Assembly (NCBI GenBank): GCA_963693015.1
Contig: OY843748.1
Span: forward strand, 1,024,395-1,088,394
Source: a bacterium
GTDB lineage: Bacteria > JAAXHH01
DNA length: 64,000 nucleotides
Reading direction: 5' to 3'
The notes under the pieces were generated by a model. It had not been told where the DNA came from. It saw only the letters and a list, made by a program, of their open reading frames with translations, and did no database searches. A program made the translations under genes and the position numbers. Shown here in pieces: positions 1 to 64,000 of the stretch (positions within the stretch are counted from its first letter, which is position 1; each line of letters opens with the position of its first letter).

Positions 1-551
1 CCCAGCACGTTCCGTTCGGCCTTCGTGCTGTTCTCGAAGGGGATCTGTCCGTGAAGGTGGGAACCGGGGATGACCGTCATGGGCCCGTTTTCCTCGTCCA
101 CGTCGTCGATGGCCAGCCAGATCGTCACGACCTTGCTCGGGGTCAGGGGCCAGTAGGACGCGTCCTGGTGCCAGCTCACCCGCTGCACATCGCCCGGCAT
201 CTTGCAGAAGTAGTGGGTCATCTCGCAGATCAGCGTCTCGCCGACCAGGTCTTCCGCGTAGTCCAGTATCCGCTTGTTCATGGCCAGGTTGTAGATACCC
301 TCGCAGTGCCGCTGCCAGCCGTTGATGGAGTAGCTGTTGTACCCTTCCTTTTCGGCGCGGGCCATCAGGTCTTCGAAATACAGGCGGTTCTCCTCGGCCT
401 CCCGCGGAGTAAAAACGTCCAGGGGGCAGAGATATCCGTTTGCGTTGAAAAAGTCGACCTGTTCGCGCGAAAGTGTCCTGGTATTGTCGGTTCTTGCCGG
501 GAAAAAACGCAGTTCCCGCTTCATTTCGGGCAGGGCGTCGGTGATGGGCAT
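1..551 (-). CDS. Phytanoyl-CoA dioxygenase (PhyH) family Fe(II)/2OG oxygenase; C-terminus runs off the window edge
   Basis: My reverse-complement translation from the ATG at 551 reads MPITDALPEMKRELRFF...VTIWLAIDDVDEENGPMTVIPGSHLHG, matching the PhyH motif seen in the other paralogs here (AWIALDDVDEENG...SGSHK). It is absent from the ORF track because no stop codon lies inside the window. The plus-strand ORF 51..587 is its antisense shadow. Confidence 0.7.
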   Translation of the reverse strand, partial: MPITDALPEMKRELRFFPARTDNTRTLSREQVDFFNANGYLCPLDVFTPREAEENRLYFEDLMARAEKEGYNSYSINGWQRHCEGIYNLAMNKRILDYAEDLVGETLICEMTHYFCKMPGDVQRVSWHQDASYWPLTPSKVVTIWLAIDDVDEENGPMTVIPGSHLHGQIPFENSTKAERNVL

Positions 552-679
552 ATTCAGTCCCCGTTTGGAAGTAAGTATATCGGATAGCAGATGGGTATAC
601 CGGTCAGAAGAATCTCCGCAGGCAATATACCGGCACAAATCGCTTGAGACAACCCCTGGATTCGGTTAAATAACCCTGT

Positions 680-1534
680 ATGGACGATACCACGAACAGG
701 GCACTCCTTTCGCTCGACCTCGCTCCGGGCGCGTCGCTTGACGACGTGAAGAAATCGTACCGGGAGCTGGCGCTGATCTGGCATCCGGACAAGGTGCCCG
801 ACCGGGTGAAAGATCGGGCCACGGCGAAGTTCACGGAGATCAACGAGGCCTACCAGTGGCTCGTCCGGCACCCGGATAGCCTGCGGACGGCATCGTCTTC
901 CAGGTCATCATCCCAACGGAAACCGCCGCCTGGTTATCGCACTAGCTCGCGGACTTCCCATACCCAGTCGCAGCGTACCCGGACGGAGCATGCCCGGAGC
1001 GGCACCACCGGTCGAAGGGGCTCCGGCGCTTCTGGTCGAAGGGGCTCCGGCGCTTCCAGCCGAACGGGCTCCGGCACCTCCGGTCGAACGGGATCCGGAT
1101 CGTCAGCCGACCCAGCCGTTCAGCGTATTCATCGCGCAGCCCGAGGAACCTGGACAGACGTCCGCTCGGGACTGTACATCTACCCCGATATCGACGCCGA
1201 CCGGGCGACGAACTTCATCGTATCGCTGCATAGCAATCCAGGCTTCAGTGGCGTGGCCGTAACCGTGAACGACCTGCTGGTATTCTACGATATCGATGGT
1301 TCGGGCGAAGAAGGCGTGGCCATCACCCGGTCGAACCATCTGGTCAACAACAACACCGGGACACTATTCGACATCGGCGACTTGGTGGAAGTCCGGCTGA
1401 AAGAAGGTTTCTTTGTCCCCTGGGGCGAGATCAAGGTACGCAGAAAGGGACGCCGGGGGTTTGAATCCGCGGGTTACGCGGAGAAGGCGCCCGGACGGGC
1501 GCTCGCGAGCATCCTTAAGAACCTGGTCGCCTGA
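680..1534 (+). CDS. J-domain (DnaJ-like) protein with an RG/RS-rich low-complexity linker and a C-terminal domain of unknown function
   Basis: The N-terminus DVKKSYRELALIWHPDKVPD...EINEAYQWL is a canonical J domain with the HPD motif. The middle region is (GRRGSGAS)n low complexity. Confidence 0.8.
   Translation: MDDTTNRALLSLDLAPGASLDDVKKSYRELALIWHPDKVPDRVKDRATAKFTEINEAYQWLVRHPDSLRTASSSRSSSQRKPPPGYRTSSRTSHTQSQRTRTEHARSGTTGRRGSGASGRRGSGASSRTGSGTSGRTGSGSSADPAVQRIHRAARGTWTDVRSGLYIYPDIDADRATNFIVSLHSNPGFSGVAVTVNDLLVFYDIDGSGEEGVAITRSNHLVNNNTGTLFDIGDLVEVRLKEGFFVPWGEIKVRRKGRRGFESAGYAEKAPGRALASILKNLVA
1010..1105 (+). repeat. Coding tandem repeat of a 24-nt unit, 4 copies (ggtcgaaggggctccggcgcttct and variants), encoding GRRGSGAS repeats
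   Basis: Direct reading of 1010-1105 shows four consecutive 24-nt units with a few substitutions, in frame inside the J-domain protein gene. Confidence 0.7.
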
Positions 1535-1573
1535 TCAAGCCAAGTTTGAAAGCAGTGGTTACAGTATACGACC

Positions 1574-2257
1574 TCACACCGGCCACTGCTCCTTCCGGTA
1601 CCCCATGTCCCAGAACATCCACTCGTACCGGCTGGCCGTGACGTAGTGGTTCAGCATGGCTTCTCGGTCCTCCTTAGGAAGCCCCACGGAGACGCGGTTC
1701 GTGATTTCGAGGACGGCCACTACGCATTCGGCAAACTGCTCGCCGGCATAGGTGTCGATCCACTGCTGGTACATGGGATCGGGCGATCCCCGCTCGGCCA
1801 GCGCCTTGCCCACCTCCCAGTAGATCCAGTAGCACGGCAGCACGACGGCCACGACTTCGTGGTAGGGACGGCCGTAGGCCACCGACAGCAGGTAGCTCGT
1901 GTACGCCTGGCACGCGGGCGCCTTGGGGGTCGCCCAGACCTGGTCCGCCGACAGGCCGAAGACGTCGAAGAAGTGCTCCTGCATGGCCCGCTCTTCCACG
2001 AGACAACCTTTGGCGTGCTCGTTGAAGAGGATGATGCTGTCTTCGTCCGGCGCCTTGGCGGCGGCGAGGCTCAGGGCCCGGGCGTAGTCCTTGAGATACA
2101 GCGCGTCCTGGACGGTGTAGAACTCGAAGGCCGAGCGGTCGAGGTCGCCGGAAGTGAGTCCCTTGATGAAGGGATGGGCGAGGATCGCGTCGTAGATCGT
2201 AGCCGTCTCCGACCACATGAGATCGGTGATGGCGCCTGTCGCCGATGCGTTCGTCAT
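1574..2257 (-). CDS. tenA: TenA/thiaminase II family aminopyrimidine aminohydrolase
   Basis: 227 aa. FYTVQDALYL...CYWIYWEVG and the overall length are typical of the TenA/THI-4 family. Confidence 0.8.
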   Translation of the reverse strand: MTNASATGAITDLMWSETATIYDAILAHPFIKGLTSGDLDRSAFEFYTVQDALYLKDYARALSLAAAKAPDEDSIILFNEHAKGCLVEERAMQEHFFDVFGLSADQVWATPKAPACQAYTSYLLSVAYGRPYHEVVAVVLPCYWIYWEVGKALAERGSPDPMYQQWIDTYAGEQFAECVVAVLEITNRVSVGLPKEDREAMLNHYVTASRYEWMFWDMGYRKEQWPV

Positions 2258-2522
2258 CTGAACACTCCCTGATTACTCGCCTCACGGCTGAACAGTCGCA
2301 ACCTGATGGATCATATTCTGTGATATGATCTTACGATCGGTCTAAAATACATGTTTAAAGTATGTAATCAAACTGAAAGCGGGTTCATTGCATTCCCGTG
2401 TGTCCGGCGGATAAACGCTTACCGGGTCGGGAGAAATCTTGAGGTGGCATCGAAAACATATTGAAAATCGCATAAAAATATTGCATATATAAAAACGCAA
2501 GATTCCTCATTCGCGGGAGGGT
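2258..2522 (+). promoter_or_regulatory. AT-rich intergenic region upstream of the XRE-ImmA gene; candidate promoter or operator with repeated ATATTG-containing elements
   Basis: GC is sharply lower than in flanking DNA. It contains catattgaaaatcgcataaaaatattgcatatataaaaa immediately upstream of the GGGAGGG ribosome-binding site and ATG. No promoter spacing could be verified. Confidence 0.3.
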
Positions 2523-3632
2523 ATGATGACGACAGGGCTTATCGGCAGGCGGATCAAGGCGTTGCGAGAGGAACGCGGGCTCTCGCAAGAGCGTGTAGCG
2601 GAGATCTTCGGCTTCAGGGACCGGCAGACGGTATCGGCTATCGAGACGGGCGCCAGACGCGTGACGGCGGAGGAACTGCTGCTCGCTGTCGAAAGACTGG
2701 ACGCTCCGCTCGAGTACTTTACCGACCCGTTCCTGCTGGCGGGCGAAGGACGCTTCTCCTGGCGCCAGACCGGCGTCGACGTTGAACGGCTCGAAGCCTG
2801 TGAACAACGCGCCGGACGCTGGATCGGCGCGTTCCGCACCCTGGCGCCACGGGTCGGATACGAAACCCCGCTGATGCGGCGGGCGCTCGGACTCACCCGC
2901 CGTGCGCGTTTCGAGGACGCCATGGCGGCCGGCGAGCGGTTTGTCACCGAATTCGATCTCGGCGAAGTCCCCGCCGTGCATCTCGCGGACGTCATGGAAC
3001 GCGAGCTCGGCATCCTGGTGCTCATGATGGACGCCGAGCGCGGCATCTCGGGCGCGGCCTGCCGCCTGCCCGAACTCGACGCGGTGCTGATCGCGCGACG
3101 TGAAGTCATCGGACGCCGTCACTTCGATCTCGCCCATGAACTGTTTCACATCCTGACCTGGGATGCGATGCCGCCCAGGCACTCCGAAGAAGTGATGGAG
3201 ACCGGAGGCAACCGCGCCGAGCAACTCACCAACAACTTCGCGGCGGCGGTTCTGATGCCGGCCGCCACCCTGGCGAGGTTTGGAAGCTGGTCGGACCTCG
3301 CCGAAGATAAGTTGATCCGGAGGCTGCACGCGGTGGCGAACAAGTTGCGCGTGACGGCCTCGGCGCTAAGATGGCGGCTGGTCGCGCTCGGCAAATTGAA
3401 ACCTGCGACTGCGCGTTCCCTGCCGGATGCGGCATTGCGCAACAACAGACCAGACATCGCTGAGAACATCCCGCCCGCCCTGTTCTCTAAACCCTTCATG
3501 GAGGTGCTCGGACTTGCGATCGGGAGAGGCTGCGTCTCGGTGCGAAATGTTGCCGGTTTGCTCGACCTGAGCATCGAGGATCTCGTAGATCTCTTCGCAG
3601 CACATGGCGTCCAGTGTGCAATCGACCTGTGA
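2523..3632 (+). CDS. XRE-family HTH regulator fused to an ImmA/IrrE (COG2856, DUF955) zinc metallopeptidase domain
   Basis: The N-terminus IKALREERGLSQERVAEIFGFRDRQTVSAIETG is an XRE HTH. A HEXXH motif sits in DLAHELFHILTWDA. The GGGAGGG ribosome-binding site precedes the start; the ATG at 2526 may be the true start. Confidence 0.8.
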   Translation: MMTTGLIGRRIKALREERGLSQERVAEIFGFRDRQTVSAIETGARRVTAEELLLAVERLDAPLEYFTDPFLLAGEGRFSWRQTGVDVERLEACEQRAGRWIGAFRTLAPRVGYETPLMRRALGLTRRARFEDAMAAGERFVTEFDLGEVPAVHLADVMERELGILVLMMDAERGISGAACRLPELDAVLIARREVIGRRHFDLAHELFHILTWDAMPPRHSEEVMETGGNRAEQLTNNFAAAVLMPAATLARFGSWSDLAEDKLIRRLHAVANKLRVTASALRWRLVALGKLKPATARSLPDAALRNNRPDIAENIPPALFSKPFMEVLGLAIGRGCVSVRNVAGLLDLSIEDLVDLFAAHGVQCAIDL

Positions 3633-3638
3633 GGCGTC

Positions 3639-4145
3639 ATGGCTCGGCATCAGGGTGTAGTGCTGGTCGATACGAACGTCATACTGGAAGCCCACCGGAC
3701 TGGCTCGTGGCGGGCGTTGGCCGGTGGCTACCTTGTGGAAACTGTCCAGGACTGCGTCGATGAAACGCAGACGGGATTCCAACTTCGCCAGACGGAGTTG
3801 CGTATCGACGCAGGCGAATTGCGAGATTCCCTTAATGCGGTCCGTCCGGTTGGAAACCGCGAACGCGCAGGATTGGCTGTTCGTATCACCGATATCATGC
3901 TGGACAGGGGAGAGGCGTCGCTTTGGGCGCATGCACTGAGCAGGACCGATGCATGGGTCTTATGCGGACCGGACAAGGCAAGTCTTCGTTGCGGCGTCCG
4001 GCTAGGGTTCCGGGAGCAGTTGGTGTCACTCGAGGAACTCCTCGATGATGCAGGATACCGGTCAAGAACCACCCTGCGTTCCGCGTACACGAGGCGTTGG
4101 CATAAGCGTGTGCTCGGCGAGATACTTCTCCTGGAGAGGGAATAA
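3639..4145 (+). CDS. PIN-like (DUF4411-like) putative toxin partner of the XRE-ImmA protein
   Basis: 168 aa. The N-terminal strand VVLVDTNVILEAH resembles a PIN/DUF4411 start, with conserved acidic residues later (TDIML, CGPDKAS). The gene begins 6 nt after the stop of the upstream gene. The domain call rests on pattern similarity only. Confidence 0.5.
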   Translation: MARHQGVVLVDTNVILEAHRTGSWRALAGGYLVETVQDCVDETQTGFQLRQTELRIDAGELRDSLNAVRPVGNRERAGLAVRITDIMLDRGEASLWAHALSRTDAWVLCGPDKASLRCGVRLGFREQLVSLEELLDDAGYRSRTTLRSAYTRRWHKRVLGEILLLERE

Positions 4146-4147
4146 AC

Positions 4148-4921
4148 TCATCCCACCCGGTCCACGGCGCGGACGTGCTCCGCGTAGTCGGCGCTCCGGA
4201 AGTAGGCGCTATCCAGATTGTCCGTCTCCGTGGTCACTTTGGCGGTGGCCCAGTGCGTCGCGTAGCCGCGCCGCCAGCGGTCCGACGTATTGCGGCGCGA
4301 GGAGTGGAGGGTTTCCGAGTGGTGCAGCACCACGCCGCCCTTGCGCACCGGCGCCGCGGTCTCGTTCTCCCAGTCGATCAGATCGTCCGGCGGCGCCAGG
4401 TTGTAGGGCTGACCAAGGACCTCCACGTGATCGATGATCCCCTTCTTGTGCGAACCGGAGATGTACCGCAGGCAGCCGTTCTCCTCGTCCACGTCGTCAA
4501 GGGCGATCCAGGCCGTGATCACGTGGCCGCCCGGCGTGCACCTGAAATAGAAGTTGTCCTGGTGGTAAGGTTTCTCGGAGCCGAACCGCGGCGGTTTCAT
4601 GAAGAGCTGATCGCTCTTGAGCAGGGGTTCTTCACCGGTAATCCGCCGGAGCATATCACGAAGCCGGCCGTCCAGGGCGAAATTGCGGAACATCGGGTGG
4701 CGAAGATAGGGGCTGTCGATCTTCCGGGGCGCGGTCTCACCGGCCTCAGATCGGTCCAGCAGATAGCCCGCCATGGAGTCTTCCACGTCGATGGCATCCG
4801 CCGTTTCCAGGGCAAGTCGGGCGACCTCGTCGGCTTCTTCCGGCGCGAACACCCCTTCGACCACGAGCCAACCGTTCCGGTGGAATGTACGGACCTGTTC
4901 TTCACTGATCATTTCGCTCAT
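4148..4921 (-). CDS. Phytanoyl-CoA dioxygenase (PhyH) family oxygenase
   Basis: 257 aa. EEQVRTFHRNGWLVVEGVF...AWIALDDVDEENGCLRYISGSHKKG carries the His-x-Asp...His facial triad context. A GGATGG ribosome-binding site is present. Confidence 0.85.
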   Translation of the reverse strand: MSEMISEEQVRTFHRNGWLVVEGVFAPEEADEVARLALETADAIDVEDSMAGYLLDRSEAGETAPRKIDSPYLRHPMFRNFALDGRLRDMLRRITGEEPLLKSDQLFMKPPRFGSEKPYHQDNFYFRCTPGGHVITAWIALDDVDEENGCLRYISGSHKKGIIDHVEVLGQPYNLAPPDDLIDWENETAAPVRKGGVVLHHSETLHSSRRNTSDRWRRGYATHWATAKVTTETDNLDSAYFRSADYAEHVRAVDRVG

Positions 4922-5031
4922 CCATCCTGGAATTGCTGGTTATCCCTGGTTCCGTCTTGGTCTTCGCTGATCATCCCAACGTCCGTCCTGGTCACCGCCG
5001 GTCACCCAACATCCGTCCCGTTCTTTGCCGG

Positions 5032-5805
5032 TCATCCCGCATTTTCATTCCGCAGGGTATCCAGGTGCTCCTTCAGCACCTGCATGCCGTACCCCATGGG
5101 CGTGCCGACGTTGATATATCGGTAGCCCCAGTCGATTTTTTCCTGGATCTCCTCCATGCCGGCCAGCGTCGTGCCGGCCATGATCCCCGTGCCCTTCAGG
5201 CGCTTCGGAACATCACGCATGATCGCCTGCACTTCCTTCGAGTCCGTCTGGGTAATCACGCCCAGGGTGGCGGACAGGTCCGTGGGACCGACGAAGAGCA
5301 CGTCGATGCCTTCGACCTGCATGATCTCGTCGAGGTTCTCGTAGGCTTCCAGGCTCTCGATCTGGAGCACGAGGACGGTCTCGTCATTGGCGGTCCTGAC
5401 CACGTGGTTGAAATCGAGGCCCGCCATCATGGCCCAGTAAGGCGAGATGCCCCGGTTTCCTTCCGGCGCGTACCGGGCGTACCGTACGGCGCGCTCCGCC
5501 TCTTCGGCGGTGTTGACCTGGGGAATCATGACGGCCACGGAACCGATATCGTAGGCCTTCTTGACGAGGGCGGGATCGTTCCAGGCGATGCGGATCATGG
5601 GCGCCACGTCGTTCCGGCGCGCGATCACCGGGACCATGTCCAGCCCCTCGATCCATATGGAGGAATGTTCCGCATCGATCCAGAGAAAATCGATGTCTGA
5701 ATTGCACACCTGGGATGCCATGAACGAGGTGGGGGCGGGCAGCACCGTGCCCAGCAGCAGTTCGCAGTCGCGTATGCGCTGTTTCAGCGGATTGGGATAT
5801 TTCAT
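5032..5805 (-). CDS. HpcH/HpaI family aldolase (2-keto-3-deoxy-sugar acid / 2,4-dihydroxyhept-2-enedioate aldolase-like)
   Basis: 257 aa with the overall pattern of class II HpcH/HpaI aldolases (IDAEHSS..., VMIPQVNTAEEAERAVRYARYAPEGNRG). Its start abuts the stop of the upstream aminotransferase, suggesting an operon. Confidence 0.8.
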   Translation of the reverse strand: MKYPNPLKQRIRDCELLLGTVLPAPTSFMASQVCNSDIDFLWIDAEHSSIWIEGLDMVPVIARRNDVAPMIRIAWNDPALVKKAYDIGSVAVMIPQVNTAEEAERAVRYARYAPEGNRGISPYWAMMAGLDFNHVVRTANDETVLVLQIESLEAYENLDEIMQVEGIDVLFVGPTDLSATLGVITQTDSKEVQAIMRDVPKRLKGTGIMAGTTLAGMEEIQEKIDWGYRYINVGTPMGYGMQVLKEHLDTLRNENAG

Positions 5806-6966
5806 CTACAGTGCGCTCCGTTCCCGCTTGAAGGCGGAGATGAAGGCCTCGTTCTCGCGGGGCAGGCCGACGGAAATGCGCATGAAGCCTTCCATGTCGA
5901 AGGCCTGCCGGACATAGACCTTCTTCTCCCAGAGGCGGTCGATCAGCGTATTCACGTTGGGGCCGACCTCGACCGTGACGAAGATCGTCTGCGTGCGTAT
6001 GGGGCTGTACCCCATGGCTTCCAGTTCTTCGTAGAGGTACGCCTTCCCCTGGCGGGTGATCTCCACGGTGCGGCGCACGTGCTCCTGGTCGCCCAGCGCC
6101 GCCAGCGCCGCCACGGTCGACAGCGTGTTCTTGTTGAGCAGGCCGATGCTGAACCGCTGCATGCGTTCAAGGAGCGCGGGATGGGCGACGCCGTAACCGA
6201 CGCGCATGCCGCCGAGTCCGTAGGCCTTCGAGAAGGTCCTGGATATCAGCAGGTTCTCGACTTCCTTCGTCAGGGGAATCATGGACGGATAACCGGGATC
6301 GTCGACAAACTGGATGTACGCTTCGTCGACGCAGACGATGACGTCCTTCGGCATCGCCCGGATCGTCCGTTCCAGCGCGGCGGCGTCGAGGATCTGGCCG
6401 GTGGGGTTATTGGGATTGCAGATGCTGACGATCCGCGTGTTCTCGTCCACGGCCGCCGCCATGGCATCGAGATCCATCTGCCAGTCCCCGGTCAGCGGCA
6501 CCTTCTTGACGGCCTGTCCGAGCTCCTCGGCGGTCCTCGGGATGGACCGGTAGGATGGAAAAGCGGTGACCGCGTTTCCCGGCCGGTCCCAGAAAGCGGC
6601 GAGCGTCGCCGTCAACAGGATTTCCGATGACCCGACGCCCGTGAAGACCGTTTCTGGATCGACGCCGTGATGGGCCCCGAGGGCTTCCTCCAACTCGAAA
6701 TGCATGGTATAGCGGTTCATGCCGAACATCTTGCTTGCCACGGCCTCGACGGCCCGGTGCGAAGCCCCCAGCGGGTTTTCGTTGATACTCAGCTGCACCA
6801 GCAGCGGATCGTCGAGTCCGACGCCGTTCACCGGCATCGTCCCGGACCCGTTGACCATCTGGGCCGCCGCTTCCCAGACCGGCGTGCCCATCAGCGTCAC
6901 GCCTGCGCCGCCCAGCACGGTGCTGCGCAGAAAACTGCGCCGGTTCATGTCTTGTGCTTCAGCCAT
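5806..6966 (-). CDS. Class I/II PLP aminotransferase (histidinol-phosphate aminotransferase-like) with a Tat signal peptide
   Basis: The preferred start MAEAQDMNRRSFLRSTVLGGAGVTLMG at 6966 has GGAGG 5 nt upstream and gives a twin-arginine signal. The body LSINENPLG...VDEAYIQF...SRTFSKAYGLGGMRVGY is typical of class I/II aminotransferases. The ORF track extends to 7086, but that N-terminus has no ribosome-binding site. Confidence 0.8.
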   Translation of the reverse strand: MAEAQDMNRRSFLRSTVLGGAGVTLMGTPVWEAAAQMVNGSGTMPVNGVGLDDPLLVQLSINENPLGASHRAVEAVASKMFGMNRYTMHFELEEALGAHHGVDPETVFTGVGSSEILLTATLAAFWDRPGNAVTAFPSYRSIPRTAEELGQAVKKVPLTGDWQMDLDAMAAAVDENTRIVSICNPNNPTGQILDAAALERTIRAMPKDVIVCVDEAYIQFVDDPGYPSMIPLTKEVENLLISRTFSKAYGLGGMRVGYGVAHPALLERMQRFSIGLLNKNTLSTVAALAALGDQEHVRRTVEITRQGKAYLYEELEAMGYSPIRTQTIFVTVEVGPNVNTLIDRLWEKKVYVRQAFDMEGFMRISVGLPRENEAFISAFKRERSAL

Positions 6967-7244
6967 GACTGCCTCCGTATTCGATGGCGATCGGAAAGGA
7001 TATAATCTGGAAAGAAATGTGCGTTCGAAGCAGCGGAAAGTCAAAGTTTCTTTTGGTCTTGAAAAGGACGCTCGATATGGGTACACTGAACGGGTCCCGC
7101 ACGAAAACGAGCCGCGGATTCCGGCTATACGCGGGAGTGGTTAAGCACTCGCTGCGTCCGCCGTTTCCGGTTACACGCGGCCGAGGTCGACGCCGCATTC
7201 GCCGCAACGCCGCGTATCTACCCCTGCAATCACCAGGAGCGACC

Positions 7245-8255
7245 ATGTCCAAGATTGAATACCAGGATTTCGACCGGGGCATATGGGACGAGGAACTGGC
7301 CGATTACGTGCCGGAAACCGTCTACGACATGCACGTACACATGTGGTCGGAGCGGCATCGGGGAAAGCTTCCCCCGGACCCCACGGGGCTCCGGCTGGAG
7401 ATCGATTACCAGGACCACCTCGCCTGGGCGGAGAAGCTGTATCCGGGCCGCAAGATGCACTACCTGGTCCTCGGCACGCCGATCCCGGGGGGGATCGACA
7501 CCGAAGGGCACAACGACTGGATGGCCGAGGAGATGAAACAGGACCCCGAATCGGGGATCAACATGATGGTCACGCCCGACATGAGCCCCGACTACGTGGC
7601 CGCCCAGGTAAAAAGGCATGGCTTCCTGGGCCTGAAGCCGTACCGGACCTTCGCCCCGGATCCCACCCACTGCCGCATCCGGGACTTCCTGCCCGAATCC
7701 TTCATCGAGGTGGCCCACGACCTCGGACTGGCCATCACCATGCACATGTCCAAGCCCGAAGGCCCGGCGGATGCCGACAACCAGCGGGACCTGGCCTACT
7801 ACACGAAGCGGTATCCCCGCGCCCAGTGGATCCTCGCCCACTGCGCCCGGGCCTTCAACGCCTTCATGATGGAGCGGGCCATCCATTTCCTCACGGACCT
7901 GCCCAACATCTGGTACGACACCTCGGCGGTGAACGACCTTTATTCCCAATACCTGCTGATGAAGCACGAAGACCGCTCGCGCGTCATGTTCGGCTCGGAC
8001 AACGTGGTGGCGGGGTGCGCCCGGGGCAAGTACGTCACCTACGGGCGGGCGTGGACTTACTACGAGGGTACGACGGAAACGACGCCCCACTGCGATTCGC
8101 GGGCGACCCTGGTCATCTACGAGCAGCTGCGGCAGGAGAAACAGGTGGCGGACATGCTGGGCCTCACGTCGCAGGAGATCGAGGACCACTTCTCAGGCAA
8201 CGCCCGGCGGTTCCTGCGGGAAGTCCGCGGCCGGCAGGACTGGCGGACAGGATAG
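7245..8255 (+). CDS. Amidohydrolase-2 family metal-dependent hydrolase (TIM barrel; ACMSD-like)
   Basis: The start MSKIEYQ at 7245 follows AGGAGC. VYDMHVHMW, HCARAF and WYDTSA are consistent with PF04909-type amidohydrolases. The longer ORF beginning at 6984 overlaps the divergent upstream gene and is rejected. Confidence 0.75.
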   Translation: MSKIEYQDFDRGIWDEELADYVPETVYDMHVHMWSERHRGKLPPDPTGLRLEIDYQDHLAWAEKLYPGRKMHYLVLGTPIPGGIDTEGHNDWMAEEMKQDPESGINMMVTPDMSPDYVAAQVKRHGFLGLKPYRTFAPDPTHCRIRDFLPESFIEVAHDLGLAITMHMSKPEGPADADNQRDLAYYTKRYPRAQWILAHCARAFNAFMMERAIHFLTDLPNIWYDTSAVNDLYSQYLLMKHEDRSRVMFGSDNVVAGCARGKYVTYGRAWTYYEGTTETTPHCDSRATLVIYEQLRQEKQVADMLGLTSQEIEDHFSGNARRFLREVRGRQDWRTG

Positions 8256-8318
8256 GCCAGCGCACGTCTCATCGACTGATTCAGGATCCGGCGCAGCGGC
8301 ATCCCGGAGCGTGGCCTC

Positions 8319-9170
8319 CTATCCCCGCGACGGCTCCGCCATGCGCGCCCTGGCCTTGCGGACCTCTGCCACCAGGTGATCCTGGTGGGCCAGGGGCTGC
8401 TCCAGGTGCTTCATGCGCGCCGGACCGGCCGTCTCCAGCATGGCCTCGCCGTAGACGCTGTCGAGCCAGAACCGGGCGCCCGCGGCGATCTCGTTCTTCA
8501 GGAGTTGCATGTCCTTGTCGGCGAAACGGGCCGTGCAGTTGATCGTGAACATCCTGCGCCGGTCGCTCCCGCCCCAGGCGCTGTGCTTGGTGTTCTGGTT
8601 GAACACGACGACGTCGCCGGGCTGCGTCTCCAGCGCCACGGCGGGCACCTCCGAGCCGTCGATGCCCCAGTTTTCCCCCGATTTCCTGATCTGGGTTTCA
8701 AGCGATTCCGCATAGGCGTCGCCGTACCGGTGACTGCCCGGGATCACCCGCAACGCGCCGGTCTCCCGCGTCAGGGGGTCCAGATAGAAGGCCATCTTGA
8801 AGAAGATGCGGGGCGGCTTGCCGCGCATCTTGCCCGACCAGTCCGTATCGGAATGCCAGTTGGTATCGCTGACGTAGAAGTTGCCGTCGCTGCCCAGGTA
8901 CACGAAATCGTCGCCCAGCAGGCTGCTGAAGATGCCGTTGACGCGGGGATCGTCGATGAGCGAGGAAAGCACGGGATGCTGATCGATGAAGGGCACGATG
9001 CAGGACCGCGCCGTCCCGTCGTGGGGCTTGCCGTCGTGCCCGCCGCCGCGCTCTGTCCACACGGTCTCGAAGGCTTCGATGATCTCGTCTACCCGGTCCT
9101 TCAACAACCCGGGGAAACCGAGGAAGCCGAAGGTATCCATGAACGCCAGTTGTTCTTTCGTCAGTCGCAT
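8319..9170 (-). CDS. Phytanoyl-CoA dioxygenase (PhyH) family oxygenase
   Basis: Start MRLTKEQLAFMDTFGFLGFPGLL...; WHSDTDW and PGDVVVFNQNTKHSAWG are PhyH-like motifs. The upstream 43 codons of the track ORF have poor coding character. Confidence 0.8.
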   Translation of the reverse strand: MRLTKEQLAFMDTFGFLGFPGLLKDRVDEIIEAFETVWTERGGGHDGKPHDGTARSCIVPFIDQHPVLSSLIDDPRVNGIFSSLLGDDFVYLGSDGNFYVSDTNWHSDTDWSGKMRGKPPRIFFKMAFYLDPLTRETGALRVIPGSHRYGDAYAESLETQIRKSGENWGIDGSEVPAVALETQPGDVVVFNQNTKHSAWGGSDRRRMFTINCTARFADKDMQLLKNEIAAGARFWLDSVYGEAMLETAGPARMKHLEQPLAHQDHLVAEVRKARARMAEPSRG

Positions 9171-9343
9171 GGGCTGTTCTCCGCGATGGGTCCAGTGGTC
9201 GCAGTACCGCTCCTGTTTTAGGCTTGTTTGGGACCGATGGAACGAATACAATCCAGAATATAATGCGCTGCTACCGCGGCGTGACAAAAAACACACCATA
9301 AAGTCGCAATAAAATCGTTTGTCCCGCAGGAAGGAGCATCCCG

Positions 9344-10276
9344 ATGCGCCGATTTACCCGAACCCCCTACCTGTCCGGCCCGGACGACCCGGCATACCGT
9401 GAGATCCGGGGCGTGCTCGAACCCGGAGAGACGGTCCGGGTGGAGACCTACGGCGGCCACGACCAGGACTATCTGGCCAAGAAGGACCTGCGGGCCGGGG
9501 CGGTCATGGACGTGGACCCCTACCGCCACTCCCGTCCGTGCGGTCCCTTCCATATCGAGGGGATCGAGGCCGGCGACTGGGTGTCCGTGGAAATCATCGA
9601 CATGGAAGTCGGCGCCTACGGCTTCTACCGCAACGGCGGACCTCACTGGGGCAGCCTGCGCCTGATCGCGCCGGTGCGGGACGGCCTCGTCCATTTCCCA
9701 CCCGATTTCGTCGTCCCGGTCCGGCCCATGATCGGCGTCGTCCAGCTGGAGTCGGTGGCGCCCCACCAGATCGATACGGGCGGCAACATGGACTTCAACG
9801 CGATTCAGCCGGGGAGCACGGTGCACGTAAAGGCGCAGAAGCCGGGGGGACTGCTGACCCTGGGCGACGTGCACGCGCGGATGGGGGACGGCGAGCTGAC
9901 GGGTACTGGCGTGGAGATCGATTCGACGATCACGATGCGGGTGGACCGGTCACCCGGGTTTCCGTGCAGCGCGCCGGTCGTGGAGAAGACCCGGATCGTG
10001 GAGTCTCAGGAAGAGTACCTGACCAGCGGACAGGGCTACAACTGGGAAGAGGCCGTCAAGATCGCCTGGAGCGAGATGAACGCCCTGATCGCGGACCGGT
10101 ACGACACCACGGTGGAATACGCCAATCTCATCGTCGGCACCATCGCCGACGCCCGCCCGGGATACGCCGCCGGCCTGCTGAACCGCCGGGGCAACGCCGA
10201 CAAGGACGCGTACGTGACCTGCCAGATGGCGGTGACGAAGGAACTGCGGAGAACGGGTACGCCCTACGTGCCCTGA
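9344..10276 (+). CDS. Acetamidase/formamidase (FmdA/AmdA) family amidase
   Basis: 310 aa behind an AAGGAG ribosome-binding site. GDVHARMGDGELTGTGVE and the general layout fit the FmdA_AmdA family. Confidence 0.85.
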   Translation: MRRFTRTPYLSGPDDPAYREIRGVLEPGETVRVETYGGHDQDYLAKKDLRAGAVMDVDPYRHSRPCGPFHIEGIEAGDWVSVEIIDMEVGAYGFYRNGGPHWGSLRLIAPVRDGLVHFPPDFVVPVRPMIGVVQLESVAPHQIDTGGNMDFNAIQPGSTVHVKAQKPGGLLTLGDVHARMGDGELTGTGVEIDSTITMRVDRSPGFPCSAPVVEKTRIVESQEEYLTSGQGYNWEEAVKIAWSEMNALIADRYDTTVEYANLIVGTIADARPGYAAGLLNRRGNADKDAYVTCQMAVTKELRRTGTPYVP

Positions 10277-10347
10277 CTCTCGTACAACGCCCGGAAGGCG
10301 TTCAGTTCCTTCCTCTATCGCTGTGGTTTCGCCATGTCGGTGTCGTT

Positions 10348-10674
10348 CTACTGCAGGGGAGAAAAAGAAACCGGCGCGAGGATCCGGTTGGCCACCTCCG
10401 CCACCAGCACGCCGTTGATTTCGCTGTCGGCCTTGGCCTTGATCCAGGCGGGATCGGCCATGAACGCCGCCCAGGCCCGGTCGCGGTGGTTCGCGTCCTC
10501 GAAGGCCAGCAGGTAGGTGAGTTCGTGGTTGCTCGGGCCCACCACGGTCTGCCAGAAGCCGACCAGCTTCATGCCGTGTTTCTCGAAGAGGGGTACGGCG
10601 TGGTTGGTGAACCGGTTCAGGATATCCGGCACGCGGCCGGGCATGATTTTGTAGATGCGTTCTTCGTAGATCAT
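10348..10674 (-). CDS. NIPSNAP family protein
   Basis: 108 aa: MIYEERIYKIMPGRVPD...LVGFWQTVVGPSNHELTYLLAFEDANHRDRAW, matching NIPSNAP/dabb-like consensus. It lies downstream of the class V aminotransferase in the same operon. Confidence 0.75.
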   Translation of the reverse strand: MIYEERIYKIMPGRVPDILNRFTNHAVPLFEKHGMKLVGFWQTVVGPSNHELTYLLAFEDANHRDRAWAAFMADPAWIKAKADSEINGVLVAEVANRILAPVSFSPLQ

Positions 10675-10707
10675 TTCAGTTTCTCCCGAGGGCTGGTTCG
10701 TTGGAGA

Positions 10708-11853
10708 TCAGTCCAGGCCGGCCAGGCACGCGCCGCGCGCGACGTCGTATCCCTGTCGGCGCAGGTATTGCTCCAGGCCGACGAGGAAGGGCGTCACGGC
10801 CTCCAGGCTGGCGTTGTGCGCCATGTGGCCCACGCGTATCGACCGGTTTACGTAGTCTCCCAGGCCCAGGCCGATATGCATGCCATACTCGGCCTTCATG
10901 AAATCAGAGAAAGCTACGGGCTTGAACCGGTCTTCCGACAGGATGACCGTCATGTTGACGCAGGCGGCCCGCTCCTCGGCCATGACCTCCAACCCCATCG
11001 CGCGGACGCCTTCCCGCACCACGCGGGCCACCTTGCGGTGACGGGTCCAGGTGGCCTCGAGTCCCTCCTCCAGGATGGCGGCGGTGCTCTTCTCCAAAGC
11101 GACGAAGTTGTTGACGGGCATGGTGCCGGGATGGGGATGGACGTCGGCCTGCGTGACGGCGAAGTGCCGCAGGTTCTGCAGGTCGGTCATGAATCCACGG
11201 GGCTTCCGCCGCTCCTTCATGGCGTCCCAGGCCCGGTCGCCCACGGCCACGAGAGCCAGGCCCGGCGGCGCGCCCAGGGCCTTCTGAGAGGCGCACACCG
11301 TGACGTCGATGCCCCAGGCATCCATCAGGTATTGCTCGCCGCCCAGGGAAGCGATGGTATCCACCAGGACGAGCATGCCGTGTTCCCGGCCGGCGGCGGC
11401 CAGTTCATGGACCGGGTTGGCCACGCCGGTCGACGTCTCCCCGTGAACCATGAAGACGGCCTTCAGACCGGGGTTTTCGGCGGCCGCCTCGTGGACGTCC
11501 GACGCTTCAAACGACACGCCCCAGGGTTTCTTCAGCACCACCGAATCCAGCCCGAACGCCCTGGCGAGATCGTCCAGCCGCCGGCCGAACAGGCCGTTGT
11601 CGAGCGTCAGGATCCGGTCGCCGGGGTTGAACAGGCTGTTCATGACCACGTCGTTGGCCGTGTGGCCCGACCCCACGAGCACGAAGACCTCGCCTTCCGT
11701 CCCGATCACGCGCTGAAGATTGGATACGGTCTTGCGCCAGATCTCCACCCAGCGGTCGCCGTAGTGGGCGGTGAGGGGATCGTTCATGTGGGCTGCCACG
11801 TCCGGGCTGATTTCGACGGGGCCGGGGATCATCAAACGGTAGTGTTTACGCAT
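10708..11853 (-). CDS. Class V aminotransferase (serine-pyruvate / alanine-glyoxylate / AEP-pyruvate transaminase-like)
   Basis: Start MRKHYRLMIPGPVEISPDV at 11853. GSGHTANDVVMNS...CASQKALGAPPG shows the class V fold with a PLP lysine context. The track N-terminal extension to 12165 is low-complexity and is rejected. Confidence 0.8.
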   Translation of the reverse strand: MRKHYRLMIPGPVEISPDVAAHMNDPLTAHYGDRWVEIWRKTVSNLQRVIGTEGEVFVLVGSGHTANDVVMNSLFNPGDRILTLDNGLFGRRLDDLARAFGLDSVVLKKPWGVSFEASDVHEAAAENPGLKAVFMVHGETSTGVANPVHELAAAGREHGMLVLVDTIASLGGEQYLMDAWGIDVTVCASQKALGAPPGLALVAVGDRAWDAMKERRKPRGFMTDLQNLRHFAVTQADVHPHPGTMPVNNFVALEKSTAAILEEGLEATWTRHRKVARVVREGVRAMGLEVMAEERAACVNMTVILSEDRFKPVAFSDFMKAEYGMHIGLGLGDYVNRSIRVGHMAHNASLEAVTPFLVGLEQYLRRQGYDVARGACLAGLD

Positions 11854-12200
11854 CAAAGGCACCTGTGGATGGCTCCTGCGGGTGAGTTCAGTCGTCGTTT
11901 CCGCGCGCACGGAACAGCGCACGGAACATCGTTCGAATATACGGAGGCCAGGCGGGCGGATCAACAGAGAAAAACTGAAGGCGGGAAGGCGGGAAGGCGT
12001 ATCTCTATAGTGATCGTTCTTGGGGAAATGGGACATATATGCCTTGACTTGACCGGAAACCCTTTTTTTATTGTCTACGCCGGTTTTGGTGCGAAAAGAC
12101 GCACAGGCATGGAAGCACGCTCCGAAGTGCGGATGTATCCGGGGCCGAAGTGGATACTTCAACATCCCGGCGTATTGACGCCGGTACGAGGATAAAGTAA

Positions 12201-13973
<1,773 letters not shown>

Positions 13974-14033
13974 GCGAACGCGCCGGTTGTTTCCCGCGGG
14001 GAACCCGGCCCCTCGCCTAGTGGAGCAAGCATA

Positions 14034-15053
14034 TTGAAGTTGTACGACCGTGACGCCGCGCAGGAACTGCGTCACCTCCTGGGCAGGTTCACCCGAGCGC
14101 CGGTGGCCCACCTGCCCACGCCGCTACAGGACTGTCCTCGCCTCGGGGAGGCCCTCGGGGGCCCCCGCATTCTCTTCAAACGCGATGACATGACCGGGCT
14201 GGCCATGGGCGGTAACAAGGCCCGCCAGTTCACCTACTCGCTGGGTCCCGCCCTCGACAGCGGCTGCGACTACCTGCTCCACGGGTCCGATTCCCAGTCC
14301 AACCAGTCCGCGCAGACCGCCGCCGCCGCCGCCCGGCTCGGCATGAAGTCCATCGTGGTCATCCCGCGGGACCACAGATCCTACCCCGTTTCCGGCAACC
14401 TGCTGCTCGATCACCTTCTGGCGGACCAGATCAAGTACGTCTTTCCCCTGACCGTGAAGGACGAGTTGAAAAAGCAGATCGAGGAACTGGAAGCGAAGGG
14501 GTCGAAACCCTACGACACGAGCAGCGACGGGGCGATACTTCGCGCGGTGGCCTACGTGGACGCCGCCCTGGAACTTTGCGGGCAATTGGCACAGCGTGAC
14601 ATCGCGCCGAGGGCCATCTACACGAGTTCCATGACCTATACGATCGTCGGCCTGGTGGTCGGCCTCCGCGCCGTCTCCGCCTGCTTCAGGGCCGTCGGGC
14701 TCAATTACTGGGTGGGGGACGACCGGGAGATGCAGGAACGTCTCGCGCCCGTGGCCAACGAATGCGCCTCGGTCATCGGGCTCAAGCACACTTTCACGCC
14801 GGACGATTTCGATGTCACCTGCGCCTTCGCCAAACCGGATTTCGGCGAACCGTCGCGCACCAGCCTCGAAACCATGCGCCTGGTGGCGCAGACCGAGGGC
14901 ATCGTACTCGACCCGGTATACACGGCCAAGGCCATGGACGGCCTGGCCATACACATCAGGGAAGGGCGTTTCCAGACGGACGACACCGTCTTATTCCTGC
15001 ACACGGGAGGAACGCCCGCCATATTCGCCTACGGAGACGAGCTCTTCGGTTGA
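14034..15053 (+). CDS. PLP-dependent fold-type II enzyme of the ACC deaminase / D-cysteine desulfhydrase family
   Basis: TTG start preceded by GGAG. LPTPLQ...LFKRDDMTGLAMGGNKARQF resembles the ACC deaminase/DcyD family. Confidence 0.75.
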   Translation: MKLYDRDAAQELRHLLGRFTRAPVAHLPTPLQDCPRLGEALGGPRILFKRDDMTGLAMGGNKARQFTYSLGPALDSGCDYLLHGSDSQSNQSAQTAAAAARLGMKSIVVIPRDHRSYPVSGNLLLDHLLADQIKYVFPLTVKDELKKQIEELEAKGSKPYDTSSDGAILRAVAYVDAALELCGQLAQRDIAPRAIYTSSMTYTIVGLVVGLRAVSACFRAVGLNYWVGDDREMQERLAPVANECASVIGLKHTFTPDDFDVTCAFAKPDFGEPSRTSLETMRLVAQTEGIVLDPVYTAKAMDGLAIHIREGRFQTDDTVLFLHTGGTPAIFAYGDELFG

Positions 15054-15120
15054 GCCGCTCCGGTTGGAATTCACCAACCCATCCAAGAGAGGTAACGCTA
15101 TTTTGTTTCGCAGATCATCC

Positions 15121-15156
15121 AAGACGGCCAAGACGGCCAAGACGGCCAAGACGGCC
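15121..15156 (+). repeat. Tandem 9-nt repeat (aagacggcc) x4 immediately upstream of the second formamidase
   Basis: Direct reading gives aagacggccaagacggccaagacggccaagacggcc. The repeat is intergenic if the CDS starts at GTG 15214, or encodes KTAKTAKTAK if the TTG at 15103 is used. Confidence 0.6.
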
Positions 15157-15213
15157 AGAGCGTCAAAGACAGGCGGACCAGGCGGGCCAGAAAACGCAGG
15201 GCTGACCAGACGG

Positions 15214-16821
15214 GTGCCCAGAGACCAGGTGCAAGAGGTATTCAGCCCGAACGTCTCCCCGGCCATTACCGTCAGCCGCGGCGAGACCATCGTCGTGGAG
15301 ACACAGGACTGTTACAGGGGTCTTCTTACGGCAGCGCGTGAAACAGGTCGTGACGGCGACCGGTCCGATCAGGCCGATCGGGCCGATCGGGCCGCCGGAA
15401 TACCGGTAACCGGCCCCATCTACGTGGAAGAGGCCCATATCGGCGACGTCCTTTCCATACAGGTCAAGCAGATCAGTACGGCGGACAAGGGCGTATTCGC
15501 CGTGTGCCCGGAAACGGGCGTCCCCGGGCAGGATATCCAGAAACCGGGGGCACGTGTCCTTGAAGTCAACGAAGACCACGTCCAGCTGGACGACCGGCTC
15601 AAACTGCCGTTGCGCCCGGTCATCGGTAATCTGGGCGTCGCCGCGAAGCACGGGGAAATCGATACCGTATATCCGGGCAGGCACGGCGGCAACATGGACA
15701 CCCTGGAAATTACGACCGGTTCCCGGGTCTACCTCCCCGTTCAGGTCAACGGCGCCCTGCTGTCCCTGGGCGATATCAAGGCCTGCGTGGGCGACGGCCA
15801 GATCGCCGGTTCGGGGGTCGAAGTCGAAGCGGAGGTCACCCTGCGGGTGGACACGCTGCCGGGCGGCCGGTTTTCCTGGCCCCGGGTCGAATCGAAGGGC
15901 GAATGGGTCACCATCACGTCCGCGTCCACGGTCGACCAGGCGGTGCGCCTGGCGATCACCGAGATGGTGAAATGGATTACGCAGGACAAGGGACTCGATT
16001 TCGATACGGCCTACGCACTGGTGAGCCTGGGAGGCAGTCTCCGTGTCAGCCAGTGGGGGAACCCGCTGATCACCGCGCGCATGGTTTTTCCCAAGCGGCT
16101 GATCAACAAGCTCAAATCGGTGCCTACCGCTTCCGGACGGCTCAACTACAGGACCCTGCCGCCCGCGGCCAACGGCGGCACGGGTGGCGAAACGGTGGCT
16201 GAAGAAGCGGGACAAACGGCTGGCCGTTCGTCCCGACGTAGCGGTTCGGGCCGTTCTCAGCGTTCGTCGAGCCGATCCCGGCAATCCGGCGGCCGGCGCG
16301 GCACGCGACAGAAGTCGAACGGCGCCTCTTCTTCCGCGAGCGCCGAAAGCAGCCAGCAGGAAGCAGCACCGCAGCCGGAAGCTGCGTCAAGACAGGAAGC
16401 AGCACCGAATCCGGACGAGGCAGCGCAGCCGGATGGGGCAGCACGGCCGGACGATACTGTACAGCAGGAAGCAGCTCCGCAGCAGGAAGCTGCGTCACGA
16501 CAGGAAGCAGCTCCGCAGCAGGACGCAACAACGGAAACCCAGGACGTCGAGGCCGGTCCGGCAGCCGGGAAGGGTAACGGCCACGGAGACGGGACAAGTA
16601 GAACCGGCAGGAGCAGAACGTCAGGCAGGAGAAGAGCTTCGGGCAGGAGAAAGGCTTCCACCGCTAAAAAGGACGCGTCGTCCGATCCGGCGGAGGCATC
16701 TCCCGGTGTGACGGAAACCACGAATGAAGATACGCAGGCCGAAAACGGCGCTCAACCGGAAGCCGCCGACCGCAAACCTACCTTTGGAAGAAGGCAGCGA
16801 CGTACGGTCCGCAGGGCATAA
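15214..16821 (+). CDS. Acetamidase/formamidase family paralog with a roughly 250 aa C-terminal low-complexity tail (RS-rich with QQEAAP-type repeats)
   Basis: The catalytic body (SRGETIVVETQD...GDIKACVGDGQIAGSGVE) aligns with the paralog at 9344. The track ORF from 14812 overlaps the previous gene. The GTG at 15214 reproduces the N-terminal length of the paralog; an alternative TTG at 15103 has an AAGAGAGG ribosome-binding site. The tail continues in frame to 16821 with no stop codon. Confidence 0.65.
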   Translation: MPRDQVQEVFSPNVSPAITVSRGETIVVETQDCYRGLLTAARETGRDGDRSDQADRADRAAGIPVTGPIYVEEAHIGDVLSIQVKQISTADKGVFAVCPETGVPGQDIQKPGARVLEVNEDHVQLDDRLKLPLRPVIGNLGVAAKHGEIDTVYPGRHGGNMDTLEITTGSRVYLPVQVNGALLSLGDIKACVGDGQIAGSGVEVEAEVTLRVDTLPGGRFSWPRVESKGEWVTITSASTVDQAVRLAITEMVKWITQDKGLDFDTAYALVSLGGSLRVSQWGNPLITARMVFPKRLINKLKSVPTASGRLNYRTLPPAANGGTGGETVAEEAGQTAGRSSRRSGSGRSQRSSSRSRQSGGRRGTRQKSNGASSSASAESSQQEAAPQPEAASRQEAAPNPDEAAQPDGAARPDDTVQQEAAPQQEAASRQEAAPQQDATTETQDVEAGPAAGKGNGHGDGTSRTGRSRTSGRRRASGRRKASTAKKDASSDPAEASPGVTETTNEDTQAENGAQPEAADRKPTFGRRQRRTVRRA

Positions 16822-16984
16822 AGAAGGACGTGAGCCCGCTGGCGGCCTGTCCGGGGCGCCTGGGGCGCGGTATTTTATTGAAGTATAGCGAAGAGGTATA
16901 GCGAATCTACCGGACAACCGGAGCGGGATGCCGTAGCGCGATGCGGCTTCCGGCCGGCGGGATATGGGCGACCGGACGCGCGCT

Positions 16985-17374
16985 TCAGCTTCGCTTCGAC
17001 TCCACGTCGATCCGGAACTCGGTCTCGAACGCCGTGGTAAAGTCGAACACCTCGTCGAAATCCTCGATGGCGTCCTCTTCGGTTTTCCGCAGCAATCCCT
17101 CGTTGACCAGGTTGAAGACGATATCGCCGAAGTGGCGGGTCTTCGTGACGTTCCACTCCTCGAAGACCAGTTTCGCCGCGATGCCGAACCGTTCGATGGC
17201 AAAGTCCCTGATGCCCAGGGAGAGTTCCTTCCCCGTGATGTGCCTGCGGACGGTCAGTTTCTCCACCGTGTACGAAACCGCCTCCATGACGAAGAGGTAG
17301 GCCCGCCGGGGATAGCGGCCGTCGCTTTCAAGGATGCGGTCCAGTACTTCCTGCGGATCCTGTTCTTCCGACAA
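16985..17374 (-). CDS. Hypothetical conserved protein (129 aa, acidic)
   Basis: Host-like GC and codon bias. It lies 63 nt downstream of the membrane-protein gene on the same strand. No motif recognised. Confidence 0.5.
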   Translation of the reverse strand: MSEEQDPQEVLDRILESDGRYPRRAYLFVMEAVSYTVEKLTVRRHITGKELSLGIRDFAIERFGIAAKLVFEEWNVTKTRHFGDIVFNLVNEGLLRKTEEDAIEDFDEVFDFTTAFETEFRIDVESKRS

Positions 17375-17437
17375 ATTCAGACTCCCGGTGTAATCCTCTG
17401 CATCTTCTGTATCTATACCGCGAGGCGACTTGCCCGG

Positions 17438-19432
17438 TCACCAGGTCTGCACGGGATGGCCGGCCTGCGGGAACCACATCCAGTCCGCCGCGTAGGACAG
17501 GAACACGCCCAGTACGAATGCGACGAGCATGCCCAGTACGGCGGGTATGGCCTTGCGGTACAGCTGGATGCCGCCCACCTTCAGCAGCAGGGCCTTCACG
17601 AACCAGACCACGAAGACGGAGAACACGGAACTGACCATCCCCGGCGTCATGACCACGGCGAACCCGATGGGATGGAGCGACCACCAGGTGAACCGGTGGT
17701 GGGCCTGGATCAGCAGCGCGGTCACCAGGCCGCCGATGGCCATGAACCAGAATTCCGTGCCCGTGATCGCCTGCTCGTTGTTGATCCATTTCACCAGGTT
17801 GTCATAGGGTAGCTTGCTCCCCGTGTTGAAGGCGGGTTCCAGGAAATTCGACGCCCCGCTGTGGGTGTATCCCAGGTATACGGTGTAGGCCACTGCTACG
17901 ACGATGCTCAGGGCCAGCACCGCGGTGATCGTCCGGAACGCCCCCTTCCCGGTCCCCCCCATTTCGTCGTCCACCTTGGCGATATGCCCCATGGAGCACA
18001 TCCCGAGCGTCCGCCAGTTTCGGGCGTAGGCGTTGCCGATGGCCAGGTTGGTCAGGTCCCGCGTGCCGATGCTCCCGGATCCGATGACGGCCACGGTGAA
18101 ATCGTGGGTCTCGAAGGGCAGGTCCAGGAACACGATCCCCGTCTCCGCCACGATGCGGGTCACGCCTACGAACATGAGCAGCAGCGATCCCATCATGAAG
18201 GCGATGATGCCCAGGGACATCCCGGAGGCGTACAGCCAGCAGACGATGTACGTGACGCCGCCCAGGACGCCCAGCGCGGCCATGCGGTAGGAGAAGAACT
18301 CCCGCGAATCGTCCACGTGAGGGGCCTTTCCGATCGCCTTCATGAACACGTCCTTCAAGTGACGCCGCGCGGCCCAGAGGGCGAACAGGGAAAAGACGAG
18401 AAATCCCCCGGAATGCTGGGACTTGACGACCGCGAAGGCCTGGGGCACGCCGAGGCGGATCATGACGCCCTGCTGGATGATCATGATGACGAAGAAGACC
18501 CAGATGCTGAAGAGGACATTGAGGTTCGTGAAGTAACCGACCCCCGCCACCAGGAAATTGAACCGGATGGGTATGGCGGGGAAAGACCGGGCCAGTACGA
18601 GGGGGAAATTGTGCAAGGGGCCGATGGGGATCGAACTGACCCAGTTGAAGAACCCCACGATGTTCCACAGAAAGATGAATAGCGTGATGCCGAAGCCGTA
18701 CCAGAACAGTTTCGACTGCATCACGGCGGGAAGTCGGCTCCGGCCCGTTCCTTCTTCGATCAGGATCAGCGGGATCTGCGCCAGCGGGAAGGTCAGCCTT
18801 TCGTGTTCCACCCACTGCTTTCGCAGCATGACCATGGCCGAGGCGCCGACCACGAAGATCGCGAGGAAGAAGGTGATCCACCAGAAGAGCGGGATCATCC
18901 AGGCGTTCCGGAGCAGCCCCAGAAACGAGGGCCGACTTTCCGGCACACCTTCGAAGAACCACGAAATGGCCCGTTCCTCGTCGGGCACGATGAGCCACGA
19001 GGGCAGGTACCGAAAGAACAATTCCGCCCACTGGTTCTCCGTCGTGGCGTAGTAATGAGGCGCGGTAATGGCCGAGATCCAGTAGGAGCTGAAAGGCCAG
19101 GCGGGGATGGTGGACGCCGTGAAGACCAGGAAGAAAACGACGATGAGTTCGTTCCGGTTCAGCACCCAGGCCGGCAGGAAGACCCTGAACAGAGGGTTGA
19201 AGACCAGCAGGACCAGCAGGAAGGGGAACAGTGCGGCCACGGGCAGGTGGGTCAGGCTGATATAGGACGACCCGGTAACGTACGCCGCGTGGAGCGTCCA
19301 GACGTTCAGCAGGACGGACATGACGACGCCGATCAAAAGCGCCTTTTTGGTCAGTCCCGACGTGAGGGTGCGCGCCGGGCCTCCGCTTTCTTCTTTACCC
19401 GTCTGCGGGGGCGTGGTGCTGGTATTGGACAT
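17438..19432 (-). CDS. Polytopic membrane protein (664 aa, at least 12 predicted TM segments), putative transporter; paralog of 23399..25381
   Basis: Many hydrophobic segments (LLIGVVMSVLLNVWTL, VAALFPFLLVLLVFNPLF and others). It shares conserved blocks with the 660 aa protein at 23399 (RYLPSWLIVPDEE vs DTLPAWLVISGKTD; LRKQWVEHERLTFPL vs LRKQWVSHERLRFPL). Family not recognised. Confidence 0.75.
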   Translation of the reverse strand: MSNTSTTPPQTGKEESGGPARTLTSGLTKKALLIGVVMSVLLNVWTLHAAYVTGSSYISLTHLPVAALFPFLLVLLVFNPLFRVFLPAWVLNRNELIVVFFLVFTASTIPAWPFSSYWISAITAPHYYATTENQWAELFFRYLPSWLIVPDEERAISWFFEGVPESRPSFLGLLRNAWMIPLFWWITFFLAIFVVGASAMVMLRKQWVEHERLTFPLAQIPLILIEEGTGRSRLPAVMQSKLFWYGFGITLFIFLWNIVGFFNWVSSIPIGPLHNFPLVLARSFPAIPIRFNFLVAGVGYFTNLNVLFSIWVFFVIMIIQQGVMIRLGVPQAFAVVKSQHSGGFLVFSLFALWAARRHLKDVFMKAIGKAPHVDDSREFFSYRMAALGVLGGVTYIVCWLYASGMSLGIIAFMMGSLLLMFVGVTRIVAETGIVFLDLPFETHDFTVAVIGSGSIGTRDLTNLAIGNAYARNWRTLGMCSMGHIAKVDDEMGGTGKGAFRTITAVLALSIVVAVAYTVYLGYTHSGASNFLEPAFNTGSKLPYDNLVKWINNEQAITGTEFWFMAIGGLVTALLIQAHHRFTWWSLHPIGFAVVMTPGMVSSVFSVFVVWFVKALLLKVGGIQLYRKAIPAVLGMLVAFVLGVFLSYAADWMWFPQAGHPVQTW

Positions 19433-19537
19433 GGTGATTACGGATTCTTGTGGGGCTCCGTCGCCGCCGTGGACGGGTCCGATGCGCCGCCCTGCAGCGG
19501 ATGGGTCCGATACCCGGCCACTCGAAGGGCAACGCGG

Positions 19538-20908
19538 TTAATCCCAGGTGTTCAGACCCTCCCGGCCTAACGCCGGAAGGAGGACGAAGTGGTCGTCCGT
19601 TTCCTTCATCCTGTCCAGCAGAAGGCCATGGTGCCGCACGATTTCGTCCCTGTAAGCCGGATCCTCCAGCAGGTTGCGCTGCTCCCAGGGATCGTTCTCC
19701 AGGTCGAAGAACAGCCAGGGGCCGCCGCCGTGGTTGTCCCCGCGAACGGTGTACTTGTAGCGGGCGGACCGGAATCCGCGCCAGACCCAGTCGTGGAAGG
19801 CCACTCCCTGGCGCTGTTCGGCAATGAACTCGAGCATAACACCCTCTCTTTCAAGCCGGCCGAGGTTTCCGTGGATCAGCGGGGCCAGGTTCTCGCCGGG
19901 AAGGGCGTCCCTCGGCTTCAGGCCGGCCAGGCCCAGTATGGTGGGAAAAAGGTCCTCGGTGGATACGGGATCGTCGATTACGGCGCCGGCGCGGTCCGGG
20001 TGCCTGGGATCCGCCACGACAAGGGGTATCCCCGTGGACTCCTCGTAGGGCCACTGCTTTCCCCGAAGACCGTGGGCGCCCCCGAGTTCCCCGTGGTCCG
20101 ACAAGAACAGGACGACGGTCTCCCCGTGCAGTCCGGTGCGCAGCAGGAAGGCGCCCAGGCGGCCCATGTTCCAGTCCAGGTTCTCCACCATGGCGTAGTA
20201 CCGCTTCCGGTCGAGCATGATCCGTTCCATCGCCTCGGCATCGGCGGCATCGACGTTAGGCGGCACGACGATGTCCATCGCCTCCCAGGTGCGCCGTGAC
20301 GCCTCCGGCGCCTCGAAGGGATCATGGGGCGGCTCGACGGAGATCACCATGCAGAAGGGGCGGGACGGGTCCCGGCGTTCGAGGTAGTCCATGGCCAGAT
20401 CGAAGAGCCCGTCGGTCTGGTATCCTTCGACCGGCCTCGGCGTCGGATCGTCGTCCTCGAAATAAAAAGTATCGAAGGGACCATTCCTGAGCTCGAAACC
20501 CATCCATTTCTGCCAGCGGCCCCGGTAGGCTTTCTTCACGGGTGTCCGTCCGCACTGGACGGCGGATCCCATGCGTCCGTGGCCACCGTCGAGATGCCAT
20601 TTCCCCGTGTAGATCGTCTCGTACCCCGCCTCGTTGAATTCATCGGCCAGGGTCCGTTCCGCCGGAGACATCCTGTACTCGATCGCGGGGACCTTCCGGT
20701 CGTGGGCGTACAGGCCCGTCATGAACGTAAAGCGGAAAGGGACGCAGATAGGACAGGTCGAACTGGCGTTCTCGAAGCGGACGCCCCGGCCGGCCAGGGC
20801 GTCGACGTGGGGGGTGACGATGTTCGGGTCGCCGTAGGCGGACAGGGCCTGCCGCCGCAGTTGATCACTCAGCACGATCAGCACATTGGGCGGTGGAGCG
20901 GCCTTCAT
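19538..20908 (-). CDS. Sulfatase (S1 arylsulfatase family) without signal peptide
   Basis: 456 aa. The N-terminus MKAAPPPNVLIVLSDQLRRQ leads directly into the sulfatase core. The formylglycine motif CVPFRFTFMTG (C-x-P-x-R...TG) is present. No hydrophobic leader. Confidence 0.85.
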   Translation of the reverse strand: MKAAPPPNVLIVLSDQLRRQALSAYGDPNIVTPHVDALAGRGVRFENASSTCPICVPFRFTFMTGLYAHDRKVPAIEYRMSPAERTLADEFNEAGYETIYTGKWHLDGGHGRMGSAVQCGRTPVKKAYRGRWQKWMGFELRNGPFDTFYFEDDDPTPRPVEGYQTDGLFDLAMDYLERRDPSRPFCMVISVEPPHDPFEAPEASRRTWEAMDIVVPPNVDAADAEAMERIMLDRKRYYAMVENLDWNMGRLGAFLLRTGLHGETVVLFLSDHGELGGAHGLRGKQWPYEESTGIPLVVADPRHPDRAGAVIDDPVSTEDLFPTILGLAGLKPRDALPGENLAPLIHGNLGRLEREGVMLEFIAEQRQGVAFHDWVWRGFRSARYKYTVRGDNHGGGPWLFFDLENDPWEQRNLLEDPAYRDEIVRHHGLLLDRMKETDDHFVLLPALGREGLNTWD

Positions 20909-21126
20909 TCAGTCTTCCTCTTCCTGTCGCCGGGTGACGAAAGCACCATGGAAACGACCCGGCCGTCGGCGGCCCGTCAGACGGGGTCAAATAGGTTGTG
21001 TATCGATTGCGGCGCGGCTATATTGCCGGTGGACTGAGCGCTATATTTCCCGGTCAAGAGATTAACGATAATCGAAGGACAAATCAACAGGATTTACCGG
21101 CGCACGACGGTACGATCTCTTATCTC

Positions 21127-21978
21127 ATGAGCAAACCCGACGACCTGGACGTCTATCTGTTCGACCTGCAGGGCTTCATCCGCCTGGAGCAGGCGCTGAC
21201 CAAAGCGGAAGTAGCGGAACTGAACGCCTGCCTGGACGAGATCCCGCCTCTTTCACCGGGCGATTGGCACGGCTACGTCCACGCCCATACCTACGGCACC
21301 GTGGACGGCCTGAACCTGCAGCAGATCTACGAGGCGGGCGCGCCTTTCGAAGCCCTGATAGACCATCCATCCTGGATCGACAGGCTCAAGCACTTCGTGG
21401 GCGGGGAGGGCACCTTCGACTATGCCCACGGCCCCCTGTTCATCGACGAGAACTTTGCCAATTTCCGGGAACCGGGCGAGGCGATCGGGCTGCATTCCGG
21501 GGGATTCCCGCCCATCATGCGCAACGGATTCCGCTATCACGGCGGCCGGTTCATGTGCGGTCAGATCAACGTGCTGATCGCCCTGACCGACATCGGACCC
21601 GGGGACGGCGCCACCATGGTCATCCCCGGCAGCCACAAGTCCAACTTCAGCCATCCGGACTTCGCCCGGCACGCCATGAAGCCGAAAGGCGCTTCCGTGG
21701 AGGGGATCACCGCTTCGATGGAACTGCTCATGGAAGCCGGGGACGCCCTGCTGTTCGTGGACGGCATCTCCCACGGATCGGCCATGCGGCGTAACGCGGG
21801 CACGCGGCGCATCGTGGTCTACCGGTACGGTCCCTCCTGGGGCAACTTCCGCCACGGGTACCGGCCGTCCCCCGAACTGCTGGAACGCCTGACGCCCGAA
21901 CGGCGCCGGATCGTCTGGCCGCAGCACGACTCGCCTGAAGGCGCCCCTTACCACCAGCCGGGTCAGGGCGGAAAGTGA
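21127..21978 (+). CDS. Phytanoyl-CoA dioxygenase (PhyH) family oxygenase
   Basis: Start MSKPDDLDVYLFDLQGFIRLEQ at 21127. HSGGFPP and GATMVIPGSHKSNFSHPD are PhyH-like. The track start at 20998 lies in AT-rich, promoter-like sequence and is rejected. The 3' end overlaps the convergent sulfatase gene by 16 nt. Confidence 0.75.
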   Translation: MSKPDDLDVYLFDLQGFIRLEQALTKAEVAELNACLDEIPPLSPGDWHGYVHAHTYGTVDGLNLQQIYEAGAPFEALIDHPSWIDRLKHFVGGEGTFDYAHGPLFIDENFANFREPGEAIGLHSGGFPPIMRNGFRYHGGRFMCGQINVLIALTDIGPGDGATMVIPGSHKSNFSHPDFARHAMKPKGASVEGITASMELLMEAGDALLFVDGISHGSAMRRNAGTRRIVVYRYGPSWGNFRHGYRPSPELLERLTPERRRIVWPQHDSPEGAPYHQPGQGGK

Positions 21979-23324
21979 AACCGCCAGCGCAGCCGCCTCC
22001 GCAGCGTCTGCACGACATCCGGCCGTTCGTTGGCCACGTTTTCCTGCTCGTCCGGATCGTCTTCCAGGTCGTATAGTTCCGTCTCGCCCGTGTGGTGCGC
22101 GACCAGCTTGTGTTTCGCCGTGCGTACCAGCCTGAACTCCCGCAGCGCACTCGCCGCTTCCTCGCGATGGGTCGACCGTTCACCGGTCAGCACGGCGCGG
22201 AAGTCCATCGCGTCAATACCCTCCTGGGCGGGCAGCCCCGCGAGGGCGCACAGGGTCGGATTGACGTCGATCAGTTCCACGAGGGCGTCGCAGGCCCGTC
22301 CCCCCGGTATGCCTGGTCCGGCGGCGATGAGCGGCACGCGCAGGGCCGCCTCGTAGGGCACGGACTTCGTATACAGGCCGTGGTCGCCCAGCATTTCGCC
22401 GTGGTCGCTGGCGAAGACGACGATGGTGTCCTCCGCCATGCCCCTGCGTTCCACGGCCTCGATGATCCGTCCCACCTGATCGTCGATCAGTTCGATGGCC
22501 GCGCAGTACTGCCGGCGGGTAACGGCGATTTCGTCGTCGGACAGGTCGCGCCGCCGGGCGTTGACCCATTCGGGCTTCCCATCGCCCGTTGCAGGCACGG
22601 CCGGCGGCATGGCCGCGTCCCGGTACCGGTCGGCGTATGCGGCAGGCGGATCGAAGGGGTCGTGGGGGCCCACGAAGCTCACGAAGAGATGCCACGGGTA
22701 GTCGTCGGGCACGGCGTCGATCCATTCCACGGCGCGGCGGCCGATGTAGACGTCCTCGAAGGCCTCGGCAGGCAGCACCGAGTCGTGGGACGCGCCTGCG
22801 ATCCAGCCCCGTGCCCCGCGGTCCGCGTAATCCGCCCGGAAGCGTTCGAAGAGTCCCTGCTCCTCCAGCCAGAATCCGTAGGGGCCTCTCGGTTCGTCGG
22901 CCATGCCCGCGTGCATCTTGCCCTCGCATTCCACGGGATGGGTGAATCCCCAGCCGAATACCCGCGGCCGGTCGCCGCGGCGTCCGTTGTAGGGGTCGGG
23001 CTTGGCCAGATCCAGCTTCCCCACGCACCCGACCCGGTAGCCCGCGTCCCGCAGGCGGACATAATAGGGCGTGATATGGCGGGGCAGGTAGCAGTTGTTG
23101 TCCAGGCAACCAAGCCGCGCTGGCTGGTACCCGCTGGCCAGGCCGATGCGGGCCGGGGCGCAGACCGGCGCGTTCGTGGTGCACTGCGTAAAGCGGATTC
23201 CGCGGTCCGCCAGCCGGTCCAGGTTCGGCGTGCGTACGAAGGACGCCCCCGCGGCCGACAGGTAGTCGTGGCGGTGCTGGTCGTCCATGATGAAGAGGAG
23301 GTTGGGGCGTGTGGTACTGGCCAT
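21963..23324 (-). CDS. Sulfatase (S1 family) without signal peptide
   Basis: 453 aa. MASTTRPNLLFIMDDQHRHD at the N-terminus. Formylglycine motif CAPARIGLASG. No leader peptide. Confidence 0.85.
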   Translation of the reverse strand: MASTTRPNLLFIMDDQHRHDYLSAAGASFVRTPNLDRLADRGIRFTQCTTNAPVCAPARIGLASGYQPARLGCLDNNCYLPRHITPYYVRLRDAGYRVGCVGKLDLAKPDPYNGRRGDRPRVFGWGFTHPVECEGKMHAGMADEPRGPYGFWLEEQGLFERFRADYADRGARGWIAGASHDSVLPAEAFEDVYIGRRAVEWIDAVPDDYPWHLFVSFVGPHDPFDPPAAYADRYRDAAMPPAVPATGDGKPEWVNARRRDLSDDEIAVTRRQYCAAIELIDDQVGRIIEAVERRGMAEDTIVVFASDHGEMLGDHGLYTKSVPYEAALRVPLIAAGPGIPGGRACDALVELIDVNPTLCALAGLPAQEGIDAMDFRAVLTGERSTHREEAASALREFRLVRTAKHKLVAHHTGETELYDLEDDPDEQENVANERPDVVQTLRRRLRWRFHFPP

Positions 23325-23398
23325 GATGGCGTCTCGCTTCTGTCCCGGTTGATCCCGATCGCCATTCAGACGCTATCGGAGGTTTTTGAGGTCATGCC

Positions 23399-25381
23399 TC
23401 AGTTAATAAACGATTCGAACCTGTGGGGCGTCGCCGGAAACCACAGGCTGTCCGCCAGGTACGACAGCGCCATCCCGAGGACGTACCCCACCAGGACGCC
23501 GAGGAAGAGGGGCTGCGCCTTGCGGTAGAGCGCTCCGCCGCCCAGCCGAAGCAGGACCACCTGGATGATCCAGGCCAGCAGAAAGGGCAGGAACATGAAC
23601 CGCACGGTGTCCGCGGCCACGGCGACCAGGCCGATGGGATGCAGCGGCCACCAGAGGAACAGGTACCGCGCGAGAATCATCAGCATGTACAGGGCGACCC
23701 CGTTGCCGAAGAAGACCAGTTCCAGGTCCGATACGCTGCTCGCGCTGCTGTTCCACGTCATGATCGTGTTGTAGAAGAAGGGCACCAAGTCCCCGGGCTT
23801 GGAAAGGAGATTGTCGGCACCCACGGCATAGCCCGCGCTGATATAGTAGTAGAGGGAGGCGACCACGCTGGCGGCGAAGGCCAGGCAGATCCACAGAAAC
23901 AGGTGCCGGGTGGCCGGCCGCATCCAGCGCCGAAGATACGCGGTATGGGACAGCCCGATCATCGTGAAAGTCCGCCAGTTCCGGGCGAAAGCGTTCGTCA
24001 TGCCCAGCGCGGTGATGGTGGACGGGTTCATGTTTTCGGGACCGATGATGCCCCCGGTGAAGATGTTGGGGTTGACCGGCAGGTCCATGGCGACGAGCCC
24101 CGCCTCGGCGACGATGCGGGCCATGCCGAGATAGACGGTGAAGAGGACGGCCAGGATGACCACGCTGACCGGCAGCGACATGCCGATGCTGTAGAGCCAC
24201 GCCAGCAGGTAGAGCATGCCGACGATAAACCCGAAGACCGCGACGCGGTAGGAGAAGAACTCCTCCCCGTCATCGACCGACGGATCCCGCCGGAACGCCC
24301 TTCGCGCCACCGCCGCGAGGTGACGGCGGGCCATCCAGAGGCCCCAGGCCACCAGGGCGATCAGGGCGCCGATGGACTGCGTCCCCACCAGCCCGGTGGG
24401 CGACATGGTCGTCGCCGCCGAGATGCCGACCATGTTCAGCACACCGCGCTGCAGCGTGGTGAACAACAGGAAGAAGCACAGGCTGAAGAGGATCTCGGCA
24501 TTGATGAAGAAGGCGAAGCAGAGTACGAAGACGTTCAGTCTGATGGGAAGATCGGGGATGGAAGGGTGGACTTTGATGTACGCAAGATCGGGTCCCATGA
24601 TGGGTATGGGCGTTACGATGTCCCAGTAGGAAACGATATTCCATAGCACGGCCGCGAGCGACAGGCCCAGGCCGATCCGGAAGGCGGTCGTGCGGACCAT
24701 GGGCGGCTCGTCCTCGTCCTTCCGCACCCCCATCAGGTTGAGCGCCACCTCGCCCAGGGGAAACCGCAGCCGCTCGTGGCTGACCCACTGCTTCCGCAGG
24801 ATGACCACGATGCAGGCGCCGGTCCACATCAGGGCGGCGAAACACGACATCCACCAGAGCAGGGGCGAGATCCAGGCCATCCACGGGATCTGGTAACCCG
24901 GCGCGGCGCCCTCGTAGAAAACCCGCACCGCGTCGGTCTTGCCGCTGATCACCAGCCAGGCGGGCAGGGTGTCGAAGAACGTTTCCGCCCAGCGGTTTTC
25001 GGGACTGGCGTGGTAGAAGGGACCGGTGATGATGGACACCAGGTACCGCGTCATGCCCCAGTCGGGCACCATGGAGCCGATCAGGCCCATGGCGAAAATG
25101 ACGACCAGTTCGGAGGTCGCCAGGGCGTACCTGGGCGCGAGCGTCTTGAGCAGGACGTGGGGTCCCAGGATCAGCAGGAGGAAGGGAATGAGCAGTGCCG
25201 AGGGGAGATGGGCGTAGGTTACGTAGTTGTAGCCCGCGTGGTCGGCGGAGAATTGTCCCCACACGGCCACAACGACGGAAAGGGCGAGACCGATGACTCC
25301 CGCGCGCAGGGTTACGGCCGAGGAACCACGGGATCGCGATGTCTCTGGAGGCATGGCTTTCGCCTGTTCCGGGTTAGACAC
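23399..25381 (-). CDS. Polytopic membrane protein (660 aa), paralog of 17438..19432; putative transporter
   Basis: Same architecture and conserved blocks as the 17438 gene. Its start lies 6 nt downstream of the PhyH gene stop (25388), suggesting a PhyH-transporter-sulfatase operon on the minus strand. Confidence 0.75.
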   Translation of the reverse strand: MSNPEQAKAMPPETSRSRGSSAVTLRAGVIGLALSVVVAVWGQFSADHAGYNYVTYAHLPSALLIPFLLLILGPHVLLKTLAPRYALATSELVVIFAMGLIGSMVPDWGMTRYLVSIITGPFYHASPENRWAETFFDTLPAWLVISGKTDAVRVFYEGAAPGYQIPWMAWISPLLWWMSCFAALMWTGACIVVILRKQWVSHERLRFPLGEVALNLMGVRKDEDEPPMVRTTAFRIGLGLSLAAVLWNIVSYWDIVTPIPIMGPDLAYIKVHPSIPDLPIRLNVFVLCFAFFINAEILFSLCFFLLFTTLQRGVLNMVGISAATTMSPTGLVGTQSIGALIALVAWGLWMARRHLAAVARRAFRRDPSVDDGEEFFSYRVAVFGFIVGMLYLLAWLYSIGMSLPVSVVILAVLFTVYLGMARIVAEAGLVAMDLPVNPNIFTGGIIGPENMNPSTITALGMTNAFARNWRTFTMIGLSHTAYLRRWMRPATRHLFLWICLAFAASVVASLYYYISAGYAVGADNLLSKPGDLVPFFYNTIMTWNSSASSVSDLELVFFGNGVALYMLMILARYLFLWWPLHPIGLVAVAADTVRFMFLPFLLAWIIQVVLLRLGGGALYRKAQPLFLGVLVGYVLGMALSYLADSLWFPATPHRFESFIN

Positions 25382-25387
25382 GGGCGG

Positions 25388-26215
25388 CTACTCGATCCAG
25401 GGATCCAGGCGGAACAGTTTGCGTCCAAGGGGGGTGAGTGCGGCCAGGGCCTCCGGACTCAAGGGCCGGTCGGGGCCGGGCGCCAGCCGGGCCTCTTGTT
25501 CGGACAGGGGCTGCAGGCGGGTAAACTGGGCGATCCTCGGCGAAGCGTTGTGATTGGCGCTGGCGGAGTGGGGCATCAGGTGATGCATGAGCACGTAGTC
25601 GCCTGCGTCGCCCGTGACCTCCATGGACGACGGAAAATCGACGATTTTCCCCCAGCCGTCGTTGCGGGTCAGGCCGTCCGGTTCGTTGAGCATGATCTCC
25701 CGCACCCGGTTCGGCGCGCCGGGCACCACGTGGATGCCGCCGCCGTTTTCCTCCACCCTGTTCAGGTAATAGCATCCGCCGATGCCGATTCCCGTGCGCA
25801 GGAAACCCTCATTCAATTCCTCGGGACCTTTCGGCACGGCGTCGAGGTGGAGGTTCTGGAGCCGCCCCTCCATGGCGCGGTTCCGGAGGGTGATCCCCGC
25901 CGAGCCGTCCCACACCTGGATGTATTCGGTCCCCAGGATGTCCACGGCGGCGCCGTACAGTCCCTCGTTTTGCAGCAGCGGCAGCATCGCGGGTTCGAAA
26001 AAGCTGCCGTTCCCATCGGGATGATGGGGCTTGAACCGGCCGTGGTTCGCGTGATAGTGGTCCGGGATGACCAGGTCCCGCGGGATCAGGTCCAGCAGGA
26101 ACGCGCGGGCCCGGTTGACGACTTGGTCCTCCAGCGTCCCCTTCAGGACGATGTAGCCATCGGACCAGAATCGCGCCAGTTGCTCGGCGGTGAGGTAGCG
26201 GGGGTGGGTGGGCAT
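25388..26215 (-). CDS. Phytanoyl-CoA dioxygenase (PhyH) family oxygenase
   Basis: 275 aa. MPTHPRYLTAEQLARFWSDGYIVLKG...HHLMPHSASANH, a PhyH-like N-terminus and His-rich C-terminal motif. Confidence 0.8.
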   Translation of the reverse strand: MPTHPRYLTAEQLARFWSDGYIVLKGTLEDQVVNRARAFLLDLIPRDLVIPDHYHANHGRFKPHHPDGNGSFFEPAMLPLLQNEGLYGAAVDILGTEYIQVWDGSAGITLRNRAMEGRLQNLHLDAVPKGPEELNEGFLRTGIGIGGCYYLNRVEENGGGIHVVPGAPNRVREIMLNEPDGLTRNDGWGKIVDFPSSMEVTGDAGDYVLMHHLMPHSASANHNASPRIAQFTRLQPLSEQEARLAPGPDRPLSPEALAALTPLGRKLFRLDPWIE

Positions 26216-26264
26216 GAAAGAATGATAGCTCAGTTTGGAATTCAGATTACGTTCGATTTAGGGA

Positions 26265-26723
26265 TCACGGGCAGGTGTCCGGCCTTAACAGAGCTCTGTG
26301 GCTTCTGGTCTGATACACCCTCCCTCCGACAACTGATTTGAAGTCCGCATGCAGGTCAGTATCACCTGAAACCAACAGTTTAACTCCCGCTACACGAGCC
26401 AGCGCGATTATATCTGGGTCATCAGACTGCAACACTGGCAACGTGTTTTTGACCGTTTCAACGTCTTGCGCCGGATATTGCCTAAGACTATTGCTTTCGC
26501 GGTATCGGTCGAACTGCTGTCTCATCTTTTCGTGTCTGTCTAACTCCTGCTTCAGTTTCTCTGTTGGCGAATAAACCATTTTCCCCTTGCTTCTCATCCA
26601 CCTTCTAACCGGTTCCATATCTATGTTGTCGGGATTTACGTAGTCACTAAACTTATTGGCATCCAATATCAGACACATGTCTCCACTTTCATTTGGATAA
26701 GCCGAGCAGCTTATCCGATTCAT
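26265..26723 (-). CDS. Small PIN-like (DUF4411-like) protein, second gene of the low-GC ATPase module
   Basis: An internal start MCLILDANKF at 26678 sits 10 nt after the ATPase stop, behind AAGTGGAGA. LILDAN...DDPDIIALARVAGVKLLVSGDTDL shows a PIN-like pattern of conserved acidic residues. GC is clearly below that of flanking genes. Confidence 0.5.
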   Translation of the reverse strand: MNRISCSAYPNESGDMCLILDANKFSDYVNPDNIDMEPVRRWMRSKGKMVYSPTEKLKQELDRHEKMRQQFDRYRESNSLRQYPAQDVETVKNTLPVLQSDDPDIIALARVAGVKLLVSGDTDLHADFKSVVGGRVYQTRSHRALLRPDTCP

Positions 26724-28062
26724 CGATGAAGAAATCTCTGTAGCCTCGCGGAACGCCCAGCAGATTCGCCTGTTCGTCGAATCGAATGTTATGGACTTTT
26801 ACGTGGTTTCCAACAGGTTCCAGGTATATGAGTGATACATCCTCCGGTGCGATTCCTCCATTCATAATCTCAATTCGAGCTCTGTTTATCATAGCGTCGC
26901 TATGTGTCTCAATTACATACTTATGTTTCTCTCGTTTGATGGTTTCAATCAGCAACGAAGACAGCTCAGCCTGACCTTTGGGATGCAAATGGACCTCTGG
27001 TTGTTGCATCAGGAAGATCGCTCTTCGCCGCCCGTCTAGAATACGAACCAAGATGGGAAGTATCTGGTTTACACCGTATCCTACGTCAATCAGGTTCGCC
27101 TTGGGACCCTTGACCTTTACTTGCAACTGGAACGGATCCCCCGACGACCTTCCTAGCCTCCTTACATAAATATCAGTAAACAAGCCGGAAAACCTGCCAA
27201 ATTCGATCAGTCGATCTCGTAGTTTCTCCCAACTTTTCTTATCAGTCCTCGATATATTCATGAGAACCATAGGAATATCACTTCCTTCGGGACTGACGTC
27301 CTCCCTTAAAGGATTATAGGTACGTTGTGGACTAGACCGGATCGGTGCAAAACTATACATCTCAGGCTGACCGAATCCCGCGTTCTCGTAAAGGTGGTCC
27401 CATTCTTGGTCAAAGTGTTTCATCGTGTTTTTTTTGAATTCTTTAAATGCTTTCACCTCTTTGGGAATCGACTTCTTAGAGGCACCGAAAACTATGAGCG
27501 TATCATCGATAGTCGATCTCGGAAACATTTCCAACAGTGTTGAGTCGAACCATGACGCTTCTGACACTCTTAGTTTGAATTTCCCGGATTCCGCGCCTTC
27601 GATGTAATCAACTATTTCAACACCATGGAACAACTCCGGCTGTTTTTGTCGGACGATTTTCTGATCATTCCAGACAAAAAGGGCTTCGCCATAATCTGAT
27701 ACGATCTTCTGCTCCCTTAGAACGGGCTCGGAACCTCTCTCTTTCGCAGCCAATGTCAATGAATACTCGATTGATTCACTGTCTGCATCGGCTTGTAACT
27801 CACAGCCAATCAGAAAACGATCCAGCTTGGGATTTGATCTCCTTACAATTTCGGAAAACGCACCCATCTGGTAAGGGTTTACGTTGAAATCCAATCCAGA
27901 GCGCCTTCCGCAGATGAAATCATGTGCCGTATGCAAACAGCCCAGCGCAGTGGTCTTGCCCGTGCTGTTCTCACCCACCAGGAACGTAAGCGGCCGGATT
28001 TCAAATACTTGCCTGCCGGCGAAACATCGAACGTCTTCCAGGATAAGTTTGCGTACGTCCAT
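26689..28062 (-). CDS. AAA_21/AAA_15-type ABC-like ATPase (OLD/AbiL-type N-terminal ATPase fold) with a C-terminal extension
   Basis: 457 aa. Walker A FLVGENSTGKTTALG near the N-terminus. Distal Walker B and H-loop block IFLMQQPEVHLHP...VIETHSD. Low GC. Confidence 0.75.
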   Translation of the reverse strand: MDVRKLILEDVRCFAGRQVFEIRPLTFLVGENSTGKTTALGCLHTAHDFICGRRSGLDFNVNPYQMGAFSEIVRRSNPKLDRFLIGCELQADADSESIEYSLTLAAKERGSEPVLREQKIVSDYGEALFVWNDQKIVRQKQPELFHGVEIVDYIEGAESGKFKLRVSEASWFDSTLLEMFPRSTIDDTLIVFGASKKSIPKEVKAFKEFKKNTMKHFDQEWDHLYENAGFGQPEMYSFAPIRSSPQRTYNPLREDVSPEGSDIPMVLMNISRTDKKSWEKLRDRLIEFGRFSGLFTDIYVRRLGRSSGDPFQLQVKVKGPKANLIDVGYGVNQILPILVRILDGRRRAIFLMQQPEVHLHPKGQAELSSLLIETIKREKHKYVIETHSDAMINRARIEIMNGGIAPEDVSLIYLEPVGNHVKVHNIRFDEQANLLGVPRGYRDFFIDESDKLLGLSK

Positions 28063-28115
28063 TTACCTGACTCCGCGGTTTGCTAATGGGGCGACCGCCG
28101 TTTCGGTTCTCCCCT

Positions 28116-28865
28116 TCACACCGCCCAGTACTTCCAGAGGTCCTCTGGAATCTCGTATCGGAAGGACTGCTCCAGGTGTCGTTCGTGGTTCCAGCGGGCG
28201 AAGAGGGCGAAGCGCGGCGAATGGCTGGTGTTTTCGGATCCATTGTGGGTCAGGTAGGAATGCCAGAGCACCACGTCGCCGGCCTTGGCAGCGAATTCCC
28301 TGCCGCCGGTGGTCGGGTTGTCGCAGAACACGTCCCAAGAGAAGCCCTCAATCTCAAGGAAACTGCCGTCCACATGGGACGGATGCTCAAGAAAATACCG
28401 GTGGGCGGCGTGGTGGCTTCCGGGCCAGTAGATCAAGGCGCCGCCGCCGGGTTCCACGTCGTACAGGTAGGCCGTCGCGCCGATCATGAAGGGCAGCCAG
28501 CGTCCCCCGTAGGCGTCGATATGGCCTGTTTTCGGCATTTCCCACGACTTCCCGGGCTCGGGCCAGCGTATGATGGGAATGCCGTCACCCGCGACAAATG
28601 TGCCGCCGCTGAGCTGGTCGATGATCGCCATCATCCGCGGATGGTGCACGAGCGCCGATTCCGGTGGGTCGTATTCGTACCCGTCGAGGCCGCTCGTCTC
28701 CCTCGGCCAGGTCGCGGGGTCCTCCAGGGTGCCGTCAAGCGCCCGCCAGATCTGACGCCGCCATCCCTTGAGGGTTTCTTCGTCGAACACGTCCTTCAAA
28801 ACCAGGTAGCCGTTCAGCTTGAAGTGGGCGATCTGCTGGGCGTTCAGGGGCTGTGAAGCGGACAT
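28116..28865 (-). CDS. Phytanoyl-CoA dioxygenase (PhyH) family oxygenase
   Basis: 249 aa. QQIAHFKLNGYLVLKDVF...HHAAHRYF...LWHSYLTHNGSEN. Confidence 0.8.
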   Translation of the reverse strand: MSASQPLNAQQIAHFKLNGYLVLKDVFDEETLKGWRRQIWRALDGTLEDPATWPRETSGLDGYEYDPPESALVHHPRMMAIIDQLSGGTFVAGDGIPIIRWPEPGKSWEMPKTGHIDAYGGRWLPFMIGATAYLYDVEPGGGALIYWPGSHHAAHRYFLEHPSHVDGSFLEIEGFSWDVFCDNPTTGGREFAAKAGDVVLWHSYLTHNGSENTSHSPRFALFARWNHERHLEQSFRYEIPEDLWKYWAV

Positions 28866-29124
28866 TTGTGTTCCTCAGAGGCGTATGAAATAGTTGCGAA
28901 GACCGTTAATCCATCCCGGATCAAGGCTGCTATCGGCCGGCGAAGATTGACTCTGCTTTAAGGTGTCTGAAGAACACGGACCGATCATGGATCAAAGATG
29001 AACTTAAGCGGCGTGGCACACCCTGTCAAGACCCGCGGCATTCGAGGCCGAGCCGTCCTGCAAAAGGACGGTTCGTTCCTGCTTGACACGATGCACGTAA
29101 CCCGTATACCATTGCAGAATGCCG

Positions 29125-29164
29125 GGCGCATGCAGAGCGCCAGGCGTATGCAGAGCGCCAGGCG
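29125..29164 (+). repeat. Two tandem copies of an approximately 20-nt unit (gcgcatgcagagcgccaggc / gtatgcagagcgccaggcgc) in a divergent intergenic region
   Basis: Direct reading. It lies in the 416-nt spacer between divergent genes (PhyH at 28865 on the minus strand and the hypothetical at 29281 on the plus strand). Confidence 0.5.
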
Positions 29165-29280
29165 CAACTCCGGTCATCAGTAATCAGTACTCTTTTCACA
29201 TTTCAACCGTTCAACCACATTGTCCGCGGCGACTGCGCGACAAAAGGACATCGCGCAAGCGGTAAAAGGGACCTGACGCA

Positions 29281-29643
29281 ATGCAATCGGAAATCAGGCA
29301 ATGGATCGCCGAGAGCCGCAAGAAACTGGAGGGGAAGGGACTGGACGACGGGGACCTGGACCGGTTGGAAACGCTCCTAGATGACGAGCCCCGGCCGAAG
29401 ATCATGTATCTGACCGCACGGTCGACCAATATGCGGTCCGGGATCGTCGGCTGGGTCGTGTTCGTCCCGGGCGAGAAGCCGCAGCTCAGGCTGCCGGGCG
29501 ACGAGCCGCCCTACGAATCGGTGCTGGAGGCCGTGGCCGACGGGTGGCGCGTGGTGCAGTACCCCATCCCCAAGCTCTACGAATACAAGGACCTTGAAAA
29601 CGATTACGTGGGTTTCGATTTCATACTCGAAAAGTGGAACTGA
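29281..29643 (+). CDS. Hypothetical small protein (120 aa)
   Basis: Host-like codon usage. Its stop TGA lies inside the GAGGAGG ribosome-binding site of the downstream PhyH gene, suggesting co-transcription. Confidence 0.5.
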   Translation: MQSEIRQWIAESRKKLEGKGLDDGDLDRLETLLDDEPRPKIMYLTARSTNMRSGIVGWVVFVPGEKPQLRLPGDEPPYESVLEAVADGWRVVQYPIPKLYEYKDLENDYVGFDFILEKWN

Positions 29644-29656
29644 GGAGGCGCTTAAG

Positions 29657-30460
29657 ATGGCTGAGATCAGACCGACGATGACCGATGACGACGTGATGGA
29701 TTTCGTGGCGAAGGGATACGCGGTGCTGGAAACCATGGTGGATCCCGATTTCAATGAGCGGTGCCGCAACCAGGAGCCAGGACGCGCGAAGGACCTGGTC
29801 GGTTCACCCGAATTCATCCGCGAGGTCCTGCTCCATCCCCGGCTGGCGGGCGTGATCCGTTCGCTGCTCGGCCCCAATTTCCTGATGCCGACGGGAGGCC
29901 ACCATCACCTGATAAGCGAGCCAGTGGCGGGACAGGACTGGCATTCGGACGGCATTTCCGGTCTCGGTTACGAGATCAACGAACTCCAGTGCTACTATTA
30001 TCCGCAGGACGTGAATATCGAAGACGGGCCGACCATGATCCTGCCTGGTTCCCATTGCCGGGCGGTCAACCGCGACGCCCTGGCCCACTACGGGGATCTC
30101 ATGGGCCAGCTTTCGCTTGTCGTAAAGGCCGGCACCGTGGCCATAACCCGGTACGGCATCTGGCACCGGGCCGGTCCGAAGCTCAATCACAAACCCCGCA
30201 GCATGATCAAGTTCTCCTACTTCCGCAACGAGGCGCCGCGGCGCGACTGGGTGATCGATTCGGAAGAAATCCCCGCGTACCGGGATCGTCCGGCCGCGCC
30301 TTACACGAGCGGGGTGGAATCCTACCGGGACCTGAGACGCCGCATCCACACGTGGAACTGGCTCTGCGGGCTCAGCGAGGAAGAATTCATGACCCACGAC
30401 CGGTGGCGACCGGCCTACGAGACCGGTACGCAGCCCGTCGAGGAAGTCGCCATTCAGTGA
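29657..30460 (+). CDS. Phytanoyl-CoA dioxygenase (PhyH) family oxygenase
   Basis: The start MAEIRPTMTDDDVMDFVAKGYAVLE at 29657 follows GAGGAGG at 9 nt spacing. HHLISEPVAGQDWHSDG is PhyH-like. The track start at 29594 overlaps the previous gene. Confidence 0.8.
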   Translation: MAEIRPTMTDDDVMDFVAKGYAVLETMVDPDFNERCRNQEPGRAKDLVGSPEFIREVLLHPRLAGVIRSLLGPNFLMPTGGHHHLISEPVAGQDWHSDGISGLGYEINELQCYYYPQDVNIEDGPTMILPGSHCRAVNRDALAHYGDLMGQLSLVVKAGTVAITRYGIWHRAGPKLNHKPRSMIKFSYFRNEAPRRDWVIDSEEIPAYRDRPAAPYTSGVESYRDLRRRIHTWNWLCGLSEEEFMTHDRWRPAYETGTQPVEEVAIQ

Positions 30461-30504
30461 TCGTATAGGCGCGCCCCGATGATGCCATCGAAGGGGAGAC
30501 TGGA

Positions 30505-30662
30505 GCGGCCGGCTGGCGTGCTTGGCCGGAACGGGCGGCTGGAGCGCTTGACCGGAGCGGGCGGCTGGAGCGCCCGATTGAAGCGGGCGGCTGGAGCGCT
30601 TGACCGGAACGGTCGGCTGGAGCGCCCGATTGAAGCGGCCGGCGGGAACGACCGGCCGGAGC
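30505..30662 (+). repeat. Intergenic tandem repeat, about 25-26 nt unit x6 with two alternating variants (ggcggctggagcgcttgaccggagcg / ggcggctggagcgcccgattgaagcg)
   Basis: Direct reading of 30497-30662. Units abut with no unique spacers. It sits between the PhyH gene (end 30460) and the bicupin gene (start 30670). Confidence 0.7.
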
Positions 30663-30669
30663 GGACAAT

Positions 30670-31485
30670 ATGCGGATAACGCACACCAGGCGCGATGAAA
30701 TGCATCTCGGCGTCAGCCACGGCGGCGCCGCGGCGAGCTATTTCAACCCGGGGTTCGACGCGACGGCATTCAAGTCACCCTGGGGATTCATCCACTCGGT
30801 CATCTTCCCGCCCGGCAGCGGCATCGGCCAGCACAGCCACACCCACGCGGAAGAGATCTTCGTCACCATAGACAACGCCATGCAGTTCACCCACAACGGC
30901 CGCACGGCCGAAGTCGTGGGCGGCGCCGCGGTGCCCCTGCGCTCGGGGGAATCCCACGGCATCTACAACCACACGGACCAGGATACCTGGTTCTTCAATT
31001 TCCACTGCGTGGATACGGTCCGAGAACCGAAGCACGAGGACTTCGACGACCCGCGCATCGAGGTCGAGTTGGAGTCCACGGACCGGCTGCCCGTGGGACG
31101 GTTCGACCGCGCCCTGCTCAAGCCCCGACGGCACCACGGCGGACGGGGAGAGGTGCTCTTCCGGGAGGTGTGGGGAAGCCGGGATTTCCAGACGAATTTC
31201 GAATACCTCTGCCACGTCCTGCTGCCGCCGGGCACCTCCGTGGGCTATCACCGGCACGAGATCGTGGACGAGGCCTACATGATCATGAACGGCAGCGGAC
31301 GGATGACGGTGGACGAAGAGACAGCAGAGGTCGTCCGCGGGGACGCGATCCCGAATAACATGGGCGGCGCCCACGGCATCTTCAACCACACGGACGAAGA
31401 CCTCGAGCTCTTCGTCGTCGGCGTGAGCCTGGAGAAAGGCAGGGTGGACGCGACCGACCTGGGCGATGACCTGGCGGGACGCTGA
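30670..31485 (+). CDS. Bicupin (two cupin_2 domains) protein
   Basis: 271 aa with two His-containing cupin motifs (GQHSHTHAEEIFV...GESHGIYNH and GYHRHEIVDEAYM...GGAHGIFNH). Confidence 0.7.
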   Translation: MRITHTRRDEMHLGVSHGGAAASYFNPGFDATAFKSPWGFIHSVIFPPGSGIGQHSHTHAEEIFVTIDNAMQFTHNGRTAEVVGGAAVPLRSGESHGIYNHTDQDTWFFNFHCVDTVREPKHEDFDDPRIEVELESTDRLPVGRFDRALLKPRRHHGGRGEVLFREVWGSRDFQTNFEYLCHVLLPPGTSVGYHRHEIVDEAYMIMNGSGRMTVDEETAEVVRGDAIPNNMGGAHGIFNHTDEDLELFVVGVSLEKGRVDATDLGDDLAGR

Positions 31486-31520
31486 ACAACCAGGCATCCC
31501 ATGGAAACCGGAATCAACCT

Positions 31521-32324
31521 ATGACAGACGCAACCTTTCAAGCCCACGTGCTGGACCTGAAGGTCGAAGGATACACCATGCTGAAGGACCAGTTGACGGC
31601 GGAGGAATGCGCCGAAGCGCGTAAGGAACTGGCGGCCCGCTACCCCGACCGCGAGCGGGGCGGTTTCGAGTGGCTGTTCAACAAGGCGCGGGTCTTCGAG
31701 CGGTTCTACCAGCTTCCCGATCTCCTGCGGCTGGTCCGCCACTTTCTCGGACCCGACGCGCTCCTGAGCGCCGTGTACGGTTCGGTGGTCATGCCCGGCG
31801 AGGGCGGCGGAGGCCTGCATTCCGACAGCGGCATCACCGGGCACAACCGCGAGGCGTCCATGGCGGCGGCCGACGAGGGCCGGCGGATCACGAGCCATCC
31901 CATTGCCTTCAACGTGATCTTCTGCCTGAGTCCCTTTACCGGGACCAACGGCGCCACCGAGTTCGTCCCCGGCAGCCACCGGTTCGAGTATCTGAACGTG
32001 CCCGACTCGGCCTACGACAACGCCCGGACCGCCGTCGCCCCGGAAGGATCGCTCGTGCTCTTCGACGTCAACACCTGGCACGGCACGACGAAGAACCAGA
32101 CCGACGAGCCGCGCTACGCCGTGCTCAGTCCCTGGCGCCGCCGCTGGACCAAGTGCGAATACGAGATGGCCCGCGTGGTGAAGCCCGACGTGCTCGAACG
32201 GGCGGGCGAAGACGGGCCGGTCATCTTCGGTTTCCAGGCCCAGTCGCCCTACACCGAACTGTGGCAGTGGGACCGTGAAGAGGGCGGACCGAAGCCGGAG
32301 TTCAGCCACTTGCGGCGGGACTGA
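31521..32324 (+). CDS. Phytanoyl-CoA dioxygenase (PhyH) family oxygenase
   Basis: 267 aa. FQAHVLDLKVEGYTMLKDQL...GGGLHSDSG...TEFVPGSHRF. Confidence 0.8.
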   Translation: MTDATFQAHVLDLKVEGYTMLKDQLTAEECAEARKELAARYPDRERGGFEWLFNKARVFERFYQLPDLLRLVRHFLGPDALLSAVYGSVVMPGEGGGGLHSDSGITGHNREASMAAADEGRRITSHPIAFNVIFCLSPFTGTNGATEFVPGSHRFEYLNVPDSAYDNARTAVAPEGSLVLFDVNTWHGTTKNQTDEPRYAVLSPWRRRWTKCEYEMARVVKPDVLERAGEDGPVIFGFQAQSPYTELWQWDREEGGPKPEFSHLRRD

Positions 32325-32444
32325 AGCCGGTTGAAACGCGCAGCACCGCCGGATAAGCGAGCTGACGGCACCGCGGCGGGACTGACTCTGCCAGACGAAT
32401 GACCGGAAGGTACGGCGCGGCCGAGATGAGGACCGGAGGAACCC

Positions 32445-33566
32445 GTGAAAATCACCGACGTAAAAGTGCACCTGGTCGAGTCCTGGCGAAAATCGACGGA
32501 CATCGGTTCGCCGTGGATCTTCGTGCAGGTCTATACCGACGAGGGCGTCGTGGGCCTGGGGGACGCCACGAACTGGCCGGGCGGCACGATCATCGCCCAG
32601 TCCGTGGAGGAACTGGGCAAGCTCATCATCGGAGAGGATCCCTTCCATATCGAGTACCTGTACCACCGCATGTACTACGCCCTGGAGCAGATCGGGCAGA
32701 CCGGCGCGGTCATCGCGGCCGTCAGCGGCATCGAGATCGCCCTATGGGACATCGTGGGCAAGGCCACCGGCCAGCCCATCTACAACCTCATCGGCGGACC
32801 GTGCCGCGACCGCATCCGGTTCTACAGCCACGCGTCCGATCCGGAGGAATGCGCACAGCTGGCTGAAAAGGGCGTCACCGCCATCAAGGCGTACTTCCCC
32901 GCCGACCCGCTGGTCAGGGGGGAGCGCATCGACTCGCCTCGCTCCGTCACGCTGCGGGAAGAGAAGTTGGCCCTGGAACACATGCGCCGGTGCCGCGAGG
33001 CCGTGGGCGACGAGGTGGACCTCTGCACCGACGTGGGATGCCGGTACACCACGAGCGCCGCGATCCGCATCGGCAACCGGCTGGAGGAAATCGGCCTGCT
33101 GTTCTACGAGGAACCGGTCCACCCGGAGAACATCGACGCCCTGGCCCGGGTGACCGCGTCCGTCAACGTGCCGGTGTGCGTGGGCGAGCGGCGGTACACG
33201 CGCTTCGGCTTCCGGGACCTGATCGCCGCCCAGGCGGTGGACATGATCATGCCCGACGTGGTGCGCACGGGCGGCATCATGGAGACCAAGAAGATCGCCG
33301 CCATGGCCGAAAGCTACTACATGCAGGTCTCGCCCCACAATCCGAACAGCGCCTTGTCGACGACAGCGAGTCTTCACGTCATGGCCAACATCCCGAACGC
33401 CCTGGTGCTCGAATTCGTGGACGAAAAATGGGACGCCCCCTGGCGTGACGACCTGCTGACCGATCCGCCGGTCGTGGAAAGCGGCTATTTCCGGCTCCCC
33501 GAGAAACCGGGACTGGGAACGGAACTGAACATGGACGTCGTGGATAAGTATCGGTTCACCGGTTAA
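32445..33566 (+). CDS. Mandelate racemase/muconate lactonizing enzyme (enolase superfamily; D-galactonate dehydratase-like)
   Basis: GTG start behind GGAGGA. MKITDVKVHLV...VQVYTDEGVVGLGDAT...IEIALWDIVGKATGQPIYNLIGG and the metal-ligand region (DVGCRY, EEP, VSPHN) fit the MR/MLE family. Confidence 0.85.
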   Translation: MKITDVKVHLVESWRKSTDIGSPWIFVQVYTDEGVVGLGDATNWPGGTIIAQSVEELGKLIIGEDPFHIEYLYHRMYYALEQIGQTGAVIAAVSGIEIALWDIVGKATGQPIYNLIGGPCRDRIRFYSHASDPEECAQLAEKGVTAIKAYFPADPLVRGERIDSPRSVTLREEKLALEHMRRCREAVGDEVDLCTDVGCRYTTSAAIRIGNRLEEIGLLFYEEPVHPENIDALARVTASVNVPVCVGERRYTRFGFRDLIAAQAVDMIMPDVVRTGGIMETKKIAAMAESYYMQVSPHNPNSALSTTASLHVMANIPNALVLEFVDEKWDAPWRDDLLTDPPVVESGYFRLPEKPGLGTELNMDVVDKYRFTG

Positions 33567-33604
33567 GGGGCAAAGGGGCAGAGGGGCAAAGGAGCAGGGC
33601 CAAT

Positions 33605-34849
33605 ATGCAATTGCATGACGACAGGCGGACCAACCGCGCGGACAACATACAGGGGGCCGAGATCCGACTTCCGACCTCGGACCTGACCGCGGACCTGGGT
33701 TTTTTCATGAAGACCCTGGGGTTCCGCATGGACAAGATCTACCCGGCGGACTACCCGACGGTCTCCGTGCTGTCGGGCCACGGGCTCACCATCCGCCTGG
33801 AGCAGGGCGCCTCCGAACCGCCCGGTACGCTCCGTATCCTCTGCCGCGATCCGGCGGCCCTGGCGGGTGGGGAGACCGAACTCACCGCGCCGAACGGCAC
33901 CCGGGTCGAGATCGCACAGGCCGATCCACCCCTGGAGATCCCGCCGACGCAGCACGCCTTCCTGGTGCGGCGCCTCAAGGACAACACGCCCTGGGTGATC
34001 GGCCGCGCCGGCATGCACTACCGCGACCTGGTGCCCGGCCGCCTCGGCGGGAGCATCATCGCCTCCCACATCCGCATTCCCGACGCCGGACCCGTACCCG
34101 ACGTCGTGCACTACCACACCGTGGGTTTCCAGTTGATCTTCGCGTATAGGGGCGAGGTGAAGCTCGTCTATGAAGACCAAGGGCCGCCCTTCATGCTGAA
34201 GGCGGGAGACTGCGTGATCCAGCCCCCGGAGATCCGGCACCGCGTGCTCGAATCGTCCGAGAACCTGCAGGTGATCGAGATCGGCGTGCCGGCGGACCAC
34301 GTGACCACCATCGACCACGAGGTGGAACTGCCGACCGGGGTGCTGAATCCCGATCGCGTCTTTGGCGGGCAGACGTTCTGCCGCCACCAGCTCAAGGACG
34401 CGGTATGGGAACCGTGGAGAATCGAAGGATTCGAAGCGAGGGAAACGGGCATCGGCGCGGCGACCGGCGGCGTGGCCTCGGTGCAGGTCGCCCGGGTGAC
34501 CGGTGGGTCGAACGGGGCCGCGAAGGGCAGTTCGAAGGAGGACGCAACTGGCGGCTCGATCGGCAGCGGGAACGGCGCGAACGGCGGGAACGGCGGTTCA
34601 GCCGGCGATGGCGGCGAACAGGTCACGAGCCACGCGGGCGACATCCTGTTCACCTTCGTCATGGAGGGAGCGTGTACGCTCAACGGGGAGAACCAGGGCG
34701 CGCACCGGCTGGAGGCGGGTGACGCCTACGTCATCCCGCCCCACACGAAGACCTCCCTGACAGACCGCTCGGACGACCTCGAACTCCTCGAGGTGGCGCT
34801 CCCCGCGCGGTTCAAGACCATCGTGCACGGGGATCTGAGCCTGGCCTGA
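33605..34849 (+). CDS. Cupin-domain protein with an N-terminal VOC/glyoxalase-like segment and an internal Gly/Asn/Ser-rich linker
   Basis: 414 aa. Cupin motifs HYHTVGFQLIF...GDCVIQPPEIRHRV and GDILFTFVMEG...GDAYVIPPHTK, with a GGSNGAAKGSS...GNGANGGNGGSAGDGG linker between them. Confidence 0.6.
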   Translation: MQLHDDRRTNRADNIQGAEIRLPTSDLTADLGFFMKTLGFRMDKIYPADYPTVSVLSGHGLTIRLEQGASEPPGTLRILCRDPAALAGGETELTAPNGTRVEIAQADPPLEIPPTQHAFLVRRLKDNTPWVIGRAGMHYRDLVPGRLGGSIIASHIRIPDAGPVPDVVHYHTVGFQLIFAYRGEVKLVYEDQGPPFMLKAGDCVIQPPEIRHRVLESSENLQVIEIGVPADHVTTIDHEVELPTGVLNPDRVFGGQTFCRHQLKDAVWEPWRIEGFEARETGIGAATGGVASVQVARVTGGSNGAAKGSSKEDATGGSIGSGNGANGGNGGSAGDGGEQVTSHAGDILFTFVMEGACTLNGENQGAHRLEAGDAYVIPPHTKTSLTDRSDDLELLEVALPARFKTIVHGDLSLA

Positions 34850-34915
34850 GGGGACGGAAGCCTGGCAACTTTTTCCCGCACCGGACGAATCAGCCGCTAC
34901 ACCCCTTCCGAATCG

Positions 34916-35770
34916 TCACACGCCCAACACTCCGCGCAATCGGTCGGACGCCCGGCTCAGCACCGTGGGCGGCACAGGGACGTGGTTGTACTCGGAGAAG
35001 CGCCTGTAGGCCCAGTAGGCGGCGTACTGGGATTGAAATACGTAGCGCATCCGGTTCGACGTGACGGGCGCGCCCCGGTGCCAGCACTGGTTGTTCTGCA
35101 GGTAGACGTCTCCCGCCTTGCAGAAGGCCGAGACCGGTCCCCTGCCTTCGAACTCGGGACTTTCCTGGCTGTTGGGATCTCTGCCGGAATACTGGCTGCC
35201 CGGCACGAACTGCGTAGGACCATCCTCGACCGAATCGATATCGGTAAGCGCCATCTGGATGGTGAACCACTGCACCGGCATGCGGACGCGGGGGTCGTGG
35301 CGGGGCACGTCGTCCGGCAGCGGGAACTCCACCCGGTCGTCCACGTGCCAGAGATCGATCGCCTGCCCCGGCGCGTTGCGGATCACGTTCTGGCCGCAGA
35401 ACTTGCAGTCCTCGCCCACGACCGCCTCGGCCAGGCTCAGGATCGGCTCCCGGATCAGCATGTCCACGAACACCGCGTCCAGTTCCAGCGTGTTGCGCAG
35501 CACGAATCCGTCCCCCCGCCCGCTCACGTAATCGGTGCCGGCCAGTACGGGATCGTTGAAACACCGGTCCGTCACCTCGCGGAGGGCATCGACTTCATCC
35601 CGGGTCAGCACCCCGGGGATGAGAGCGAATCCGTCCCGGTGGAAATCCGTGAGGATGGCCTCCATTTTGGCGTCGTCGAGACGCTCTCCTGGAAGTATGC
35701 GATTTGAGATCAATGTTAGCTCCTGTCGGCTGGCGCGTAAGCAGGTTACGTCAGGTAAAGGACACGTCAT
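34916..35770 (-). CDS. Phytanoyl-CoA dioxygenase (PhyH) family oxygenase
   Basis: 284 aa. LDDAKMEAILTDFHRDGFALIPGVL...WHVDD...QFVPGSQ. Confidence 0.8.
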   Translation of the reverse strand: MTCPLPDVTCLRASRQELTLISNRILPGERLDDAKMEAILTDFHRDGFALIPGVLTRDEVDALREVTDRCFNDPVLAGTDYVSGRGDGFVLRNTLELDAVFVDMLIREPILSLAEAVVGEDCKFCGQNVIRNAPGQAIDLWHVDDRVEFPLPDDVPRHDPRVRMPVQWFTIQMALTDIDSVEDGPTQFVPGSQYSGRDPNSQESPEFEGRGPVSAFCKAGDVYLQNNQCWHRGAPVTSNRMRYVFQSQYAAYWAYRRFSEYNHVPVPPTVLSRASDRLRGVLGV

Positions 35771-35827
35771 GGAAACGCTGCCGGTAAACCCCAGCGGCGG
35801 TCGCGGTTGGCGGGCGCATTGGATTGC

Positions 35828-35855
35828 TTGACATCTTGCGCCTTCCCGCTATTAT
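35828..35855 (+). promoter_or_regulatory. Near-consensus sigma70-type promoter (TTGACA-16 nt-TATTAT) upstream of the MTase-HNH fusion gene
   Basis: TTGACA at 35828-35833, a 16-nt spacer, then TATTAT at 35850-35855. This is about 90 nt upstream of the ATG at 35947. Confidence 0.4.
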
Positions 35856-35946
35856 GGCATGACCATAGACTATGGCTTCGACGTTGAATACTCAACCGTT
35901 TTCCCGATTGCACCGTACGCTTGCGCAGGATTTCCGGCAAGAATGA

Positions 35947-37788
35947 ATGCCCGACCGTATGGAGCGGGAAAACGCTCATCAGTTCAACCAGGCATATCCT
36001 GGCTACCCGCGACAGTCCTGCCTTGTCCCCATGAGCAGCACCAGCTACTACGACCTCAACACGGACGCCCTCATCGCCCGGTATGACGGAGTCGATCCTG
36101 CCGACGTCCACGCGGACTGGGCGCCGGCGCACCTGCGTGAAGAACCGGGCTTCGCCTGCGACATCGGCGCCGGCTCCGGACGCGATGCCAATTGGCTTGC
36201 GGGCATGGGATGGGAAGTCGTGGCGGTGGAACCGAGCGCGTTGCGGAACCGCGCTGCGGAACGCTCCCATCCACGCGTCGTCTGGATGAACGACACGCTG
36301 CCGGACCTGCGGGTCCTGCGCGCGCTCGGCCGGCGGTTCGACCTGATTCTGCTGAGCGCCGTGTGGATGCACGTGGCGCCGAAGGTCCGGGAACGGGCGT
36401 TCCGCATGCTTACCGAGTTGCTCAATCCGTCCGGACTGCTGGTAATCACGCTGCGACGGGGCGGAGACGCCGCGGAAAACTCCGCCCGGGGATTTCACGA
36501 CACTTCGGCAGAGGAACTCATCGGTTTCGCCAACCGCCGGGCCGTCGCGCTGCGCGGCCGCTCGACGCAGCCGGACCTGACCCGCCCGGGCATACATTGG
36601 GAATCGCTGGTCTTCGCCATTCCGGACGATGGCACCGGCAGCCTGCCGCTGCTGCGCCACGTGATCGTGAACGACAACAAGTCTTCGACCTACAAGCTGG
36701 GGCTGCTTCGGACCCTGGTGCGGCTCGCCGAAACGGCGCCGGGGCTGGTCATCAGTCGCACGGACGACTACGTGGAAATCCCCTTCGGCGCCGTCGGTCT
36801 GTACTGGCTGAAGCAATACCTGCCCCTGGTCCTTCATCATCGACTGCCGCAACGCCCTTCCGGGCCGGGCGGATATGGCTGGACAAAGGAATCGTTCTAC
36901 CGTCTTGGGGAGGTTTCGCCTTCCGACCTTCGACTCGGCGCCCGGTTTGATTCGGACCGGGCCGTCACCCTTACCCGCGCCATAAACGACGCCTGCGCCA
37001 ATATCGAGCGAATGCCGGTACGCTATATCACGTATCCCGCTTCCGGCGACCGGCAACTGTTCGAATCCGGGTTTTCCAGAACGCGGGCGGCCGCCCGGCC
37101 CATCGTTCTGTCGCGCGAATACCTGGCGCAGTTCGGCCGATTCAGGATTCCCGCACTGCTATGGCAGGCACTCGGTCAGTTCGCATGCTGGCTGGATCCG
37201 GTCATCGTACGCGAATGGCGGCAGCTGACTTCGAACTGGGATGGCCCGGCAAACCTGCGCGGTGCTGCGCGCTGGGCGACCGACACCGGCCAACCTGCCG
37301 CCCTGGTCCGGGAAAGCGGGGCGGAAACAGCACCGAACGACCCCTTCGATTGGACCGAAAGCCGCTACGACACCAGCATGGCCGTCGAACGGGCGAAGCA
37401 GTTGCGCGATGACGGATTCGCACTCACCTGCGTCTGGTCCGCAGCGCGCATTCGAACCGCTCCGCACATCGACCACTGTTTTCCGTGGGCGCGCTGGCGC
37501 AACAACGATCTCTGGAACCTGATGCCGGCCCGCGGCAGCATCAACCTCAGCAAGAGCGACCGGCTGCCCTCGTCCAGCGCCATGGCCGACGCGCGAGACC
37601 GCATGCTGGAGTGGTGGCGGCACGCATGGGTCCAATCGCCGCGGGAAGACCGGTTTTTCATGGAAGCGCGGTACTCTTTGCCGGGGCTCGAAGACGACAC
37701 GCCCAGGTTGGAAGACATCTTCACTGCCGCCCAGCACCAGCGCGCGCGCCTCAAACAGGATCAGCAACTGATCGAGTGGCAGACTTGA
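35947..37788 (+). CDS. Fusion protein: N-terminal class I SAM-dependent methyltransferase domain, middle domain of unknown function, C-terminal HNH-like nuclease motif
   Basis: 613 aa. Motif I FACDIGAGSGRDANWLAGMGWEVVAVEPS resembles small-molecule class I methyltransferases; no DPPY/NPPY motif. C-terminal HIDHCFPWARWRNNDLWNLMPARGSINLSKSD is HNH-like. Confidence 0.65.
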   Translation: MPDRMERENAHQFNQAYPGYPRQSCLVPMSSTSYYDLNTDALIARYDGVDPADVHADWAPAHLREEPGFACDIGAGSGRDANWLAGMGWEVVAVEPSALRNRAAERSHPRVVWMNDTLPDLRVLRALGRRFDLILLSAVWMHVAPKVRERAFRMLTELLNPSGLLVITLRRGGDAAENSARGFHDTSAEELIGFANRRAVALRGRSTQPDLTRPGIHWESLVFAIPDDGTGSLPLLRHVIVNDNKSSTYKLGLLRTLVRLAETAPGLVISRTDDYVEIPFGAVGLYWLKQYLPLVLHHRLPQRPSGPGGYGWTKESFYRLGEVSPSDLRLGARFDSDRAVTLTRAINDACANIERMPVRYITYPASGDRQLFESGFSRTRAAARPIVLSREYLAQFGRFRIPALLWQALGQFACWLDPVIVREWRQLTSNWDGPANLRGAARWATDTGQPAALVRESGAETAPNDPFDWTESRYDTSMAVERAKQLRDDGFALTCVWSAARIRTAPHIDHCFPWARWRNNDLWNLMPARGSINLSKSDRLPSSSAMADARDRMLEWWRHAWVQSPREDRFFMEARYSLPGLEDDTPRLEDIFTAAQHQRARLKQDQQLIEWQT

Positions 37789-37881
37789 CCGCGGCATGAC
37801 GAAGACGGGGCCGCCGGCCCTGGCCATTCGTGGTCGGGCATACCCCCTACACCAGTTCAACTCCAGGAGTGATCACCAGCT

Positions 37882-38724
37882 ATGGAACTCTCAGAACGGA
37901 TAAATCGGCTATACACCGAAGCGGCCGGGGCCGACCGGGACGAAGCCCGCGCAGCCTTCGCGGAACTCCGAACCGAACTCTCGCGTGGACGGGTGCGCGC
38001 GGCCGAGCCCGACCCTTCGTCTCCGACGGGCTGGCGCGTCAACTCATGGGTCAAGGAGGGCATCCTGGTGGGGTTCCGCTGCGGCGACGTGGTAGCCTTC
38101 GAATCTCCAAGCACCGAATCGCCCTGGCTCGACAAGGACACGCTTCCGCTTCGCCCGCTTTCAGCCGAATCGAACGTCAGGATCGTGCCGGGGGGCTCGT
38201 CGGTGCGGGACGGGGCCTACCTGGGAGCAGGCGTCATCTGCATGCCGCCCATGTACGTCAATATCGGCGCCTACGTCGGGGACGGAAGCATGATCGATTC
38301 GAATGCGCTCGTGGGGTCCTGCGCGCAGGTCGGCAGGAACGTCCACGTCAGCGCCGGGGCGCAAATCGGCGGCGTGCTCGAACCGGTTGGCGCCCTGCCG
38401 GTGATCGTCGAGGACGAAGCGCTTGTCGGCGGCAACACGGGGATTTACGAAGGCGCGGTCGTCAAGCGGCGAGCGGTCATCGGGGCCGGTACCATACTGA
38501 CCGGGTCCACCCCGATCTACGACCTGCCCCGCAAACGCATCATCAGGCCCGCCGCGGGTGAACAGACCGTCGTGCCGGAGGACGCGGTCGTCGTCCCTGG
38601 CGCGCGCGCCGTCACAAGCGGCGCGGGCCCTGAATGGGGACTTTCGCTCGCCACGCCGGTCATCGTCAAATACCGCGACGACCGCACGGACACCCGCACG
38701 GAACTCGAGGCATGGATTCGGTAG
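37882..38724 (+). CDS. dapD: 2,3,4,5-tetrahydropyridine-2,6-dicarboxylate N-succinyltransferase (hexapeptide-repeat acyltransferase)
   Basis: 280 aa with left-handed beta-helix hexapeptide repeats (GAYLGAGVICMPPMYVNIGAYVGDGSMIDSNALVGSCAQVGRNVHVSAGAQIGG), typical of short-form DapD. Confidence 0.8.
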   Translation: MELSERINRLYTEAAGADRDEARAAFAELRTELSRGRVRAAEPDPSSPTGWRVNSWVKEGILVGFRCGDVVAFESPSTESPWLDKDTLPLRPLSAESNVRIVPGGSSVRDGAYLGAGVICMPPMYVNIGAYVGDGSMIDSNALVGSCAQVGRNVHVSAGAQIGGVLEPVGALPVIVEDEALVGGNTGIYEGAVVKRRAVIGAGTILTGSTPIYDLPRKRIIRPAAGEQTVVPEDAVVVPGARAVTSGAGPEWGLSLATPVIVKYRDDRTDTRTELEAWIR

Positions 38725-38734
38725 CTGCTCCGTC

Positions 38735-39721
38735 CTACCCCTCGTCCATCACGGCCTGGATCATGGCCTGGATGTACCCGAACTCGTAGGCGAAGGCCTG
38801 CCGGTAGCTGTCGGGGTCCCTGTGCCCCGGCGCGTGGTCCGGCACGCACATGTGCGGGTAGCCGACTTCTTTGAGCGCCTGCATGTTGCGGTGCATGTTC
38901 ATCACGCCCTCGTCGGGCCAGACCTCCTGGAACTTGTTGCGGCCTCCGACGATGTTGCGGAAGTGGCAGAGGAAGATCTTGTTGCGCGAACCCAGATAGC
39001 GGATAATGTCCGGCACCTCGTTGCGCGGGTCGAGCGAACTCTCCGCCATGCAGCCCAGGCAGAGGTTGACACCGTGATAGGGACTGGGGCAGATCTCGAT
39101 GAACTTTTTGAATCCGTCAAAGCCGCCGAGTACCCGGTCCACGCAGCGATATCCGGGCGGCAGCCACGGGTCGCAGGGATGGCAGGCCATGCGGACCTTG
39201 CACTCCGTCGCCACCGGGATCACCCGTTCCAGGAAGTAGGTGATGCGGGCCCAGTTCATCTCGGCGGTCACGGGCTCGTCGTACCGCGGCGGCCGGTCCT
39301 TCGCCTTCTCCAGGTCCCAGGTGCTGTAGATGGACCCGCCGCGTCCGGGCGGATCGCTCTCGGTGCGCTGGTTCTCCATCTCGCACAGGTAGTATTTGAT
39401 CGCGGGGATGCCCGCTTCCGAGGCCTGGCGCACCATGTTGCAGACCAGTTCGATTTCCCTGTCGCCTTCCTCGTATTTTCCCAGCATGTAGTTGGGCACC
39501 TGGCCGCCGTCCACGTTCAGGTCGGCGATGGGCAGGGCCACCATCTCCATATCGATCCCGAAACGGGCGCACTTCTCCTTCTTTGCCGCCAGTTCCTCCA
39601 CGTCCCAGCCGTATTCCCGATGGAAGGTGACGTTGAGCTCGCTCTTGTTGAAGACGCCGTGGCGGGCCAGGTATTCCAGGTCTTCGTCCGCCGTGCTGAA
39701 CTGCTGCGTACCGACGTGCAT
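38735..39721 (-). CDS. Mannonate dehydratase (UxuA)-like / xylose-isomerase-like TIM-barrel enzyme
   Basis: The start MHVGTQQFSTADEDLEYLARHGV at 39721 has GGAGGT 6 nt upstream. KVRMACHPCDPWLPPGYRCVDRVLG...LCHFRNI...CVPDHAPGH resembles UxuA. The track N-terminal extension to 40225 is low-complexity and overlaps the next gene. Confidence 0.65.
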   Translation of the reverse strand: MHVGTQQFSTADEDLEYLARHGVFNKSELNVTFHREYGWDVEELAAKKEKCARFGIDMEMVALPIADLNVDGGQVPNYMLGKYEEGDREIELVCNMVRQASEAGIPAIKYYLCEMENQRTESDPPGRGGSIYSTWDLEKAKDRPPRYDEPVTAEMNWARITYFLERVIPVATECKVRMACHPCDPWLPPGYRCVDRVLGGFDGFKKFIEICPSPYHGVNLCLGCMAESSLDPRNEVPDIIRYLGSRNKIFLCHFRNIVGGRNKFQEVWPDEGVMNMHRNMQALKEVGYPHMCVPDHAPGHRDPDSYRQAFAYEFGYIQAMIQAVMDEG

Positions 39722-39734
39722 GAGAACCTCCGGG

Positions 39735-40853
39735 TTATGTAAACTTGATGCCCAGTATCCGCGCGGCCGTGCCGCCCATGATCGCGGCCAGGTCCGCCTC
39801 GCTGAGAAACCCCGCGTACTTCTCGATCCAGTCCCGGGACTGGCGGTAGGTGCAGAACCGGTTCTGGAAGGGCATGTCCGTGCCCCACAGCAACCGGTCG
39901 GCACCGATCCGGTCGACCATCTCCTCCAGGGCCGGCAAGGCCTCGCGGTAGGGAAAGTCGAAGAGGTCGCCGATGCGCACGGGAAAGCAGACTTCCATGC
40001 TGAGATTAGGGTTCTCGTAGGGCCGCCACAGGCCTTCCGGCAGCACGAGCCGGTCGCCGTCGATGAACATGCGCCACGGGAAGCCGTGGGTGATGCTGCA
40101 GACCGTGTCCGGGTACCGGTCCATCCAGTCCATGAGCACGCCGAGTTCGTCCAGGTAACCCTGCGTGAGGTCGGCATGGTAGCCGAGCACGGGCCCGGCG
40201 CCCAGGGTAAAGAAAACCGGTACATTCAGGGCGGCCACGGCATCCCAGAACGGGCGGTAAACGCCCCCGCTCCAGGGCTGCCTGCTTCCGTGGTAGGCCA
40301 GCGTGGCATTGAACTTGACGGCGTGCAGGCCGTGGGTGCGCGCGGCGCGTTCGATTTCCCCGATCACCCGGTCCGTTTCCGCGGCGATGCGCCATTCGTC
40401 CACGGGCGCCATGGAGTACAGCCGGCCGGGAAAGGCGGCGACGCATTCGGCCTGAAAGGCGCTGTCGCGGTTCAGCATGGGATTGGTATGGAGCAGGGCG
40501 GCGTCCACGCCCGCGTAGTCCATCTCGGCGACCAGGCCGTCGGGCGTGTATTCCAGGTTGCGGAGGTGGGGCGGGTAGAACTGCTTGGTGCAGTCTTCGC
40601 CGTCGATCGTCCACACCACGCGTCCGTGGGTGGGGTCTACGCGGAAGTCCACGTCGGGGAGCGTGGACCAGTCGCCCGGCGACGCGGGCGCGATCGCCTC
40701 CGACGAGGCGGGCGCCCGGTCCCGGACCCGCCAGGCCGGCTGGTGGTGGACCGCGTGCTCGGCCTGCATCCACCGGAGGTGCTCACGGGCGTCGGCGTAC
40801 CCGGCCTTCGCGTCTCCCGGCGGGAAGCAGTACGCATGGGAATCGATGATCAT
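39735..40853 (-). CDS. Amidohydrolase-2 family metal-dependent hydrolase
   Basis: 372 aa. MIIDSHAYCFPP...LLHTNPM...LLWGTDMPF, a PF04909-like pattern. Confidence 0.7.
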   Translation of the reverse strand: MIIDSHAYCFPPGDAKAGYADAREHLRWMQAEHAVHHQPAWRVRDRAPASSEAIAPASPGDWSTLPDVDFRVDPTHGRVVWTIDGEDCTKQFYPPHLRNLEYTPDGLVAEMDYAGVDAALLHTNPMLNRDSAFQAECVAAFPGRLYSMAPVDEWRIAAETDRVIGEIERAARTHGLHAVKFNATLAYHGSRQPWSGGVYRPFWDAVAALNVPVFFTLGAGPVLGYHADLTQGYLDELGVLMDWMDRYPDTVCSITHGFPWRMFIDGDRLVLPEGLWRPYENPNLSMEVCFPVRIGDLFDFPYREALPALEEMVDRIGADRLLWGTDMPFQNRFCTYRQSRDWIEKYAGFLSEADLAAIMGGTAARILGIKFT

Positions 40854-40893
40854 GGAACGGGGTTGGGTCCCCTGGTGAAATCGGAAACGGTCC

Positions 40894-42075
40894 CTAGCTC
40901 TCGAAGGTCCGGATGGTACGGGTCACCTGGCCGTTGCTCTCCCAGTAGGTCTTCTTGCCCGCCAGATAAGGGTCGTCCGGCGCCGGCTGCACCGTGCCGG
41001 CCATCGTTACGCCCCGCGACGTGATCGTATGCTCGCCGGGGGACGGGCGGTCCCAGTCCAGCCGCCAGAACTTCCAGGCGTATTCGGCGTCCTCGCCCTC
41101 GATGACCTCGGCGGTCTGCCACGGACCGTCGTCAATGCGCACCTGCACCTCCCTGAGCGGCTCGCCCCAGGCCGCGCCGTAGATCCGGTGCAGGGGGCCG
41201 ACCCGGGTGACCCGCGCCGTGACGGAATTGATGCGGGCCTTGCCCACGGACTCCTGGCGCCACACGGTCTCCCCGTTGTGGGTCTCCTCGCGGACCGTGA
41301 CATAGTCCCGCGAAATGAACCGGCCCATGTACCGGGTCGTGCGCACCTCGATGCGCTTCAGCCATTTCACCTGGGTGATGCCGTACCAGCCGGGGACAAT
41401 GAGACGCAAAGGGTATCCGTGCTTCGGCGGCAGCGTCTGGCCGTTCACCTCGTAGCACAGCAGGATGTCCGGATCCATGGCCTGCGCCATGGTCAGCGAC
41501 CGGGCGAAGTTCTGCTTCATGGTCACCGGTTCGCTGCGCCGGGGCGTGATGACTTCCTCCCCTTCGTCGTGACCGAAGAAAACCACCTCGATGCCGTTGT
41601 CCCACACCCCCGCCCGCTCCAGGATCGGCGCCAGCGGCGTGCCGGTCCACCGGGCGTTATACACGCCGCCGCGAAACACGGGCACGCCCCGGTTGCCCGA
41701 GCATTCGAGCGTGAAGTCGAGCTCTCTGCGCGGCAGGGACTTGATCTCGTCCAGGTCCAGGTTGAGCTTCTGCCTCACCGCGCCCGAAACCTCGAGGCTG
41801 TAGTTCTGCCCGTCCACCGTCGGCTCGGGATAGTGGCTGGCCGAAAAGAACTGGTCCACGGGCGTGATCCACGACTCCAGGCCGTTCCAGTCCAGCAGGA
41901 CGAAATCGGGCGTGCGCGGCGGACCGAACTCGTCAATCCAGTCCACGGGCGTTTCGTCCCGGGCCAGCTCGGCCAACTGGGCCAGCACGTGGGAAGGCAG
42001 CAGCGTCATGCCGGCCGCGGCGAGTCCGCCCCTGATCAGTACGTCCCGACGGGACAGGTTGGTTTTCCCAGCCAT
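40894..42075 (-). CDS. Sulfite-oxidase-family molybdopterin oxidoreductase with a Tat signal peptide
   Basis: The start MAGKTNLSRRDVLIRGGLAAAGMTLLP at 42075 has GGGAGGA 6 nt upstream. The Moco cysteine motif TLECSGNRG and the downstream dimerisation-like domain are present. The track extension to 42408 is rejected. Confidence 0.8.
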   Translation of the reverse strand: MAGKTNLSRRDVLIRGGLAAAGMTLLPSHVLAQLAELARDETPVDWIDEFGPPRTPDFVLLDWNGLESWITPVDQFFSASHYPEPTVDGQNYSLEVSGAVRQKLNLDLDEIKSLPRRELDFTLECSGNRGVPVFRGGVYNARWTGTPLAPILERAGVWDNGIEVVFFGHDEGEEVITPRRSEPVTMKQNFARSLTMAQAMDPDILLCYEVNGQTLPPKHGYPLRLIVPGWYGITQVKWLKRIEVRTTRYMGRFISRDYVTVREETHNGETVWRQESVGKARINSVTARVTRVGPLHRIYGAAWGEPLREVQVRIDDGPWQTAEVIEGEDAEYAWKFWRLDWDRPSPGEHTITSRGVTMAGTVQPAPDDPYLAGKKTYWESNGQVTRTIRTFES

Positions 42076-42096
42076 ATGCGTATCCTCCCGGCTAAG

Positions 42097-42200
42097 CCGG
42101 TTCGCTCCGGCGGCCCCGGTTTGCTCCGGCGGCTCCAAGTCACTCCGGCGGCACCGACTGGCTCCGGCGACCGGTTCGCTCCGGCGGCCCCGGTTCACTG
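42097..42200 (+). repeat. Tandem 19-nt repeat x5.5 (ccggttcgctccggcggcc and variants; core gctccggcgg) about 22 nt upstream of the molybdoenzyme start codon
   Basis: Direct reading of 42097-42200. It is intergenic between the molybdoenzyme (minus strand) and the sialidase-like gene (plus strand). Confidence 0.7.
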
Positions 42201-42365
42201 AGTCAATTCGGTTTGGGATGTGATGCTGATGATCGGTACTATGATACATTGAGCGGGCCGAGCAGATCAAGGGCAATGTGTGGCTGTTGACAAGCGCGCC
42301 CCATCCGGGTAGTATCGATTGTCCATCACGAACGCCGGAGGTCTTGTATCTGGAGGTCTTGTAAA

Positions 42366-43520
42366 ATGAACGACATGCTCGCCGAAGATTACCTCGTGCT
42401 GGCTTCATCGCCCGACCCGGAGAACGTGTACGCCGGATCGCCCTCGATCGCCCGCATGCGCTCCGGCCGCCTGCTGGCCAGTTACGAGTGGTTTCGCGCC
42501 AAACCCAACAAGGAAGCGGTGCCGAATTCTACCGAGGTGCTGGTCAGCGACGACGACGGTGCCACGTGGACCCTGGCGGCCTGCCAGGATTTTATCTGGG
42601 CAACGATATGGTCTCATGAAGACGACGCCTATCTCATCGGAAACAGGCGAAAGAGCCGGGATATTATCATCGGCCGGTCTCGCGACGGCGGCTTTACCTG
42701 GGAAGGACCGGTCACGCTCTTCGAGGGGAAGCACCACTGCGCGCCTACGCCCGTACTGATCCACAACGGCCACGCCTACCGCGCCTTCGAGACCTGCGAC
42801 GCGCCCAGCCGCTTCGACTGGAAATCGCTGGTGGTGGCCGGCGACCTTTCGCGGGACCTCCTGGATCCGGCAGCCTGGCGCATGTCCAACCACGTCCGGT
42901 TCCCGGGCATCCCCGACGTGCTATCGCAGCGGAAGTACCCGGAAAGCCTGGAAGACAAGGTGCCGGCCGACAGCTTCCTCGAGGGCAATATCGTGCTGGT
43001 GGACGGCGAGATCCGGATGATCATGCGCACGATCGTCGACGGGCACACGACATCCAGCCTGGCCTCCATCGGCCGGGTCGAGGACGACGGACGGAACCTC
43101 GACTACCGATTCCTCCAGTACCACCCCATGCCGGGCGCCCAGTGCAAGTTCCAGATCGTCCACGACGAAGTGGGCGGGCTGTACTGGACCACGGTGACCC
43201 TGTCCACCAACCCGTGGCAGGACCGGGAACCCCTCCGGCGCATCGGTTTCAGCGGTCCTCCGGGCAACGAGCGGCGCATCCTCATGCTCATGTACAGCGT
43301 GGACGCCCTCAACTGGTTCCAGGCCGGCTGCGTGGCCATGAGCAGGAGCATGATGGAGTCCTTCAGCTACGCCTCGCAGGTCATCTCAGGAGACGATCTC
43401 CTGGTCGTCGCTCGCACCGCCCGCGGCGGCAAGAACCAGCACGACACCAACCTGGTCACCCTCCACCGGGTGAAGGGATTCCGCGATCTGGCGCTGGATC
43501 TGCGGCCGGTGGATGTGTGA
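42366..43520 (+). CDS. BNR/Asp-box repeat protein (sialidase/glycoside-hydrolase-like beta-propeller), no signal peptide
   Basis: 384 aa with Asp-box motifs SDDDGATWT and SRDGGFTW. Confidence 0.65.
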   Translation: MNDMLAEDYLVLASSPDPENVYAGSPSIARMRSGRLLASYEWFRAKPNKEAVPNSTEVLVSDDDGATWTLAACQDFIWATIWSHEDDAYLIGNRRKSRDIIIGRSRDGGFTWEGPVTLFEGKHHCAPTPVLIHNGHAYRAFETCDAPSRFDWKSLVVAGDLSRDLLDPAAWRMSNHVRFPGIPDVLSQRKYPESLEDKVPADSFLEGNIVLVDGEIRMIMRTIVDGHTTSSLASIGRVEDDGRNLDYRFLQYHPMPGAQCKFQIVHDEVGGLYWTTVTLSTNPWQDREPLRRIGFSGPPGNERRILMLMYSVDALNWFQAGCVAMSRSMMESFSYASQVISGDDLLVVARTARGGKNQHDTNLVTLHRVKGFRDLALDLRPVDV

Positions 43521-43563
43521 TAAAGATACCGCGTTACTTGCCGGCCTGATGGAGGATGAATTG

Positions 43564-43917
43564 ATGAGAACCAACGGCGTGAAGACCAAGCACCGATTCG
43601 ACGACACGAGAATCGAACAGGGCAGCGGCAATGTCTTCGCCGACCTGGAACTCCCGAACGCCGACATGCATCTACTCAAGGCGGAGTTGGTCGCACGAAT
43701 CGACAGAATCATCCGCCGACGCGGCCTGAAACAGGTGGAGGCAGCAAAGCTGCTAGGGTTGTCTCAACCTGACGTGTCGCGCCTGCTGCGGGGTAACTTC
43801 CAAGAGTATTCGATGGAACGGCTTCTGCGTCTCCTGACTACGCTGGGACGAGACGTGAGCATCGTAATCAGTGAGTCGCCCTCGGAACGGCCGGGACGGC
43901 TCAGCATAGAAGCGTGA
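43564..43917 (+). CDS. XRE-family HTH protein of the extended-N-terminus antitoxin type (COG5606-like), apparently orphan
   Basis: The start at 43564 has GGAGGA 7 nt upstream. ...GSGNVFADLELPNADMHLLKAELVARIDRIIRRRGLKQVEAAKLLGLSQPDVSRLLRGNF... fits the antitoxin-type XRE pattern. GC starts to fall here. Confidence 0.65.
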   Translation: MRTNGVKTKHRFDDTRIEQGSGNVFADLELPNADMHLLKAELVARIDRIIRRRGLKQVEAAKLLGLSQPDVSRLLRGNFQEYSMERLLRLLTTLGRDVSIVISESPSERPGRLSIEA

Positions 43918-44121
43918 ACCGCCATCCAGGCCAAGCTCCTCCACGATCGGGGTTGGAAATCCGAACTATGGAAATTGGATTTGGCGTTTTGTATCGGATT
44001 GTGAAGGACCTCGTCGCGCACGAAGTGGAGTCGAATCAACTTGGGTCGCGCCATGGACTCGTCAAAGTAGCAGTCGACAGCCTCCTTCACGTTGCTGATG
44101 AAGTAGGCCGTATCCTCGAAA

Positions 44122-45324
44122 TCAAGCGTTCGGTCCGGCCGGGTCCGGCTCGAAATGGAACGTTACCCGGACGAATCTGTCGCGTTCGAAGTTTTCGAGC
44201 GTCGGCTCCGTCCCGTTGAAGTTGCGCATGGCGTGGCGCATGGCAAGCCAGCCCCTGCCGCGGCGTTCCATGAGCCCGCGCACGACCATGGCGTTCGCCA
44301 TCATCTCGTTGCGCGATCGGGGGGCGCCACCCATCTGCGCCTGTTCGACCGTCATGTGGTTCGGGAGCGCGCCAGGGCTGGTCACCACGATGCGGTCGTC
44401 GAAGACCTCCAGCATCACCTGGGAGCCGGCGATGGCGTAGTCCCGGTGAATGACCGCGTTCACCAACGCCTCGCGGAGCACGTCTTCCGGGATGAGCGGG
44501 ACGTCCTCGCGGTAGAGTCCCCTGTAAATCTCTCTTCTCCCCAGGCTGCGGAACCACCCCATGGACCGGTGAACCTGCTCGTCCAGCCGTCCACGGCCCT
44601 CGCCCGCGCTCAGAACGTCGGATGCCTGGTCGACGCCTCCGTACCTGGCGCATTGGATGAACAGGCTCGTGGCGTGCGGAAACCCCTGGGGGTCCTTGCC
44701 GAAGACCATCAGGCCGTAAAGGGTTGGGCGGAGCGTCCCGTTCAGGCGGTCGCATACCGAGGCGTTGCGCAAATCGCTCTCAACGTCAGGCTGCGGAACA
44801 TCCTCCACGCGCATGCCCTGCGCCCGCATGTACGAGCGAAACGCGTTCATTTCGATGTCGTCCGCGGTCGCGGACGCGATGACCTGCTGCTCCGTGAGGA
44901 CCAGGCCGAAGACGTTGAACAGTTCCTGCAACTCGGAAGGAGAAGGCGCCGCGGTGGCGCGGCCCCGACGGATCCAGAAGCGCCCGTCATAGCTGAACGG
45001 CTCGTATCCCCGCCGCTGGCGAGGAACGTCAACCCAGTGCACCCATCCGGCATCCGTGAGATACCGGTCGCACTCAGCGGTGACCGGCGTGCCGCAGCCG
45101 TTCTGCAGGAAGTTCGTCAGCCGTTCCTGCGCGCTTTCCGGGTCTTCCCGCGCTCCCGCTACGACGCCGGAGTTGTCTACACCGATGACGAGCAGTCCCC
45201 CGTCGCCGTTGGCGAATGCGCACAGCGTCCTGCCGAGAGAACTGAAGTCACCGAGTCCCCGCTTGAATTCCGTGTGGCTGTTCTCTCCGCTTTTGATGCG
45301 CCGCTGCACTTCCGGCCAATCCAT
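44122..45324 (-). CDS. AlbA_2 (Schlafen-like divergent AAA) plus HATPase_c_4 domain protein; putative DNA-binding or ATP-binding regulator
   Basis: 400 aa. N-terminal ENSHTEFKRGLGDFSSLGRTLCAFANGDGGLLVIGVDNSG is AlbA_2-like. The C-terminal LREALVNAVIHRDY...GRG block is RecG-C/HATPase_c_4-like. Confidence 0.7.
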   Translation of the reverse strand: MDWPEVQRRIKSGENSHTEFKRGLGDFSSLGRTLCAFANGDGGLLVIGVDNSGVVAGAREDPESAQERLTNFLQNGCGTPVTAECDRYLTDAGWVHWVDVPRQRRGYEPFSYDGRFWIRRGRATAAPSPSELQELFNVFGLVLTEQQVIASATADDIEMNAFRSYMRAQGMRVEDVPQPDVESDLRNASVCDRLNGTLRPTLYGLMVFGKDPQGFPHATSLFIQCARYGGVDQASDVLSAGEGRGRLDEQVHRSMGWFRSLGRREIYRGLYREDVPLIPEDVLREALVNAVIHRDYAIAGSQVMLEVFDDRIVVTSPGALPNHMTVEQAQMGGAPRSRNEMMANAMVVRGLMERRGRGWLAMRHAMRNFNGTEPTLENFERDRFVRVTFHFEPDPAGPNA

Positions 45325-45459
45325 GCGCGCCTCTCAATGAACGCCTCTCTAATGTACGCCTCTCAGAACCCGTTATTTTGTTGCCGCCGCCGGAAGACTT
45401 CGTCGTCGCCGTCCACGGTGTGGACCATAGCATCTCGAACGGATGCCGACTCTCTCTGT

Positions 45460-45498
45460 CAGACCGGCTCTCCGAGCTATCAGACTGGCTTGCCGAGC
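45460..45498 (+). repeat. Two 18-nt imperfect direct repeats (cagaccggctctccgagc / cagactggcttgccgagc) in a divergent promoter region
   Basis: Direct reading. It lies between the AlbA_2 gene start (45324, minus strand) and the giant HTH gene start (45872, plus strand). The intergenic region 45325-45871 is AT-rich. Confidence 0.4.
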
Positions 45499-45871
45499 GT
45501 CTGAACTCCGGCCAGCCACCGCATTTGCAATGGTAATGATAAACGTATTCGGCGGGTGCGGCAATCCATAATGGCGATCCGGATTGAGATTGCGACCTCG
45601 ACATGTATTCACTTTGATCCCGACAGTGCTGTTTTGAATAATGCGGAAAACCATGCAGGCGAGATGGACGTCGCCGTGATCACCGACCAAGGTCGAGTTC
45701 GACCTACAGATGACGCACGATTCGGATTTCGCCCCTTAACCCGGATGTGCGAAATGCAGTTAATCCTTATGTTCACGATTTTGTATTGCGTAACGATACA
45801 GAATACAGTATATTCCGGCATAACAGTAATCCATAAAGTACAGCATCTCCGATTCACAAAGGATACAAGCC

Positions 45872-48800
45872 ATGGCCCAATACGGAACCACTGAGGATAA
45901 TATCCATCCTGGAGCATATGTCAGTCGGGAGGTCATCCCGAAGGGTATGTCGGTCACTAAAGCCGCAGAACTGCTTGGAGTAGGACGACCGGCATTGTCC
46001 AACTTTCTGAACGGCAATGCGGCCCTGTCACAGGAGATGGCACTACGACTCGAACGCACCTTCGGAGCTGACCGAGAAGCCCTGCTTGATCTCCAGGCAA
46101 AGTATGATCGTCGCGACGAAGCCATTGATACACCTGTCGCCGCCGGCCGCCACGCGCCGACGCTGGTCCAGATTACAGCCCGGAGAATCGAGGAGTGGGC
46201 CGACACGATAGTCGCCAGGGAAGAATTGCCCGCGCTACTGCGACGGCTCGTCTACTCAACCGGGAACCAACTCACTCGTGTCGACTTCCCCGCCTTCGAC
46301 AACGCCCAACGGCCCGGATGGGACGGCGAGGTCGAGTTGCCGGTCCCGACGCCCTGGATACCAGCCGGCCGGTCAGGATGGGAATTCGGGTGCAGTGAAA
46401 GACCCGCAACCAAGGCAAACGCAGATTACACGAAGCGCGTCCGGGCGTTTCCTTCAGGGGAACGGCGCAAAAGGACATTTGTTTTCGTCACGCCGCGCAA
46501 CTGGCCAGGGAAAGGCAAATGGGCTGCAGAGAAAGCGGCTCAGGGGGACTGGAAAGATGTGCGCGCCTATGATGCAAGCGATCTGGAACAGTGGCTCGAA
46601 CAGTCCGCCGAGACGCAGGTATGGTTCTCCGAACGGCTCGGAGTTCCGATTGAGGGCTTCCGGTCGCCCGAAATGTGCTGGTCCGATTGGGCTAATGTTT
46701 GCGAACCAGTCCTGTCACCTTCGCTGTTCTCGTTAGCCGAAGGTTCTATCGATGACTTTAATCGGTGGTTGAGTGCGCAGCCAGAACGGAATTTCATCGT
46801 GTCCGCCGACTCCCCCGACGAGGCGCTTGCATTCGCATGCCATGTTGTACGGGAGGCGAAATCCGATGTTGGCGAGCCCGGCGCCGGTGCACTCGTATTT
46901 GACACGCCGGAGTCCATACGGCGGTTCCGCGCATCGAATACCGCCCCGCGCATAGCAATCATCCACAACGCCGTGGTCGAGAGGGAGATCGGGGATCTCT
47001 GCCGGAGTTGCCACGTCATCATCATGCGACCCGCCAATGATGTAGATGTCGACCCCGATATCCGCCTCAAGCTACCGAGTTGGCAGTACTTATCGGACGC
47101 ATTGACATCCATGGAGATAGACGAGGACAGGATCGACAGGCTCATTCGAGAATCGGGTCGGTCACCGGCCGTATTGCGCAGACGGCTATCCACAGTACCT
47201 GCAATCCGCAATCCCGCCTGGTCCGGGAACCCTCAGATTGCCCGCAAGCTGTTACCAGCAGCCTTGGTCGGCGCCTGGAGCAAAGCCTCAACGGCCGACC
47301 TTGAGGTTGTCCGAAGACTCGTCCGTACGGACGATGACAACGTCGTGGAAGACCGTGTCATGGAGTTATTGAACCTCCCGGATTCACCCCTCTGGTCTAG
47401 AGGAGATTATCGGGGTGTGGTCTCGCGCATCGATGCGCTGTTTGGCATTGCCAGATTCGTTACCGGAGAGGCACTCAATATGTTCTTTTCCGAGGCCGAA
47501 CGTGTGCTATCCGAGTCCGACCCCGCACTTGACCTGCCCGAAAACGAAAGATGGACCGCCGCGGTGCATGGCAAGGTACGCGCTTATTCGGCCGCCCTAC
47601 GACAGGGAATCCGTGAAATGCTGGTGATTCTTGCCATCCATGGGAACCACCTGTTCCGAGATCGGCTGAACGTTGATCTTGAGAACAGGGTATCCTCACT
47701 TATTCGTGATTTGTTGACTCCCCTGACGCTCGATATCCTGCTTTCGCACCAAGAAGACCTTCCAGTTTACGCCGAAGCAGCCCCCGACGGCTTTCTCAAG
47801 ATCATCGAAGACGACCTAGATAAGCCGAATCCGGTCGTGTTCGGGCTGCTGAAGCCGGTTGACGCTAGTCTATTTGAAGATTGTCCGCGAACGGGGCTTT
47901 TATGGGCACTGGAATGTCTGGCCTGGAAGCATCCTTCAAAGGTGAGCTTGATACTCGCGAAAATGACGAGGATCCGTATCGATGACAACTGGGCGCACAA
48001 GCCCCTCGACAGCCTTCAGGCGATCTATCGATTTTGGATACCGCAGACCGCAGCTACCCTCGAAGATCGGGTGCGAGGACTTAAACTACTTGCGAACCGC
48101 AATCCGGAAGTTTGCTGGCAAATCTGTGTCGCTCAGTTCGATACTGGTCCACAATCCGCAACGCCCGCTTATCGGCCGCGCTGGCGCGACGAGGCGGAAG
48201 GCTCGGGTCATGGCGTTTCGCACGCACAGATCGTCGAATTCAGGAAGAAGGTGTTCGGCCTCATCCTACAGTGGCTGAACCACGACCATCGGACGCTTGG
48301 CGATCTTGTCGAGCGGTTTCATGGCTTTACCGACGAAGACCAATCTACAATCTGGGACCTGATTGAGGCCTGGGCGGTCGCCGCAGCGGACGACGGGACC
48401 AAATCCGAACTACGCGAACGAATCCGCGAAAAAATGTTCACTCGTAGTGGTATGCGACGGCGTATGCCGGAAGAATCTCTGGCTCGAGCGCGTACGGCAT
48501 ATGACCTGCTGAAACCGCAGGATCCGGTGGATCGAAATTCCTGGCTATTCAAAGACTACTGGATCGAACCATCCGCCGATGGAATCGAAGGTGAAGACAC
48601 CGAGAACCACGAAGATATTGTTCGCCAACTTCGTAGTTCCGCCATGGGAGAGATATGGTCGGAACGTGGTTTCCAGGGGGTGGCCGCTGTCCTGGTTAAT
48701 TGCGCGGTGCCCATGGACGTTGGGGACGCCCTGAACGTCCACATCACGGATTCCGGAGCGAGAGTCTGTTTCCTGCGACAGTGCCTCTCGGTTGCCGACT

Positions 48801-49951
48801 TGGAGTCAGAGATGGACCTGTGCATTCGCGGGTTTCTCAGGTCGATTGAGGAAGAGGCTCGTGCCGAAATCCTGGCAAAGGCAGCCCAAGACTTCGCTTC
48901 GGATCACATTGCCCGACTGTACCGTTGCGCACCGTTTTGCCAGCATACCTGGCGCCTGGTCGACGCATATGACAAAGTAGTCCAGGACCGTTACTGGCAA
49001 GCGGTCATACCGGACAGGGTTCGCTTTACGGAAGAAGAAGAAGAATTATCCGAGTTTGTAGACCGCATGCTGGATGCGAAACGACCCCGTGACGCGTTTC
49101 ACTTCACGCGTTTCGACTATTCGAAGATTGAAACGTCGCAGTTGCAGCGTCTACTTCTAGGCCTCGTCGCAGTGGACGCGGTTCCAGATGAAAGTTACCA
49201 TCACCAACTAAACAGCCATGACGTCGCGGATGCGATGCGGGAACTAAGCGGTCGAGTCGGGATAGATCGATCGGAGATGGCCAAGATGGAGTTCATGTTC
49301 ATCCAGACTCTAAGTCACAGTGAATACGGGATTCCCAATTTGGAACGTTTGGTGGCCGAGTCGCCCATTGACTTTGTCCGGATCCTGGCACTGAGTTTCA
49401 GGCGTAAAGATGGTGGCCAGGATCCCCGCGAATGGGACATAGCGAACGCGGCCAACCGTGCCAAACTGGCAAGCGCGGCTTACCGAGTTCTTATGCATAT
49501 GAGTTTCATTCCCGGAACCACAGATGATGATATAGATGAAGCATACCTGTCACGGTGGATCGCGGAAGCACGACGACTCAGCGCCGAACACGGGCGCGAG
49601 GTAGCGGGTGACCACTACATAGGCCAGATCCTGGCAAGAGGTCCGGCAGACGAGAACGGCGTAAAACCCTGTCAGGCGGTCTCAGCGGCTATGGAAAAGG
49701 TCGGTTCTGAAGAAATCGCTTCCGGATTCTTAATCGGAGTCCTCAACGCACGCGGGGTGGTTTGGCGATCTCACGAGGAAGGGGGGAAGCAGGAACGTGA
49801 ACTCGCGGACATGTACCGCAACTGGGCCTCGCTACGTTCCCCAGACTTTCCCTACGTCGGAAGTATCCTGGAGAAAATCGCTGAAGACTACGACCGTCAG
49901 GCTCAAAGAGAAGACGACAGGGTGGAAATCGAACGCAGGCTGGAGCATTGA
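45872..49951 (+). CDS. Giant (1359 aa) protein: N-terminal HigA-like HTH antitoxin-type domain fused to a large uncharacterised body (central unknown domain plus long helical-repeat region)
   Basis: N-terminal HPGAYVSREVIPKGMSVTKAAELLGVGRPALSNFLNGNAALSQEMALRLERTFG matches the HigA/VapI HTH. No Walker A or nuclease motif was found in the remaining 1270 aa. The region is lower in GC than the chromosome backbone. The stop lies 58 nt before the next gene. Confidence 0.7.
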   Translation: MAQYGTTEDNIHPGAYVSREVIPKGMSVTKAAELLGVGRPALSNFLNGNAALSQEMALRLERTFGADREALLDLQAKYDRRDEAIDTPVAAGRHAPTLVQITARRIEEWADTIVAREELPALLRRLVYSTGNQLTRVDFPAFDNAQRPGWDGEVELPVPTPWIPAGRSGWEFGCSERPATKANADYTKRVRAFPSGERRKRTFVFVTPRNWPGKGKWAAEKAAQGDWKDVRAYDASDLEQWLEQSAETQVWFSERLGVPIEGFRSPEMCWSDWANVCEPVLSPSLFSLAEGSIDDFNRWLSAQPERNFIVSADSPDEALAFACHVVREAKSDVGEPGAGALVFDTPESIRRFRASNTAPRIAIIHNAVVEREIGDLCRSCHVIIMRPANDVDVDPDIRLKLPSWQYLSDALTSMEIDEDRIDRLIRESGRSPAVLRRRLSTVPAIRNPAWSGNPQIARKLLPAALVGAWSKASTADLEVVRRLVRTDDDNVVEDRVMELLNLPDSPLWSRGDYRGVVSRIDALFGIARFVTGEALNMFFSEAERVLSESDPALDLPENERWTAAVHGKVRAYSAALRQGIREMLVILAIHGNHLFRDRLNVDLENRVSSLIRDLLTPLTLDILLSHQEDLPVYAEAAPDGFLKIIEDDLDKPNPVVFGLLKPVDASLFEDCPRTGLLWALECLAWKHPSKVSLILAKMTRIRIDDNWAHKPLDSLQAIYRFWIPQTAATLEDRVRGLKLLANRNPEVCWQICVAQFDTGPQSATPAYRPRWRDEAEGSGHGVSHAQIVEFRKKVFGLILQWLNHDHRTLGDLVERFHGFTDEDQSTIWDLIEAWAVAAADDGTKSELRERIREKMFTRSGMRRRMPEESLARARTAYDLLKPQDPVDRNSWLFKDYWIEPSADGIEGEDTENHEDIVRQLRSSAMGEIWSERGFQGVAAVLVNCAVPMDVGDALNVHITDSGARVCFLRQCLSVADLESEMDLCIRGFLRSIEEEARAEILAKAAQDFASDHIARLYRCAPFCQHTWRLVDAYDKVVQDRYWQAVIPDRVRFTEEEEELSEFVDRMLDAKRPRDAFHFTRFDYSKIETSQLQRLLLGLVAVDAVPDESYHHQLNSHDVADAMRELSGRVGIDRSEMAKMEFMFIQTLSHSEYGIPNLERLVAESPIDFVRILALSFRRKDGGQDPREWDIANAANRAKLASAAYRVLMHMSFIPGTTDDDIDEAYLSRWIAEARRLSAEHGREVAGDHYIGQILARGPADENGVKPCQAVSAAMEKVGSEEIASGFLIGVLNARGVVWRSHEEGGKQERELADMYRNWASLRSPDFPYVGSILEKIAEDYDRQAQREDDRVEIERRLEH

Positions 49952-50009
49952 ACGGTTTCAAGACGTTGATACGTCAATTGGACCCGTGAACAAGAACAGG
50001 ATATTCCAC

Positions 50010-52667
50010 ATGACTAATCCTTCCGAAGCAACTGGCAGCGATTCTCACGATCAAGGCACGGGTAGTGTAGCCGATCCTCTGGCCGATATCCTCGCTTGGT
50101 CTCGGAATTGCCCTGTATGGCAACGTGACGCGCTACGACGCCTATGTATCAAGGGTAGGCTGGACGAGTCCGACACGTCAGACCTCATATCCCTCTGCAA
50201 GCACAGGGGAAAGGACGCTACTGTATTTACTGCAGAGCATATTCCCGATCCGGATGCTGCATCAGCGACGTTAAATCTAAGGACCATCCGAGGTGTAAAG
50301 AACGTAAACGCCCTGAAACCGGATGAAGTCCTCACCTTCGGAAAGAAGGAGAAGGGCCTGACCGTTGTGTACGGTGACAACGGAGCGGGTAAATCGGGAT
50401 ACGCCCGTATTCTCAAGCAAGTCTGCCGGTCGCGCGCACCTGCGAACCAAAACGGTATTCTCCCTAACATCCATGCAGAGACAGCTGGACAACAACAGGC
50501 TGTTATCGAGTACACTGCCGACGGAGAAAACAAATGCGCGAAGTGGACAGCTGATCATACCGATAACACCGCGCTCTCCGGAATCAGTATTTTTGACCGC
50601 AATACCGCCAACGTTCATGTGCAAAATGCGAACGATGTCGCCTACACGCCCATGCCGATGCGCGTGCTTGAGCAACTCGCTGAAATCTGCAAGCAGGTTA
50701 GTCAACGTATCAAACAGGACATCCAAGAACTTGAACAGTTGACCCCGGCAATCATCCGGCGACCGCAGTGCCATGACGACACGGCGGTCGGCAAGCTGAT
50801 CGCCAGACTCGGCGAACAAACGAAGGTACAGGAAGTTCGCGCTCTCGCGACTTTAAACGATGCTGAGAAAGCTCGGATGGCAACGCTCCAGGGTGATATA
50901 GGGACCGATCCCCACAATAAAGCACGCCAGGTCAGGGCGCTGAGGGATCGTCTAGATGCGTTCAGTACGAAGTTCGAGGCATTGCAGAAAGCTGTTGACG
51001 ATGAACAGGTCGTCCACCTTATGGCCTTGAATAAGGTATATCAAACCGCGCGGACGGCAGCCGAGGCCGCTGCCGGAGATCTCTTCGCCGACGAGCCGTT
51101 GCCCGATATCGGCACCGATGTGTGGCGCACGCTTTGGGACGCGGCCCGGCACTACTCAGAGGAACGGGTTTACCCGGACGAGTCATTTCCGTTCACGGGC
51201 GACGACGCTCGGTGTGTACTGTGTCAGCAAGAATTGAACGACGATGCGGCCGACCGGTTTAAACGCTTTGAGGATTTTGTTAAAGACGACACGAAGCGGA
51301 AGGAAAACATGGCCGGTGAAGAGTACCGAGCCGCGCTTGACGAGATCGTCCGTGCTGATATTACCATCGCAGATATTCAGGCCACGATCGCTCTGATCCG
51401 CGACGAGTTGAATGACGATGAACTGGCTGAAACCGCAGGTCGGGCAGCGGTGACGCTGAAATGGCGAATACGTGCGATCCGCCGTAACCATAGGCTCGGG
51501 AACCAGGCCGCCCTTCCCACAGCCGCGACCTGGCCTGCCGATGCCGTCGCCGTTCACACCACCAACCTGTCGGATCGAATACGAGTTTTGCTCGCAGAGA
51601 ACGAGTCCGAGGAACGCAGGCGGATGCGCACCGAGTTCGCGGAACTGAAGGACCGCGAATGGCTGGCAACGATACAGAACGATATCATTGCGGAGATAGA
51701 CCGCCGAAAGAGGCGGGCTATGCTCAAGGAGACCCTCAAGGATACGACGACAAATCGGATCACGACCAAGAGCGGGGAAATTGCCGAGCGGCTTGTAACG
51801 AATGCCTTGCGCGAGCGGTTTACAGATGAGATCGCCAAATTGGACCTTAGAGCACTAAAGATAGAACTTCGTAAGGGACAGGCGAACTACGGTATACCGC
51901 GCTTCAAGGTCAGCCTGATCGGAAAACCTGATGCGCCGCTCGGCGAGGTCCTGAGCGAGGGTGAGCACCGTTGCGTCGCGCTGGCAGCGTTTCTCGCAGA
52001 ACTGGCCACTACGGAAAGCCGGTCGGCGATCGTGTTCGACGACCCCGTTTCGTCGCTTGATCACATGCACCGCAAATCGGTAGCATACAGGTTGGCCGAA
52101 GAAGGCAAATCTCGGCAGGTTATAGTCTTTACGCACGATATCGCATTCCTGTTCCTGCTCGATCAGGCATGCCGCGAAAAGGGTGCGCTTATTGCCTTCC
52201 GAAGTGTGTCACGCAACGACGACTACGCGGGACTCGTTCAACAGGACCCGCCAGTGCGCGCCCAGTCGCTCGACAAGGTGATCGACGGGTTGCAGAAGCA
52301 GTTCGACAACGAGAAATACTTCTACGAGAGCGGCGAACATAACCAATGGGAGCGAACCGTGGACGGGTTGCAAAAACGCTTGCGTGTTACATGGGAACGA
52401 GCCGTCGAGGAGGCTCTCAGCCCGGTATTCAAGCGCCTTTCCGATAAGGTGGACACCACAGGACTGGCGAAGGTCACTGTATTGAAGATAGATGACTGCA
52501 ACAAGATGCGCGAAGCTTACGGTCGCTGTTCGCCCTTACTGCACAGTGCGCCGGATGCTCTTAACCGACCAATTCCACCGCCTGGAGCCGTGCAGGCAGA
52601 GATCACCACATTGCGAACGTGGGTTGCAGACATAAGGCAACGCCAAGGCGAGATCGACCGGATGTAG
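50010..52667 (+). CDS. RloC-like AAA_13 family Rad50/SMC-type ATPase with coiled-coil zinc hook
   Basis: The start MTNPSEATG at 50010 is preferred; the track start at 49797 overlaps the upstream gene. Walker A VVYGDNGAGKSGYARI. Coiled-coil middle region with CVLCQQEL (a CxxC hook). ABC signature LSEGEHRCVALAAFLAEL, Walker B IVFDDPVSSLD, H-loop VIVFTHD, and a roughly 180 aa C-terminal tail. Confidence 0.7.
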   Translation: MTNPSEATGSDSHDQGTGSVADPLADILAWSRNCPVWQRDALRRLCIKGRLDESDTSDLISLCKHRGKDATVFTAEHIPDPDAASATLNLRTIRGVKNVNALKPDEVLTFGKKEKGLTVVYGDNGAGKSGYARILKQVCRSRAPANQNGILPNIHAETAGQQQAVIEYTADGENKCAKWTADHTDNTALSGISIFDRNTANVHVQNANDVAYTPMPMRVLEQLAEICKQVSQRIKQDIQELEQLTPAIIRRPQCHDDTAVGKLIARLGEQTKVQEVRALATLNDAEKARMATLQGDIGTDPHNKARQVRALRDRLDAFSTKFEALQKAVDDEQVVHLMALNKVYQTARTAAEAAAGDLFADEPLPDIGTDVWRTLWDAARHYSEERVYPDESFPFTGDDARCVLCQQELNDDAADRFKRFEDFVKDDTKRKENMAGEEYRAALDEIVRADITIADIQATIALIRDELNDDELAETAGRAAVTLKWRIRAIRRNHRLGNQAALPTAATWPADAVAVHTTNLSDRIRVLLAENESEERRRMRTEFAELKDREWLATIQNDIIAEIDRRKRRAMLKETLKDTTTNRITTKSGEIAERLVTNALRERFTDEIAKLDLRALKIELRKGQANYGIPRFKVSLIGKPDAPLGEVLSEGEHRCVALAAFLAELATTESRSAIVFDDPVSSLDHMHRKSVAYRLAEEGKSRQVIVFTHDIAFLFLLDQACREKGALIAFRSVSRNDDYAGLVQQDPPVRAQSLDKVIDGLQKQFDNEKYFYESGEHNQWERTVDGLQKRLRVTWERAVEEALSPVFKRLSDKVDTTGLAKVTVLKIDDCNKMREAYGRCSPLLHSAPDALNRPIPPPGAVQAEITTLRTWVADIRQRQGEIDRM

Positions 52668-52842
52668 TAACGCCGAACCGGTGGTGCTCAGTTTGCGCCA
52701 TTACCTCATTGTCGGGTTTCGCTTGAAGTTTTGACCCAATTCCTGCGGGGTTGTCCAGAGTTTAGACCGCAGATTGAGCGTCACGCAAATTACGGATTTA
52801 ACCGGTGCTGGGCGGCATCGTTATGTATCCGGAGGACCGCGA

Positions 52843-53730
52843 ATGGCGAATACGATCATCTACAAGGAAACGCATGAGATCATAAACTGGTTGGACACTG
52901 CGTTGAAGATGGAATGGCAGAAATACGCAGCTACCCCGGTGAGGTCAGACGTAGACCCGGAGCATATGGTAGCCCAGGGTTGGGGATACGTTATTGCAGG
53001 ATACTCACTGATTGAACAAGGCCTCAAGGCAGTGCTGCACTTACGCGGCGTCGAACCGCCGAAGACGCATGTGTTAAGCGATCTGCACACCAGATTACCT
53101 TCAGGGGATCAGGACGTATTAAGAACATACTACGACGACTTCCGCTATACTTTCCCTGGTATGCGTGCGTTCCCACTGGCATCGTTCGACAAGTATCTGG
53201 TGAATCTGGACGGTGTAAAGAACAGCCAAGATCGATACTTCGGTGCGACTGATTGGCGTTACTTCCTGACCGAGGAAAAAAGTGGAGCGTCGATGCCGCT
53301 GGTAAGCGTCAACGTAATGCATGAGGTCGCGTTCGGTTGCGTAATGATAGTTGAGTCAATCTACAAGGACGAGGATCTGACGGAGAGGTACACATACAGT
53401 TGGCGGCTTCAAAGGGAAAGATCGAAACTGTTATCAATCTGGTTTTCGAACCGCATTAACTCGCTTGGATGGGGGCAGGAAGGCGACCGGATCGAGATAC
53501 TTTGGGGGCCGGACTACAATGATCGGTACGACTATCTAGCGTTCAAAGACGATCGACACCAGTGGTTCTTTGCGCCGCTTCCAAACGCGGAGGAAACCAA
53601 GCTTTCGATGATAGACAAGCGGCAAGAACTGAAATCATTCGACCTCGAGAAAGGGTTCTGGAACCATGGTACCGCTAGTGGTATGCCGGAGAGGCGTCAT
53701 GAATCCGAGCCACGTCACATCATGTATTAG
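52843..53730 (+). CDS. Hypothetical protein (296 aa), island cargo of unknown function
   Basis: Start MANTIIYKETHEI at 52843 with GGAGGA 7 nt upstream. No motif recognised. It lies between the RloC-like ATPase and the Type ISP gene. Confidence 0.5.
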   Translation: MANTIIYKETHEIINWLDTALKMEWQKYAATPVRSDVDPEHMVAQGWGYVIAGYSLIEQGLKAVLHLRGVEPPKTHVLSDLHTRLPSGDQDVLRTYYDDFRYTFPGMRAFPLASFDKYLVNLDGVKNSQDRYFGATDWRYFLTEEKSGASMPLVSVNVMHEVAFGCVMIVESIYKDEDLTERYTYSWRLQRERSKLLSIWFSNRINSLGWGQEGDRIEILWGPDYNDRYDYLAFKDDRHQWFFAPLPNAEETKLSMIDKRQELKSFDLEKGFWNHGTASGMPERRHESEPRHIMY

Positions 53731-53886
53731 CCGATGGTTGTTGCTCTGCTGGAGACCGTGGTAGATTGTAACGTCTGGATATACTGCCACTCGGGTACCA
53801 GCTATCAAGCACAAGGTGATAATCGCTTCGGGCGGTCTGGGCTAGCTGGTAGCTACGTCGACTATCGCCGGAATACCATCTCCATC

Positions 53887-56800
53887 TCACTCCGCACCAC
53901 GCTCGTTGGAAATGGTCGGCTCGCGGCTCATTCGGGCTCTCCAGTCTCTGATCGTCTCGATAGCGATCCCCGTCGTCTGAGTTGCGGCCTGGTCAAGACA
54001 CTCCCGCACTTCGTCATCTGTGGCATACTTCCACGGCTTGACCGGCATGTGCCTGACGTGTTCATATGCTTCGGCGAGAGTAGCAGGACTTGTCGCCTTG
54101 AAATCCGGAACGGGTAGTGTGGCCAGTTCAGCTTGAGAAAAAGAGGGGTTTGACAAGGTTGACCCTCGTTTCATTAGAAATCCAAGTGCTCCGAGCGTGC
54201 TGTTACACCATGCACACAGTGCTTTCGCCTCACTGAGACTGATTGTCTTGTCTTGGATAGGAACCCACATCGACCCGACAGTCGGTGCGTTGCTCAAAAT
54301 TGAAAGCAACCTTCCAGACTGTGTATTGAACCTTGCCGCGAGTAGGACATGTCCAGCCTGTTTACGGTAACGAGCGGCAAGGGCAGGCTTCTTATCAGCG
54401 ACAGCCTGCTCCGGGACTGCCTCCATGGTGGTCCGTAGATCCTTCGACCGACCCCAGAACACGCGGTAGCCGTCACCACCTTCTCCATCGTCGACCGGAC
54501 TAAACGCATCGCGAATCCTCCGACCGGCAGGTCCGAGCAGGGATCGTTGGCCAAGCGGCACGAGTCCGTGTTCTTTTTCGAGTTGCATCGCAGCGTCAAC
54601 AAGTACCGGATCCAGAAACTGGCACGGGCGCCAATCGCCGTCCCTGATGCGCACCTCAGGCTGTTCGTAAACGGTAATCCACTTCCCTGCGTCGTCCGCC
54701 TCTATGGCTTCGACCACCTCAATGGCCTCCGCAGTATTCGAAGGCATGACGCGCAACGAAATGAAACGGGTGGGCTGCCTATCGCCATCCTCGGGCCTGC
54801 TTCCATCACGCCTGCAAACAAGCAGCGACTCGTGTATGGCGGTGTTCTCGCTGAAATTGGGTCTTCGCGGATCATGGCTTGTAACGACGGTCTCGACGTG
54901 GAATCTCTCGGCAAGGTATTTCCGTTCCGCCAGACCGCCGGAACCAGTACAAGCCGTGGTGGGGATTACCTTGGCAAGCGTTCCTCCCCGTGCCCCACGT
55001 ATCAGCATGTCGGCGAGGGGGGTAAAGTAGGTACTGAGGCTATTGGCCGTGACGACGCCTTTCGCCCCCTGATCTCTGCGTTCCAGAAATTTCTGTATAC
55101 CGAGTTCATGGCGTTGCATCGCCTTCCGGCCGTCCTCGCCGTACTTCCTGCTTCTGTTCTCGTTCGCGGTAAAAGGGGCATTCATGATGACAACATCGAG
55201 GTTGCGCAAACGGAATCGGAACATATCACTTTCAATAACTTGGGAGGGATCTATTGCATTAACCTGAGCCGCTTCAAGGGTTGAGAGTGAACGCACCGGC
55301 ACGATCATAGCACGCAGATCTCGGGCGTCATCCGCAGTGCTTAAAACCTCTAGTGATCCAGCCTTCGTAGTCCCGTCACTCTGTGGTCCGTGAGGCATAG
55401 TGAACAAGTTCATGCGCGCGTAGTCGACTGTAGGTGCACCGAGAGTCATATTGCAGGCGGCGAGTTGAATTCCATGCTGATTTATGTCTAGACCGCAAAG
55501 CACGTCTTCAACGAGTCGACGGTGCAGACGATTACGAGCTTCACCATTTAATTCTTGGCTACCTTCACAGCGGTCTTTGATTGTTTTCAGGGTCGCCATG
55601 AGCAGCGTCCCCGTTCCGCACGCCGGATCCATGATTCTAAGGTTTGCAACCGCTTCAGAGTCATTCCAGTCGATGAAACTCTCACTTAGTGCCATGCGTG
55701 CCAGCATGACCGCCGAAAGGTTGTTCGTGTAGAATGCACCGTCACTTTTAGCTGAACCGAGAATTCGGTGGTAAAGTGGCCCCGCATGATCATGGCCAAG
55801 ATCGCTCAGTGAGTCGGCAACACGGTTCGCACACTCGGCAACGACACGAATCGCGTTATCGACCGCAGTTCCTTCACGTAGCGCACCGAGTACAGCCAGA
55901 GCAGGTCGGAAAACCGGAGCATAATCCTTTTCTAAGATCGCCTCCCATGCGATTTGAAGTACCTCTCTTGGGTTGCTCGAACCTGCAACTCTGTCGAGGC
56001 GCAATATAGTCTTCATCTCCGGTTCGTCCCGAAGCCTGCGCTGGAGTAGGCAGGCGTTGCAGAGCATGAGTGCCGCGATCGTGCAGATCCCCTTGGCACC
56101 ACCATCGTCTTCGGGCACCAAGTCAAGCGCTTCTGCGAGCGGACCTTCCATGCCTTCTTCCTGGAGTACCCTACTAGCATGTAAAACTGCATCGACGATT
56201 TCATCAGCCACGACTTGACCCGGTCTACCAAGCCCTGAAGCTGCCGCAACCTGCGCATAAATCCCCTGTTCAGCTTCCTTTAAATCGAGTCTCTGCTGGA
56301 TATTTCCTGGTTGTGTTTCACGAACCACGCCGGGAGGTTTGGTTGTTCCGTTAGACGTACTTTGTTCGTAAACTTTTACGAAAGTAGCCGGGGATTCGGC
56401 CAAACGTCCATCATGGGCTTGTAGTGCACGGAGAACGCGTCCGACCGTCTGATATCCCTCGGTTCCTCGCTCAAGTGCCGCCGCGACATCACTTCCGGGT
56501 TCCACGATTACTGGTACAATAATGTATCCGAAACGCTTACCTGGCGCTTTCCTCATGACCCGCCCAACGGCCTGAACTACATCAATCTGACTGTCTCTCG
56601 GATCGAGGAATGCAACTGCGTCCAACTGAGGTACGTCGACGCCTTCAGTGAAAAGTTTTACGTTGCAGACTAATCTGCACTCATCTTCTCGATTTACCTG
56701 AGCGAGCGCTCTAAGCTCCAGATTGCGTTGGAGTGCACTATTGGACGCATCCAGGTGATTGGCGATTACCTTCATTGCACGTCCATCTTTCATTCGCCTT

Positions 56801-58320
56801 GTAGTTGCTCTGAGTACTTCGCTTTCCATGAGCGCGCCTGCATACCACTTCGATCGCGCAATGCTGTTCGCAAACGCCATGGTGCGAGGAAGCTTTCCCG
56901 GTTGCTCAAGGACTGTGCCTTCAGTGACCCCGTTCACCGCAAGAGATACGCCCAGAACCCGAGTCATTTCGTTCGTCGTTGGAGTGTTCTTTTGCTTCGA
57001 AGTAGTTTCCAGAATTTCGAGCCTTCGACGGAGCCCGGGGGTTACACTCGCGCTACTCACGCCCAGAACAATGACGCGGTAATCCGAAAGCATACCGTGC
57101 TCAACAGCCTCGGCAAACGGGAGGTGGTGGAACAGCGGTCCATAGACGTGGTGATCGTTCATGTCGACGACTTCGACGCCTTGCTCAGCGAGTTTTCGTT
57201 TTGAACGTTGGGTGTATATTCGCGGTGTTGCGGTCATGTAGAGTCTTTTTCGGGCTCGCAGCCGCTCCTCATCGTGAAACTCTTGAAAGTCGACCTTTCG
57301 GAATCCGTTCGATTTTCGCTCACCTAGAAGTGCTCCAGTCGTCCGGTGGGCTTCATCAGCGATCGCCAGATCAAACATCGGAGCGTTGTGTGTTTCCTGC
57401 GCCTCAGTGACACGTCCCAGTGAGTGATAAGTACAGAACACGACGCTAGTTGGACCTGCACCGGTAAGCGCAGCGGCGATCTTGGCCGGATCCGTTGTAA
57501 CCGGACACTCCAGCTCAGAAATCCGGATATCTTCATTTTCGTTACGCCCACCTGCGGTCGGATCGGAGCAAACGACAATACACTCAAGCTTACGCGTTGT
57601 CTGCCGTAGCCATTCACGCCGGGCTTGAGAGACCAGTGCGATAGTCGGTGCCGCAAAAAGTATCCGCTGGCCGTCTTCAACAACCTGCTCTGCGATACGA
57701 AGTGAGGTGAATGTCTTGCCTGTACCACAAGCCATTACGAGCCGACCACGGTCGTGGTTGGATAATCCATTAACAGTATCTTCAATTGCCTCTACCTGAA
57801 GCGGCCAGGGATCCTGTATAGGTCGCTCGGTGTCCTGTTCTTCGACCTGAATATTGAGGTACTCGCGGAAATCAACCTGCGTAACTTGGGGATTAGCGTT
57901 CTGGATAGCATTTTCCGCATTTGGACCCCACCGGCATGTGGCAACTATCCACCGTAGCTGGTAAATCTCCTGCTGAGATCCTCCGAGAAACTTGTCGATC
58001 TCGCCCTTTCCTAAAGTATGACCTTCCTCATAACATTTGCACTGGATGGCAACCCATTCTCCAGTGGTTCGCCGTGCAACTAAGTCGATTCCTATATCGC
58101 GACCATCAAGTCCGGTCAACGCTTCGCGCTCCGGCCAATCTGGCCAACGCCATATTTCGTCTATTTCGAATTCGGCCTGTTGCAGCGCAATGCGCATGAA
58201 CAACTGCTCGAACCAGCGTCCCTTTTCGGATTCGTCACGGCTTTCTGAACGAATGCGTTTGAGGATCTCGCCAGCACTCGGCCGACCGCCTAAATCGAGA
58301 TTGATCTGGACGTTTGTCAT
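53887..58320 (-). CDS. Single-polypeptide Type ISP-like restriction-modification enzyme: Mrr-type PD-(D/E)xK nuclease + SF2 helicase-like motor + gamma-class N6-adenine methyltransferase + C-terminal target-recognition region
   Basis: About 1477 aa. Nuclease GIDLVARR...VAIQCKCYEE (D...QxK). Motor motifs ACGTGKTFT (I), IADEAHRTTG (DEAH, II), YMTATPRI (III) and QAVGRVMR (VI). Methyltransferase motif I IMDPACGTGTLLMA and motif IV VIMNAPF (an NPPF variant). The start at 58320 (MTNVQ) or 58356 is uncertain. Confidence 0.65.
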   Translation of the reverse strand: MTNVQINLDLGGRPSAGEILKRIRSESRDESEKGRWFEQLFMRIALQQAEFEIDEIWRWPDWPEREALTGLDGRDIGIDLVARRTTGEWVAIQCKCYEEGHTLGKGEIDKFLGGSQQEIYQLRWIVATCRWGPNAENAIQNANPQVTQVDFREYLNIQVEEQDTERPIQDPWPLQVEAIEDTVNGLSNHDRGRLVMACGTGKTFTSLRIAEQVVEDGQRILFAAPTIALVSQARREWLRQTTRKLECIVVCSDPTAGGRNENEDIRISELECPVTTDPAKIAAALTGAGPTSVVFCTYHSLGRVTEAQETHNAPMFDLAIADEAHRTTGALLGERKSNGFRKVDFQEFHDEERLRARKRLYMTATPRIYTQRSKRKLAEQGVEVVDMNDHHVYGPLFHHLPFAEAVEHGMLSDYRVIVLGVSSASVTPGLRRRLEILETTSKQKNTPTTNEMTRVLGVSLAVNGVTEGTVLEQPGKLPRTMAFANSIARSKWYAGALMESEVLRATTRRMKDGRAMKVIANHLDASNSALQRNLELRALAQVNREDECRLVCNVKLFTEGVDVPQLDAVAFLDPRDSQIDVVQAVGRVMRKAPGKRFGYIIVPVIVEPGSDVAAALERGTEGYQTVGRVLRALQAHDGRLAESPATFVKVYEQSTSNGTTKPPGVVRETQPGNIQQRLDLKEAEQGIYAQVAAASGLGRPGQVVADEIVDAVLHASRVLQEEGMEGPLAEALDLVPEDDGGAKGICTIAALMLCNACLLQRRLRDEPEMKTILRLDRVAGSSNPREVLQIAWEAILEKDYAPVFRPALAVLGALREGTAVDNAIRVVAECANRVADSLSDLGHDHAGPLYHRILGSAKSDGAFYTNNLSAVMLARMALSESFIDWNDSEAVANLRIMDPACGTGTLLMATLKTIKDRCEGSQELNGEARNRLHRRLVEDVLCGLDINQHGIQLAACNMTLGAPTVDYARMNLFTMPHGPQSDGTTKAGSLEVLSTADDARDLRAMIVPVRSLSTLEAAQVNAIDPSQVIESDMFRFRLRNLDVVIMNAPFTANENRSRKYGEDGRKAMQRHELGIQKFLERRDQGAKGVVTANSLSTYFTPLADMLIRGARGGTLAKVIPTTACTGSGGLAERKYLAERFHVETVVTSHDPRRPNFSENTAIHESLLVCRRDGSRPEDGDRQPTRFISLRVMPSNTAEAIEVVEAIEADDAGKWITVYEQPEVRIRDGDWRPCQFLDPVLVDAAMQLEKEHGLVPLGQRSLLGPAGRRIRDAFSPVDDGEGGDGYRVFWGRSKDLRTTMEAVPEQAVADKKPALAARYRKQAGHVLLAARFNTQSGRLLSILSNAPTVGSMWVPIQDKTISLSEAKALCAWCNSTLGALGFLMKRGSTLSNPSFSQAELATLPVPDFKATSPATLAEAYEHVRHMPVKPWKYATDDEVRECLDQAATQTTGIAIETIRDWRARMSREPTISNERGAE

Positions 58321-58494
58321 GGGATTGACCTTGAACAAGGTAGTACCGGGAACCACCCGGAACGGGGTGGAACGCTTCTGTCAACACGCGATTCCACAAT
58401 CAACTCTTGTTCAGTTGAGATCGGCAAAGGCGCAGATCACGAATTAGGAAGGTTGACGATCAGACGGTCAAAGCCAAGATGGTCCACTACCTTC

Positions 58495-58863
58495 TCACCC
58501 ATGTTGACTCGCCGATGTTTGATCCAAGTCAGTTGGGATTACCGATTCAAGCAAACGAATCAGTTCTGGCAAATCGTCCTCGACCGTCTTCCAGACTGTA
58601 TCGAGATTAATGTCGAAATAGGCATGTACGAGTCGATTGCGCATTCCGATGATCCGCTGCCACGGCATCTCTGACAAACGGCTACGCGTGGGTTCTGATA
58701 TCTGCGTCGCCGCCTCGCCAACAATCTCGATATCCTTGATTAACGCGAGGACGAGTTGGCGATCGTTGTCCAGGTCACTACGCGCATGTCCCTGAACGAA
58801 GGAAACTGCTTCCCGCGCGGCGTCCAACATGTGCCGTAAACGGATTTCGTCATCCCTGCTCAT
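58495..58863 (-). CDS. hepT: HepT (HEPN/DUF86) toxin
   Basis: 122 aa. The Rx4HxY motif in [14 protein letters not shown] is diagnostic of DUF86 HEPN ribonucleases. It overlaps the upstream MntA gene by 14 nt. Confidence 0.8.
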
Positions 58864-59155
58864 ACTGAACCTCCGCAGTGTCGATGACCTCCTGGCGGAA
58901 GTAACGACTCAAATCCTCCGGAGTTCGCAGGTCCACCTCCCGACCGCCAAACAATTCGGATAGCTCAATCTCCAATCCGGCCATGCCCAGCAGACCGGGA
59001 GTGTGGCCTGGTGCGAACTCGACCAGTACGTCGATATCGCTCTCCGGGCCAAAATCCGTCCGCAACGCCGATCCGAAAATGGCAAATCGCCGTATACCGT
59101 GATTTTGACAAAAAGCTGCCAATTTAGTTTTTGGGATCGACCACTGTGCGTTCAT
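58850..59155 (-). CDS. mntA: MntA nucleotidyltransferase antitoxin (minimal NTase)
   Basis: 101 aa. [21 protein letters not shown] carries the GS...DxD NTase motif. The classic mntA-hepT order with overlap is present. Confidence 0.8.
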
Positions 59156-59961
59156 GGCTGCAAAACCCGGTCTGCGTCAATGTCGAAGCCAGCGGCTTTC
59201 AATTCCCGGGCGAGTGCCATCTTCCATGCGCCCAGTTCGTCAAGGACGATATAGACAACCCCCTCGAAGTCAGAAGGAGTTTCGATGTCATGCGCCCTCA
59301 GAGCACATACCTTTTCGCGACCCAACTTCCCGATGAAGAATCCGAGTTCGAGAATCACGTTCTGACGGGCTCGGGGCTTTAAATTACCCTGATCCTCCTC
59401 GGCCGCGCCGATGTCGTCGGGCGTCAGCAGAACCACGGCGAAACCCGCATCCGCATGGTCCTCGAATTTCTCGATGATCGTACGGCCTCTATTTGCCTGC
59501 TCGTGCAGGATAATCGGTTCGAGTTCCAGCCTTGACAGGAATCTTGCAACCGCGTCCCTGGCACGCTCATCGTGACCATGAACGACAAAGACTTTCTTTG
59601 TCGCCGATCCCTTATCGTCACGGCCCGTATCTGGTGCTTTAAAATCACCCTGATCTGAGGGTTGTTTCACCGTTTCTGCTTCATCTTCCCAAAAGTACTT
59701 GATCTCATCGAGACCTGACGCGACATGGGAAACCATGGTTCTCAGGTATTCACGAAAACCACTGAGGGTCTTATTGTGAGTTTTTGGAAGTAGTGTAAAC
59801 TGAGAGCTTTCCTCACCAAATATGTTGGTAAAAGCGGTATAAACGTCACGTATCCATTTTTGGACTTCCGGAGAGCTTTCATCCTCCATATCCAGCTCCG
59901 AAGCCTCATCTACCAAACTCTGTAATCGTTCAATTGCAATTGACTTTCGGACTGTCGTCAT
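59152..59961 (-). CDS. TIR-like (COG4271/DUF1863-type) nucleotide-binding domain protein with an N-terminal helical domain
   Basis: The preferred start [13 protein letters not shown] at 59961 has GGAG 9 nt upstream. The C-terminal block [64 protein letters not shown] matches my recollection of the bacterial TIR-like consensus. The stop overlaps the mntA start (ATGA). Confidence 0.55.
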
Positions 59962-60278
59962 CGCGTCAACTCCATGATCCTCATATAATCGAGCTTTCCG
60001 ATCGACGTTATACTGCCCCGCACGGACCGAGTTTACCCGGCGCAGTAAAACCAGAATCACCAGCTTGTAGACAGAAAAGCATTTCTTGACGCAGTGTCGT
60101 ACGCTCCTTGTCGTAAAAGATACATGTGCGCTAAATGGGGTCAACTCAGTTTCTGGGATACGTCAAATCCTACAATCGCGTGCTATTGCACTGTGTCGTC
60201 GACACCGTAATGTTCTTGGAAGTTATGCTTTTCCGATCGACAGCGCAGCCTCCGTAAGTCCGTCAGTTTTCAAGTCCG

Positions 60279-60755
60279 TCAGTTTTCGATCGGCGCCGCC
60301 GCCACGTGTTCCAGCCCGTACTCCTCCCGCAGGCGAGCCATCTCGGCTTTCAATTCCTCTGGGTCCGCGGTGTCCGGCGGTATGCGCTTTAGCAGCCGGT
60401 CGGAAGCCTCGAAGAACCGGTCCAGCCCCGCGGGCGTGCAGATCAGCATGATCACCGCCGGATCGTCCCCGTCATTCCAGAAGGAATGGGGCCGGTAGCC
60501 TGGTACGGTCACCATCTGGCCAGCTTTGAGCACGAAGGCGCTTTCGTGGAGGAATTGGAAGGTCAGGGCGCCCTTGACGACCAGGAACATCTCGATGAAG
60601 GCGTGGCGGGTGAAGACGGGCGGCGGACTGTGGGGCGGTTCGACGCATTCGATGACCGTCACGCGGTCCTCCGTCGCGGACCCTGGCGTCTTTATCCGCA
60701 CGTTCTGGCCCATGAGTGTGTTGAGCCAGTCGCCTCTGTTGCCGTCGCCTTCCAT
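60279..60755 (-). CDS. Cupin-domain protein
   Basis: 158 aa. A single cupin fold with a His-containing motif (TRHAFIEMFLVVKGALTFQF...GYRPHSFWN). Host-like high GC returns here. Confidence 0.65.
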   Translation of the reverse strand: MEGDGNRGDWLNTLMGQNVRIKTPGSATEDRVTVIECVEPPHSPPPVFTRHAFIEMFLVVKGALTFQFLHESAFVLKAGQMVTVPGYRPHSFWNDGDDPAVIMLICTPAGLDRFFEASDRLLKRIPPDTADPEELKAEMARLREEYGLEHVAAAPIEN

Positions 60756-60820
60756 GCCCTTCCTCCGTCAACCTGTCGGTACCCGCCCCCGTCAATCATC
60801 TCCCGCCCTTCGTCACCGCT

Positions 60821-63800
60821 TCACGCCGGTCCCGCCACCGCCTCACGCCGCCCCCCGCCGATCATCCCCCGCCCTTCGTCGGCATAGACCTTCTTGACCT
60901 CCTGGTCCACGGTGCGCCATACGAGGAACTGCTTGCGCAGGACGTTGAGAAAACGCCGGTTCAGCCGCTGCCAGGAGTCCACGTCGCCGCTTTCCCGGTG
61001 TATATCCACCCAGACCGCGTACAGATCGCGTTCCTGCTCCGCGGGCGCCGCGCTCAGGGCCACGCGCTGGCTGACGCCCGTGTCGTAGGGCGCAAGCCAG
61101 GTCTTCATCGCGATCACGTACGTTACCACGGACTCCTCGCCGGTGCCCGTCAGGACCACCTCGTCGGTCATGAAGTTGCCCAGCGTGCTCTCGCCGTATG
61201 ACTCGAAGAACCGCGTCAGGTAGGCGTAGAGCCCCAGCGTCTCCGTGCGGCTGATGGTGAAGGGGAACTCGAAGCTCCAGTCGTCGCCGTCGGGCTCGGG
61301 GAAGGCCCATTGCCGGTTGACGTCCGGCACGGCCATCTGGGACGCCTTGCGGGCCGGGTAGACCGTCGAGAGCAAGACCACCGCCATGACCATGGCCGTG
61401 GAAGCCACTGCGGAGAGGGAGGAATAGTTCAGGGTCAGTCCCGCCAGCAACTGGTATTCGGTGATGCCCCGGGCCACGGTCTGGCCGATGAGGTAGCCGG
61501 ACATGCCCCCGATGACGGCGTACATGGCCGCCTCCGCCATGAAGAGGGCGCCGATATGGGCCGGCGCCAGGCCCACGGCGCTGTACACCCCTATTTCGCT
61601 GAAGCGTTCGTAGACGGCGTTCATCATGGTGTTCAGGATGATGAGGGCGGCCACGACCATGGGGATGAAGAGGTTGCCGAGGCCGGACAGGGAACTGAGG
61701 GACATGGCGCTGTACACGGCGACCTCCCCGCCGACGGCGGCCACCACCGGTATCCCCAGGCGCTGCATGAAGCGCTCGATCCGCTCGAGGGCGGTTTCAT
61801 CGGAGGGGAAACGAACCGCCACGGAACGGAGGGTGCCGCCGAGGTCGTTCACGAAGGCCTGCGGCGCCAGGATGAGGTTCGCGGCCGGCATGTGTTCGAA
61901 CTTCGCCATCTGGACCGGTTCCTCGTCGTAGTCCATGAGGGCGAGTTCCGTGAGCAGATCGTGGCCCGTCGCCGCGTAATCTACCGGCGTGAGCGGCTCG
62001 CCGTCCAGGTCGGTAATACGCTCCAGGGCAGCCGCGTCGAACATGCCGATCACCTCGTAGGGCTTGCCGAAGATCATGATCTCCGACCGTCCCGTGTCCT
62101 CTTCCGACATGCCCAGCAGTTCGGCCATTTGCGTCGGAATGATGCACACGTCCCTTTCATCGGCGGCGAACCACCGTCCCGCCGTCAACGCCCGGTCGAG
62201 GCCGCTCACGTCGCGCTCCTCCGGCAGCAGTCCCAGCATGGCCGAGGCGTAGGTTGACCTCGGCGTCCCGTCTTCCCCGGTCCGGTCGACTTTCACGAAA
62301 GTCTGATCACCCGGAAAATTCCCGGAATACCACGTCCTGGATACGATGGTGATGCCCTGGTCTTCGGCTTCCGACGATCCGAATTCGGAGCGCACGTACT
62401 CGTGCGTCTGCTTCTGCAATGCCGCCCAGTTGGGATTTCGCACCAGGAATCCCGTGTATGCGGCCTCCGTATCCTGGCTCACCTTCTGCAGGCGGAGGAA
62501 GGTCTGCACGGACGTGAAGGAAAGTACGGTGAACACGAGGAGCACGAGGGTGGCGCACGTGAGCAGCGTCCGGGCCTTGCGCTTGCGCATGTTGCCGATC
62601 CCCAGGGCAAAAGCCGTGGCCAGGGCGCTCGAACGCCGCACGTCGGTGGCCTGCACCGTGCGGCCGTCCTGCCGGACCTCGCGCATGGTCTGGGTGAACC
62701 GGCCCGAGATGAGCCAGATGACCACGGCCGCCAGGGCGAAGGTGATGAAGGCGAGGAGCACGATATCGGGCGCGGTGGTGATCTGGAAGGCCGGATGGGT
62801 GAAGCGCAGCAGTCCGTATGCGGCCAGGAAGATGCCGAAGGTGACGGCAATCCGCTTGTACACGTTGGCGAATCCGAAGACCAGGCGCTCCAGGGCGTAG
62901 GCGAAGGGGATCACCAGCACCATGTAGAACAGCACGCCCTTGACGACGTCGTTGGCCGTCCCCGTGGCGTCGGGGTAGGCGCGGGACTCGTATCCCCACG
63001 CGGCTCGGGCGTGCTTGATGAACCGGTCCCACTGCAGGCTCTGCCGGGCGGCCTCGGCCCGGTCCAGCAGGCGCCCCGCCTCCCGGTGGAAGTCGTCCAG
63101 CCGGGTGTTGCTCACGCCGACGGACCTGAGCGCGGCGATCCGCGCCTCGTCCAGGTGCCACATGTCCTTCGCGACCTGGTACGAGGTAAGGGGTATGGAG
63201 CCGATCCCCGAATCGAACCCGATCCCCTCGGGATGCTGCGCGTCCGCGTTGGTCAGGATCAGGCGGCGGCCGAACAGGCCGGTCGACATGGTGGCCTTGA
63301 ACCGGCTTCCCGGCGGCATGAAGACCACGGCGGTGTCTTCCTCGTAGGAAAACCCCGTGGTCCACCCCCCTTCCTGGAAGGTCATGCCCCATTCCAGGGG
63401 CGGATTGCCCGATTCGTCCAGGACCACGGCCTCGTTGAGCCGGGTCAGAAAGCGCGGGTCCACCAGGTCGTAGATGTTGGTCGCCTCCGACCGGAAGACC
63501 ACCGTGGGTTTCTCCTTGTCCACCCAGTCCATCGTGATCTCGAGGGGGTAGGCGCCTTCGCCGTAGGGACCCCGGTCCGGCGCGTAGATGATCTCCCCCG
63601 TTTCCGGGTCCATGACGTAGCCTTCCGTCGGGTACGTACGCCCCGCCTCCAGTTCGGTGCATTCGGCCACGCCCGCGCTGTCGGCCACCACGAAGATCTC
63701 GTTCTTCACCCCGCTGATGGTCTTGTTGTAGCGGCGGAACCGGACCACGGCGCCGGGCTTGGGCTTGCTCGGGATGTAATCCTCCCGGGGGTCGAATTCC

Positions 63801-63967
63801 ACGACCCGGATGCGGCCGTTCACGAAGCGGTCCTCGAGCTGCATCTTGAAATCGGGAAACAGGCGGGGGTCGTTGACGCCGCGGCCGAACAGCTCGGTCA
63901 GCAGGACGGCCTGCGTGTACACGTTGTGGAAGTTGACCTGGTCGAGGTCGTCGATGGGGGTGTCCAC
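60821..63967 (-). CDS. Large FtsX-like (MacB/DUF214-type) ABC transporter permease with two permease domains; the N-terminus may extend beyond the window
   Basis: 1048 aa with blocks of TM helices separated by large soluble domains (LTCATLVLLVFTVLSFTSVQTF, then MVVAALIILNTMMNAVYERFSEIGVYSAVG...), typical of fused double-FtsX permeases. Only 33 nt remain upstream of the first ATG. Confidence 0.6.
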   Translation of the reverse strand: MDTPIDDLDQVNFHNVYTQAVLLTELFGRGVNDPRLFPDFKMQLEDRFVNGRIRVVEFDPREDYIPSKPKPGAVVRFRRYNKTISGVKNEIFVVADSAGVAECTELEAGRTYPTEGYVMDPETGEIIYAPDRGPYGEGAYPLEITMDWVDKEKPTVVFRSEATNIYDLVDPRFLTRLNEAVVLDESGNPPLEWGMTFQEGGWTTGFSYEEDTAVVFMPPGSRFKATMSTGLFGRRLILTNADAQHPEGIGFDSGIGSIPLTSYQVAKDMWHLDEARIAALRSVGVSNTRLDDFHREAGRLLDRAEAARQSLQWDRFIKHARAAWGYESRAYPDATGTANDVVKGVLFYMVLVIPFAYALERLVFGFANVYKRIAVTFGIFLAAYGLLRFTHPAFQITTAPDIVLLAFITFALAAVVIWLISGRFTQTMREVRQDGRTVQATDVRRSSALATAFALGIGNMRKRKARTLLTCATLVLLVFTVLSFTSVQTFLRLQKVSQDTEAAYTGFLVRNPNWAALQKQTHEYVRSEFGSSEAEDQGITIVSRTWYSGNFPGDQTFVKVDRTGEDGTPRSTYASAMLGLLPEERDVSGLDRALTAGRWFAADERDVCIIPTQMAELLGMSEEDTGRSEIMIFGKPYEVIGMFDAAALERITDLDGEPLTPVDYAATGHDLLTELALMDYDEEPVQMAKFEHMPAANLILAPQAFVNDLGGTLRSVAVRFPSDETALERIERFMQRLGIPVVAAVGGEVAVYSAMSLSSLSGLGNLFIPMVVAALIILNTMMNAVYERFSEIGVYSAVGLAPAHIGALFMAEAAMYAVIGGMSGYLIGQTVARGITEYQLLAGLTLNYSSLSAVASTAMVMAVVLLSTVYPARKASQMAVPDVNRQWAFPEPDGDDWSFEFPFTISRTETLGLYAYLTRFFESYGESTLGNFMTDEVVLTGTGEESVVTYVIAMKTWLAPYDTGVSQRVALSAAPAEQERDLYAVWVDIHRESGDVDSWQRLNRRFLNVLRKQFLVWRTVDQEVKKVYADEGRGMIGGGRREAVAGPA

Positions 63968-64000
63968 GAACTCGCGGACGTCGAAGACCGTGGCGAAGGA

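What the first reader, a model, noticed from the sequence alone, without database searches (positions are those of the whole stretch)
35828..37788. SAM-methyltransferase-HNH fusion protein driven by a near-consensus promoter
The 613 aa protein has a small-molecule-type class I methyltransferase N-terminus (DIGAGSGRD, no DPPY/NPPY motif), a middle domain of about 250 aa that I cannot assign, and a C-terminal HNH-like motif (HIDHCFPWARWRNNDLWNL). A TTGACA-16 nt-TATTAT promoter lies about 90 nt upstream. The gene has host-like GC and stands alone between a PhyH gene and dapD. I do not recognise this domain combination. It could be a nucleic-acid-modifying or restriction-like enzyme, or a tRNA/rRNA-directed activity.
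Basis: partly seen in the sequence, partly recalled or inferred. Interest (0 to 1): 0.55.

Follow-up and report, generated by a model that had tools for sequence, protein, structure and literature searches.

The report
Methyltransferase-HNH nuclease, likely phage defence
This gene encodes a real three-part protein (SAM-dependent methyltransferase, a domain of unknown fold, and a Cas9-type HNH nuclease) from a widespread, unstudied family that sits in anti-phage defence islands in other bacteria, so it is probably a new kind of single-gene restriction-like defence enzyme.

Summary
The gene most likely starts at ATG 36031 (585 aa), not at 35947 (613 aa). All three parts are real: a class I methyltransferase whose sequence and fold neighbours are small-molecule enzymes, a domain of about 200 aa with no Pfam, PDB or viral-structure match, and an HNH_4 (Cas9-type) nuclease with its catalytic D-H...N...N residues conserved. 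The TTGACA-16-TATTAT promoter is conserved in 17 orthologous loci.

The fusion is not unique. It defines a large uncharacterised family, annotated only as "class I SAM-dependent methyltransferase", found in sponge and coral symbionts, Halieaceae, Pseudomonadales and alphaproteobacterial plasmids. It is essentially absent from viruses. A sister family of about 385 aa carries the same unknown domain plus HNH_4 without the methyltransferase.

Best reading: a stand-alone SAM-dependent, restriction-like defence nuclease. The methyltransferase substrate and how self is told from non-self remain unknown. New variant of a known kind; interest about 0.5.

The parts
35812..35905 (+). Conserved promoter and leader block shared by 17 orthologous loci, lying between the divergent PhyH gene and the target gene.
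   Evidence: Alignment A4. The block of about 90 nt is conserved while the DNA downstream of it, up to the ATG, is variable or deleted. No Rfam family matches. There is no supported RNA structure: -0.3 kcal/mol and no covariation.
35828..35855 (+). Sigma-70-type promoter, TTGACA-16 nt-TATTAT.
   Evidence: It is the only promoter-like site in 4 kb and matches 11 of 12 positions. The -35 is invariant, and positions 1, 2 and 6 of the -10 are invariant, in 17 loci.
36031..37788 (+). Most likely coding sequence: 585 aa plus the stop codon. The longer 613-aa ORF from 35947 is probably not translated.
   Evidence: Homologues start at MSSTSYYD / MNSTxYYD. The upstream 28 codons are not conserved and are deleted in some orthologues. 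dN/dS is 0.18-0.25 against orthologues.
36031..36621 (+). Class I SAM-dependent methyltransferase domain (aa 1-197 of the 585-aa protein). Motif I, DIGAGSGRD, is at nt 36160-36186.
   Evidence: Pfam Methyltransf_23/12/25/11, E 5e-11 to 5e-9. TehB and other small-molecule methyltransferases in the PDB. Foldseek top hits are RdmB, DnrK, NodS, UbiG, TPMT and TehB, E about 1e-7, probability 1.00. G46, G48, G50, E67, D88, D104, W112 and H114 are conserved in at least 90 % of 54 full-length relatives. pLDDT is about 85-94.
36622..37230 (+). Middle domain of unknown fold class (aa 198-400). Signatures: PDDGTG, ND-K-S-TYKLxLLR, and WL(D/E)P..EW.
   Evidence: No Pfam family in any of 62 relatives. No hit in a PDB sequence-profile search. 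No Foldseek hit in PDB or BFVD. The model is confident, pLDDT about 90. It is homologous to the N-terminal part of stand-alone cyanobacterial HNH proteins, hhalign probability 98 %.
37231..37395 (+). Variable, probably disordered linker (aa 401-455).
   Evidence: Lowest conservation of any segment, 22 % mean pairwise identity. Length varies among homologues. pLDDT is below 60.
37396..37590 (+). HNH_4 (Cas9-type His-Me finger) nuclease core. Catalytic D-H is at nt 37471-37476 (D509/H510 in the 613-aa numbering, D481/H482 in the 585-aa numbering), followed by N524, N533 and K536 (613-aa numbering).
   Evidence: Pfam HNH_4 scores 22.9 bits against a cut-off of 22. All 62 relatives match it, best E 3.7e-10. 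D, H, N, N and K are invariant or nearly so. The model shows a beta-beta-alpha element with pLDDT 95-97. All Foldseek hits are Cas9 HNH domains or phage HNH endonucleases; E-values are weak (at best 7e-3) but probabilities reach 0.97.
37591..37788 (+). Conserved C-terminal helical extension (aa 521-585) and stop codon. Signatures: WW, EA.YSLP, HQRARLKQDQQ..EW.
   Evidence: Conserved columns in A1 and A2. Helices are predicted with pLDDT 94-98.

Best explanation
The gene (36031-37788) encodes a stand-alone, horizontally spread defence-type DNA nuclease of an uncharacterised family.

Its core is a two-domain module: a novel domain of about 200 aa followed by a Cas9-type HNH_4 nuclease. This module also exists on its own in a large sister family. 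In this family a catalytically competent class I SAM-dependent methyltransferase is fused to its N-terminus.

The mechanism I favour is restriction-modification-like. The middle domain binds nucleic acid. The methyltransferase uses SAM to mark the cell's own target. The HNH cuts unmarked, or otherwise foreign, DNA.

Shown here: the domain identities, retention of the SAM-binding and HNH catalytic residues, purifying selection on all three domains, the conserved strong promoter, patchy HGT-type distribution on chromosomes and plasmids but not in viruses, and defence-island context in other lineages.

Inferred: the defence role itself, DNA as the substrate, and what the methyltransferase does. 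The last point is the weakest step.
For: Domain identities:
- Methyltransferase and HNH_4.
- Catalytic and SAM-binding residues are conserved in at least 90 % of relatives.

Selection and expression:
- dN/dS is 0.05-0.25 in each of the three domains.
- Mean pairwise identities are similar: 38, 40 and 44 %.
- The near-consensus promoter is conserved.

Distribution:
- 98 confirmed loci in a scan of one genome per each of 185,579 species, spread over Latescibacterota/Gemmatimonadota MAGs, several gammaproteobacterial orders and Thermoanaerobaculia.
- Up to 79 % identity between phyla; dS is about 0.93 for the 74 % and 71 % identical gammaproteobacterial copies L017 and L018.
- Present on plasmids of Roseomonas, Sphingobium, Pseudoalteromonas, Azospirillum and Sinorhizobium.
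- No phage record and only 2 partial hits in 2.9 million viral contigs.

Contexts of homologues:
- Zorya plus a type IV REase plus Mrr.
- Toxin-antitoxin pairs plus ScoMcrA-SBD-HNH_2.
- Transposases plus a TIR protein.
- CRISPR I-E and Thoeris-like TIR.
- dGTPase and NERD.
- Among 116 dereplicated immediate neighbours, the top Pfam and PADLOC families are HNH_2, type IV REase, helicase/PLD, PbeA-like and NOV_C.

Other:
- The sister family without the methyltransferase also lies in defence islands.
- The methyltransferase domain's only PADLOC match is Mad2 of the methylation-based MADS system, E down to 7e-21 among relatives. Deleting mad2 abolished DNA methylation in that system (preprint 10.1101/2023.03.30.534895).
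Against: - No homologue has been tested experimentally, and no paper describing this fusion was found.
- In the window's own lineage the gene sits among metabolic genes in stable synteny, not in an island.
- The methyltransferase has no DNA-methyltransferase motif IV (DPPY/NPPY) and no PCQ motif. It matches no PADLOC DNA-methyltransferase model, and its 50 best fold neighbours are all small-molecule enzymes.
- The middle domain is no more variable than the catalytic domains, so it does not look like a diversifying specificity domain.
- The sister module lives without any adjacent methyltransferase. The nuclease module therefore does not intrinsically need protective methylation.
- Whether PADLOC's 'mad2' model corresponds to the paper's mad2 was not verified.
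Confidence: 0.45

Rival explanations
1. A modification-dependent (type IV-like) or infection-activated nuclease. The middle domain senses modified or foreign DNA and the HNH cuts. The methyltransferase domain does not mark self DNA. It serves instead as a SAM-binding regulator (for example sensing phage-induced SAM depletion), or it reads or converts a flipped-out modified base.
For: - The sister family has the same sensor plus HNH_4 module and no methyltransferase within 6 kb, yet persists in defence islands.
- The most frequent immediate neighbours are type IV-type enzymes. There are eight different HNH_2 proteins with varied sensor domains, seven of them within 250 nt on the same strand, plus PLD-helicase-DUF3427 proteins that match PADLOC mREase_IV at E 3e-246.
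- The methyltransferase is of the small-molecule type.
- There is no hypervariable specificity region.
Against: - The middle domain matches none of the known modification readers (SRA, SBD, PUA/EVE, winged helix, DUF3427), either by Pfam or in a direct comparison with an SBD protein.
- The full set of SAM-binding and active-site-region residues is as conserved as the nuclease. That fits catalysis better than sensing alone.
- Adjacency to type IV genes may only reflect shared island hot spots.
Confidence: 0.27
2. A selfish or addiction-type element, or a homing-type HNH endonuclease that carries a methyltransferase. It would be kept because its loss is harmful, or because it spreads, and not because it defends the cell.
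For: - HGT-type distribution, often beside transposases and recombinases.
- Stable retention at one site in the Latescibacterota lineage.
- HNH domains are common in homing endonucleases.
Against: - Essentially absent from phage and viral collections, where homing HNH genes abound.
- It is not inserted within other genes or introns.
- It has no repeated flanks of its own, and its neighbours differ by lineage.
- The large conserved extra domains are atypical of homing enzymes.
Confidence: 0.08
3. A housekeeping or stress-related RNA/DNA or metabolite-modifying enzyme, for example a tRNA/rRNA methyltransferase with an RNA- or DNA-processing HNH. This would be consistent with its position beside dapD.
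For: - Conserved synteny with PhyH and dapD, and host-like codon usage, in 17 genomes.
- Generic class I methyltransferases include rRNA/tRNA enzymes. PHROG 'tRNA methyltransferase' matches 49 of 62 relatives, and there are weak NpmA and RrnaAD hits.
Against: - Found in fewer than 0.1 % of species representatives, and scattered across phyla with 70-79 % identity, which indicates HGT.
- No conserved neighbour across lineages.
- Defence-island contexts elsewhere.
- No NCBIfam equivalog reaches even a fifth of its cut-off.
Confidence: 0.07

Closest known systems
Cas9-type HNH nuclease domain (Pfam HNH_4, PF13395)
   Same: The D-H...N...N(x2)K catalytic pattern and a beta-beta-alpha-metal core. 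All Foldseek PDB hits of the C-terminal half are Cas9 HNH domains. PADLOC Cas9 models match up to 18 relatives through this domain.
   Different: There is no RuvC, REC or PAM-interacting part, no guide RNA and no CRISPR context. Here the HNH is the C-terminal effector of a 585-aa protein.
Stand-alone 'HNH endonuclease domain-containing proteins' of about 385 aa (for example WP_256875451.1 on Nostoc sp. C052 plasmid pC052_G, and Anabaena/Nostoc plasmid copies)
   Same: The same unknown N-terminal domain (hhalign probability 98 % over 198 columns, including the K-x-T-x-YK-x-ALLR and WIE..EW signatures) followed by HNH_4. They also lie in defence islands beside HNH_2, GmrSD_N and other defence genes.
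   Different: They have no methyltransferase domain, and none is encoded within 6 kb in two of the three loci checked. They share only about 22 % identity with the window protein. They are equally uncharacterised and absent from PADLOC.
Type IV modification-dependent restriction enzymes built as sensor + HNH (McrA/ScoMcrA SBD-SRA-HNH, EVE-HNH VcaM4I, PUA/DUF3427-HNH, winged-helix-HNH; PMC6765204, PMC7897488, PMC11037411)
   Same: Single-polypeptide 'reader domain + HNH' logic and island context. Such enzymes (HNH_2 family) are the commonest direct neighbours of this family.
   Different: The nuclease is HNH_4, not HNH_2 or classic HNH. The reader domain matches none of the known readers. A methyltransferase is fused, which type IV enzymes lack.
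Single-chain restriction-modification enzymes (Type IIG/IIL such as MmeI; Type ISP such as LlaGI)
   Same: Methyltransferase and nuclease in one polypeptide with an intervening or adjacent DNA-recognition part. The genes are constitutive and stand alone.
   Different: Those carry gamma-class N6-adenine methyltransferases with NPPY/NPPF and PD-(D/E)XK or Mrr nucleases. A genuine example lies in this same window at 53887-58356 and matches PADLOC REase_MTase_IIG at E 3e-160. The target matches none of those models.
Mad2 of MADS (methylation-associated defence system; preprint 10.1101/2023.03.30.534895)
   Same: It is the only PADLOC model matched by the methyltransferase domain: E 4e-12 for the window protein and down to 7e-21 in relatives, over model positions 281-400 of 492. 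In the preprint, deleting mad2 abolished DNA methylation and defence.
   Different: The similarity covers only the SAM-binding core. None of the other mad genes is nearby. Mad2 has no HNH. The correspondence between the PADLOC model and the paper's gene was not verified.
TehB / TPMT / NodS / UbiG-type small-molecule class I methyltransferases
   Same: They are the best sequence and fold neighbours of the N-terminal domain. The motif after beta-4 is of the 'S-x-V-x-x-H' small-molecule type.
   Different: All scores lie far below the family cut-offs (for example TehB 18.6 bits against 20.4; NCBIfam TehB 24 against 218). Those enzymes are single-domain and metabolic, with no nuclease.

Membership tests
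HNH_4 / His-Me finger nuclease | A profile match above the curated cut-off. | tested here: met
   PF13395 scores 22.9 bits against a cut-off of 22, which is marginal. All 62 relatives match it, best E 3.7e-10.
HNH_4 / His-Me finger nuclease | Catalytic His preceded by Asp, a structural Asn and a metal-binding Asn. | tested here: met
   D509, H510, N524, N533 and K536 (613-aa numbering) are invariant or at least 90 % conserved.
HNH_4 / His-Me finger nuclease | Beta-beta-alpha-metal fold. | tested here: met
   The model has strands at 282-285 and 300-303 and a helix at 305-311 of the 388-aa segment, pLDDT 95-97. Structural hits are only HNH domains, with weak E-values (at best 7e-3) and probabilities up to 0.97.
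HNH_4 / His-Me finger nuclease | Metal-dependent nuclease activity. | not testable with these tools
   Needs biochemistry.
Class I SAM-dependent methyltransferase | Rossmann-like fold with motif I GxGxG, an acidic residue at the end of beta-2, and the motif III Asp. | tested here: met
   Pfam E 5e-11. Foldseek E 1e-7, probability 1.00. G46, G48, G50, E67 and D88 are conserved in at least 90 % of relatives.
DNA amino-methyltransferase (N6A/N4C) or C5-cytosine methyltransferase | Motif IV (D/N/S)PP(Y/F/W), or the PCQ and ENV catalytic motifs. | tested here: not met
   The sequence after beta-4 is LLSAVWMHV. No Pfam N6_Mtase, MethyltransfD12 or DNA_methylase hit was found, and no PADLOC MTase_I/II/III or PglX hit.
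Single-chain Type IIG/IIL/ISP restriction-modification enzyme | A DNA methyltransferase, a PD-(D/E)XK or Mrr nuclease, and a target-recognition domain. | tested here: not met
   No match to the REase_MTase_IIG or REase_MTase_I models, whereas the window's own Type ISP-like gene matches at 3e-160. The nuclease is an HNH. The middle domain is not hypervariable.
Type IV modification-dependent restriction enzyme | A known modified-DNA reader domain (SRA, SBD, PUA/EVE, winged helix, DUF3427, McrB-N). | tested here: not met
   No Pfam hit in the middle domain of 62 relatives. hhalign against an SBD-HNH neighbour gives probability 0.4 %. The PDB profile search found nothing.
Type IV modification-dependent restriction enzyme | Cleaves only modified DNA. 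| not testable with these tools
   Needs assays with modified substrates.
MADS (mad1-8) | A multi-gene operon with mandatory mad6, mad7 and mad8. | tested here: not met
   The neighbours are PhyH and DapD. Only the methyltransferase core matches mad2.
Any defence system in PADLOC-DB v2.0.0 | A full-length match to a system protein. | tested here: not met
   Only partial-domain hits were found: mad2, Cas9 HNH, PDC-M01B and PtuB. The sister family has no hit at all.
Defence-island gene (guilt by association) | Recurrent location beside known defence genes in unrelated genomes. | tested here: met
   Nine loci or plasmid regions of homologues outside the window's lineage carry known defence or mobile genes. 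Two others hold mostly metabolic genes or genes without a Pfam match. The neighbour census points the same way. This is not met in the window's own lineage. No formal background control was run.

The most novel reading that the evidence does not exclude
The methyltransferase does not methylate bases as a restriction-modification enzyme would. It acts on an unusual nucleic-acid nucleophile or ligand, and that chemistry is coupled to HNH cutting.

The most specific version is S-methylation of phosphorothioate (PT) DNA.
- The nearest specific methyltransferase families are the chalcogen and thiol methylators TehB and TPMT.
- PT-linked genes recur beside family members: an orphan DndC 1 nt upstream in two loci, a ScoMcrA-type sulfur-binding-domain HNH overlapping the 3' end in another, and PbeA-like type IV enzymes in Halieaceae.

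Alternative versions are methylation or reading of a hypermodified phage base, or a SAM-depletion sensor that unleashes the nuclease.
Probability: 0.1. Interest if true: 0.85.

Novelty: new variant of a known kind. Interest (0 to 1): 0.5.

Why it matters
If confirmed, this would add a widespread single-gene defence system built from parts not seen together before: a small-molecule-type SAM methyltransferase, a domain with no recognisable relatives, and a Cas9-type HNH.

It would raise a concrete biochemical question: what does a non-DNA-type methyltransferase do in a nuclease-based immune protein? The candidates are self-marking by unconventional methylation, SAM sensing, or chemistry on modified DNA.

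The family is present in culturable bacteria (Haliea salexigens DSM 19537, Roseomonas mucosa, Sphingobium yanoikuyae, Pseudoalteromonas sp. THAF3, Azospirillum, Sinorhizobium fredii NGR234), so it can be tested directly. The sister family and the recurrent pairing with HNH_2 type IV enzymes suggest a larger unexplored group of nuclease modules. It also illustrates gene exchange among sponge and coral symbionts of different phyla.

For genome annotation, 'class I SAM-dependent methyltransferase' is a misleadingly bland name.

Tried and rejected
1. MTase-less members of the family. I first took about 380-aa relatives (P0343, P0325) as proof that the nuclease module works without the methyltransferase. 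tblastn shows they are artefacts. In L090 the methyltransferase coding sequence lies just upstream in another frame (a frameshift or miscall). L089 is cut by the contig end. Only the distant sister family truly lacks the domain.

2. Sulfur-binding domain. The TYKLGLLR signature resembles the NKPLLVLLA motif of ScoMcrA-type sulfur-binding domains. hhalign against the SBD-HNH neighbour gave probability 0.4 %, so the idea is rejected as untestable with one template sequence.

3. PD-(D/E)XK motif. The pattern PD(199)...D(215)xK(217) looks like one, but the model places these residues in a loop and a helix, not in the required strands. Rejected.

4. Conserved partner gene. Clustering the neighbours of 80 loci found no partner shared beyond single lineages.

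5. RNA element in the conserved leader. No Rfam hit and no supported structure or covariation. The small palindrome CATAGAyTATG near the predicted transcription start is more likely a DNA operator.

7. Literature. Searches for this fusion found nothing relevant.

8. Mad2. The MADS preprint does not say which methyltransferase class Mad2 belongs to. The PADLOC mad2 model matches this domain and a stand-alone Nostoc methyltransferase far better than it matches a genuine N6 methyltransferase. This remains a lead, not proof.
Full report
**Observation.**
The window holds an ORF at 35947-37788 (+) of 613 aa. It carries DIGAGSGRD (nt 36160-36186) and HIDHCFPWARWRNNDLWNL (from nt 37465). A promoter scan of 34800-38800 finds a single sigma-70-like site, TTGACA-16-TATTAT at 35828-35855. 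It matches 11 of 12 positions, against 0.6 +/- 0.6 sites in shuffles. The neighbours are a PhyH-family dioxygenase on the minus strand and DapD on the plus strand. The gene has 65.4 % GC and 78.5 % GC3, and its codon usage resembles that of the surrounding metabolic genes. An obviously foreign cluster further downstream has 54-57 % GC.

**Correction of the start.**
All close homologues begin at the residue equivalent to M29 (MSSTSYYDL / MNSTxYYD) and are about 585 aa. I aligned the upstream DNA of 17 orthologous loci. A block of about 90 nt, containing the promoter, is conserved. The stretch between that block and the ATG at 36031 is variable and largely deleted in several genomes. The distance from the -10 to the ATG ranges from 66 to 186 nt. 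The first 28 codons of the long ORF are therefore not coding, and the gene is 36031-37788 (585 aa). In these 17 loci the -35 hexamer is invariant, and positions 1, 2 and 6 of the -10 are invariant. This is the pattern expected of a working promoter. About 50 nt downstream of the -10 are also conserved and include a small palindrome (CATAGAyTATG). This stretch matches no Rfam family and has no supported RNA structure.

**Domains.**
- *N-terminus (aa 1-197 of 585).* It matches the generic class I methyltransferase families with E 5e-11 to 5e-9, and TehB and TPMT weakly. Its PDB sequence relatives are small-molecule methyltransferases. The 50 best Foldseek hits of the model are all small-molecule enzymes, among them RdmB, DnrK, NodS, UbiG, TPMT and TehB (E about 1e-7, probability 1.00). 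Motif I (GxGxG), the acidic residue after beta-2, the motif III Asp and the post-beta-4 residues (V-W-x-H) are conserved in at least 90 % of 54 full-length relatives. There is no DPPY/NPPY or PCQ motif, and no hit to any DNA-methyltransferase model in Pfam or PADLOC.
- *C-terminus.* It matches HNH_4, marginally in the window protein (22.9 bits against a cut-off of 22) but in all 62 relatives (best E 3.7e-10). D509, H510, N524, N533 and K536 (613-aa numbering) are invariant or nearly so.
- *Structure of residues 226-613.* A model built on a 62-sequence alignment is confident (pLDDT 90.6, pTM 0.89) and shows the beta-beta-alpha element. Its only structural matches, in PDB and in the viral library, are Cas9 HNH domains and phage HNH endonucleases. 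The E-values are weak (at best 7e-3) and the probabilities reach 0.97.

**The family.**
The fusion is common.
- The protein database holds thousands of hits. Full-length relatives of 55-93 % identity are named, at best, 'class I SAM-dependent methyltransferase'.
- An exhaustive search with the middle domain plus HNH finds 708 clusters (at 50 % identity) with E <= 1e-10.
- A scan of one genome per species confirmed 98 loci. They come from Latescibacterota/Gemmatimonadota MAGs of sponges and corals (82-93 %; the window's lineage), Rariloculaceae and other gammaproteobacterial symbionts (69-79 %), Pseudomonadales, Pseudohongiella, Thermoanaerobaculia (62-66 %), Halieaceae (53-58 %) and others.
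- Copies also lie on plasmids of Roseomonas, Sphingobium, Pseudoalteromonas, Azospirillum and Sinorhizobium.
- There is no copy in 50,697 phage records, and only two partial hits in 2.9 million viral contigs.
- Identity reaches 79 % between phyla; for the 74 % and 71 % identical gammaproteobacterial copies (L017, L018) dS is about 0.93. This indicates horizontal transfer. dN/dS of 0.05-0.25 in each domain shows that all three are maintained.

**A sister family.**
Plasmid hits of 22 % identity, annotated 'HNH endonuclease domain-containing protein', led to a large family of uniform proteins of about 385 aa, more than 1,000 hits in cyanobacteria and others. Their N-terminal part is homologous to the middle domain (hhalign probability 98 % over 198 columns, sharing the K-x-T-x-YK-x-ALLR and WIE..EW signatures). 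Their C-terminus is HNH_4. They have no methyltransferase, and none is encoded nearby in two of three loci. The unknown domain plus HNH_4 is thus an autonomous module, and the window's family is that module with a methyltransferase added. Apparent methyltransferase-less members within the window's own family turned out to be artefacts, one a frameshift and one a contig end.

**Context.**
Clustering the neighbours of 80 loci shows no partner conserved across lineages. The 17 Latescibacterota-lineage loci share full synteny (PhyH, dapD and other metabolic genes). Elsewhere the surroundings are mostly defence or mobile islands, although two of the loci examined (L084; L088) hold mainly metabolic or unannotated genes:
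- Zorya I, an SMC-like/Metallophos pair, NUDIX, a PLD-helicase-DUF3427 protein (PADLOC type IV REase, E 3e-246), Mrr and AddAB-like genes.
- Toxin-antitoxin pairs and a ScoMcrA-SBD-HNH_2 gene that overlaps the 3' end.
- Transposases, NOV_C, a TIR protein and recombinases.
- A variable hot spot shared by two Pseudomonadales genomes.
- An orphan DndC 1 nt upstream (570 bits against a cut-off of 290).
- CRISPR I-E, and a Thoeris-like TIR with 7-deazaguanine genes.
- HxsBC, BrnTA and IS elements; dGTPase and NERD.

Among 116 dereplicated immediate neighbours, the commonest Pfam family is HNH_2 (8). Next come helicase/PLD/DUF3427, SLFN-type helicase, NUDIX and NOV_C. PADLOC hits include HNH, type IV REase, PbeA-like, PDC candidates, DndC/SspD and BrxP. 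Seven of the eight HNH_2 proteins lie within 250 nt on the same strand, and they carry different N-terminal sensor domains. The sister family is also flanked by an HNH_2 gene. I did not run a formal genome-wide background control.

**Interpretation.**
The evidence supports a defence-type nuclease. It has an intact HNH and a patchy, horizontally transferred distribution on chromosomes and plasmids. It is absent from viruses. It recurs in islands beside restriction and abortive-infection genes. It is under purifying selection, and it has a strong conserved promoter. The function of the methyltransferase is the open point.

- *Restriction-modification-like scheme (self-marking plus cutting).* This is the commonest logic for methyltransferase-nuclease fusions. 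It fits the invariant presence and conservation of the methyltransferase. It also fits the fact that the only defence-database relative is Mad2 of the methylation-based MADS system. Against it stand the small-molecule-type active site, the lack of a diversifying specificity region, and a sister module that lives without a methyltransferase.
- *Main rival.* A type IV-like or infection-triggered nuclease in which the methyltransferase binds SAM as a regulator, or acts on a modified base. The type IV-rich neighbourhoods favour this view.
- *Less likely.* Housekeeping and selfish-element readings.
- *Speculative but testable.* Chemistry on phosphorothioate DNA. This is suggested by the affinity to TehB and TPMT and by the recurrent PT-related neighbours: DndC, SBD-HNH and PbeA-like enzymes.

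**Comparison with known systems.**
The protein is a member of the HNH_4 nuclease superfamily and of the class I methyltransferase superfamily. It fails the defining features of DNA amino- and C5-methyltransferases, of Type IIG/ISP restriction-modification enzymes, of known type IV readers and of MADS. It is not in PADLOC v2. Literature searches found no description of it. I therefore rate it a new variant of a known kind: a single-protein, restriction-like defence nuclease with an unassigned domain.

**Verdict.**
The finding is real and its domain reading is right. The combination is not unique to this genome. It marks a sizeable uncharacterised family that is a good candidate for a new single-gene defence system. 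Interest 0.5. The mechanism is unresolved, and the experiments listed under next steps would decide it.

Noticed in passing
window 45872-58356: A low-GC cluster (54-57 % GC, GC3 53-62 %, against 61 % for the window). It looks like an acquired defence island and contains three genes. The first is a 1359-aa protein with only an N-terminal HTH_3 match. The second is a 956-aa AAA_13/SMC-like ATPase that matches the PADLOC candidate PDC-S06 at E 1e-191 (and mad3 at 3e-16). The third, on the minus strand, is a 1488-aa Mrr_cat_2 + helicase + N6_Mtase fusion that matches Type IIG/ISP restriction-modification models at E 3e-160.
   Followed up: partly
window 35812-35905: A conserved block of about 90 nt between the divergent PhyH gene and the target gene. 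Beyond the promoter hexamers, about 50 nt of leader are conserved in 17 genomes. They include the palindrome CATAGAyTATG near the predicted transcription start, and GTTGAATACTCAAC followed by a T-run. There is no Rfam match and no covariation, so this is possibly an operator for an unidentified regulator.
   Followed up: partly
L023/L082, L049, L058, L032, L076, L056, L042, L015; also L093, L096-L099: HNH_2-family proteins, which are putative type IV restriction enzymes, carry at least four different N-terminal domains (ScoMcrA sulfur-binding, PUA-like and others). They lie directly beside the gene, within 250 nt on the same strand in 7 of 8 cases, in several gammaproteobacterial lineages. One also lies beside the methyltransferase-less sister gene on cyanobacterial plasmids. 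This may be a functional pairing or a shared insertion hot spot.
   Followed up: partly
L027 / L086 8464-9996 (also L087 and L026): An orphan DndC (TIGR03183, 570 bits against a cut-off of 290; PADLOC DndC E 2e-219) ends 1 nt before the start of the methyltransferase-HNH gene. No dndA, dndB, dndD or dndE was seen in the 20-kb locus. An ImmA/IrrE-like M78 peptidase and a small gene are transcribed divergently.
   Followed up: partly
L081 11680-15252 and eleven other loci, mostly Halieaceae (L033, L036, L037, L040, L041, L043, L044, L046, L051, L072, L075): A MutT-like NUDIX gene and a protein of about 1033 aa (PLD + helicase + DUF3427; PADLOC type IV REase E 3e-246, also PbeA-like) accompany the target gene. 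Their order and orientation vary.
   Followed up: partly
L082 versus L084: Two Pseudomonadales genomes share flanks, S4/HSP15 on one side and glutamate-cysteine ligase, DsbB and a radical SAM gene on the other. Between the flanks they carry different cargo around the target gene, which indicates an integration hot spot.
   Followed up: no
L093 469-1957 (Nostoc sp. C052 plasmid pC052_G): A stand-alone 268-aa methyltransferase is about 30 % identical to the target's methyltransferase domain and matches PADLOC mad2 at E 3e-27. It sits next to a GIY-YIG nuclease, 7.7 kb from the sister-family HNH gene. This may be an unfused version of a methyltransferase + nuclease pair.
   Followed up: no
L090 578-1211: A family member beside a type I-E CRISPR-Cas locus is called as a 383-aa protein. 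Its methyltransferase-coding part lies upstream in another frame, and the gene caller placed a spurious antisense ORF over it. This is a frameshift or sequencing error. It warns that short 'HNH-only' members of this family in databases can be artefacts.
   Followed up: yes
window 35767-37056 (minus strand) and other long antisense ORFs: A 429-aa ORF runs antisense to the target gene, with several others of 80-250 aa. They are typical high-GC shadow ORFs. Conservation and dN/dS support only the plus-strand frame.
   Followed up: yes

Follow-up and report, generated by a model that had tools for sequence, protein, structure and literature searches.

Restriction-modification (RM), toxin-antitoxin and abortive-infection-type genes cluster with uncharacterised genes in defence islands in the sense of Makarova/Koonin and Doron/Sorek, a definition that, to our knowledge, says nothing about a conserved chromosomal slot. 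The core defence hotspots cDHS1 and cDHS2 of Pseudomonas aeruginosa have low GC and no mobile-element signature, and transduction together with homologous recombination through the conserved flanks has been proposed as their route of gain (Johnson et al., 2023; PMC10250203). Of hotspots of horizontal gene transfer, about half lack recognisable mobile elements and 27% lack an integrase or transposase, and those free of mobile elements show rapid turnover and an excess of recombination and incongruence in the flanking core genes (Oliveira, Touchon, Cury and Rocha, 2017; PMC5635113).

The locus described here is a core defence hotspot, a kind already known from Pseudomonas and E. coli, in a clade of uncultured marine bacteria with MAGs catalogued under Latescibacterota or Gemmatimonadota; MAG names alone suggest that this host clade is sponge-associated. 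Within the 64,000-nucleotide stretch that was analysed (the window), the hotspot occupies positions 43,521-60,278 (16.8 kb) and is delimited by the stop codons of a BNR/sialidase-like gene on the left and a cupin gene on the right, core genes that converge in 3′-3′ orientation. Gene content was searched with Pfam, PADLOC, NCBIfam and PDB, giving the following features:

42,366-43,520, + strand: left flanking core gene, BNR/sialidase-like, 384 aa (weak match to Pfam BNR_2)
43,513-43,917, + strand: orphan XRE-type regulator (Pfam HTH_37, 1.5e-24)
43,950-44,021, + strand: remnant, aa 11-34 of the L015 239-aa gene (tblastn, 71% identity over 24 aa)
44,004-44,093, - strand: remnant, last 30 of the 70 aa of a small gene (100% identity to the 3′ part)
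44,122-45,324, - strand: Schlafen/AlbA_2 plus HATPase_c_4 protein, 400 aa (Pfam, 1.6e-19 and 5.2e-21)
45,366-45,452, - strand: remnant, last 29 aa of a Ppl-like PHP-ATPase gene (tblastn, 62% identity)
45,872-49,951, + strand: giant HigA-HTH protein, 1359 aa (NCBIfam TIGR02607, 56 bits, above cutoff)
50,010-52,667, + strand: AAA_13/SMC-like ABC ATPase, 885 aa, PADLOC candidate PDC-S06 (PDLC04891, 1.2e-191)
52,843-53,730, + strand: 295-aa protein (weak match to Pfam HEPN, 1.2e-3, below cutoff)
53,887-58,356, - strand: single-chain Type ISP-like RM enzyme, 1489 aa (Pfam Mrr_cat_2, 4.9e-29; ResIII, 3.6e-21)
58,495-58,863, - strand: HepT, HEPN RNase toxin of the MntA-HepT pair (Pfam HepT-like, 3e-25)
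58,850-59,155, - strand: MntA nucleotidyltransferase antitoxin (Pfam NTP_transf_2, 1.3e-10; PADLOC PDC-S09, 7.7e-24)
59,152-60,144, - strand: CAP12/PycTIR-type TIR-like protein, 330 aa, PADLOC candidate PDC-S35 (Pfam PF10137, 6.5e-40)
60,279-60,755, - strand: right flanking core gene, cupin, 158 aa (Pfam Cupin_2)
60,821-63,967, - strand: FtsX-type permease, right-flank core gene (Pfam FtsX)

The window was compared with 25 related genomes or loci, 21 of which have both flanks present. All 21 keep the same synteny, with UxuA-amidohydrolase-Moco-sialidase on the left and cupin-FtsX on the right; the sialidase-like gene is 79-95% identical across 22 related genomes, and the FtsX-type permease is syntenic and 75-95% identical in relatives. 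Homology with the relatives stops at the sialidase stop codon (43,520) and restarts at the 3′ end of the cupin gene (stop codon at 60,279). No intergenic sequence between the flanking genes is conserved among the relatives compared; the breakpoints fall exactly at both stop codons, and the borders proposed in the initial annotation (43.5 and 60.25 kb) match them. The distance between the flanking genes is 63-152 bp in L020, L017 and L021, which are empty sites lacking the interval at the syntenic position, as that annotation anticipated for an acquired island. It is 750 bp in six genomes, where a Phd-PIN pair is the only content, 1.6-6.3 kb in other relatives, more than 10 kb in L015 and 16.8 kb in the window. 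Occupied gaps of the other related genomes have a GC of 0.48-0.59, compared with 0.62-0.65 for the flanks.

Positions 43,501-60,250 of the window have a GC of 0.554, whereas the backbone segments are at 0.632, 0.648 and 0.653. The stretch is AT-richer, as first noted, but the backbone is therefore at about 63-65% GC, not 65-70%. Nor is the 43.5-60.25 kb interval equally affected throughout: the strong anomaly is limited to about 45.4-60.25 kb (GC 0.545 versus about 0.64; GC3 0.50-0.61 versus 0.80-0.90 in the backbone), with the XRE gene intermediate (GC3 0.68) and the Schlafen gene backbone-like (GC 0.64-0.69, GC3 0.83). Tetranucleotide analysis, proposed earlier as a check, also sets this block apart. 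Against 36 backbone windows, L1 distances of its 3-kb windows reach z = +6 to +11.5, and the correlation of GC-normalised tetranucleotide usage falls to z = -3 to -8.

Defence models are matched by seven of the nine genes in the window's hotspot, the matches being Type ISP-like RM, MntA-HepT and PDC-S06, S09 and S35 (several of these are PADLOC candidates), and by many genes in relatives, whose cargo matches Ppl, a type II methyltransferase, a PD-T4-4-like ATPase, HEPN_AbiU2, PIN and HicA. From these sequence matches we infer that the cargo probably defends against phages; the giant, 295-aa and Schlafen proteins are candidates for a defence role. The searches also bore out most of the gene identities that the initial annotation had read from the sequence: the XRE antitoxin-like regulator and the Schlafen/AlbA_2-HATPase protein (both by the Pfam matches listed), the HigA fusion of the giant protein (TIGR02607 and HigA matches to its HTH in PDB), the Type ISP RM enzyme (Mrr_cat_2, ResIII and N6_Mtase, together with LlaBIII and LlaGI) and the TIR-like-MntA-HepT group (Pfam and PADLOC).

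Module order is conserved among the loci: type II RM, Phd-PIN, the 70-aa gene, Schlafen, then alternatives. The slot after Schlafen holds either a Ppl-like ATPase or a block consisting of the giant, S06, 295-aa and ISP genes, and the cupin-side slot holds either HepT-MntA-TIR or AbiU2. Schlafen (likewise placed in L001, L002, L007, L008, L015, L033 and L035), MntA-HepT and TIR keep their relative positions in many species, and species keep different subsets of the modules. The single island of about 17 kb originally described is indeed a horizontally variable, defence-type island, but rather than one acquisition it comprises stacked, independent modules that differ in age.

Module junctions in the window hold three truncated gene remnants. 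The XRE gene, whose real start is likely near 43,567, has a homologue only in L015 among the other loci; there the 239-aa partner gene comes next, and two IS3-family orfA/orfB pairs bracket the XRE-239aa module. In the window the XRE gene is an orphan remaining from this two-gene module, followed by a fragment of the partner. Intact 70-aa genes matching the second remnant are present in L001 and L022, and in L035 the 70-aa gene adjoins a HicA toxin gene. The third remnant aligns to residues 908-936 of the L015 Ppl-like protein, which matches PADLOC Ppl at 1.3e-32; the corresponding Ppl-like PHP-ATPase gene of L002 and L015 is located upstream of Schlafen.

The giant-S06-295aa-ISP block (12.9 kb, about 45,588-58,45x) is nested between other modules and stands in place of 83 bp of L007, with no target duplication. 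It is also present at the same locus in L033, L034 and L035 with 81-92% nucleotide identity, a divergence comparable to that of the flanking core genes (80-92%), and in L033 and L035 it sits between Schlafen and the cupin-proximal module. By flank sequence, these three carriers are not the nearest relatives of the window. The block is neither private to the window's genome nor obviously recent.

The family of the giant protein, uncharacterised and length-invariant, is the most novel piece of the locus. It has at least 2868 members of about 1355-1360 aa, found on chromosomal islands and conjugative plasmids and essentially absent from phage genomes (one weak partial match). AF2 prediction and Foldseek comparison suggest a layout of HigA-like HTH, putative nuclease-like domain, P-loop-fold domain and about 900 aa of unassigned fold; residues 96-430 are predicted (pLDDT 86) to form an alpha/beta domain and, after it, a P-loop-NTPase-like domain. 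From the sequence, residues 151-181 could not be read with confidence as a canonical PD-(D/E)xK motif. Walker A (G/AxxxxGK[ST]) is absent from all 11 family members checked, the P-loop position reading (A/S)(A/G)(D/E/G)SxxE/D(A/T)LAF.

The ATPase encoded next to the giant gene, whose start was fixed by the 885-aa homologue of L034, matches PDC-S06 (PDLC04891) end to end and Pfam AAA_13 at 3.8e-17. The initial annotation had called it the giant protein's own RloC-like ATPase. The two genes are adjacent here, but an S06 homologue adjoins none of 80 diverse metagenomic giant loci, which led us to reject a conserved two-gene system; the PADLOC PrrC model matches only a 59-residue ATPase segment (residues 738-796, E 1.5e-5), and no RloC/PrrC-type C-terminal anticodon-nuclease domain was found in the protein. 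The sole recurrent neighbour of the giant gene in those 80 loci is a divergent Fic-domain gene (10 loci), and in L036 a type III RM gene comes after the giant gene.

The 295-aa family comprises 247 proteins, nearly all of exactly this length. Homologues elsewhere are solitary, adjoining type IIG or ISP-like methyltransferases, and in L033 the gene is mostly deleted, leaving a 165-bp tail. A role as effector partner of S06 was rejected, given its absence from L033 and L035 and its solitary occurrence elsewhere. In L120, a gene of this family adjoins a phage-type integrase. The gene (52,843-53,730) was missing from the initial gene list.

The ISP-like enzyme has further Pfam matches to Helicase_C and N6_Mtase (the latter 4.4e-8, to part of the model only), and its PDB matches to LlaBIII (4xqk, 4.6e-93) and LlaGI (5ffj, 1.4e-78) cover only the nuclease-helicase half. 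Its motifs are GTGKT, DEAH, DPACGTG (motif I) and NAPF (motif IV, kept in L033 and L034), and a target-recognition domain is presumed at the C terminus. In the cupin-proximal module, the Rx4H motif of HepT (RNRLVH) and the GSx10DxD motif of MntA can be read from the sequence, and the two genes overlap by 14 nt. The TIR-like protein has its best match in stand-alone PADLOC PDC-S35 (PDLC05005, 9.7e-83), compared with 28-37 bits for the NCBIfam Cap12 models (cutoff 450), and there is no CD-NTase or pyrimidine cyclase beside its gene in the island.

As the initial annotation stated, integrase, transposase, tRNA and direct-repeat borders are absent. Scans of the window detected no tRNA, tmRNA or Rfam family. 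Repeats at the borders and at the junctions do not exceed chance level: the longest direct repeat between the borders is 8 bp (equalled in 327 of 500 shuffles) and the longest inverted repeat is 10 bp (equalled in 36 of 500); a 17-nt inverted pair at 43,794 and 60,209 (15/17 matching) was set aside as chance. All genes of the window are accounted for, with no integrase, transposase or recombinase among them, and the high coding density leaves no space for an overlooked recombinase gene.

If no mobility genes are present, how are modules gained and lost? In our judgement, the window is probably the occupied state of a core defence-type hotspot in which deletion removes modules and recombination through the flanks adds or replaces them. 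The hotspot, its empty sites, the identities of the cargo, the remnants, the nesting and the flank incongruence are direct observations. To compare the flanks, neighbour-joining trees with bootstraps were built from about 3 kb per flank, with the halves of each flank as the baseline. The left- and right-flank trees contain 16 conflicting split pairs at 90% bootstrap or more, compared with 4 and 2 between halves of the same flank, and pairwise distances correlate at 0.54 across the hotspot versus 0.72-0.90 within flanks. The conflicts within flanks (4 and 2) may mean that the whole region is simply recombinogenic. Together, the three remnants, the shared module order and the conflicting flank trees point to deletion or replacement plus homologous recombination, not site-specific integration. 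DNA from related lineages would recombine via the conserved flanking genes, resulting in gain or replacement of a module; shared modules inside the island could serve as alternative recombination sites, and other modules would be lost through deletion. By this route, an integrase, att site or transposase would not be needed and none would remain. The initial annotation had left the mechanism of acquisition unclear, correctly noting the lack of mobility genes, but these observations favour homologous recombination as the route of gain.

It is also possible, although we think it unlikely, that the island is ancient, composite and vertically inherited, with its present diversity due to differential deletion only and no gain since the ancestor of the clade. 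The identical module order in all loci, the deletions evident from the remnants and the identity of the block to those of L033, L034 and L035, which lies within the core-flank range, all agree with this scenario; indeed, conserved order and core-like divergence would fit equally well with an old island that has undergone differential loss. It is harder to reconcile with GC3 of 0.5-0.6 persisting next to genes at 0.85 despite long residence, with slots holding non-homologous alternatives (Ppl-like versus the giant block, AbiU2 versus HepT-MntA-TIR), with the strong conflict between the trees of both flanks and with carriers scattered over roughly equidistant lineages.

Decay of a site-specifically integrated element, be it a genomic island, an IME or a prophage remnant, with erosion of its integrase and att sites, appears improbable. 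Although such elements typically have lower GC and carry accessory genes, and the giant family on conjugative plasmids and the L120 integrase neighbour would fit, the window has no integrase, excisionase, tRNA or border repeat, an integrase is absent from all 25 homologous loci, each breakpoint is the stop codon of one of the convergent genes, with no shared att core, and the content consists of nested modules instead of forming one element. Insertion of modules by IS, in the manner of a composite transposon, recalls the IS3 pairs of L015 but is highly improbable, as IS3 copies are found in 1 of 25 loci, a search of all 64 kb with the L015 IS3 proteins returned no IS or transposase remnant, and module junctions are without inverted repeats or target duplications. 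Finally, that nothing was acquired horizontally, with low GC being a property of the genes or the product of a chimeric assembly, is scarcely credible: it draws only on the frequent AT-richness of defence genes in general and is contradicted by the empty sites in relatives, by the same arrangement in independent assemblies, including megabase contigs, and by a tetranucleotide signature that deviates even when GC-normalised.

The locus takes the core defence hotspot pattern beyond well-sampled pathogens, into an uncultured marine clade represented only by MAGs, with the same slot persisting across species-level divergence, and the absence of mobility genes gains a testable mechanism, recombination through flanks. 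The locus is a natural catalogue of about 15 interchangeable modules, in which the unannotated giant and 295-aa proteins and the 176-, 239- and 275-aa proteins of relatives become defence candidates through guilt by association. More speculatively, the giant family could be a stand-alone immune sensor-effector and, separately, the hotspot could be a trans-species immune locus whose haplotypes, made up of ordered slots that take alternative occupants, are held polymorphic by selection and shuffled by recombination; we regard these ideas as rather doubtful at present.

How does the cargo compare with characterised systems? The best PDB matches of giant residues 96-430 are Avs4, Avs3 and AVAST5, and, as in STAND sensors, these residues are followed by a long C-terminal region. 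However, the weakness of these matches (E about 1e-3, TM 0.25-0.31), the missing Walker A and the N-terminal HigA-type HTH rule out membership of the Avs family. More speculatively, the giant could follow an Avs/NLR-like plan of nuclease-like domain, NTPase-fold domain and long sensor region, in which nucleotide binding was lost and an autoregulatory HigA-type DNA-binding head gained. Like LlaGI and LlaBIII, the ISP-like enzyme combines in one polypeptide an Mrr-like nuclease at the N terminus, an SF2 helicase-like ATPase and an N6-adenine methyltransferase region, but its C-terminal 840 aa (methyltransferase plus the presumed target-recognition domain) do not align with either enzyme or with the PADLOC ISP-type model, and its motif IV differs from the NPPY/F of gamma-class N6-adenine methyltransferases.

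At the level of the locus, the gene clustering is that of classical defence islands, with the conserved slot as the main feature. Unlike cDHS1 and cDHS2, the slot separates convergent protein genes and adjoins no tRNA or tmRNA, its modules are in conserved order, it spans a narrower range of observed sizes (from 63 bp to about 17 kb; one locus of more than 10 kb runs off the end), and the genomes compared represent different species in an uncultured clade (about 80-95% aa identity) rather than strains of a single species. The survey of hotspots free of mobile elements was a statistical study of 80 cultured species, whereas ours concerns a single locus in MAGs and sets recombination between the flanks against that within them; the turnover and flank-tree incongruence reported there are found here too. 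With cDHS1 and cDHS2, the locus shares a fixed slot marked by core genes, defence cargo variable in content and size, lower GC and no class of mobile element.

The island, which lies between the stop codons of the sialidase-like and cupin genes (window 43,521-60,278), is best seen as an occupied version of a kind of locus already known, the integrase-free core defence hotspot, and the interpretation offered in the initial annotation was largely right. The decisive evidence is the comparison with relatives. Searches with the sialidase-like protein led to 22 related genomes (79-95% amino acid identity), which are MAGs labelled Latescibacterota or Gemmatimonadota, many of them closed chromosomes of 3.7-3.97 Mb; three further clade loci (L033, L034 and L035) were reached through homologues of a giant protein encoded in the island. 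The order UxuA-amidohydrolase-Moco oxidoreductase-sialidase-gap-cupin-FtsX is kept in every locus that spans both sides. The gap is nearly empty in L020 (63 bp), L017 (152 bp) and L021 (146 bp, without cupin), measures ~750 bp and holds a Phd-PIN pair alone in six genomes, carries assorted modules over 1.6-6.3 kb in other relatives, and is largest in L015 (>10 kb) and the window (16.8 kb). Alignment homology ends at the stop codon of the sialidase gene and restarts at that of the cupin gene, which faces it in convergent orientation; no intergenic sequence is held in common. At the syntenic site the interval is missing or differently filled, and the island, proposed earlier to be acquired DNA, is not conserved as a whole across the clade, yet from Schlafen to cupin L033 and the window are colinear, at ~84% nucleotide identity.

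Outside the gap, at window 42,083-42,205, five tandem copies of a GC-rich 19-nt unit fall within the minus-strand molybdopterin-oxidoreductase gene, in its 5′ part. The N-terminal part of this protein aligns poorly in relatives, where Moco matches begin at residue 39-112.

The low-GC island is real. Backbone GC, which had been put at 65-70%, is 0.63-0.65 and drops to 0.554 at 43,501-60,250, and tetranucleotide frequencies agree: relative to 36 backbone windows, 3-kb windows of the island lie 6-11.5 SD off, or 3-8 SD off when usage is GC-normalised. The profile is not uniform but has three levels, with the Schlafen gene (44,122-45,324) backbone-like (GC3 0.83), the XRE gene intermediate (GC3 0.68) and ~45.4-60.25 kb strongly deviant (GC 0.545; GC3 0.50-0.61 versus 0.80-0.90 in backbone genes). 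In the other occupied loci, GC amounts to 0.48-0.59 in the gap and 0.62-0.65 in the flanks.

Gene identities were assigned from Pfam, PADLOC, NCBIfam and PDB searches, as follows.

Genes of the island (window coordinates)
43,513-43,917: XRE regulator (HTH_37, 1.5e-24)
44,122-45,324, minus strand: Schlafen protein (AlbA_2 and HATPase_c_4)
45,872-49,951: giant protein, 1359 aa (HigA-type HTH, TIGR02607 over cutoff)
50,010-52,667: ABC ATPase, 885 aa (AAA_13/SMC-like; PADLOC candidate PDC-S06, end-to-end, 1e-191), hereafter S06
52,843-53,730: 295-aa gene (sub-threshold HEPN match only)
53,887-58,356, minus strand: single-chain RM enzyme, 1489 aa (Mrr nuclease, SF2 helicase, N6-MTase), hereafter ISP
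58,495-59,155, minus strand: HepT and MntA, overlapping genes (canonical Rx4H and GSx10DxD motifs)
59,152-60,144, minus strand: TIR-like protein (CAP12/PycTIR-type; PDC-S35, 1e-82)

These matches bear out the Schlafen/AlbA_2-HATPase, HigA-fused giant and TIR-like-MntA-HepT calls of the initial annotation, which had overlooked the 295-aa gene. Its XRE antitoxin-like regulator stands as an XRE regulator. The reported absence of mobility genes also held: no tRNA, Rfam family, recombinase or transposase was found in the island, and the intergenic space is too small to conceal a recombinase gene that might have been overlooked.

Across loci, the modules occur in a fixed order, which can be written as seven slots from the sialidase side to the cupin.

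Module slots of the hotspot
Slot 1: 176-aa gene and N6_N4 MTase, resembling type II RM
Slot 2: Phd-PIN
Slot 3: 70-aa gene, which adjoins a HicA gene in L035
Slot 4: Schlafen
Slot 5: Ppl-like PHP-ATPase or giant-S06-(295 aa)-ISP block; in L035, giant-S06 and a PD-T4-4-like ATPase
Slot 6: HepT-MntA-TIR or HEPN_AbiU2
Slot 7: cupin gene

In L007, 83 bp separate Schlafen from HepT; at this position the window has the nested 12.9 kb block (~45,588-58,45x). Three truncated gene remnants are present in the window, all at module junctions: 24 codons of a 239-aa gene (in L015, the next gene after XRE), the end of the 70-aa gene (its final 30 codons, at 100% identity to L001 and L022) and, just upstream of Schlafen, the final 29 codons of the Ppl-like ATPase gene. 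Similarly, the 295-aa gene is reduced to a 165-bp tail in L033. The XRE "antitoxin" is therefore an orphan that is without its 239-aa partner. The island is shaped by deletions and replacements. The L002 version of the hotspot contains a perfect tandem array (11,906-12,673; ~96-nt unit) that repeats a 32-aa peptide in one frame and, because it is without spacers, is not CRISPR-like.

How could the modules be exchanged? No att-like or target-duplication repeats were detected at the nested junctions or at the outer borders, where the sequence alone had already suggested none, and an integrase was found in 0 of 25 loci. The only mobility genes among these 25 versions are two IS3-family orfA/orfB elements (HTH_Tnp_1 and rve) in L015, at 17,149-18,305 and 19,492-20,672, which bracket the XRE-239aa module. 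Neighbour-joining trees of the left (3.3 kb) and right (3.0 kb) flanks, with splits counted at ≥90% bootstrap, gave 16 mutually incompatible split pairs, versus 4 and 2 between halves of the same flank, a baseline that is not genome-wide. For example, the left tree pairs L022 with the window and the right tree pairs it with L001; L007 and L013 are joined on the left and apart on the right; and L010, grouped with L014 and L016 in the left tree, joins L006 in the right one. The correlation between pairwise-distance matrices is 0.54 from one side of the hotspot to the other and 0.72-0.90 inside the flanks. The same signature has been described for hotspots without mobile elements (PMC5635113), and the same model has been proposed for Pseudomonas core defence hotspots (PMC10250203). 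Exchange would occur by homologous recombination through the conserved flanks or, alternatively, through shared internal modules, with deletion acting alongside. We regard such flank or module recombination with deletion as probably the best explanation. The main rival, purely vertical inheritance with differential loss, appears unlikely to us, if by no means negligible.

Copies of the giant-S06-ISP block in L033, L034 and L035 are 81-92% identical to that of the window at the nucleotide level and the core genes on either side 80-92%; since the two ranges are similar, the block is not a recent private acquisition of the window genome. Block GC is 0.54-0.56 in every carrier. The carriers are not among the genomes closest to the window in their flanks, which are L022, L001, L007 and L013, all without the block.

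The backbone has features of its own. A second, sharper low-GC islet (26,200-28,100; GC 0.45-0.47; tetranucleotide z up to +11.6) sits between two PhyH-dioxygenase paralogues and encodes a 457-aa AAA_15/AAA_21 ATPase (PADLOC NsnB, 3.6e-38; PDC-M55A, 4.8e-36) and a 152-aa protein with no matches; this is probably a defence system of two genes with a small hotspot of its own. A 613-aa protein of backbone composition (35,947-37,788) joins a class I SAM methyltransferase domain to a C-terminal HNH_4 endonuclease motif, and a 369-aa fusion (2,523-3,632) joins HTH_3 to Peptidase_M78 (ImmA/IrrE-type), regulators frequently linked to mobile elements or stress switches. Two DUF6785/DUF6784 paralogues (17,438-19,432 and 23,399-25,381) cluster with two sulfatases and six or more paralogues of PhyH dioxygenase (backbone 19.5-33.5 kb), a gene set that points to specialisation of the backbone for breakdown of sulfated or unusual organic compounds; a sponge-associated lifestyle would be consistent with this cluster, which is not proof of it.

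The value of the locus is twofold: such a hotspot is documented across species of an uncultured clade, and it nominates unannotated genes, the giant HigA-fused family foremost. This family has at least 2868 members of nearly constant length (~1355-1360 aa), in which hundreds of positions are invariant. Of the window's protein, only the HigA-type HTH (the first ~80 aa) is recognisable; there is no PADLOC model and no Pfam domain past the HTH. Its residues D151, E171 and K181 are conserved. Members occur in islands and on 97 plasmid records, including conjugative plasmids such as Shewanella pS19502 and Rhizobium pPR4, and are essentially absent from phages. Among 80 diverse metagenomic loci, one neighbour alone recurs, a Fic-domain gene in divergent orientation (10 loci); none has an adjacent S06 homologue, and therefore the giant-S06 pairing is specific to the hotspot of this clade. 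The 295-aa family comprises 247 length-invariant hypothetical proteins. The window and L034 both have the gene; in other organisms, it is single and adjoins type IIG/Eco57I-type or ISP-type (Type_ISP_C) methyltransferases (L119 and L120).

The Type ISP call holds for the nuclease-helicase half of the RM enzyme, which matches LlaBIII (E 4.6e-93) and LlaGI (1.4e-78), but the whole MTase and target-recognition half does not align with them. MTase motif IV (protein residue 1059) reads NAPF versus NPPY/F, a variant that both L033 and L034 have as well; this methyltransferase may be atypical, or it may be inactive. S06 is an ATPase, as first proposed, but what it has in common with PrrC/RloC is confined to a 59-residue ATPase segment. 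An AlphaFold model of giant residues 96-430 (pLDDT 86) predicts an alpha/beta domain and, C-terminal to it, a P-loop-NTPase-like domain; the top PDB matches to this model are Avs4, Avs3 and AVAST5 (Avs5), all weak (E ~1e-3, TM 0.25-0.31). The giant differs from Avs in that a Walker A motif is absent from every family member checked, and we regard the modelled likeness to Avs as a lead rather than as membership.

Follow-up and report, generated by a model that had tools for sequence, protein, structure and literature searches.

A TIR-like gene coupled to an MntA/HepT pair recurs among relatives as a facultative candidate defence cassette

The genes for a TIR-like protein, the antitoxin MntA and the toxin HepT lie together at positions 58495 to 59961, all on the minus strand, of the window, the whole 64,000-nucleotide stretch of bacterial DNA analysed here. 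As judged from the sequences of the window and its relatives, TIR-mntA-hepT is a recurrent, mobile and facultative cassette of two apparent abortive-infection modules, and not a fixed machine. The best explanation, to which we give about even odds (a probability of roughly 0.5), is that the locus is an operon joining two predicted self-sufficient abortive-infection modules, which would move together as a single mobile unit. The TIR-like and MntA families have already been catalogued singly, and what appears to be new is the three-gene cassette together with its five-gene form, in which it is embedded in a type III restriction-modification (R-M) operon.

The TIR-like gene (59152 to 59961) encodes a protein of 269 amino acids from the ATG at 59961; mntA (58850 to 59155) encodes the minimal nucleotidyltransferase antitoxin of a type VII toxin-antitoxin (TA) pair, 101 amino acids in length and without a DNA-binding domain; and hepT (58495 to 58863) encodes a HEPN RNase toxin of 122 amino acids. 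The initial annotation had claimed an ATGA overlap between the TIR-like stop and the mntA start and a 14-nt overlap between mntA and hepT, and the coordinates of the three minus-strand reading frames agree with both. By direct reading of the sequence, positions 59152 to 59155 are TCAT on the plus strand and ATGA on the minus strand, the TGA stop and the ATG start being contained in one tetranucleotide as in translational coupling, and the second overlap covers 58850 to 58863. The TIR-like open reading frame as mechanically called reaches a TTG at 60144 (330 amino acids), the public gene call (P0001, 245 amino acids) begins at Met25, and Met1 at 59961 is where the alignment of 112 homologues begins. 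A GGAG is located 8 nt 5' of the TIR-like ATG, and a GGAGG (58870 to 58874) 6 nt 5' of the hepT ATG. Since no Shine-Dalgarno-like motif was seen in the sequence before mntA, its translation should depend on the ATGA overlap. Ahead of the TIR-like gene, only one sequence resembles a sigma-70 promoter, TTGACC-16-TATCTT (60117 to 60144, minus strand); it is weak evidence and no better than chance, the promoter scan giving 2 sites against 1.4 expected. Terminator-like sites on the minus strand were detected neither between the three genes nor between hepT and the R-M gene downstream. The gene arrangement predicts a compact operon with a single transcript.

The TIR-like assignment was upheld by profile search. 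PF10137 matched residues 123-241 with 136.8 bits against a cutoff of 24.7 (E 4e-40), and the PADLOC profile PDLC05005 matched residues 7-266 over its full length of 264 positions (E 5e-83), placing the protein in the candidate family PDC-S35. Both PDC-S35 (TIR-like) and PDC-S09 (MntA-like) are single-gene PADLOC candidates obtained via 'guilt by embedding', and PDC-S35 is one of 145 candidate families awaiting experiment (bioRxiv 10.1101/2024.01.29.577857). The only PDB sequence matches were Cap12 (9lmq, E 3e-9) and PycTIR (8jsj, E 1e-4), and the best Foldseek match of the predicted structure (pLDDT 79) was again Cap12 TIR-STING (7un8 and 9lmq, E 6e-5). The TIR domain, of the Cap12/PycTIR type, covers residues 120-269 (59155 to 59604, minus strand) and includes two conserved motifs of 21 and 14 residues. 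All 25 of the 25 residues invariant in the family alignment (112 sequences) are present. The invariant Glu205 (codon 59347 to 59349, minus strand) aligns with the Glu of Cap12 NVVFEFG and, by analogy with TIR NADases in general, is the putative catalytic glutamate of an NADase.

The N-terminal helical domain had been put at about 150 amino acids in the initial annotation, and the predicted structure reduces it to about 95. Residues 1-95 (59677 to 59961, minus strand) form a three-helix bundle with helices predicted at 6-20, 31-48, 53-56 and 66-90 (pLDDT 78-95), followed by a low-confidence, acidic and polar linker of residues 96-119 (59605 to 59676, minus strand; pLDDT <50) that is probably disordered. 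No Pfam family was found for this domain, and its best Foldseek match was only E 0.64. It varies among relatives and is a putative sensor or oligomerisation domain. Between the two related loci L024 and L051, the block of TIR domain, mntA and hepT is 80-96% identical and the N-terminal domain just 33-48%, with the linker as the recombination breakpoint; the N-terminal domain has thus been swapped between relatives. Two other roles were considered and rejected. As a degenerate HEPN partner of MntA, the N-terminal domain gave hhalign probabilities of 0.4% against the HepT alignment and 1.7% against MntA; as to a transcriptional regulator of a tripartite TA system, neither an HTH nor any other DNA-binding family was detected in the TIR-like protein.

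The identification of the other two genes as an MntA/HepT pair was confirmed by Pfam matches and by the presence of both motifs, GSX10DXD and RX4HXY, that are the signatures of the AMPylating pair (PMC7641770). MntA matched PF01909 (E 1e-10), PF18765 and PADLOC PDC-S09 (E 8e-24), and HepT matched PF01934 (E 3e-25). The GSX10DXD adenylyltransferase motif occupies residues 28-42 of MntA (59030 to 59074, minus strand), and RX4HXY occupies residues 75-82 of HepT (RNRLVHAY; 58618 to 58641, minus strand), comprising the RNase Arg and His and the predicted AMPylation site Tyr82. Among related loci, the former is kept in 25 of 27 MntA sequences and the latter in 19 of 22 HepT sequences. The NCBIfam equivalogs NF047751 (HepT) and NF047752 (MntA) gave partial matches of 37.8 and 36.1 bits, short of the cutoff of 60, and the window pair is therefore considered to be a divergent subfamily, its membership being based on the Pfam matches and the two motifs. 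The gene order is MNT first and HEPN second, with overlaps of 14 or 11 nt in relatives, and MntA and HepT identities correlate tightly (r 0.86), far more so than either does with the TIR protein.

Recurrence was analysed in 80 species-representative genomes carrying the TIR-like homologues most similar to the query, a non-random slice of the family. In 26 of the 80, the TIR-like gene is followed directly by a same-strand mntA, where the background density of MntA in these loci would predict about 0.08 cases. The enrichment is about 300-fold over local background, in statistics that count the loci as independent despite their common ancestry and the origin of many of them in similar symbiont communities. 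A chance juxtaposition, which the initial annotation had kept as the alternative, is not borne out by these counts, as the same order and translational coupling recur in other genomes. HepT is intact in 20 of the 26 MntA-bearing loci, which cover seven phyla and hold at least three MntA lineages in the same slot. Of the 26 loci, 18 place the mntA start no more than 20 nt beyond the TIR stop, including 8 with a spacing of -4 nt and 7 with one of +2 nt; junctions of about +45 nt also occur among relatives. A junction so tight, and repeatedly formed anew, might point to a mechanistic link closer than that of two autonomous modules. All three genes are under purifying selection. The trio was detected in at least three unrelated settings, namely type III R-M operons, metabolic genes (L255) and the cupin/FtsX site of the window clade. 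The closest named relatives are Gemmatimonadota MAGs. Literature searches on PDC-S35, COG4271, TIR with HepT/MntA, and R-M-embedded HEPN/NTase genes gave no description of the trio, in line with the earlier statement that it was not recognised as a described system.

The initial annotation left out the context in which the trio is usually found in relatives, between mod and res of a type III R-M operon. Of the 26 MntA-bearing loci, 21 have a type III methyltransferase (Mod) gene whose end meets the TIR start, compared with 8 of the 54 others (Fisher p 1e-8), and 15 have a Res helicase gene after hepT. The trio thus normally forms part of a five-gene operon, mod-TIR-mntA-hepT-res, seen in full at locus L254, and the order, strand and overlaps of 1-14 nt are kept across all five genes. 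The window trio stands free at the margin of a defence island, the TIR-like gene being flanked by a cupin gene and mntA. It does not lie between mod and res: tblastn and HMM search gave no Mod or Res homologue or remnant, and degraded flanking copies of either gene were thus rejected. Directly downstream, on the same strand and beginning 139 nt after hepT, is the gene for a single-chain R-M enzyme of 1489 amino acids (53887 to 58356, minus strand; Mrr_cat_2, ResIII/helicase and N6_Mtase; PADLOC REase_MTase_IIG, E 3e-160). It is possibly co-transcribed; we treat it as context, and it is not part of the trio in L001 and L253.

As for a fixed three-gene system, recurrence of the trio stood and fixity did not. 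Any trace of the TA pair is missing from 52 of the 80 closest relatives. The hepT gene is lost or inactivated beside an intact TIR gene in at least nine loci (L003, L005, L043, L020, L030, L034, L257, L256 and L008); in L257 the TIR gene is kept although the MntA DXD is mutated to DXN; and in L253 the TIR gene is deleted and the MntA-HepT pair intact. From the side of the pair, a TIR gene was located upstream in 0 of 58 related MntA-HepT loci. Three Nitrospirales species as well as Gemmatimonadota relatives have TIR and MntA without HepT, and such orphan MntA, lacking a HepT in cis, is under purifying selection (dN/dS 0.25-0.30), which is not predicted by a pure 'TA add-on' view. Because each part can decay or occur alone, the partnership is facultative. 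Two further origins were tried and rejected. Carriage of the trio by phages or plasmids found no support, as neither MntA nor HepT was detected beside the TIR domain in 80 IMG/VR viral loci or beside the TIR homologues in 8 inspected plasmid contexts, and a phage collection gave merely five partial TIR matches. An integron-cassette origin was dismissed because the genes of the trio overlap and leave no room for attC sites.

From these features we infer for the trio an NADase activity, a trigger, a cross-talk between the modules and an anti-phage function, which would operate as follows. By analogy with Cap12 and PycTIR, an infection cue would be sensed via the N-terminal domain, leading to oligomerisation of the TIR domain and to NAD+ hydrolysis with Glu205. 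MntA would use ATP to oligo-AMPylate Tyr82 of HepT, by which the RNase would be kept inactive. Since mntA has neither its own ribosome-binding site nor a DNA-binding domain in its product, and starts within the TIR stop, fresh MntA should be made only while the TIR gene is transcribed and translated. HepT may then serve as a fail-safe: upon shut-off of host expression by phage, or upon collapse of ATP after NAD+ depletion, HepT would be released and would cut RNA. Within a type III R-M operon, the cassette probably acts as a second line when restriction fails, like PrrC for EcoprrI.

A closer union of the parts was weighed against this reading of two self-sufficient modules. The trio, or with mod and res the five components, might form an integrated immune system in which the TIR NADase is wired to the MntA/HepT switch: MntA would AMPylate or regulate the TIR-like protein, loss of NAD+ or ATP caused by TIR would trigger HepT, or the R-M complex would restrain both until an anti-restriction protein appears. 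This is the less likely of the two readings. The conservation of order, strand and overlaps through all five genes agrees with it, as do the movement of the trio as a unit into unrelated contexts, the recruitment of three MntA lineages to the same slot, the co-inheritance of TIR domain, mntA and hepT while the N-terminal domain is swapped, and the continued purifying selection on orphan MntA beside a TIR gene. The identity of the TIR domain is also correlated with that of MntA and of HepT (r 0.38-0.44, p ≤ 0.0004), and for a related system, in which MNT and HEPN are fused, the ATP level has been discussed as one signal by which HEPN activation is controlled (PMC13000451). However, losses of single components are tolerated in nature (TIR without HepT; TA without a TIR gene), the TA is absent from two thirds of the nearest TIR homologues and from every plasmid or viral one sampled, none of the 58 related pairs has a TIR partner, and the link between MntA and HepT is far tighter than that of either with the TIR protein. 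That the trio, usually as the whole mod-TIR-mntA-hepT-res operon, is one integrated multi-layer immune system of a novel type, with the ATP-dependent MntA/HepT AMPylation switch wired to the NAD+-consuming TIR effector and R-M, appears doubtful on this evidence. If integration were true, the RNase would be set free by a failure of restriction or by a TIR-driven collapse of nucleotides, or MntA would modify the TIR protein directly.

At the other extreme, the association might be hitch-hiking, in which R-M operons and defence hotspots of TA-rich symbiont genomes gather unrelated selfish cassettes, with one ancestral insertion, passed on jointly by descent and transfer, and no functional benefit of the pairing. 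HEPN/MNT pairs, described as the most abundant TA, have a known tendency to lie in clusters with R-M operons (PMC7641770, PMC3710099); extra MntA-HepT copies are found nearby in 6 of the 80 loci, HepT decay is frequent, and the association is mostly at Mod-flanked loci. Such an explanation is unlikely in view of the enrichment over local background, the identical position, strand and coupling in 26 species of seven phyla, the persistence of the trio as a unit outside R-M operons and the purifying selection on all three genes, and the numbers of MntA lineages (at least three), of overlap types (two) and of junction types (several) further argue against a single frozen accident.

A pair of the CBASS or Pycsar kind, in which MntA, having a Pol-beta fold like CD-NTases, makes a nucleotide signal for the TIR effector and HepT is dispensable, is very improbable. 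In its favour are the Cap12/PycTIR type of the TIR domain, the 3'-5' oligo-AMP chains made by MntA (PMC7641770) and the occurrence of constrained MntA without HepT. Against it, PF10137 is the sole domain found in the TIR-like protein, which lacks STING, cNMP-binding and any other known nucleotide-sensor domains; with the NCBIfam Cap12 models it reaches 28-38 bits where the cutoff is 450. MntA has just 101 amino acids and keeps the HepT-specific motif, most TIR homologues have no MntA, and the TIR gene of L257 is kept despite the DXD to DXN change.

Under the preferred reading, as an operon of two self-sufficient modules, the locus may be compared with four known systems. HepT/MntA of Shewanella oneidensis (SO_3166/SO_3165; PMC7641770) has the same PF01934 RX4HXY toxin and PF01909 GSX10DXD minimal nucleotidyltransferase, the same antitoxin-first order with overlapping genes and the same tight co-evolution. 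In contrast, the window pair belongs to a divergent subfamily and shows no evident promoter or regulator for itself; it is translationally coupled to the TIR-like gene preceding it, and most relatives carry the pair inside a type III R-M operon. As with the PADLOC candidates PDC-S35 and PDC-S09, the TIR-like gene and mntA of relatives are embedded in R-M operons; whereas these families are listed separately, here they form one overlapping cassette with HepT, and the window copy lies outside any type III system. With Cap12 (TIR-STING, CBASS) and PycTIR (Pycsar), the TIR-like protein shares the PF10137 subfamily and the conserved Glu-containing NVxxExG motif, and likely also, by analogy, the mechanism of oligomerisation-activated NAD+ hydrolysis; unlike them, it carries no cyclic-nucleotide sensor and has the 95-amino-acid helical N-terminal bundle instead, and no cyclase gene is located nearby. 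PrrC-EcoprrI is the paradigm for HEPN genes embedded in R-M operons (PMC3710099), and likewise represents a HEPN RNase proposed to be a back-up when restriction is defeated. PrrC is, however, an ABC-ATPase-HEPN fusion restrained by a type Ic enzyme, while here HepT has its own AMPylating antitoxin and a TIR effector, and the host R-M is a type III system or, for the window copy, a single-chain enzyme.

For the physiological role and the natural trigger of HepT/MntA, a recurrent operon with a candidate NADase and R-M genes provides a concrete, testable setting. The window locus is an intact and compact three-gene construct of about 1.7 kb for a first test of the PDC-S35 family, and the natural knock-outs, that is, relatives without HepT, without the TIR gene or without both TA genes, suggest which dependencies do not exist. 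The arrangement mod-TIR-mntA-hepT-res could enter defence-annotation tools as a multi-gene entry.

Three minus-strand genes, encoding a TIR-like protein (59152-59961, 269 aa), the nucleotidyltransferase antitoxin MntA (58850-59155, 101 aa) and the HEPN RNase toxin HepT (58495-58863, 122 aa), constitute the trio under study. The plus-strand TCAT at 59152-59155 reads on the minus strand as ATGA, a tetranucleotide in which the TIR stop codon and the start codon of mntA overlap, and mntA overlaps hepT by 14 nt. In the window sequence, GGAG is located 8 nt upstream of the TIR ATG and GGAGG 6 nt upstream of the hepT ATG. Since no GGAG/GGAGG-like motif precedes the mntA start, translation of mntA is probably dependent on the ATGA overlap with the TIR-like gene. 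The mechanical TIR-like ORF extends upstream to TTG at 60144. The public protein entry (P0001, 245 aa) begins at Met25, the stretch at issue being 59889-59961 on the minus strand; because all 112 aligned homologues begin at the position of Met1 (59961) and GGAG precedes this ATG, the public start call is probably wrong, making the protein too short.

The TIR-like assignment of the initial annotation was confirmed by a Pfam match to PF10137 (CAP12/Pycsar TIR; 136.8 bits, residues 123-241), by an end-to-end match to the PADLOC phage-defence candidate model PDC-S35 (E 5e-83) and by fold comparison, for which Cap12 TIR-STING filaments were the best Foldseek matches. Among PDB sequences, a profile of the 112 homologues matched only Cap12 (9lmq, 7un8) and PycTIR (8jsj). 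Glu205, lying within a stretch of 11 residues, is invariant among the homologues, and its counterpart in the alignment to Cap12 is the Glu of the NVVFEFG motif. In the AlphaFold model (pLDDT 79), residues 6-90 form an N-terminal three-helix bundle, which a linker modelled with low confidence (95-119) joins to the TIR fold; the N-terminal helical domain, taken at first as about 150 aa, is about 95 aa in this model. Pfam search gave no family and fold search no significant match for this domain, and a HEPN-like nature was ruled out by comparison. At no fewer than 8000 clusters, the TIR-like family is very large. In PLSDB, 1165 plasmid records (among them 617 Klebsiella and 368 Escherichia) carry a related PF10137-type TIR domain, named 'nucleotide-binding protein' by NCBI; only 14 span 80% or more of the query, and many of the matches listed are to the TIR domain alone (about residues 117-269).

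MntA matched PF01909/PF18765, and also PADLOC PDC-S09, while HepT matched PF01934. The presence of GSX10DXD in MntA and RX4HXY in HepT, the motifs by which Yao et al. (PMC7641770) defined the AMPylating type VII pair, agrees with their earlier identification as a toxin-antitoxin (TA) pair. As the scores of NCBIfam equivalog models were under the cutoffs for both proteins, the pair is by this measure a divergent subfamily. PDC systems are 145 untested candidates, identified through embedding in restriction-modification (R-M), BREX or DISARM operons (bioRxiv 10.1101/2024.01.29.577857).

Recurrence of the trio was examined by a forward scan from the TIR gene, covering the best 80 loci (one genome per species, 41-74% identity, many phyla, mostly MAGs). 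Using iterative HMMs, a co-oriented MntA gene was found directly 3' of TIR in 26 of these closest loci, and intact HepT in 20; a more sensitive scan detected two further loci with TA remnants, giving 28/80. About 0.08 adjacent MntA genes are expected by chance, as estimated from the six MntA genes that do not adjoin TIR within these 795 kb, a value that serves as an indication and not a p-value because the 80 loci are not phylogenetically independent. Judged from record titles, the trio, for which conservation elsewhere had been left to be established, is shared by genomes of Gemmatimonadota, Alpha- and Gammaproteobacteria, Entotheonellaceae, Nitrospirota, Binatia, Spirochaetia and Chloroflexota. 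Between the stop codon of TIR and the first codon of mntA, the spacing is -4 nt in 8 loci, +2 in 7 and 41-48 nt in six; in 18 of the 26 it does not exceed +20. The mntA/hepT overlap in relatives is -14 or -11 nt. By reverse scan of 80 metagenome loci whose MntA shares 50-69% identity with that of the window, HepT was next in 70, and a TIR gene was found in none of the 58 having enough upstream sequence. Neither MntA nor HepT was detected on 80 viral contigs with distant TIR homologues, nor the TA in eight inspected plasmid contexts.

At GTDB loci without the TA, the genes 3' of TIR are varied and encode IrrE peptidase, Res, AAA_15, AbiEi, PIN, integrase or WYL. On plasmids of B. pseudomallei (L166, 2872-4712) and P. 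avellanae (L171, 2054-3894), a tyrosine recombinase gene overlaps the TIR-like 3' end by 4 nt; an integrase ORF overlaps this end in locus L050, and in the P. aeruginosa and Blastomonas plasmid homologues the TIR-like gene is preceded by an HTH gene together with an ORF of 95 aa. As these neighbours differ, the PF10137 family has several alternative operon partners.

In the related locus L254 (TIR 59% identical), genes for an N6_N4 methylase, TIR, MntA, HepT and ResIII follow one another with overlap at every junction. HMMs built from the L254 Mod and Res proteins (type III R-M methyltransferase and helicase subunits) were run over the 80 loci. A Mod ORF ended at the TIR start (TGATG or TAATG) in 21/26 MntA-bearing versus 8/54 other loci (Fisher p 1e-8), and Res directly followed the cassette in 15/26 versus 4/54 (Fisher p 2e-6), indicating that the five-gene operon mod-TIR-mntA-hepT-res is the predominant arrangement. 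For five loci, N6_N4_Mtase/MTase_III (E 5e-145) and ResIII were confirmed by Pfam and PADLOC. No Mod or Res remnant was detected in the window. The trio stands alone between metabolic genes in L255 and at a cupin/FtsX site in the window clade, and therefore moves as a unit.

Sequence identities of MntA and HepT were tightly correlated (r 0.86), and those of TIR with MntA/HepT only loosely (r 0.31-0.38 over the whole protein, 0.38-0.44 when its TIR domain is taken alone); for the N-terminal domain, no correlation with MntA/HepT remained after exclusion of close relatives. Between loci L024 and L051, nucleotide identity was 33-48% for the N-terminal domain, 80-87% for the TIR domain and 90-96% for mntA-hepT, indicating that recombination swaps the N-terminal domain while TIR domain and TA stay joined. 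Trio MntAs form at least three lineages, one nested within stand-alone MntAs. Every decay state was observed among relatives at the same chromosomal site: all three genes intact (L001), an in-frame stop in HepT (L003/L004), HepT truncated to 27 codons (L005/L043), MntA DXD changed to DXN with HepT degraded (L257), and TIR residues 38-171 lost by internal deletion with MntA and HepT intact (L253). Also in this series, three Nitrospirales (L020, L030, L034) carry TIR and MntA without HepT; their MntA, located at about 3-390 nt beyond the stop codon of TIR, has a C-terminal extension of about 25 residues. The dN/dS of 0.25-0.30 indicates that this orphan MntA is still constrained, which by this estimate a simple TA-decay model fails to explain.

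With HepT, and in one case TIR, decaying separately, the view of the trio as a fixed three-gene unit was not sustained; for retention of each component, none of the others is obligatory. A truly integrated TIR-MntA-HepT system is a less likely reading than two autonomous modules. Pure hitch-hiking of the TIR gene and TA appears less likely still, and a CBASS-like signalling pair from MntA to TIR, for all the likeness to Cap12, is highly improbable.

A low-GC island (about 45.0-60.3 kb; GC 0.52-0.58 versus 0.64-0.68 in the flanks) has the trio at its edge and also holds the genes described next. A 400-aa protein with Schlafen/AlbA_2 and HATPase_c_4 domains (44122-45324, minus strand) matched the PADLOC pAgo model (E 7e-17) and Argonaute-associated (Aga_SIR2) models; its gene is kept beside the trio locus in L253, directly 3' of hepT. 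Three co-oriented plus-strand genes (45872-53730) encode a 1359-aa protein with N-terminal HTH_3 as sole match, a 956-aa PDC-S06 ATPase (AAA_13/SMC_N) and a 318-aa protein without family match, and may represent an uncharacterised multi-gene defence system; the same set of three adjoins the trio in L001/L002. Because the first two ORFs as listed overlap by 155 nt and the PADLOC match begins at ATPase residue 95, the true start of the ATPase is probably later. A single-chain R-M enzyme of 1489 aa (53887-58356, minus strand; Mrr_cat_2 nuclease, ResIII/DEAD helicase, N6 methylase), has REase_MTase_IIG as best PADLOC match (E 3e-160). Its gene, oriented like hepT, starts 139 nt 3' of it, and no terminator-like site separates the two. 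L253, closely related at about 92% nucleotide identity, lacks a block of about 13 kb (45336-58512) containing the HTH protein, ATPase, 318-aa ORF and R-M enzyme; L001 has the HTH/PDC-S06/295-aa set and lacks the R-M gene, which is present in L257. The site of the trio looks like a rapid-turnover defence hotspot.

The observed anatomy, recurrence, R-M embedding and independent decay of parts fit a cassette of two autonomous, co-expressed abortive-infection modules, whose enzymatic activities, trigger, cross-talk and phage phenotype are predictions. The sensor-TIR protein would be a putative NADase, and MntA/HepT an ATP-dependent RNase switch. As MntA synthesis would be tied to TIR translation and HepT neutralisation would require ATP, host expression shut-off, or nucleotide collapse following TIR activation, would free HepT as a fail-safe. 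Within R-M operons, the cassette might provide a second line of defence upon restriction failure, by analogy with the PrrC-EcoprrI paradigm; HEPN genes are known to be embedded in R-M operons (PMC3710099). The components are already catalogued (type VII TA, PDC-S35, PDC-S09) and the HEPN-in-R-M idea is published; in our literature search, neither the TIR-MntA-HepT cassette nor the five-gene operon was found described. In compact and testable form, the cassette offers a connection of the TA family described as most abundant with NAD+-depleting immunity and with restriction-modification.
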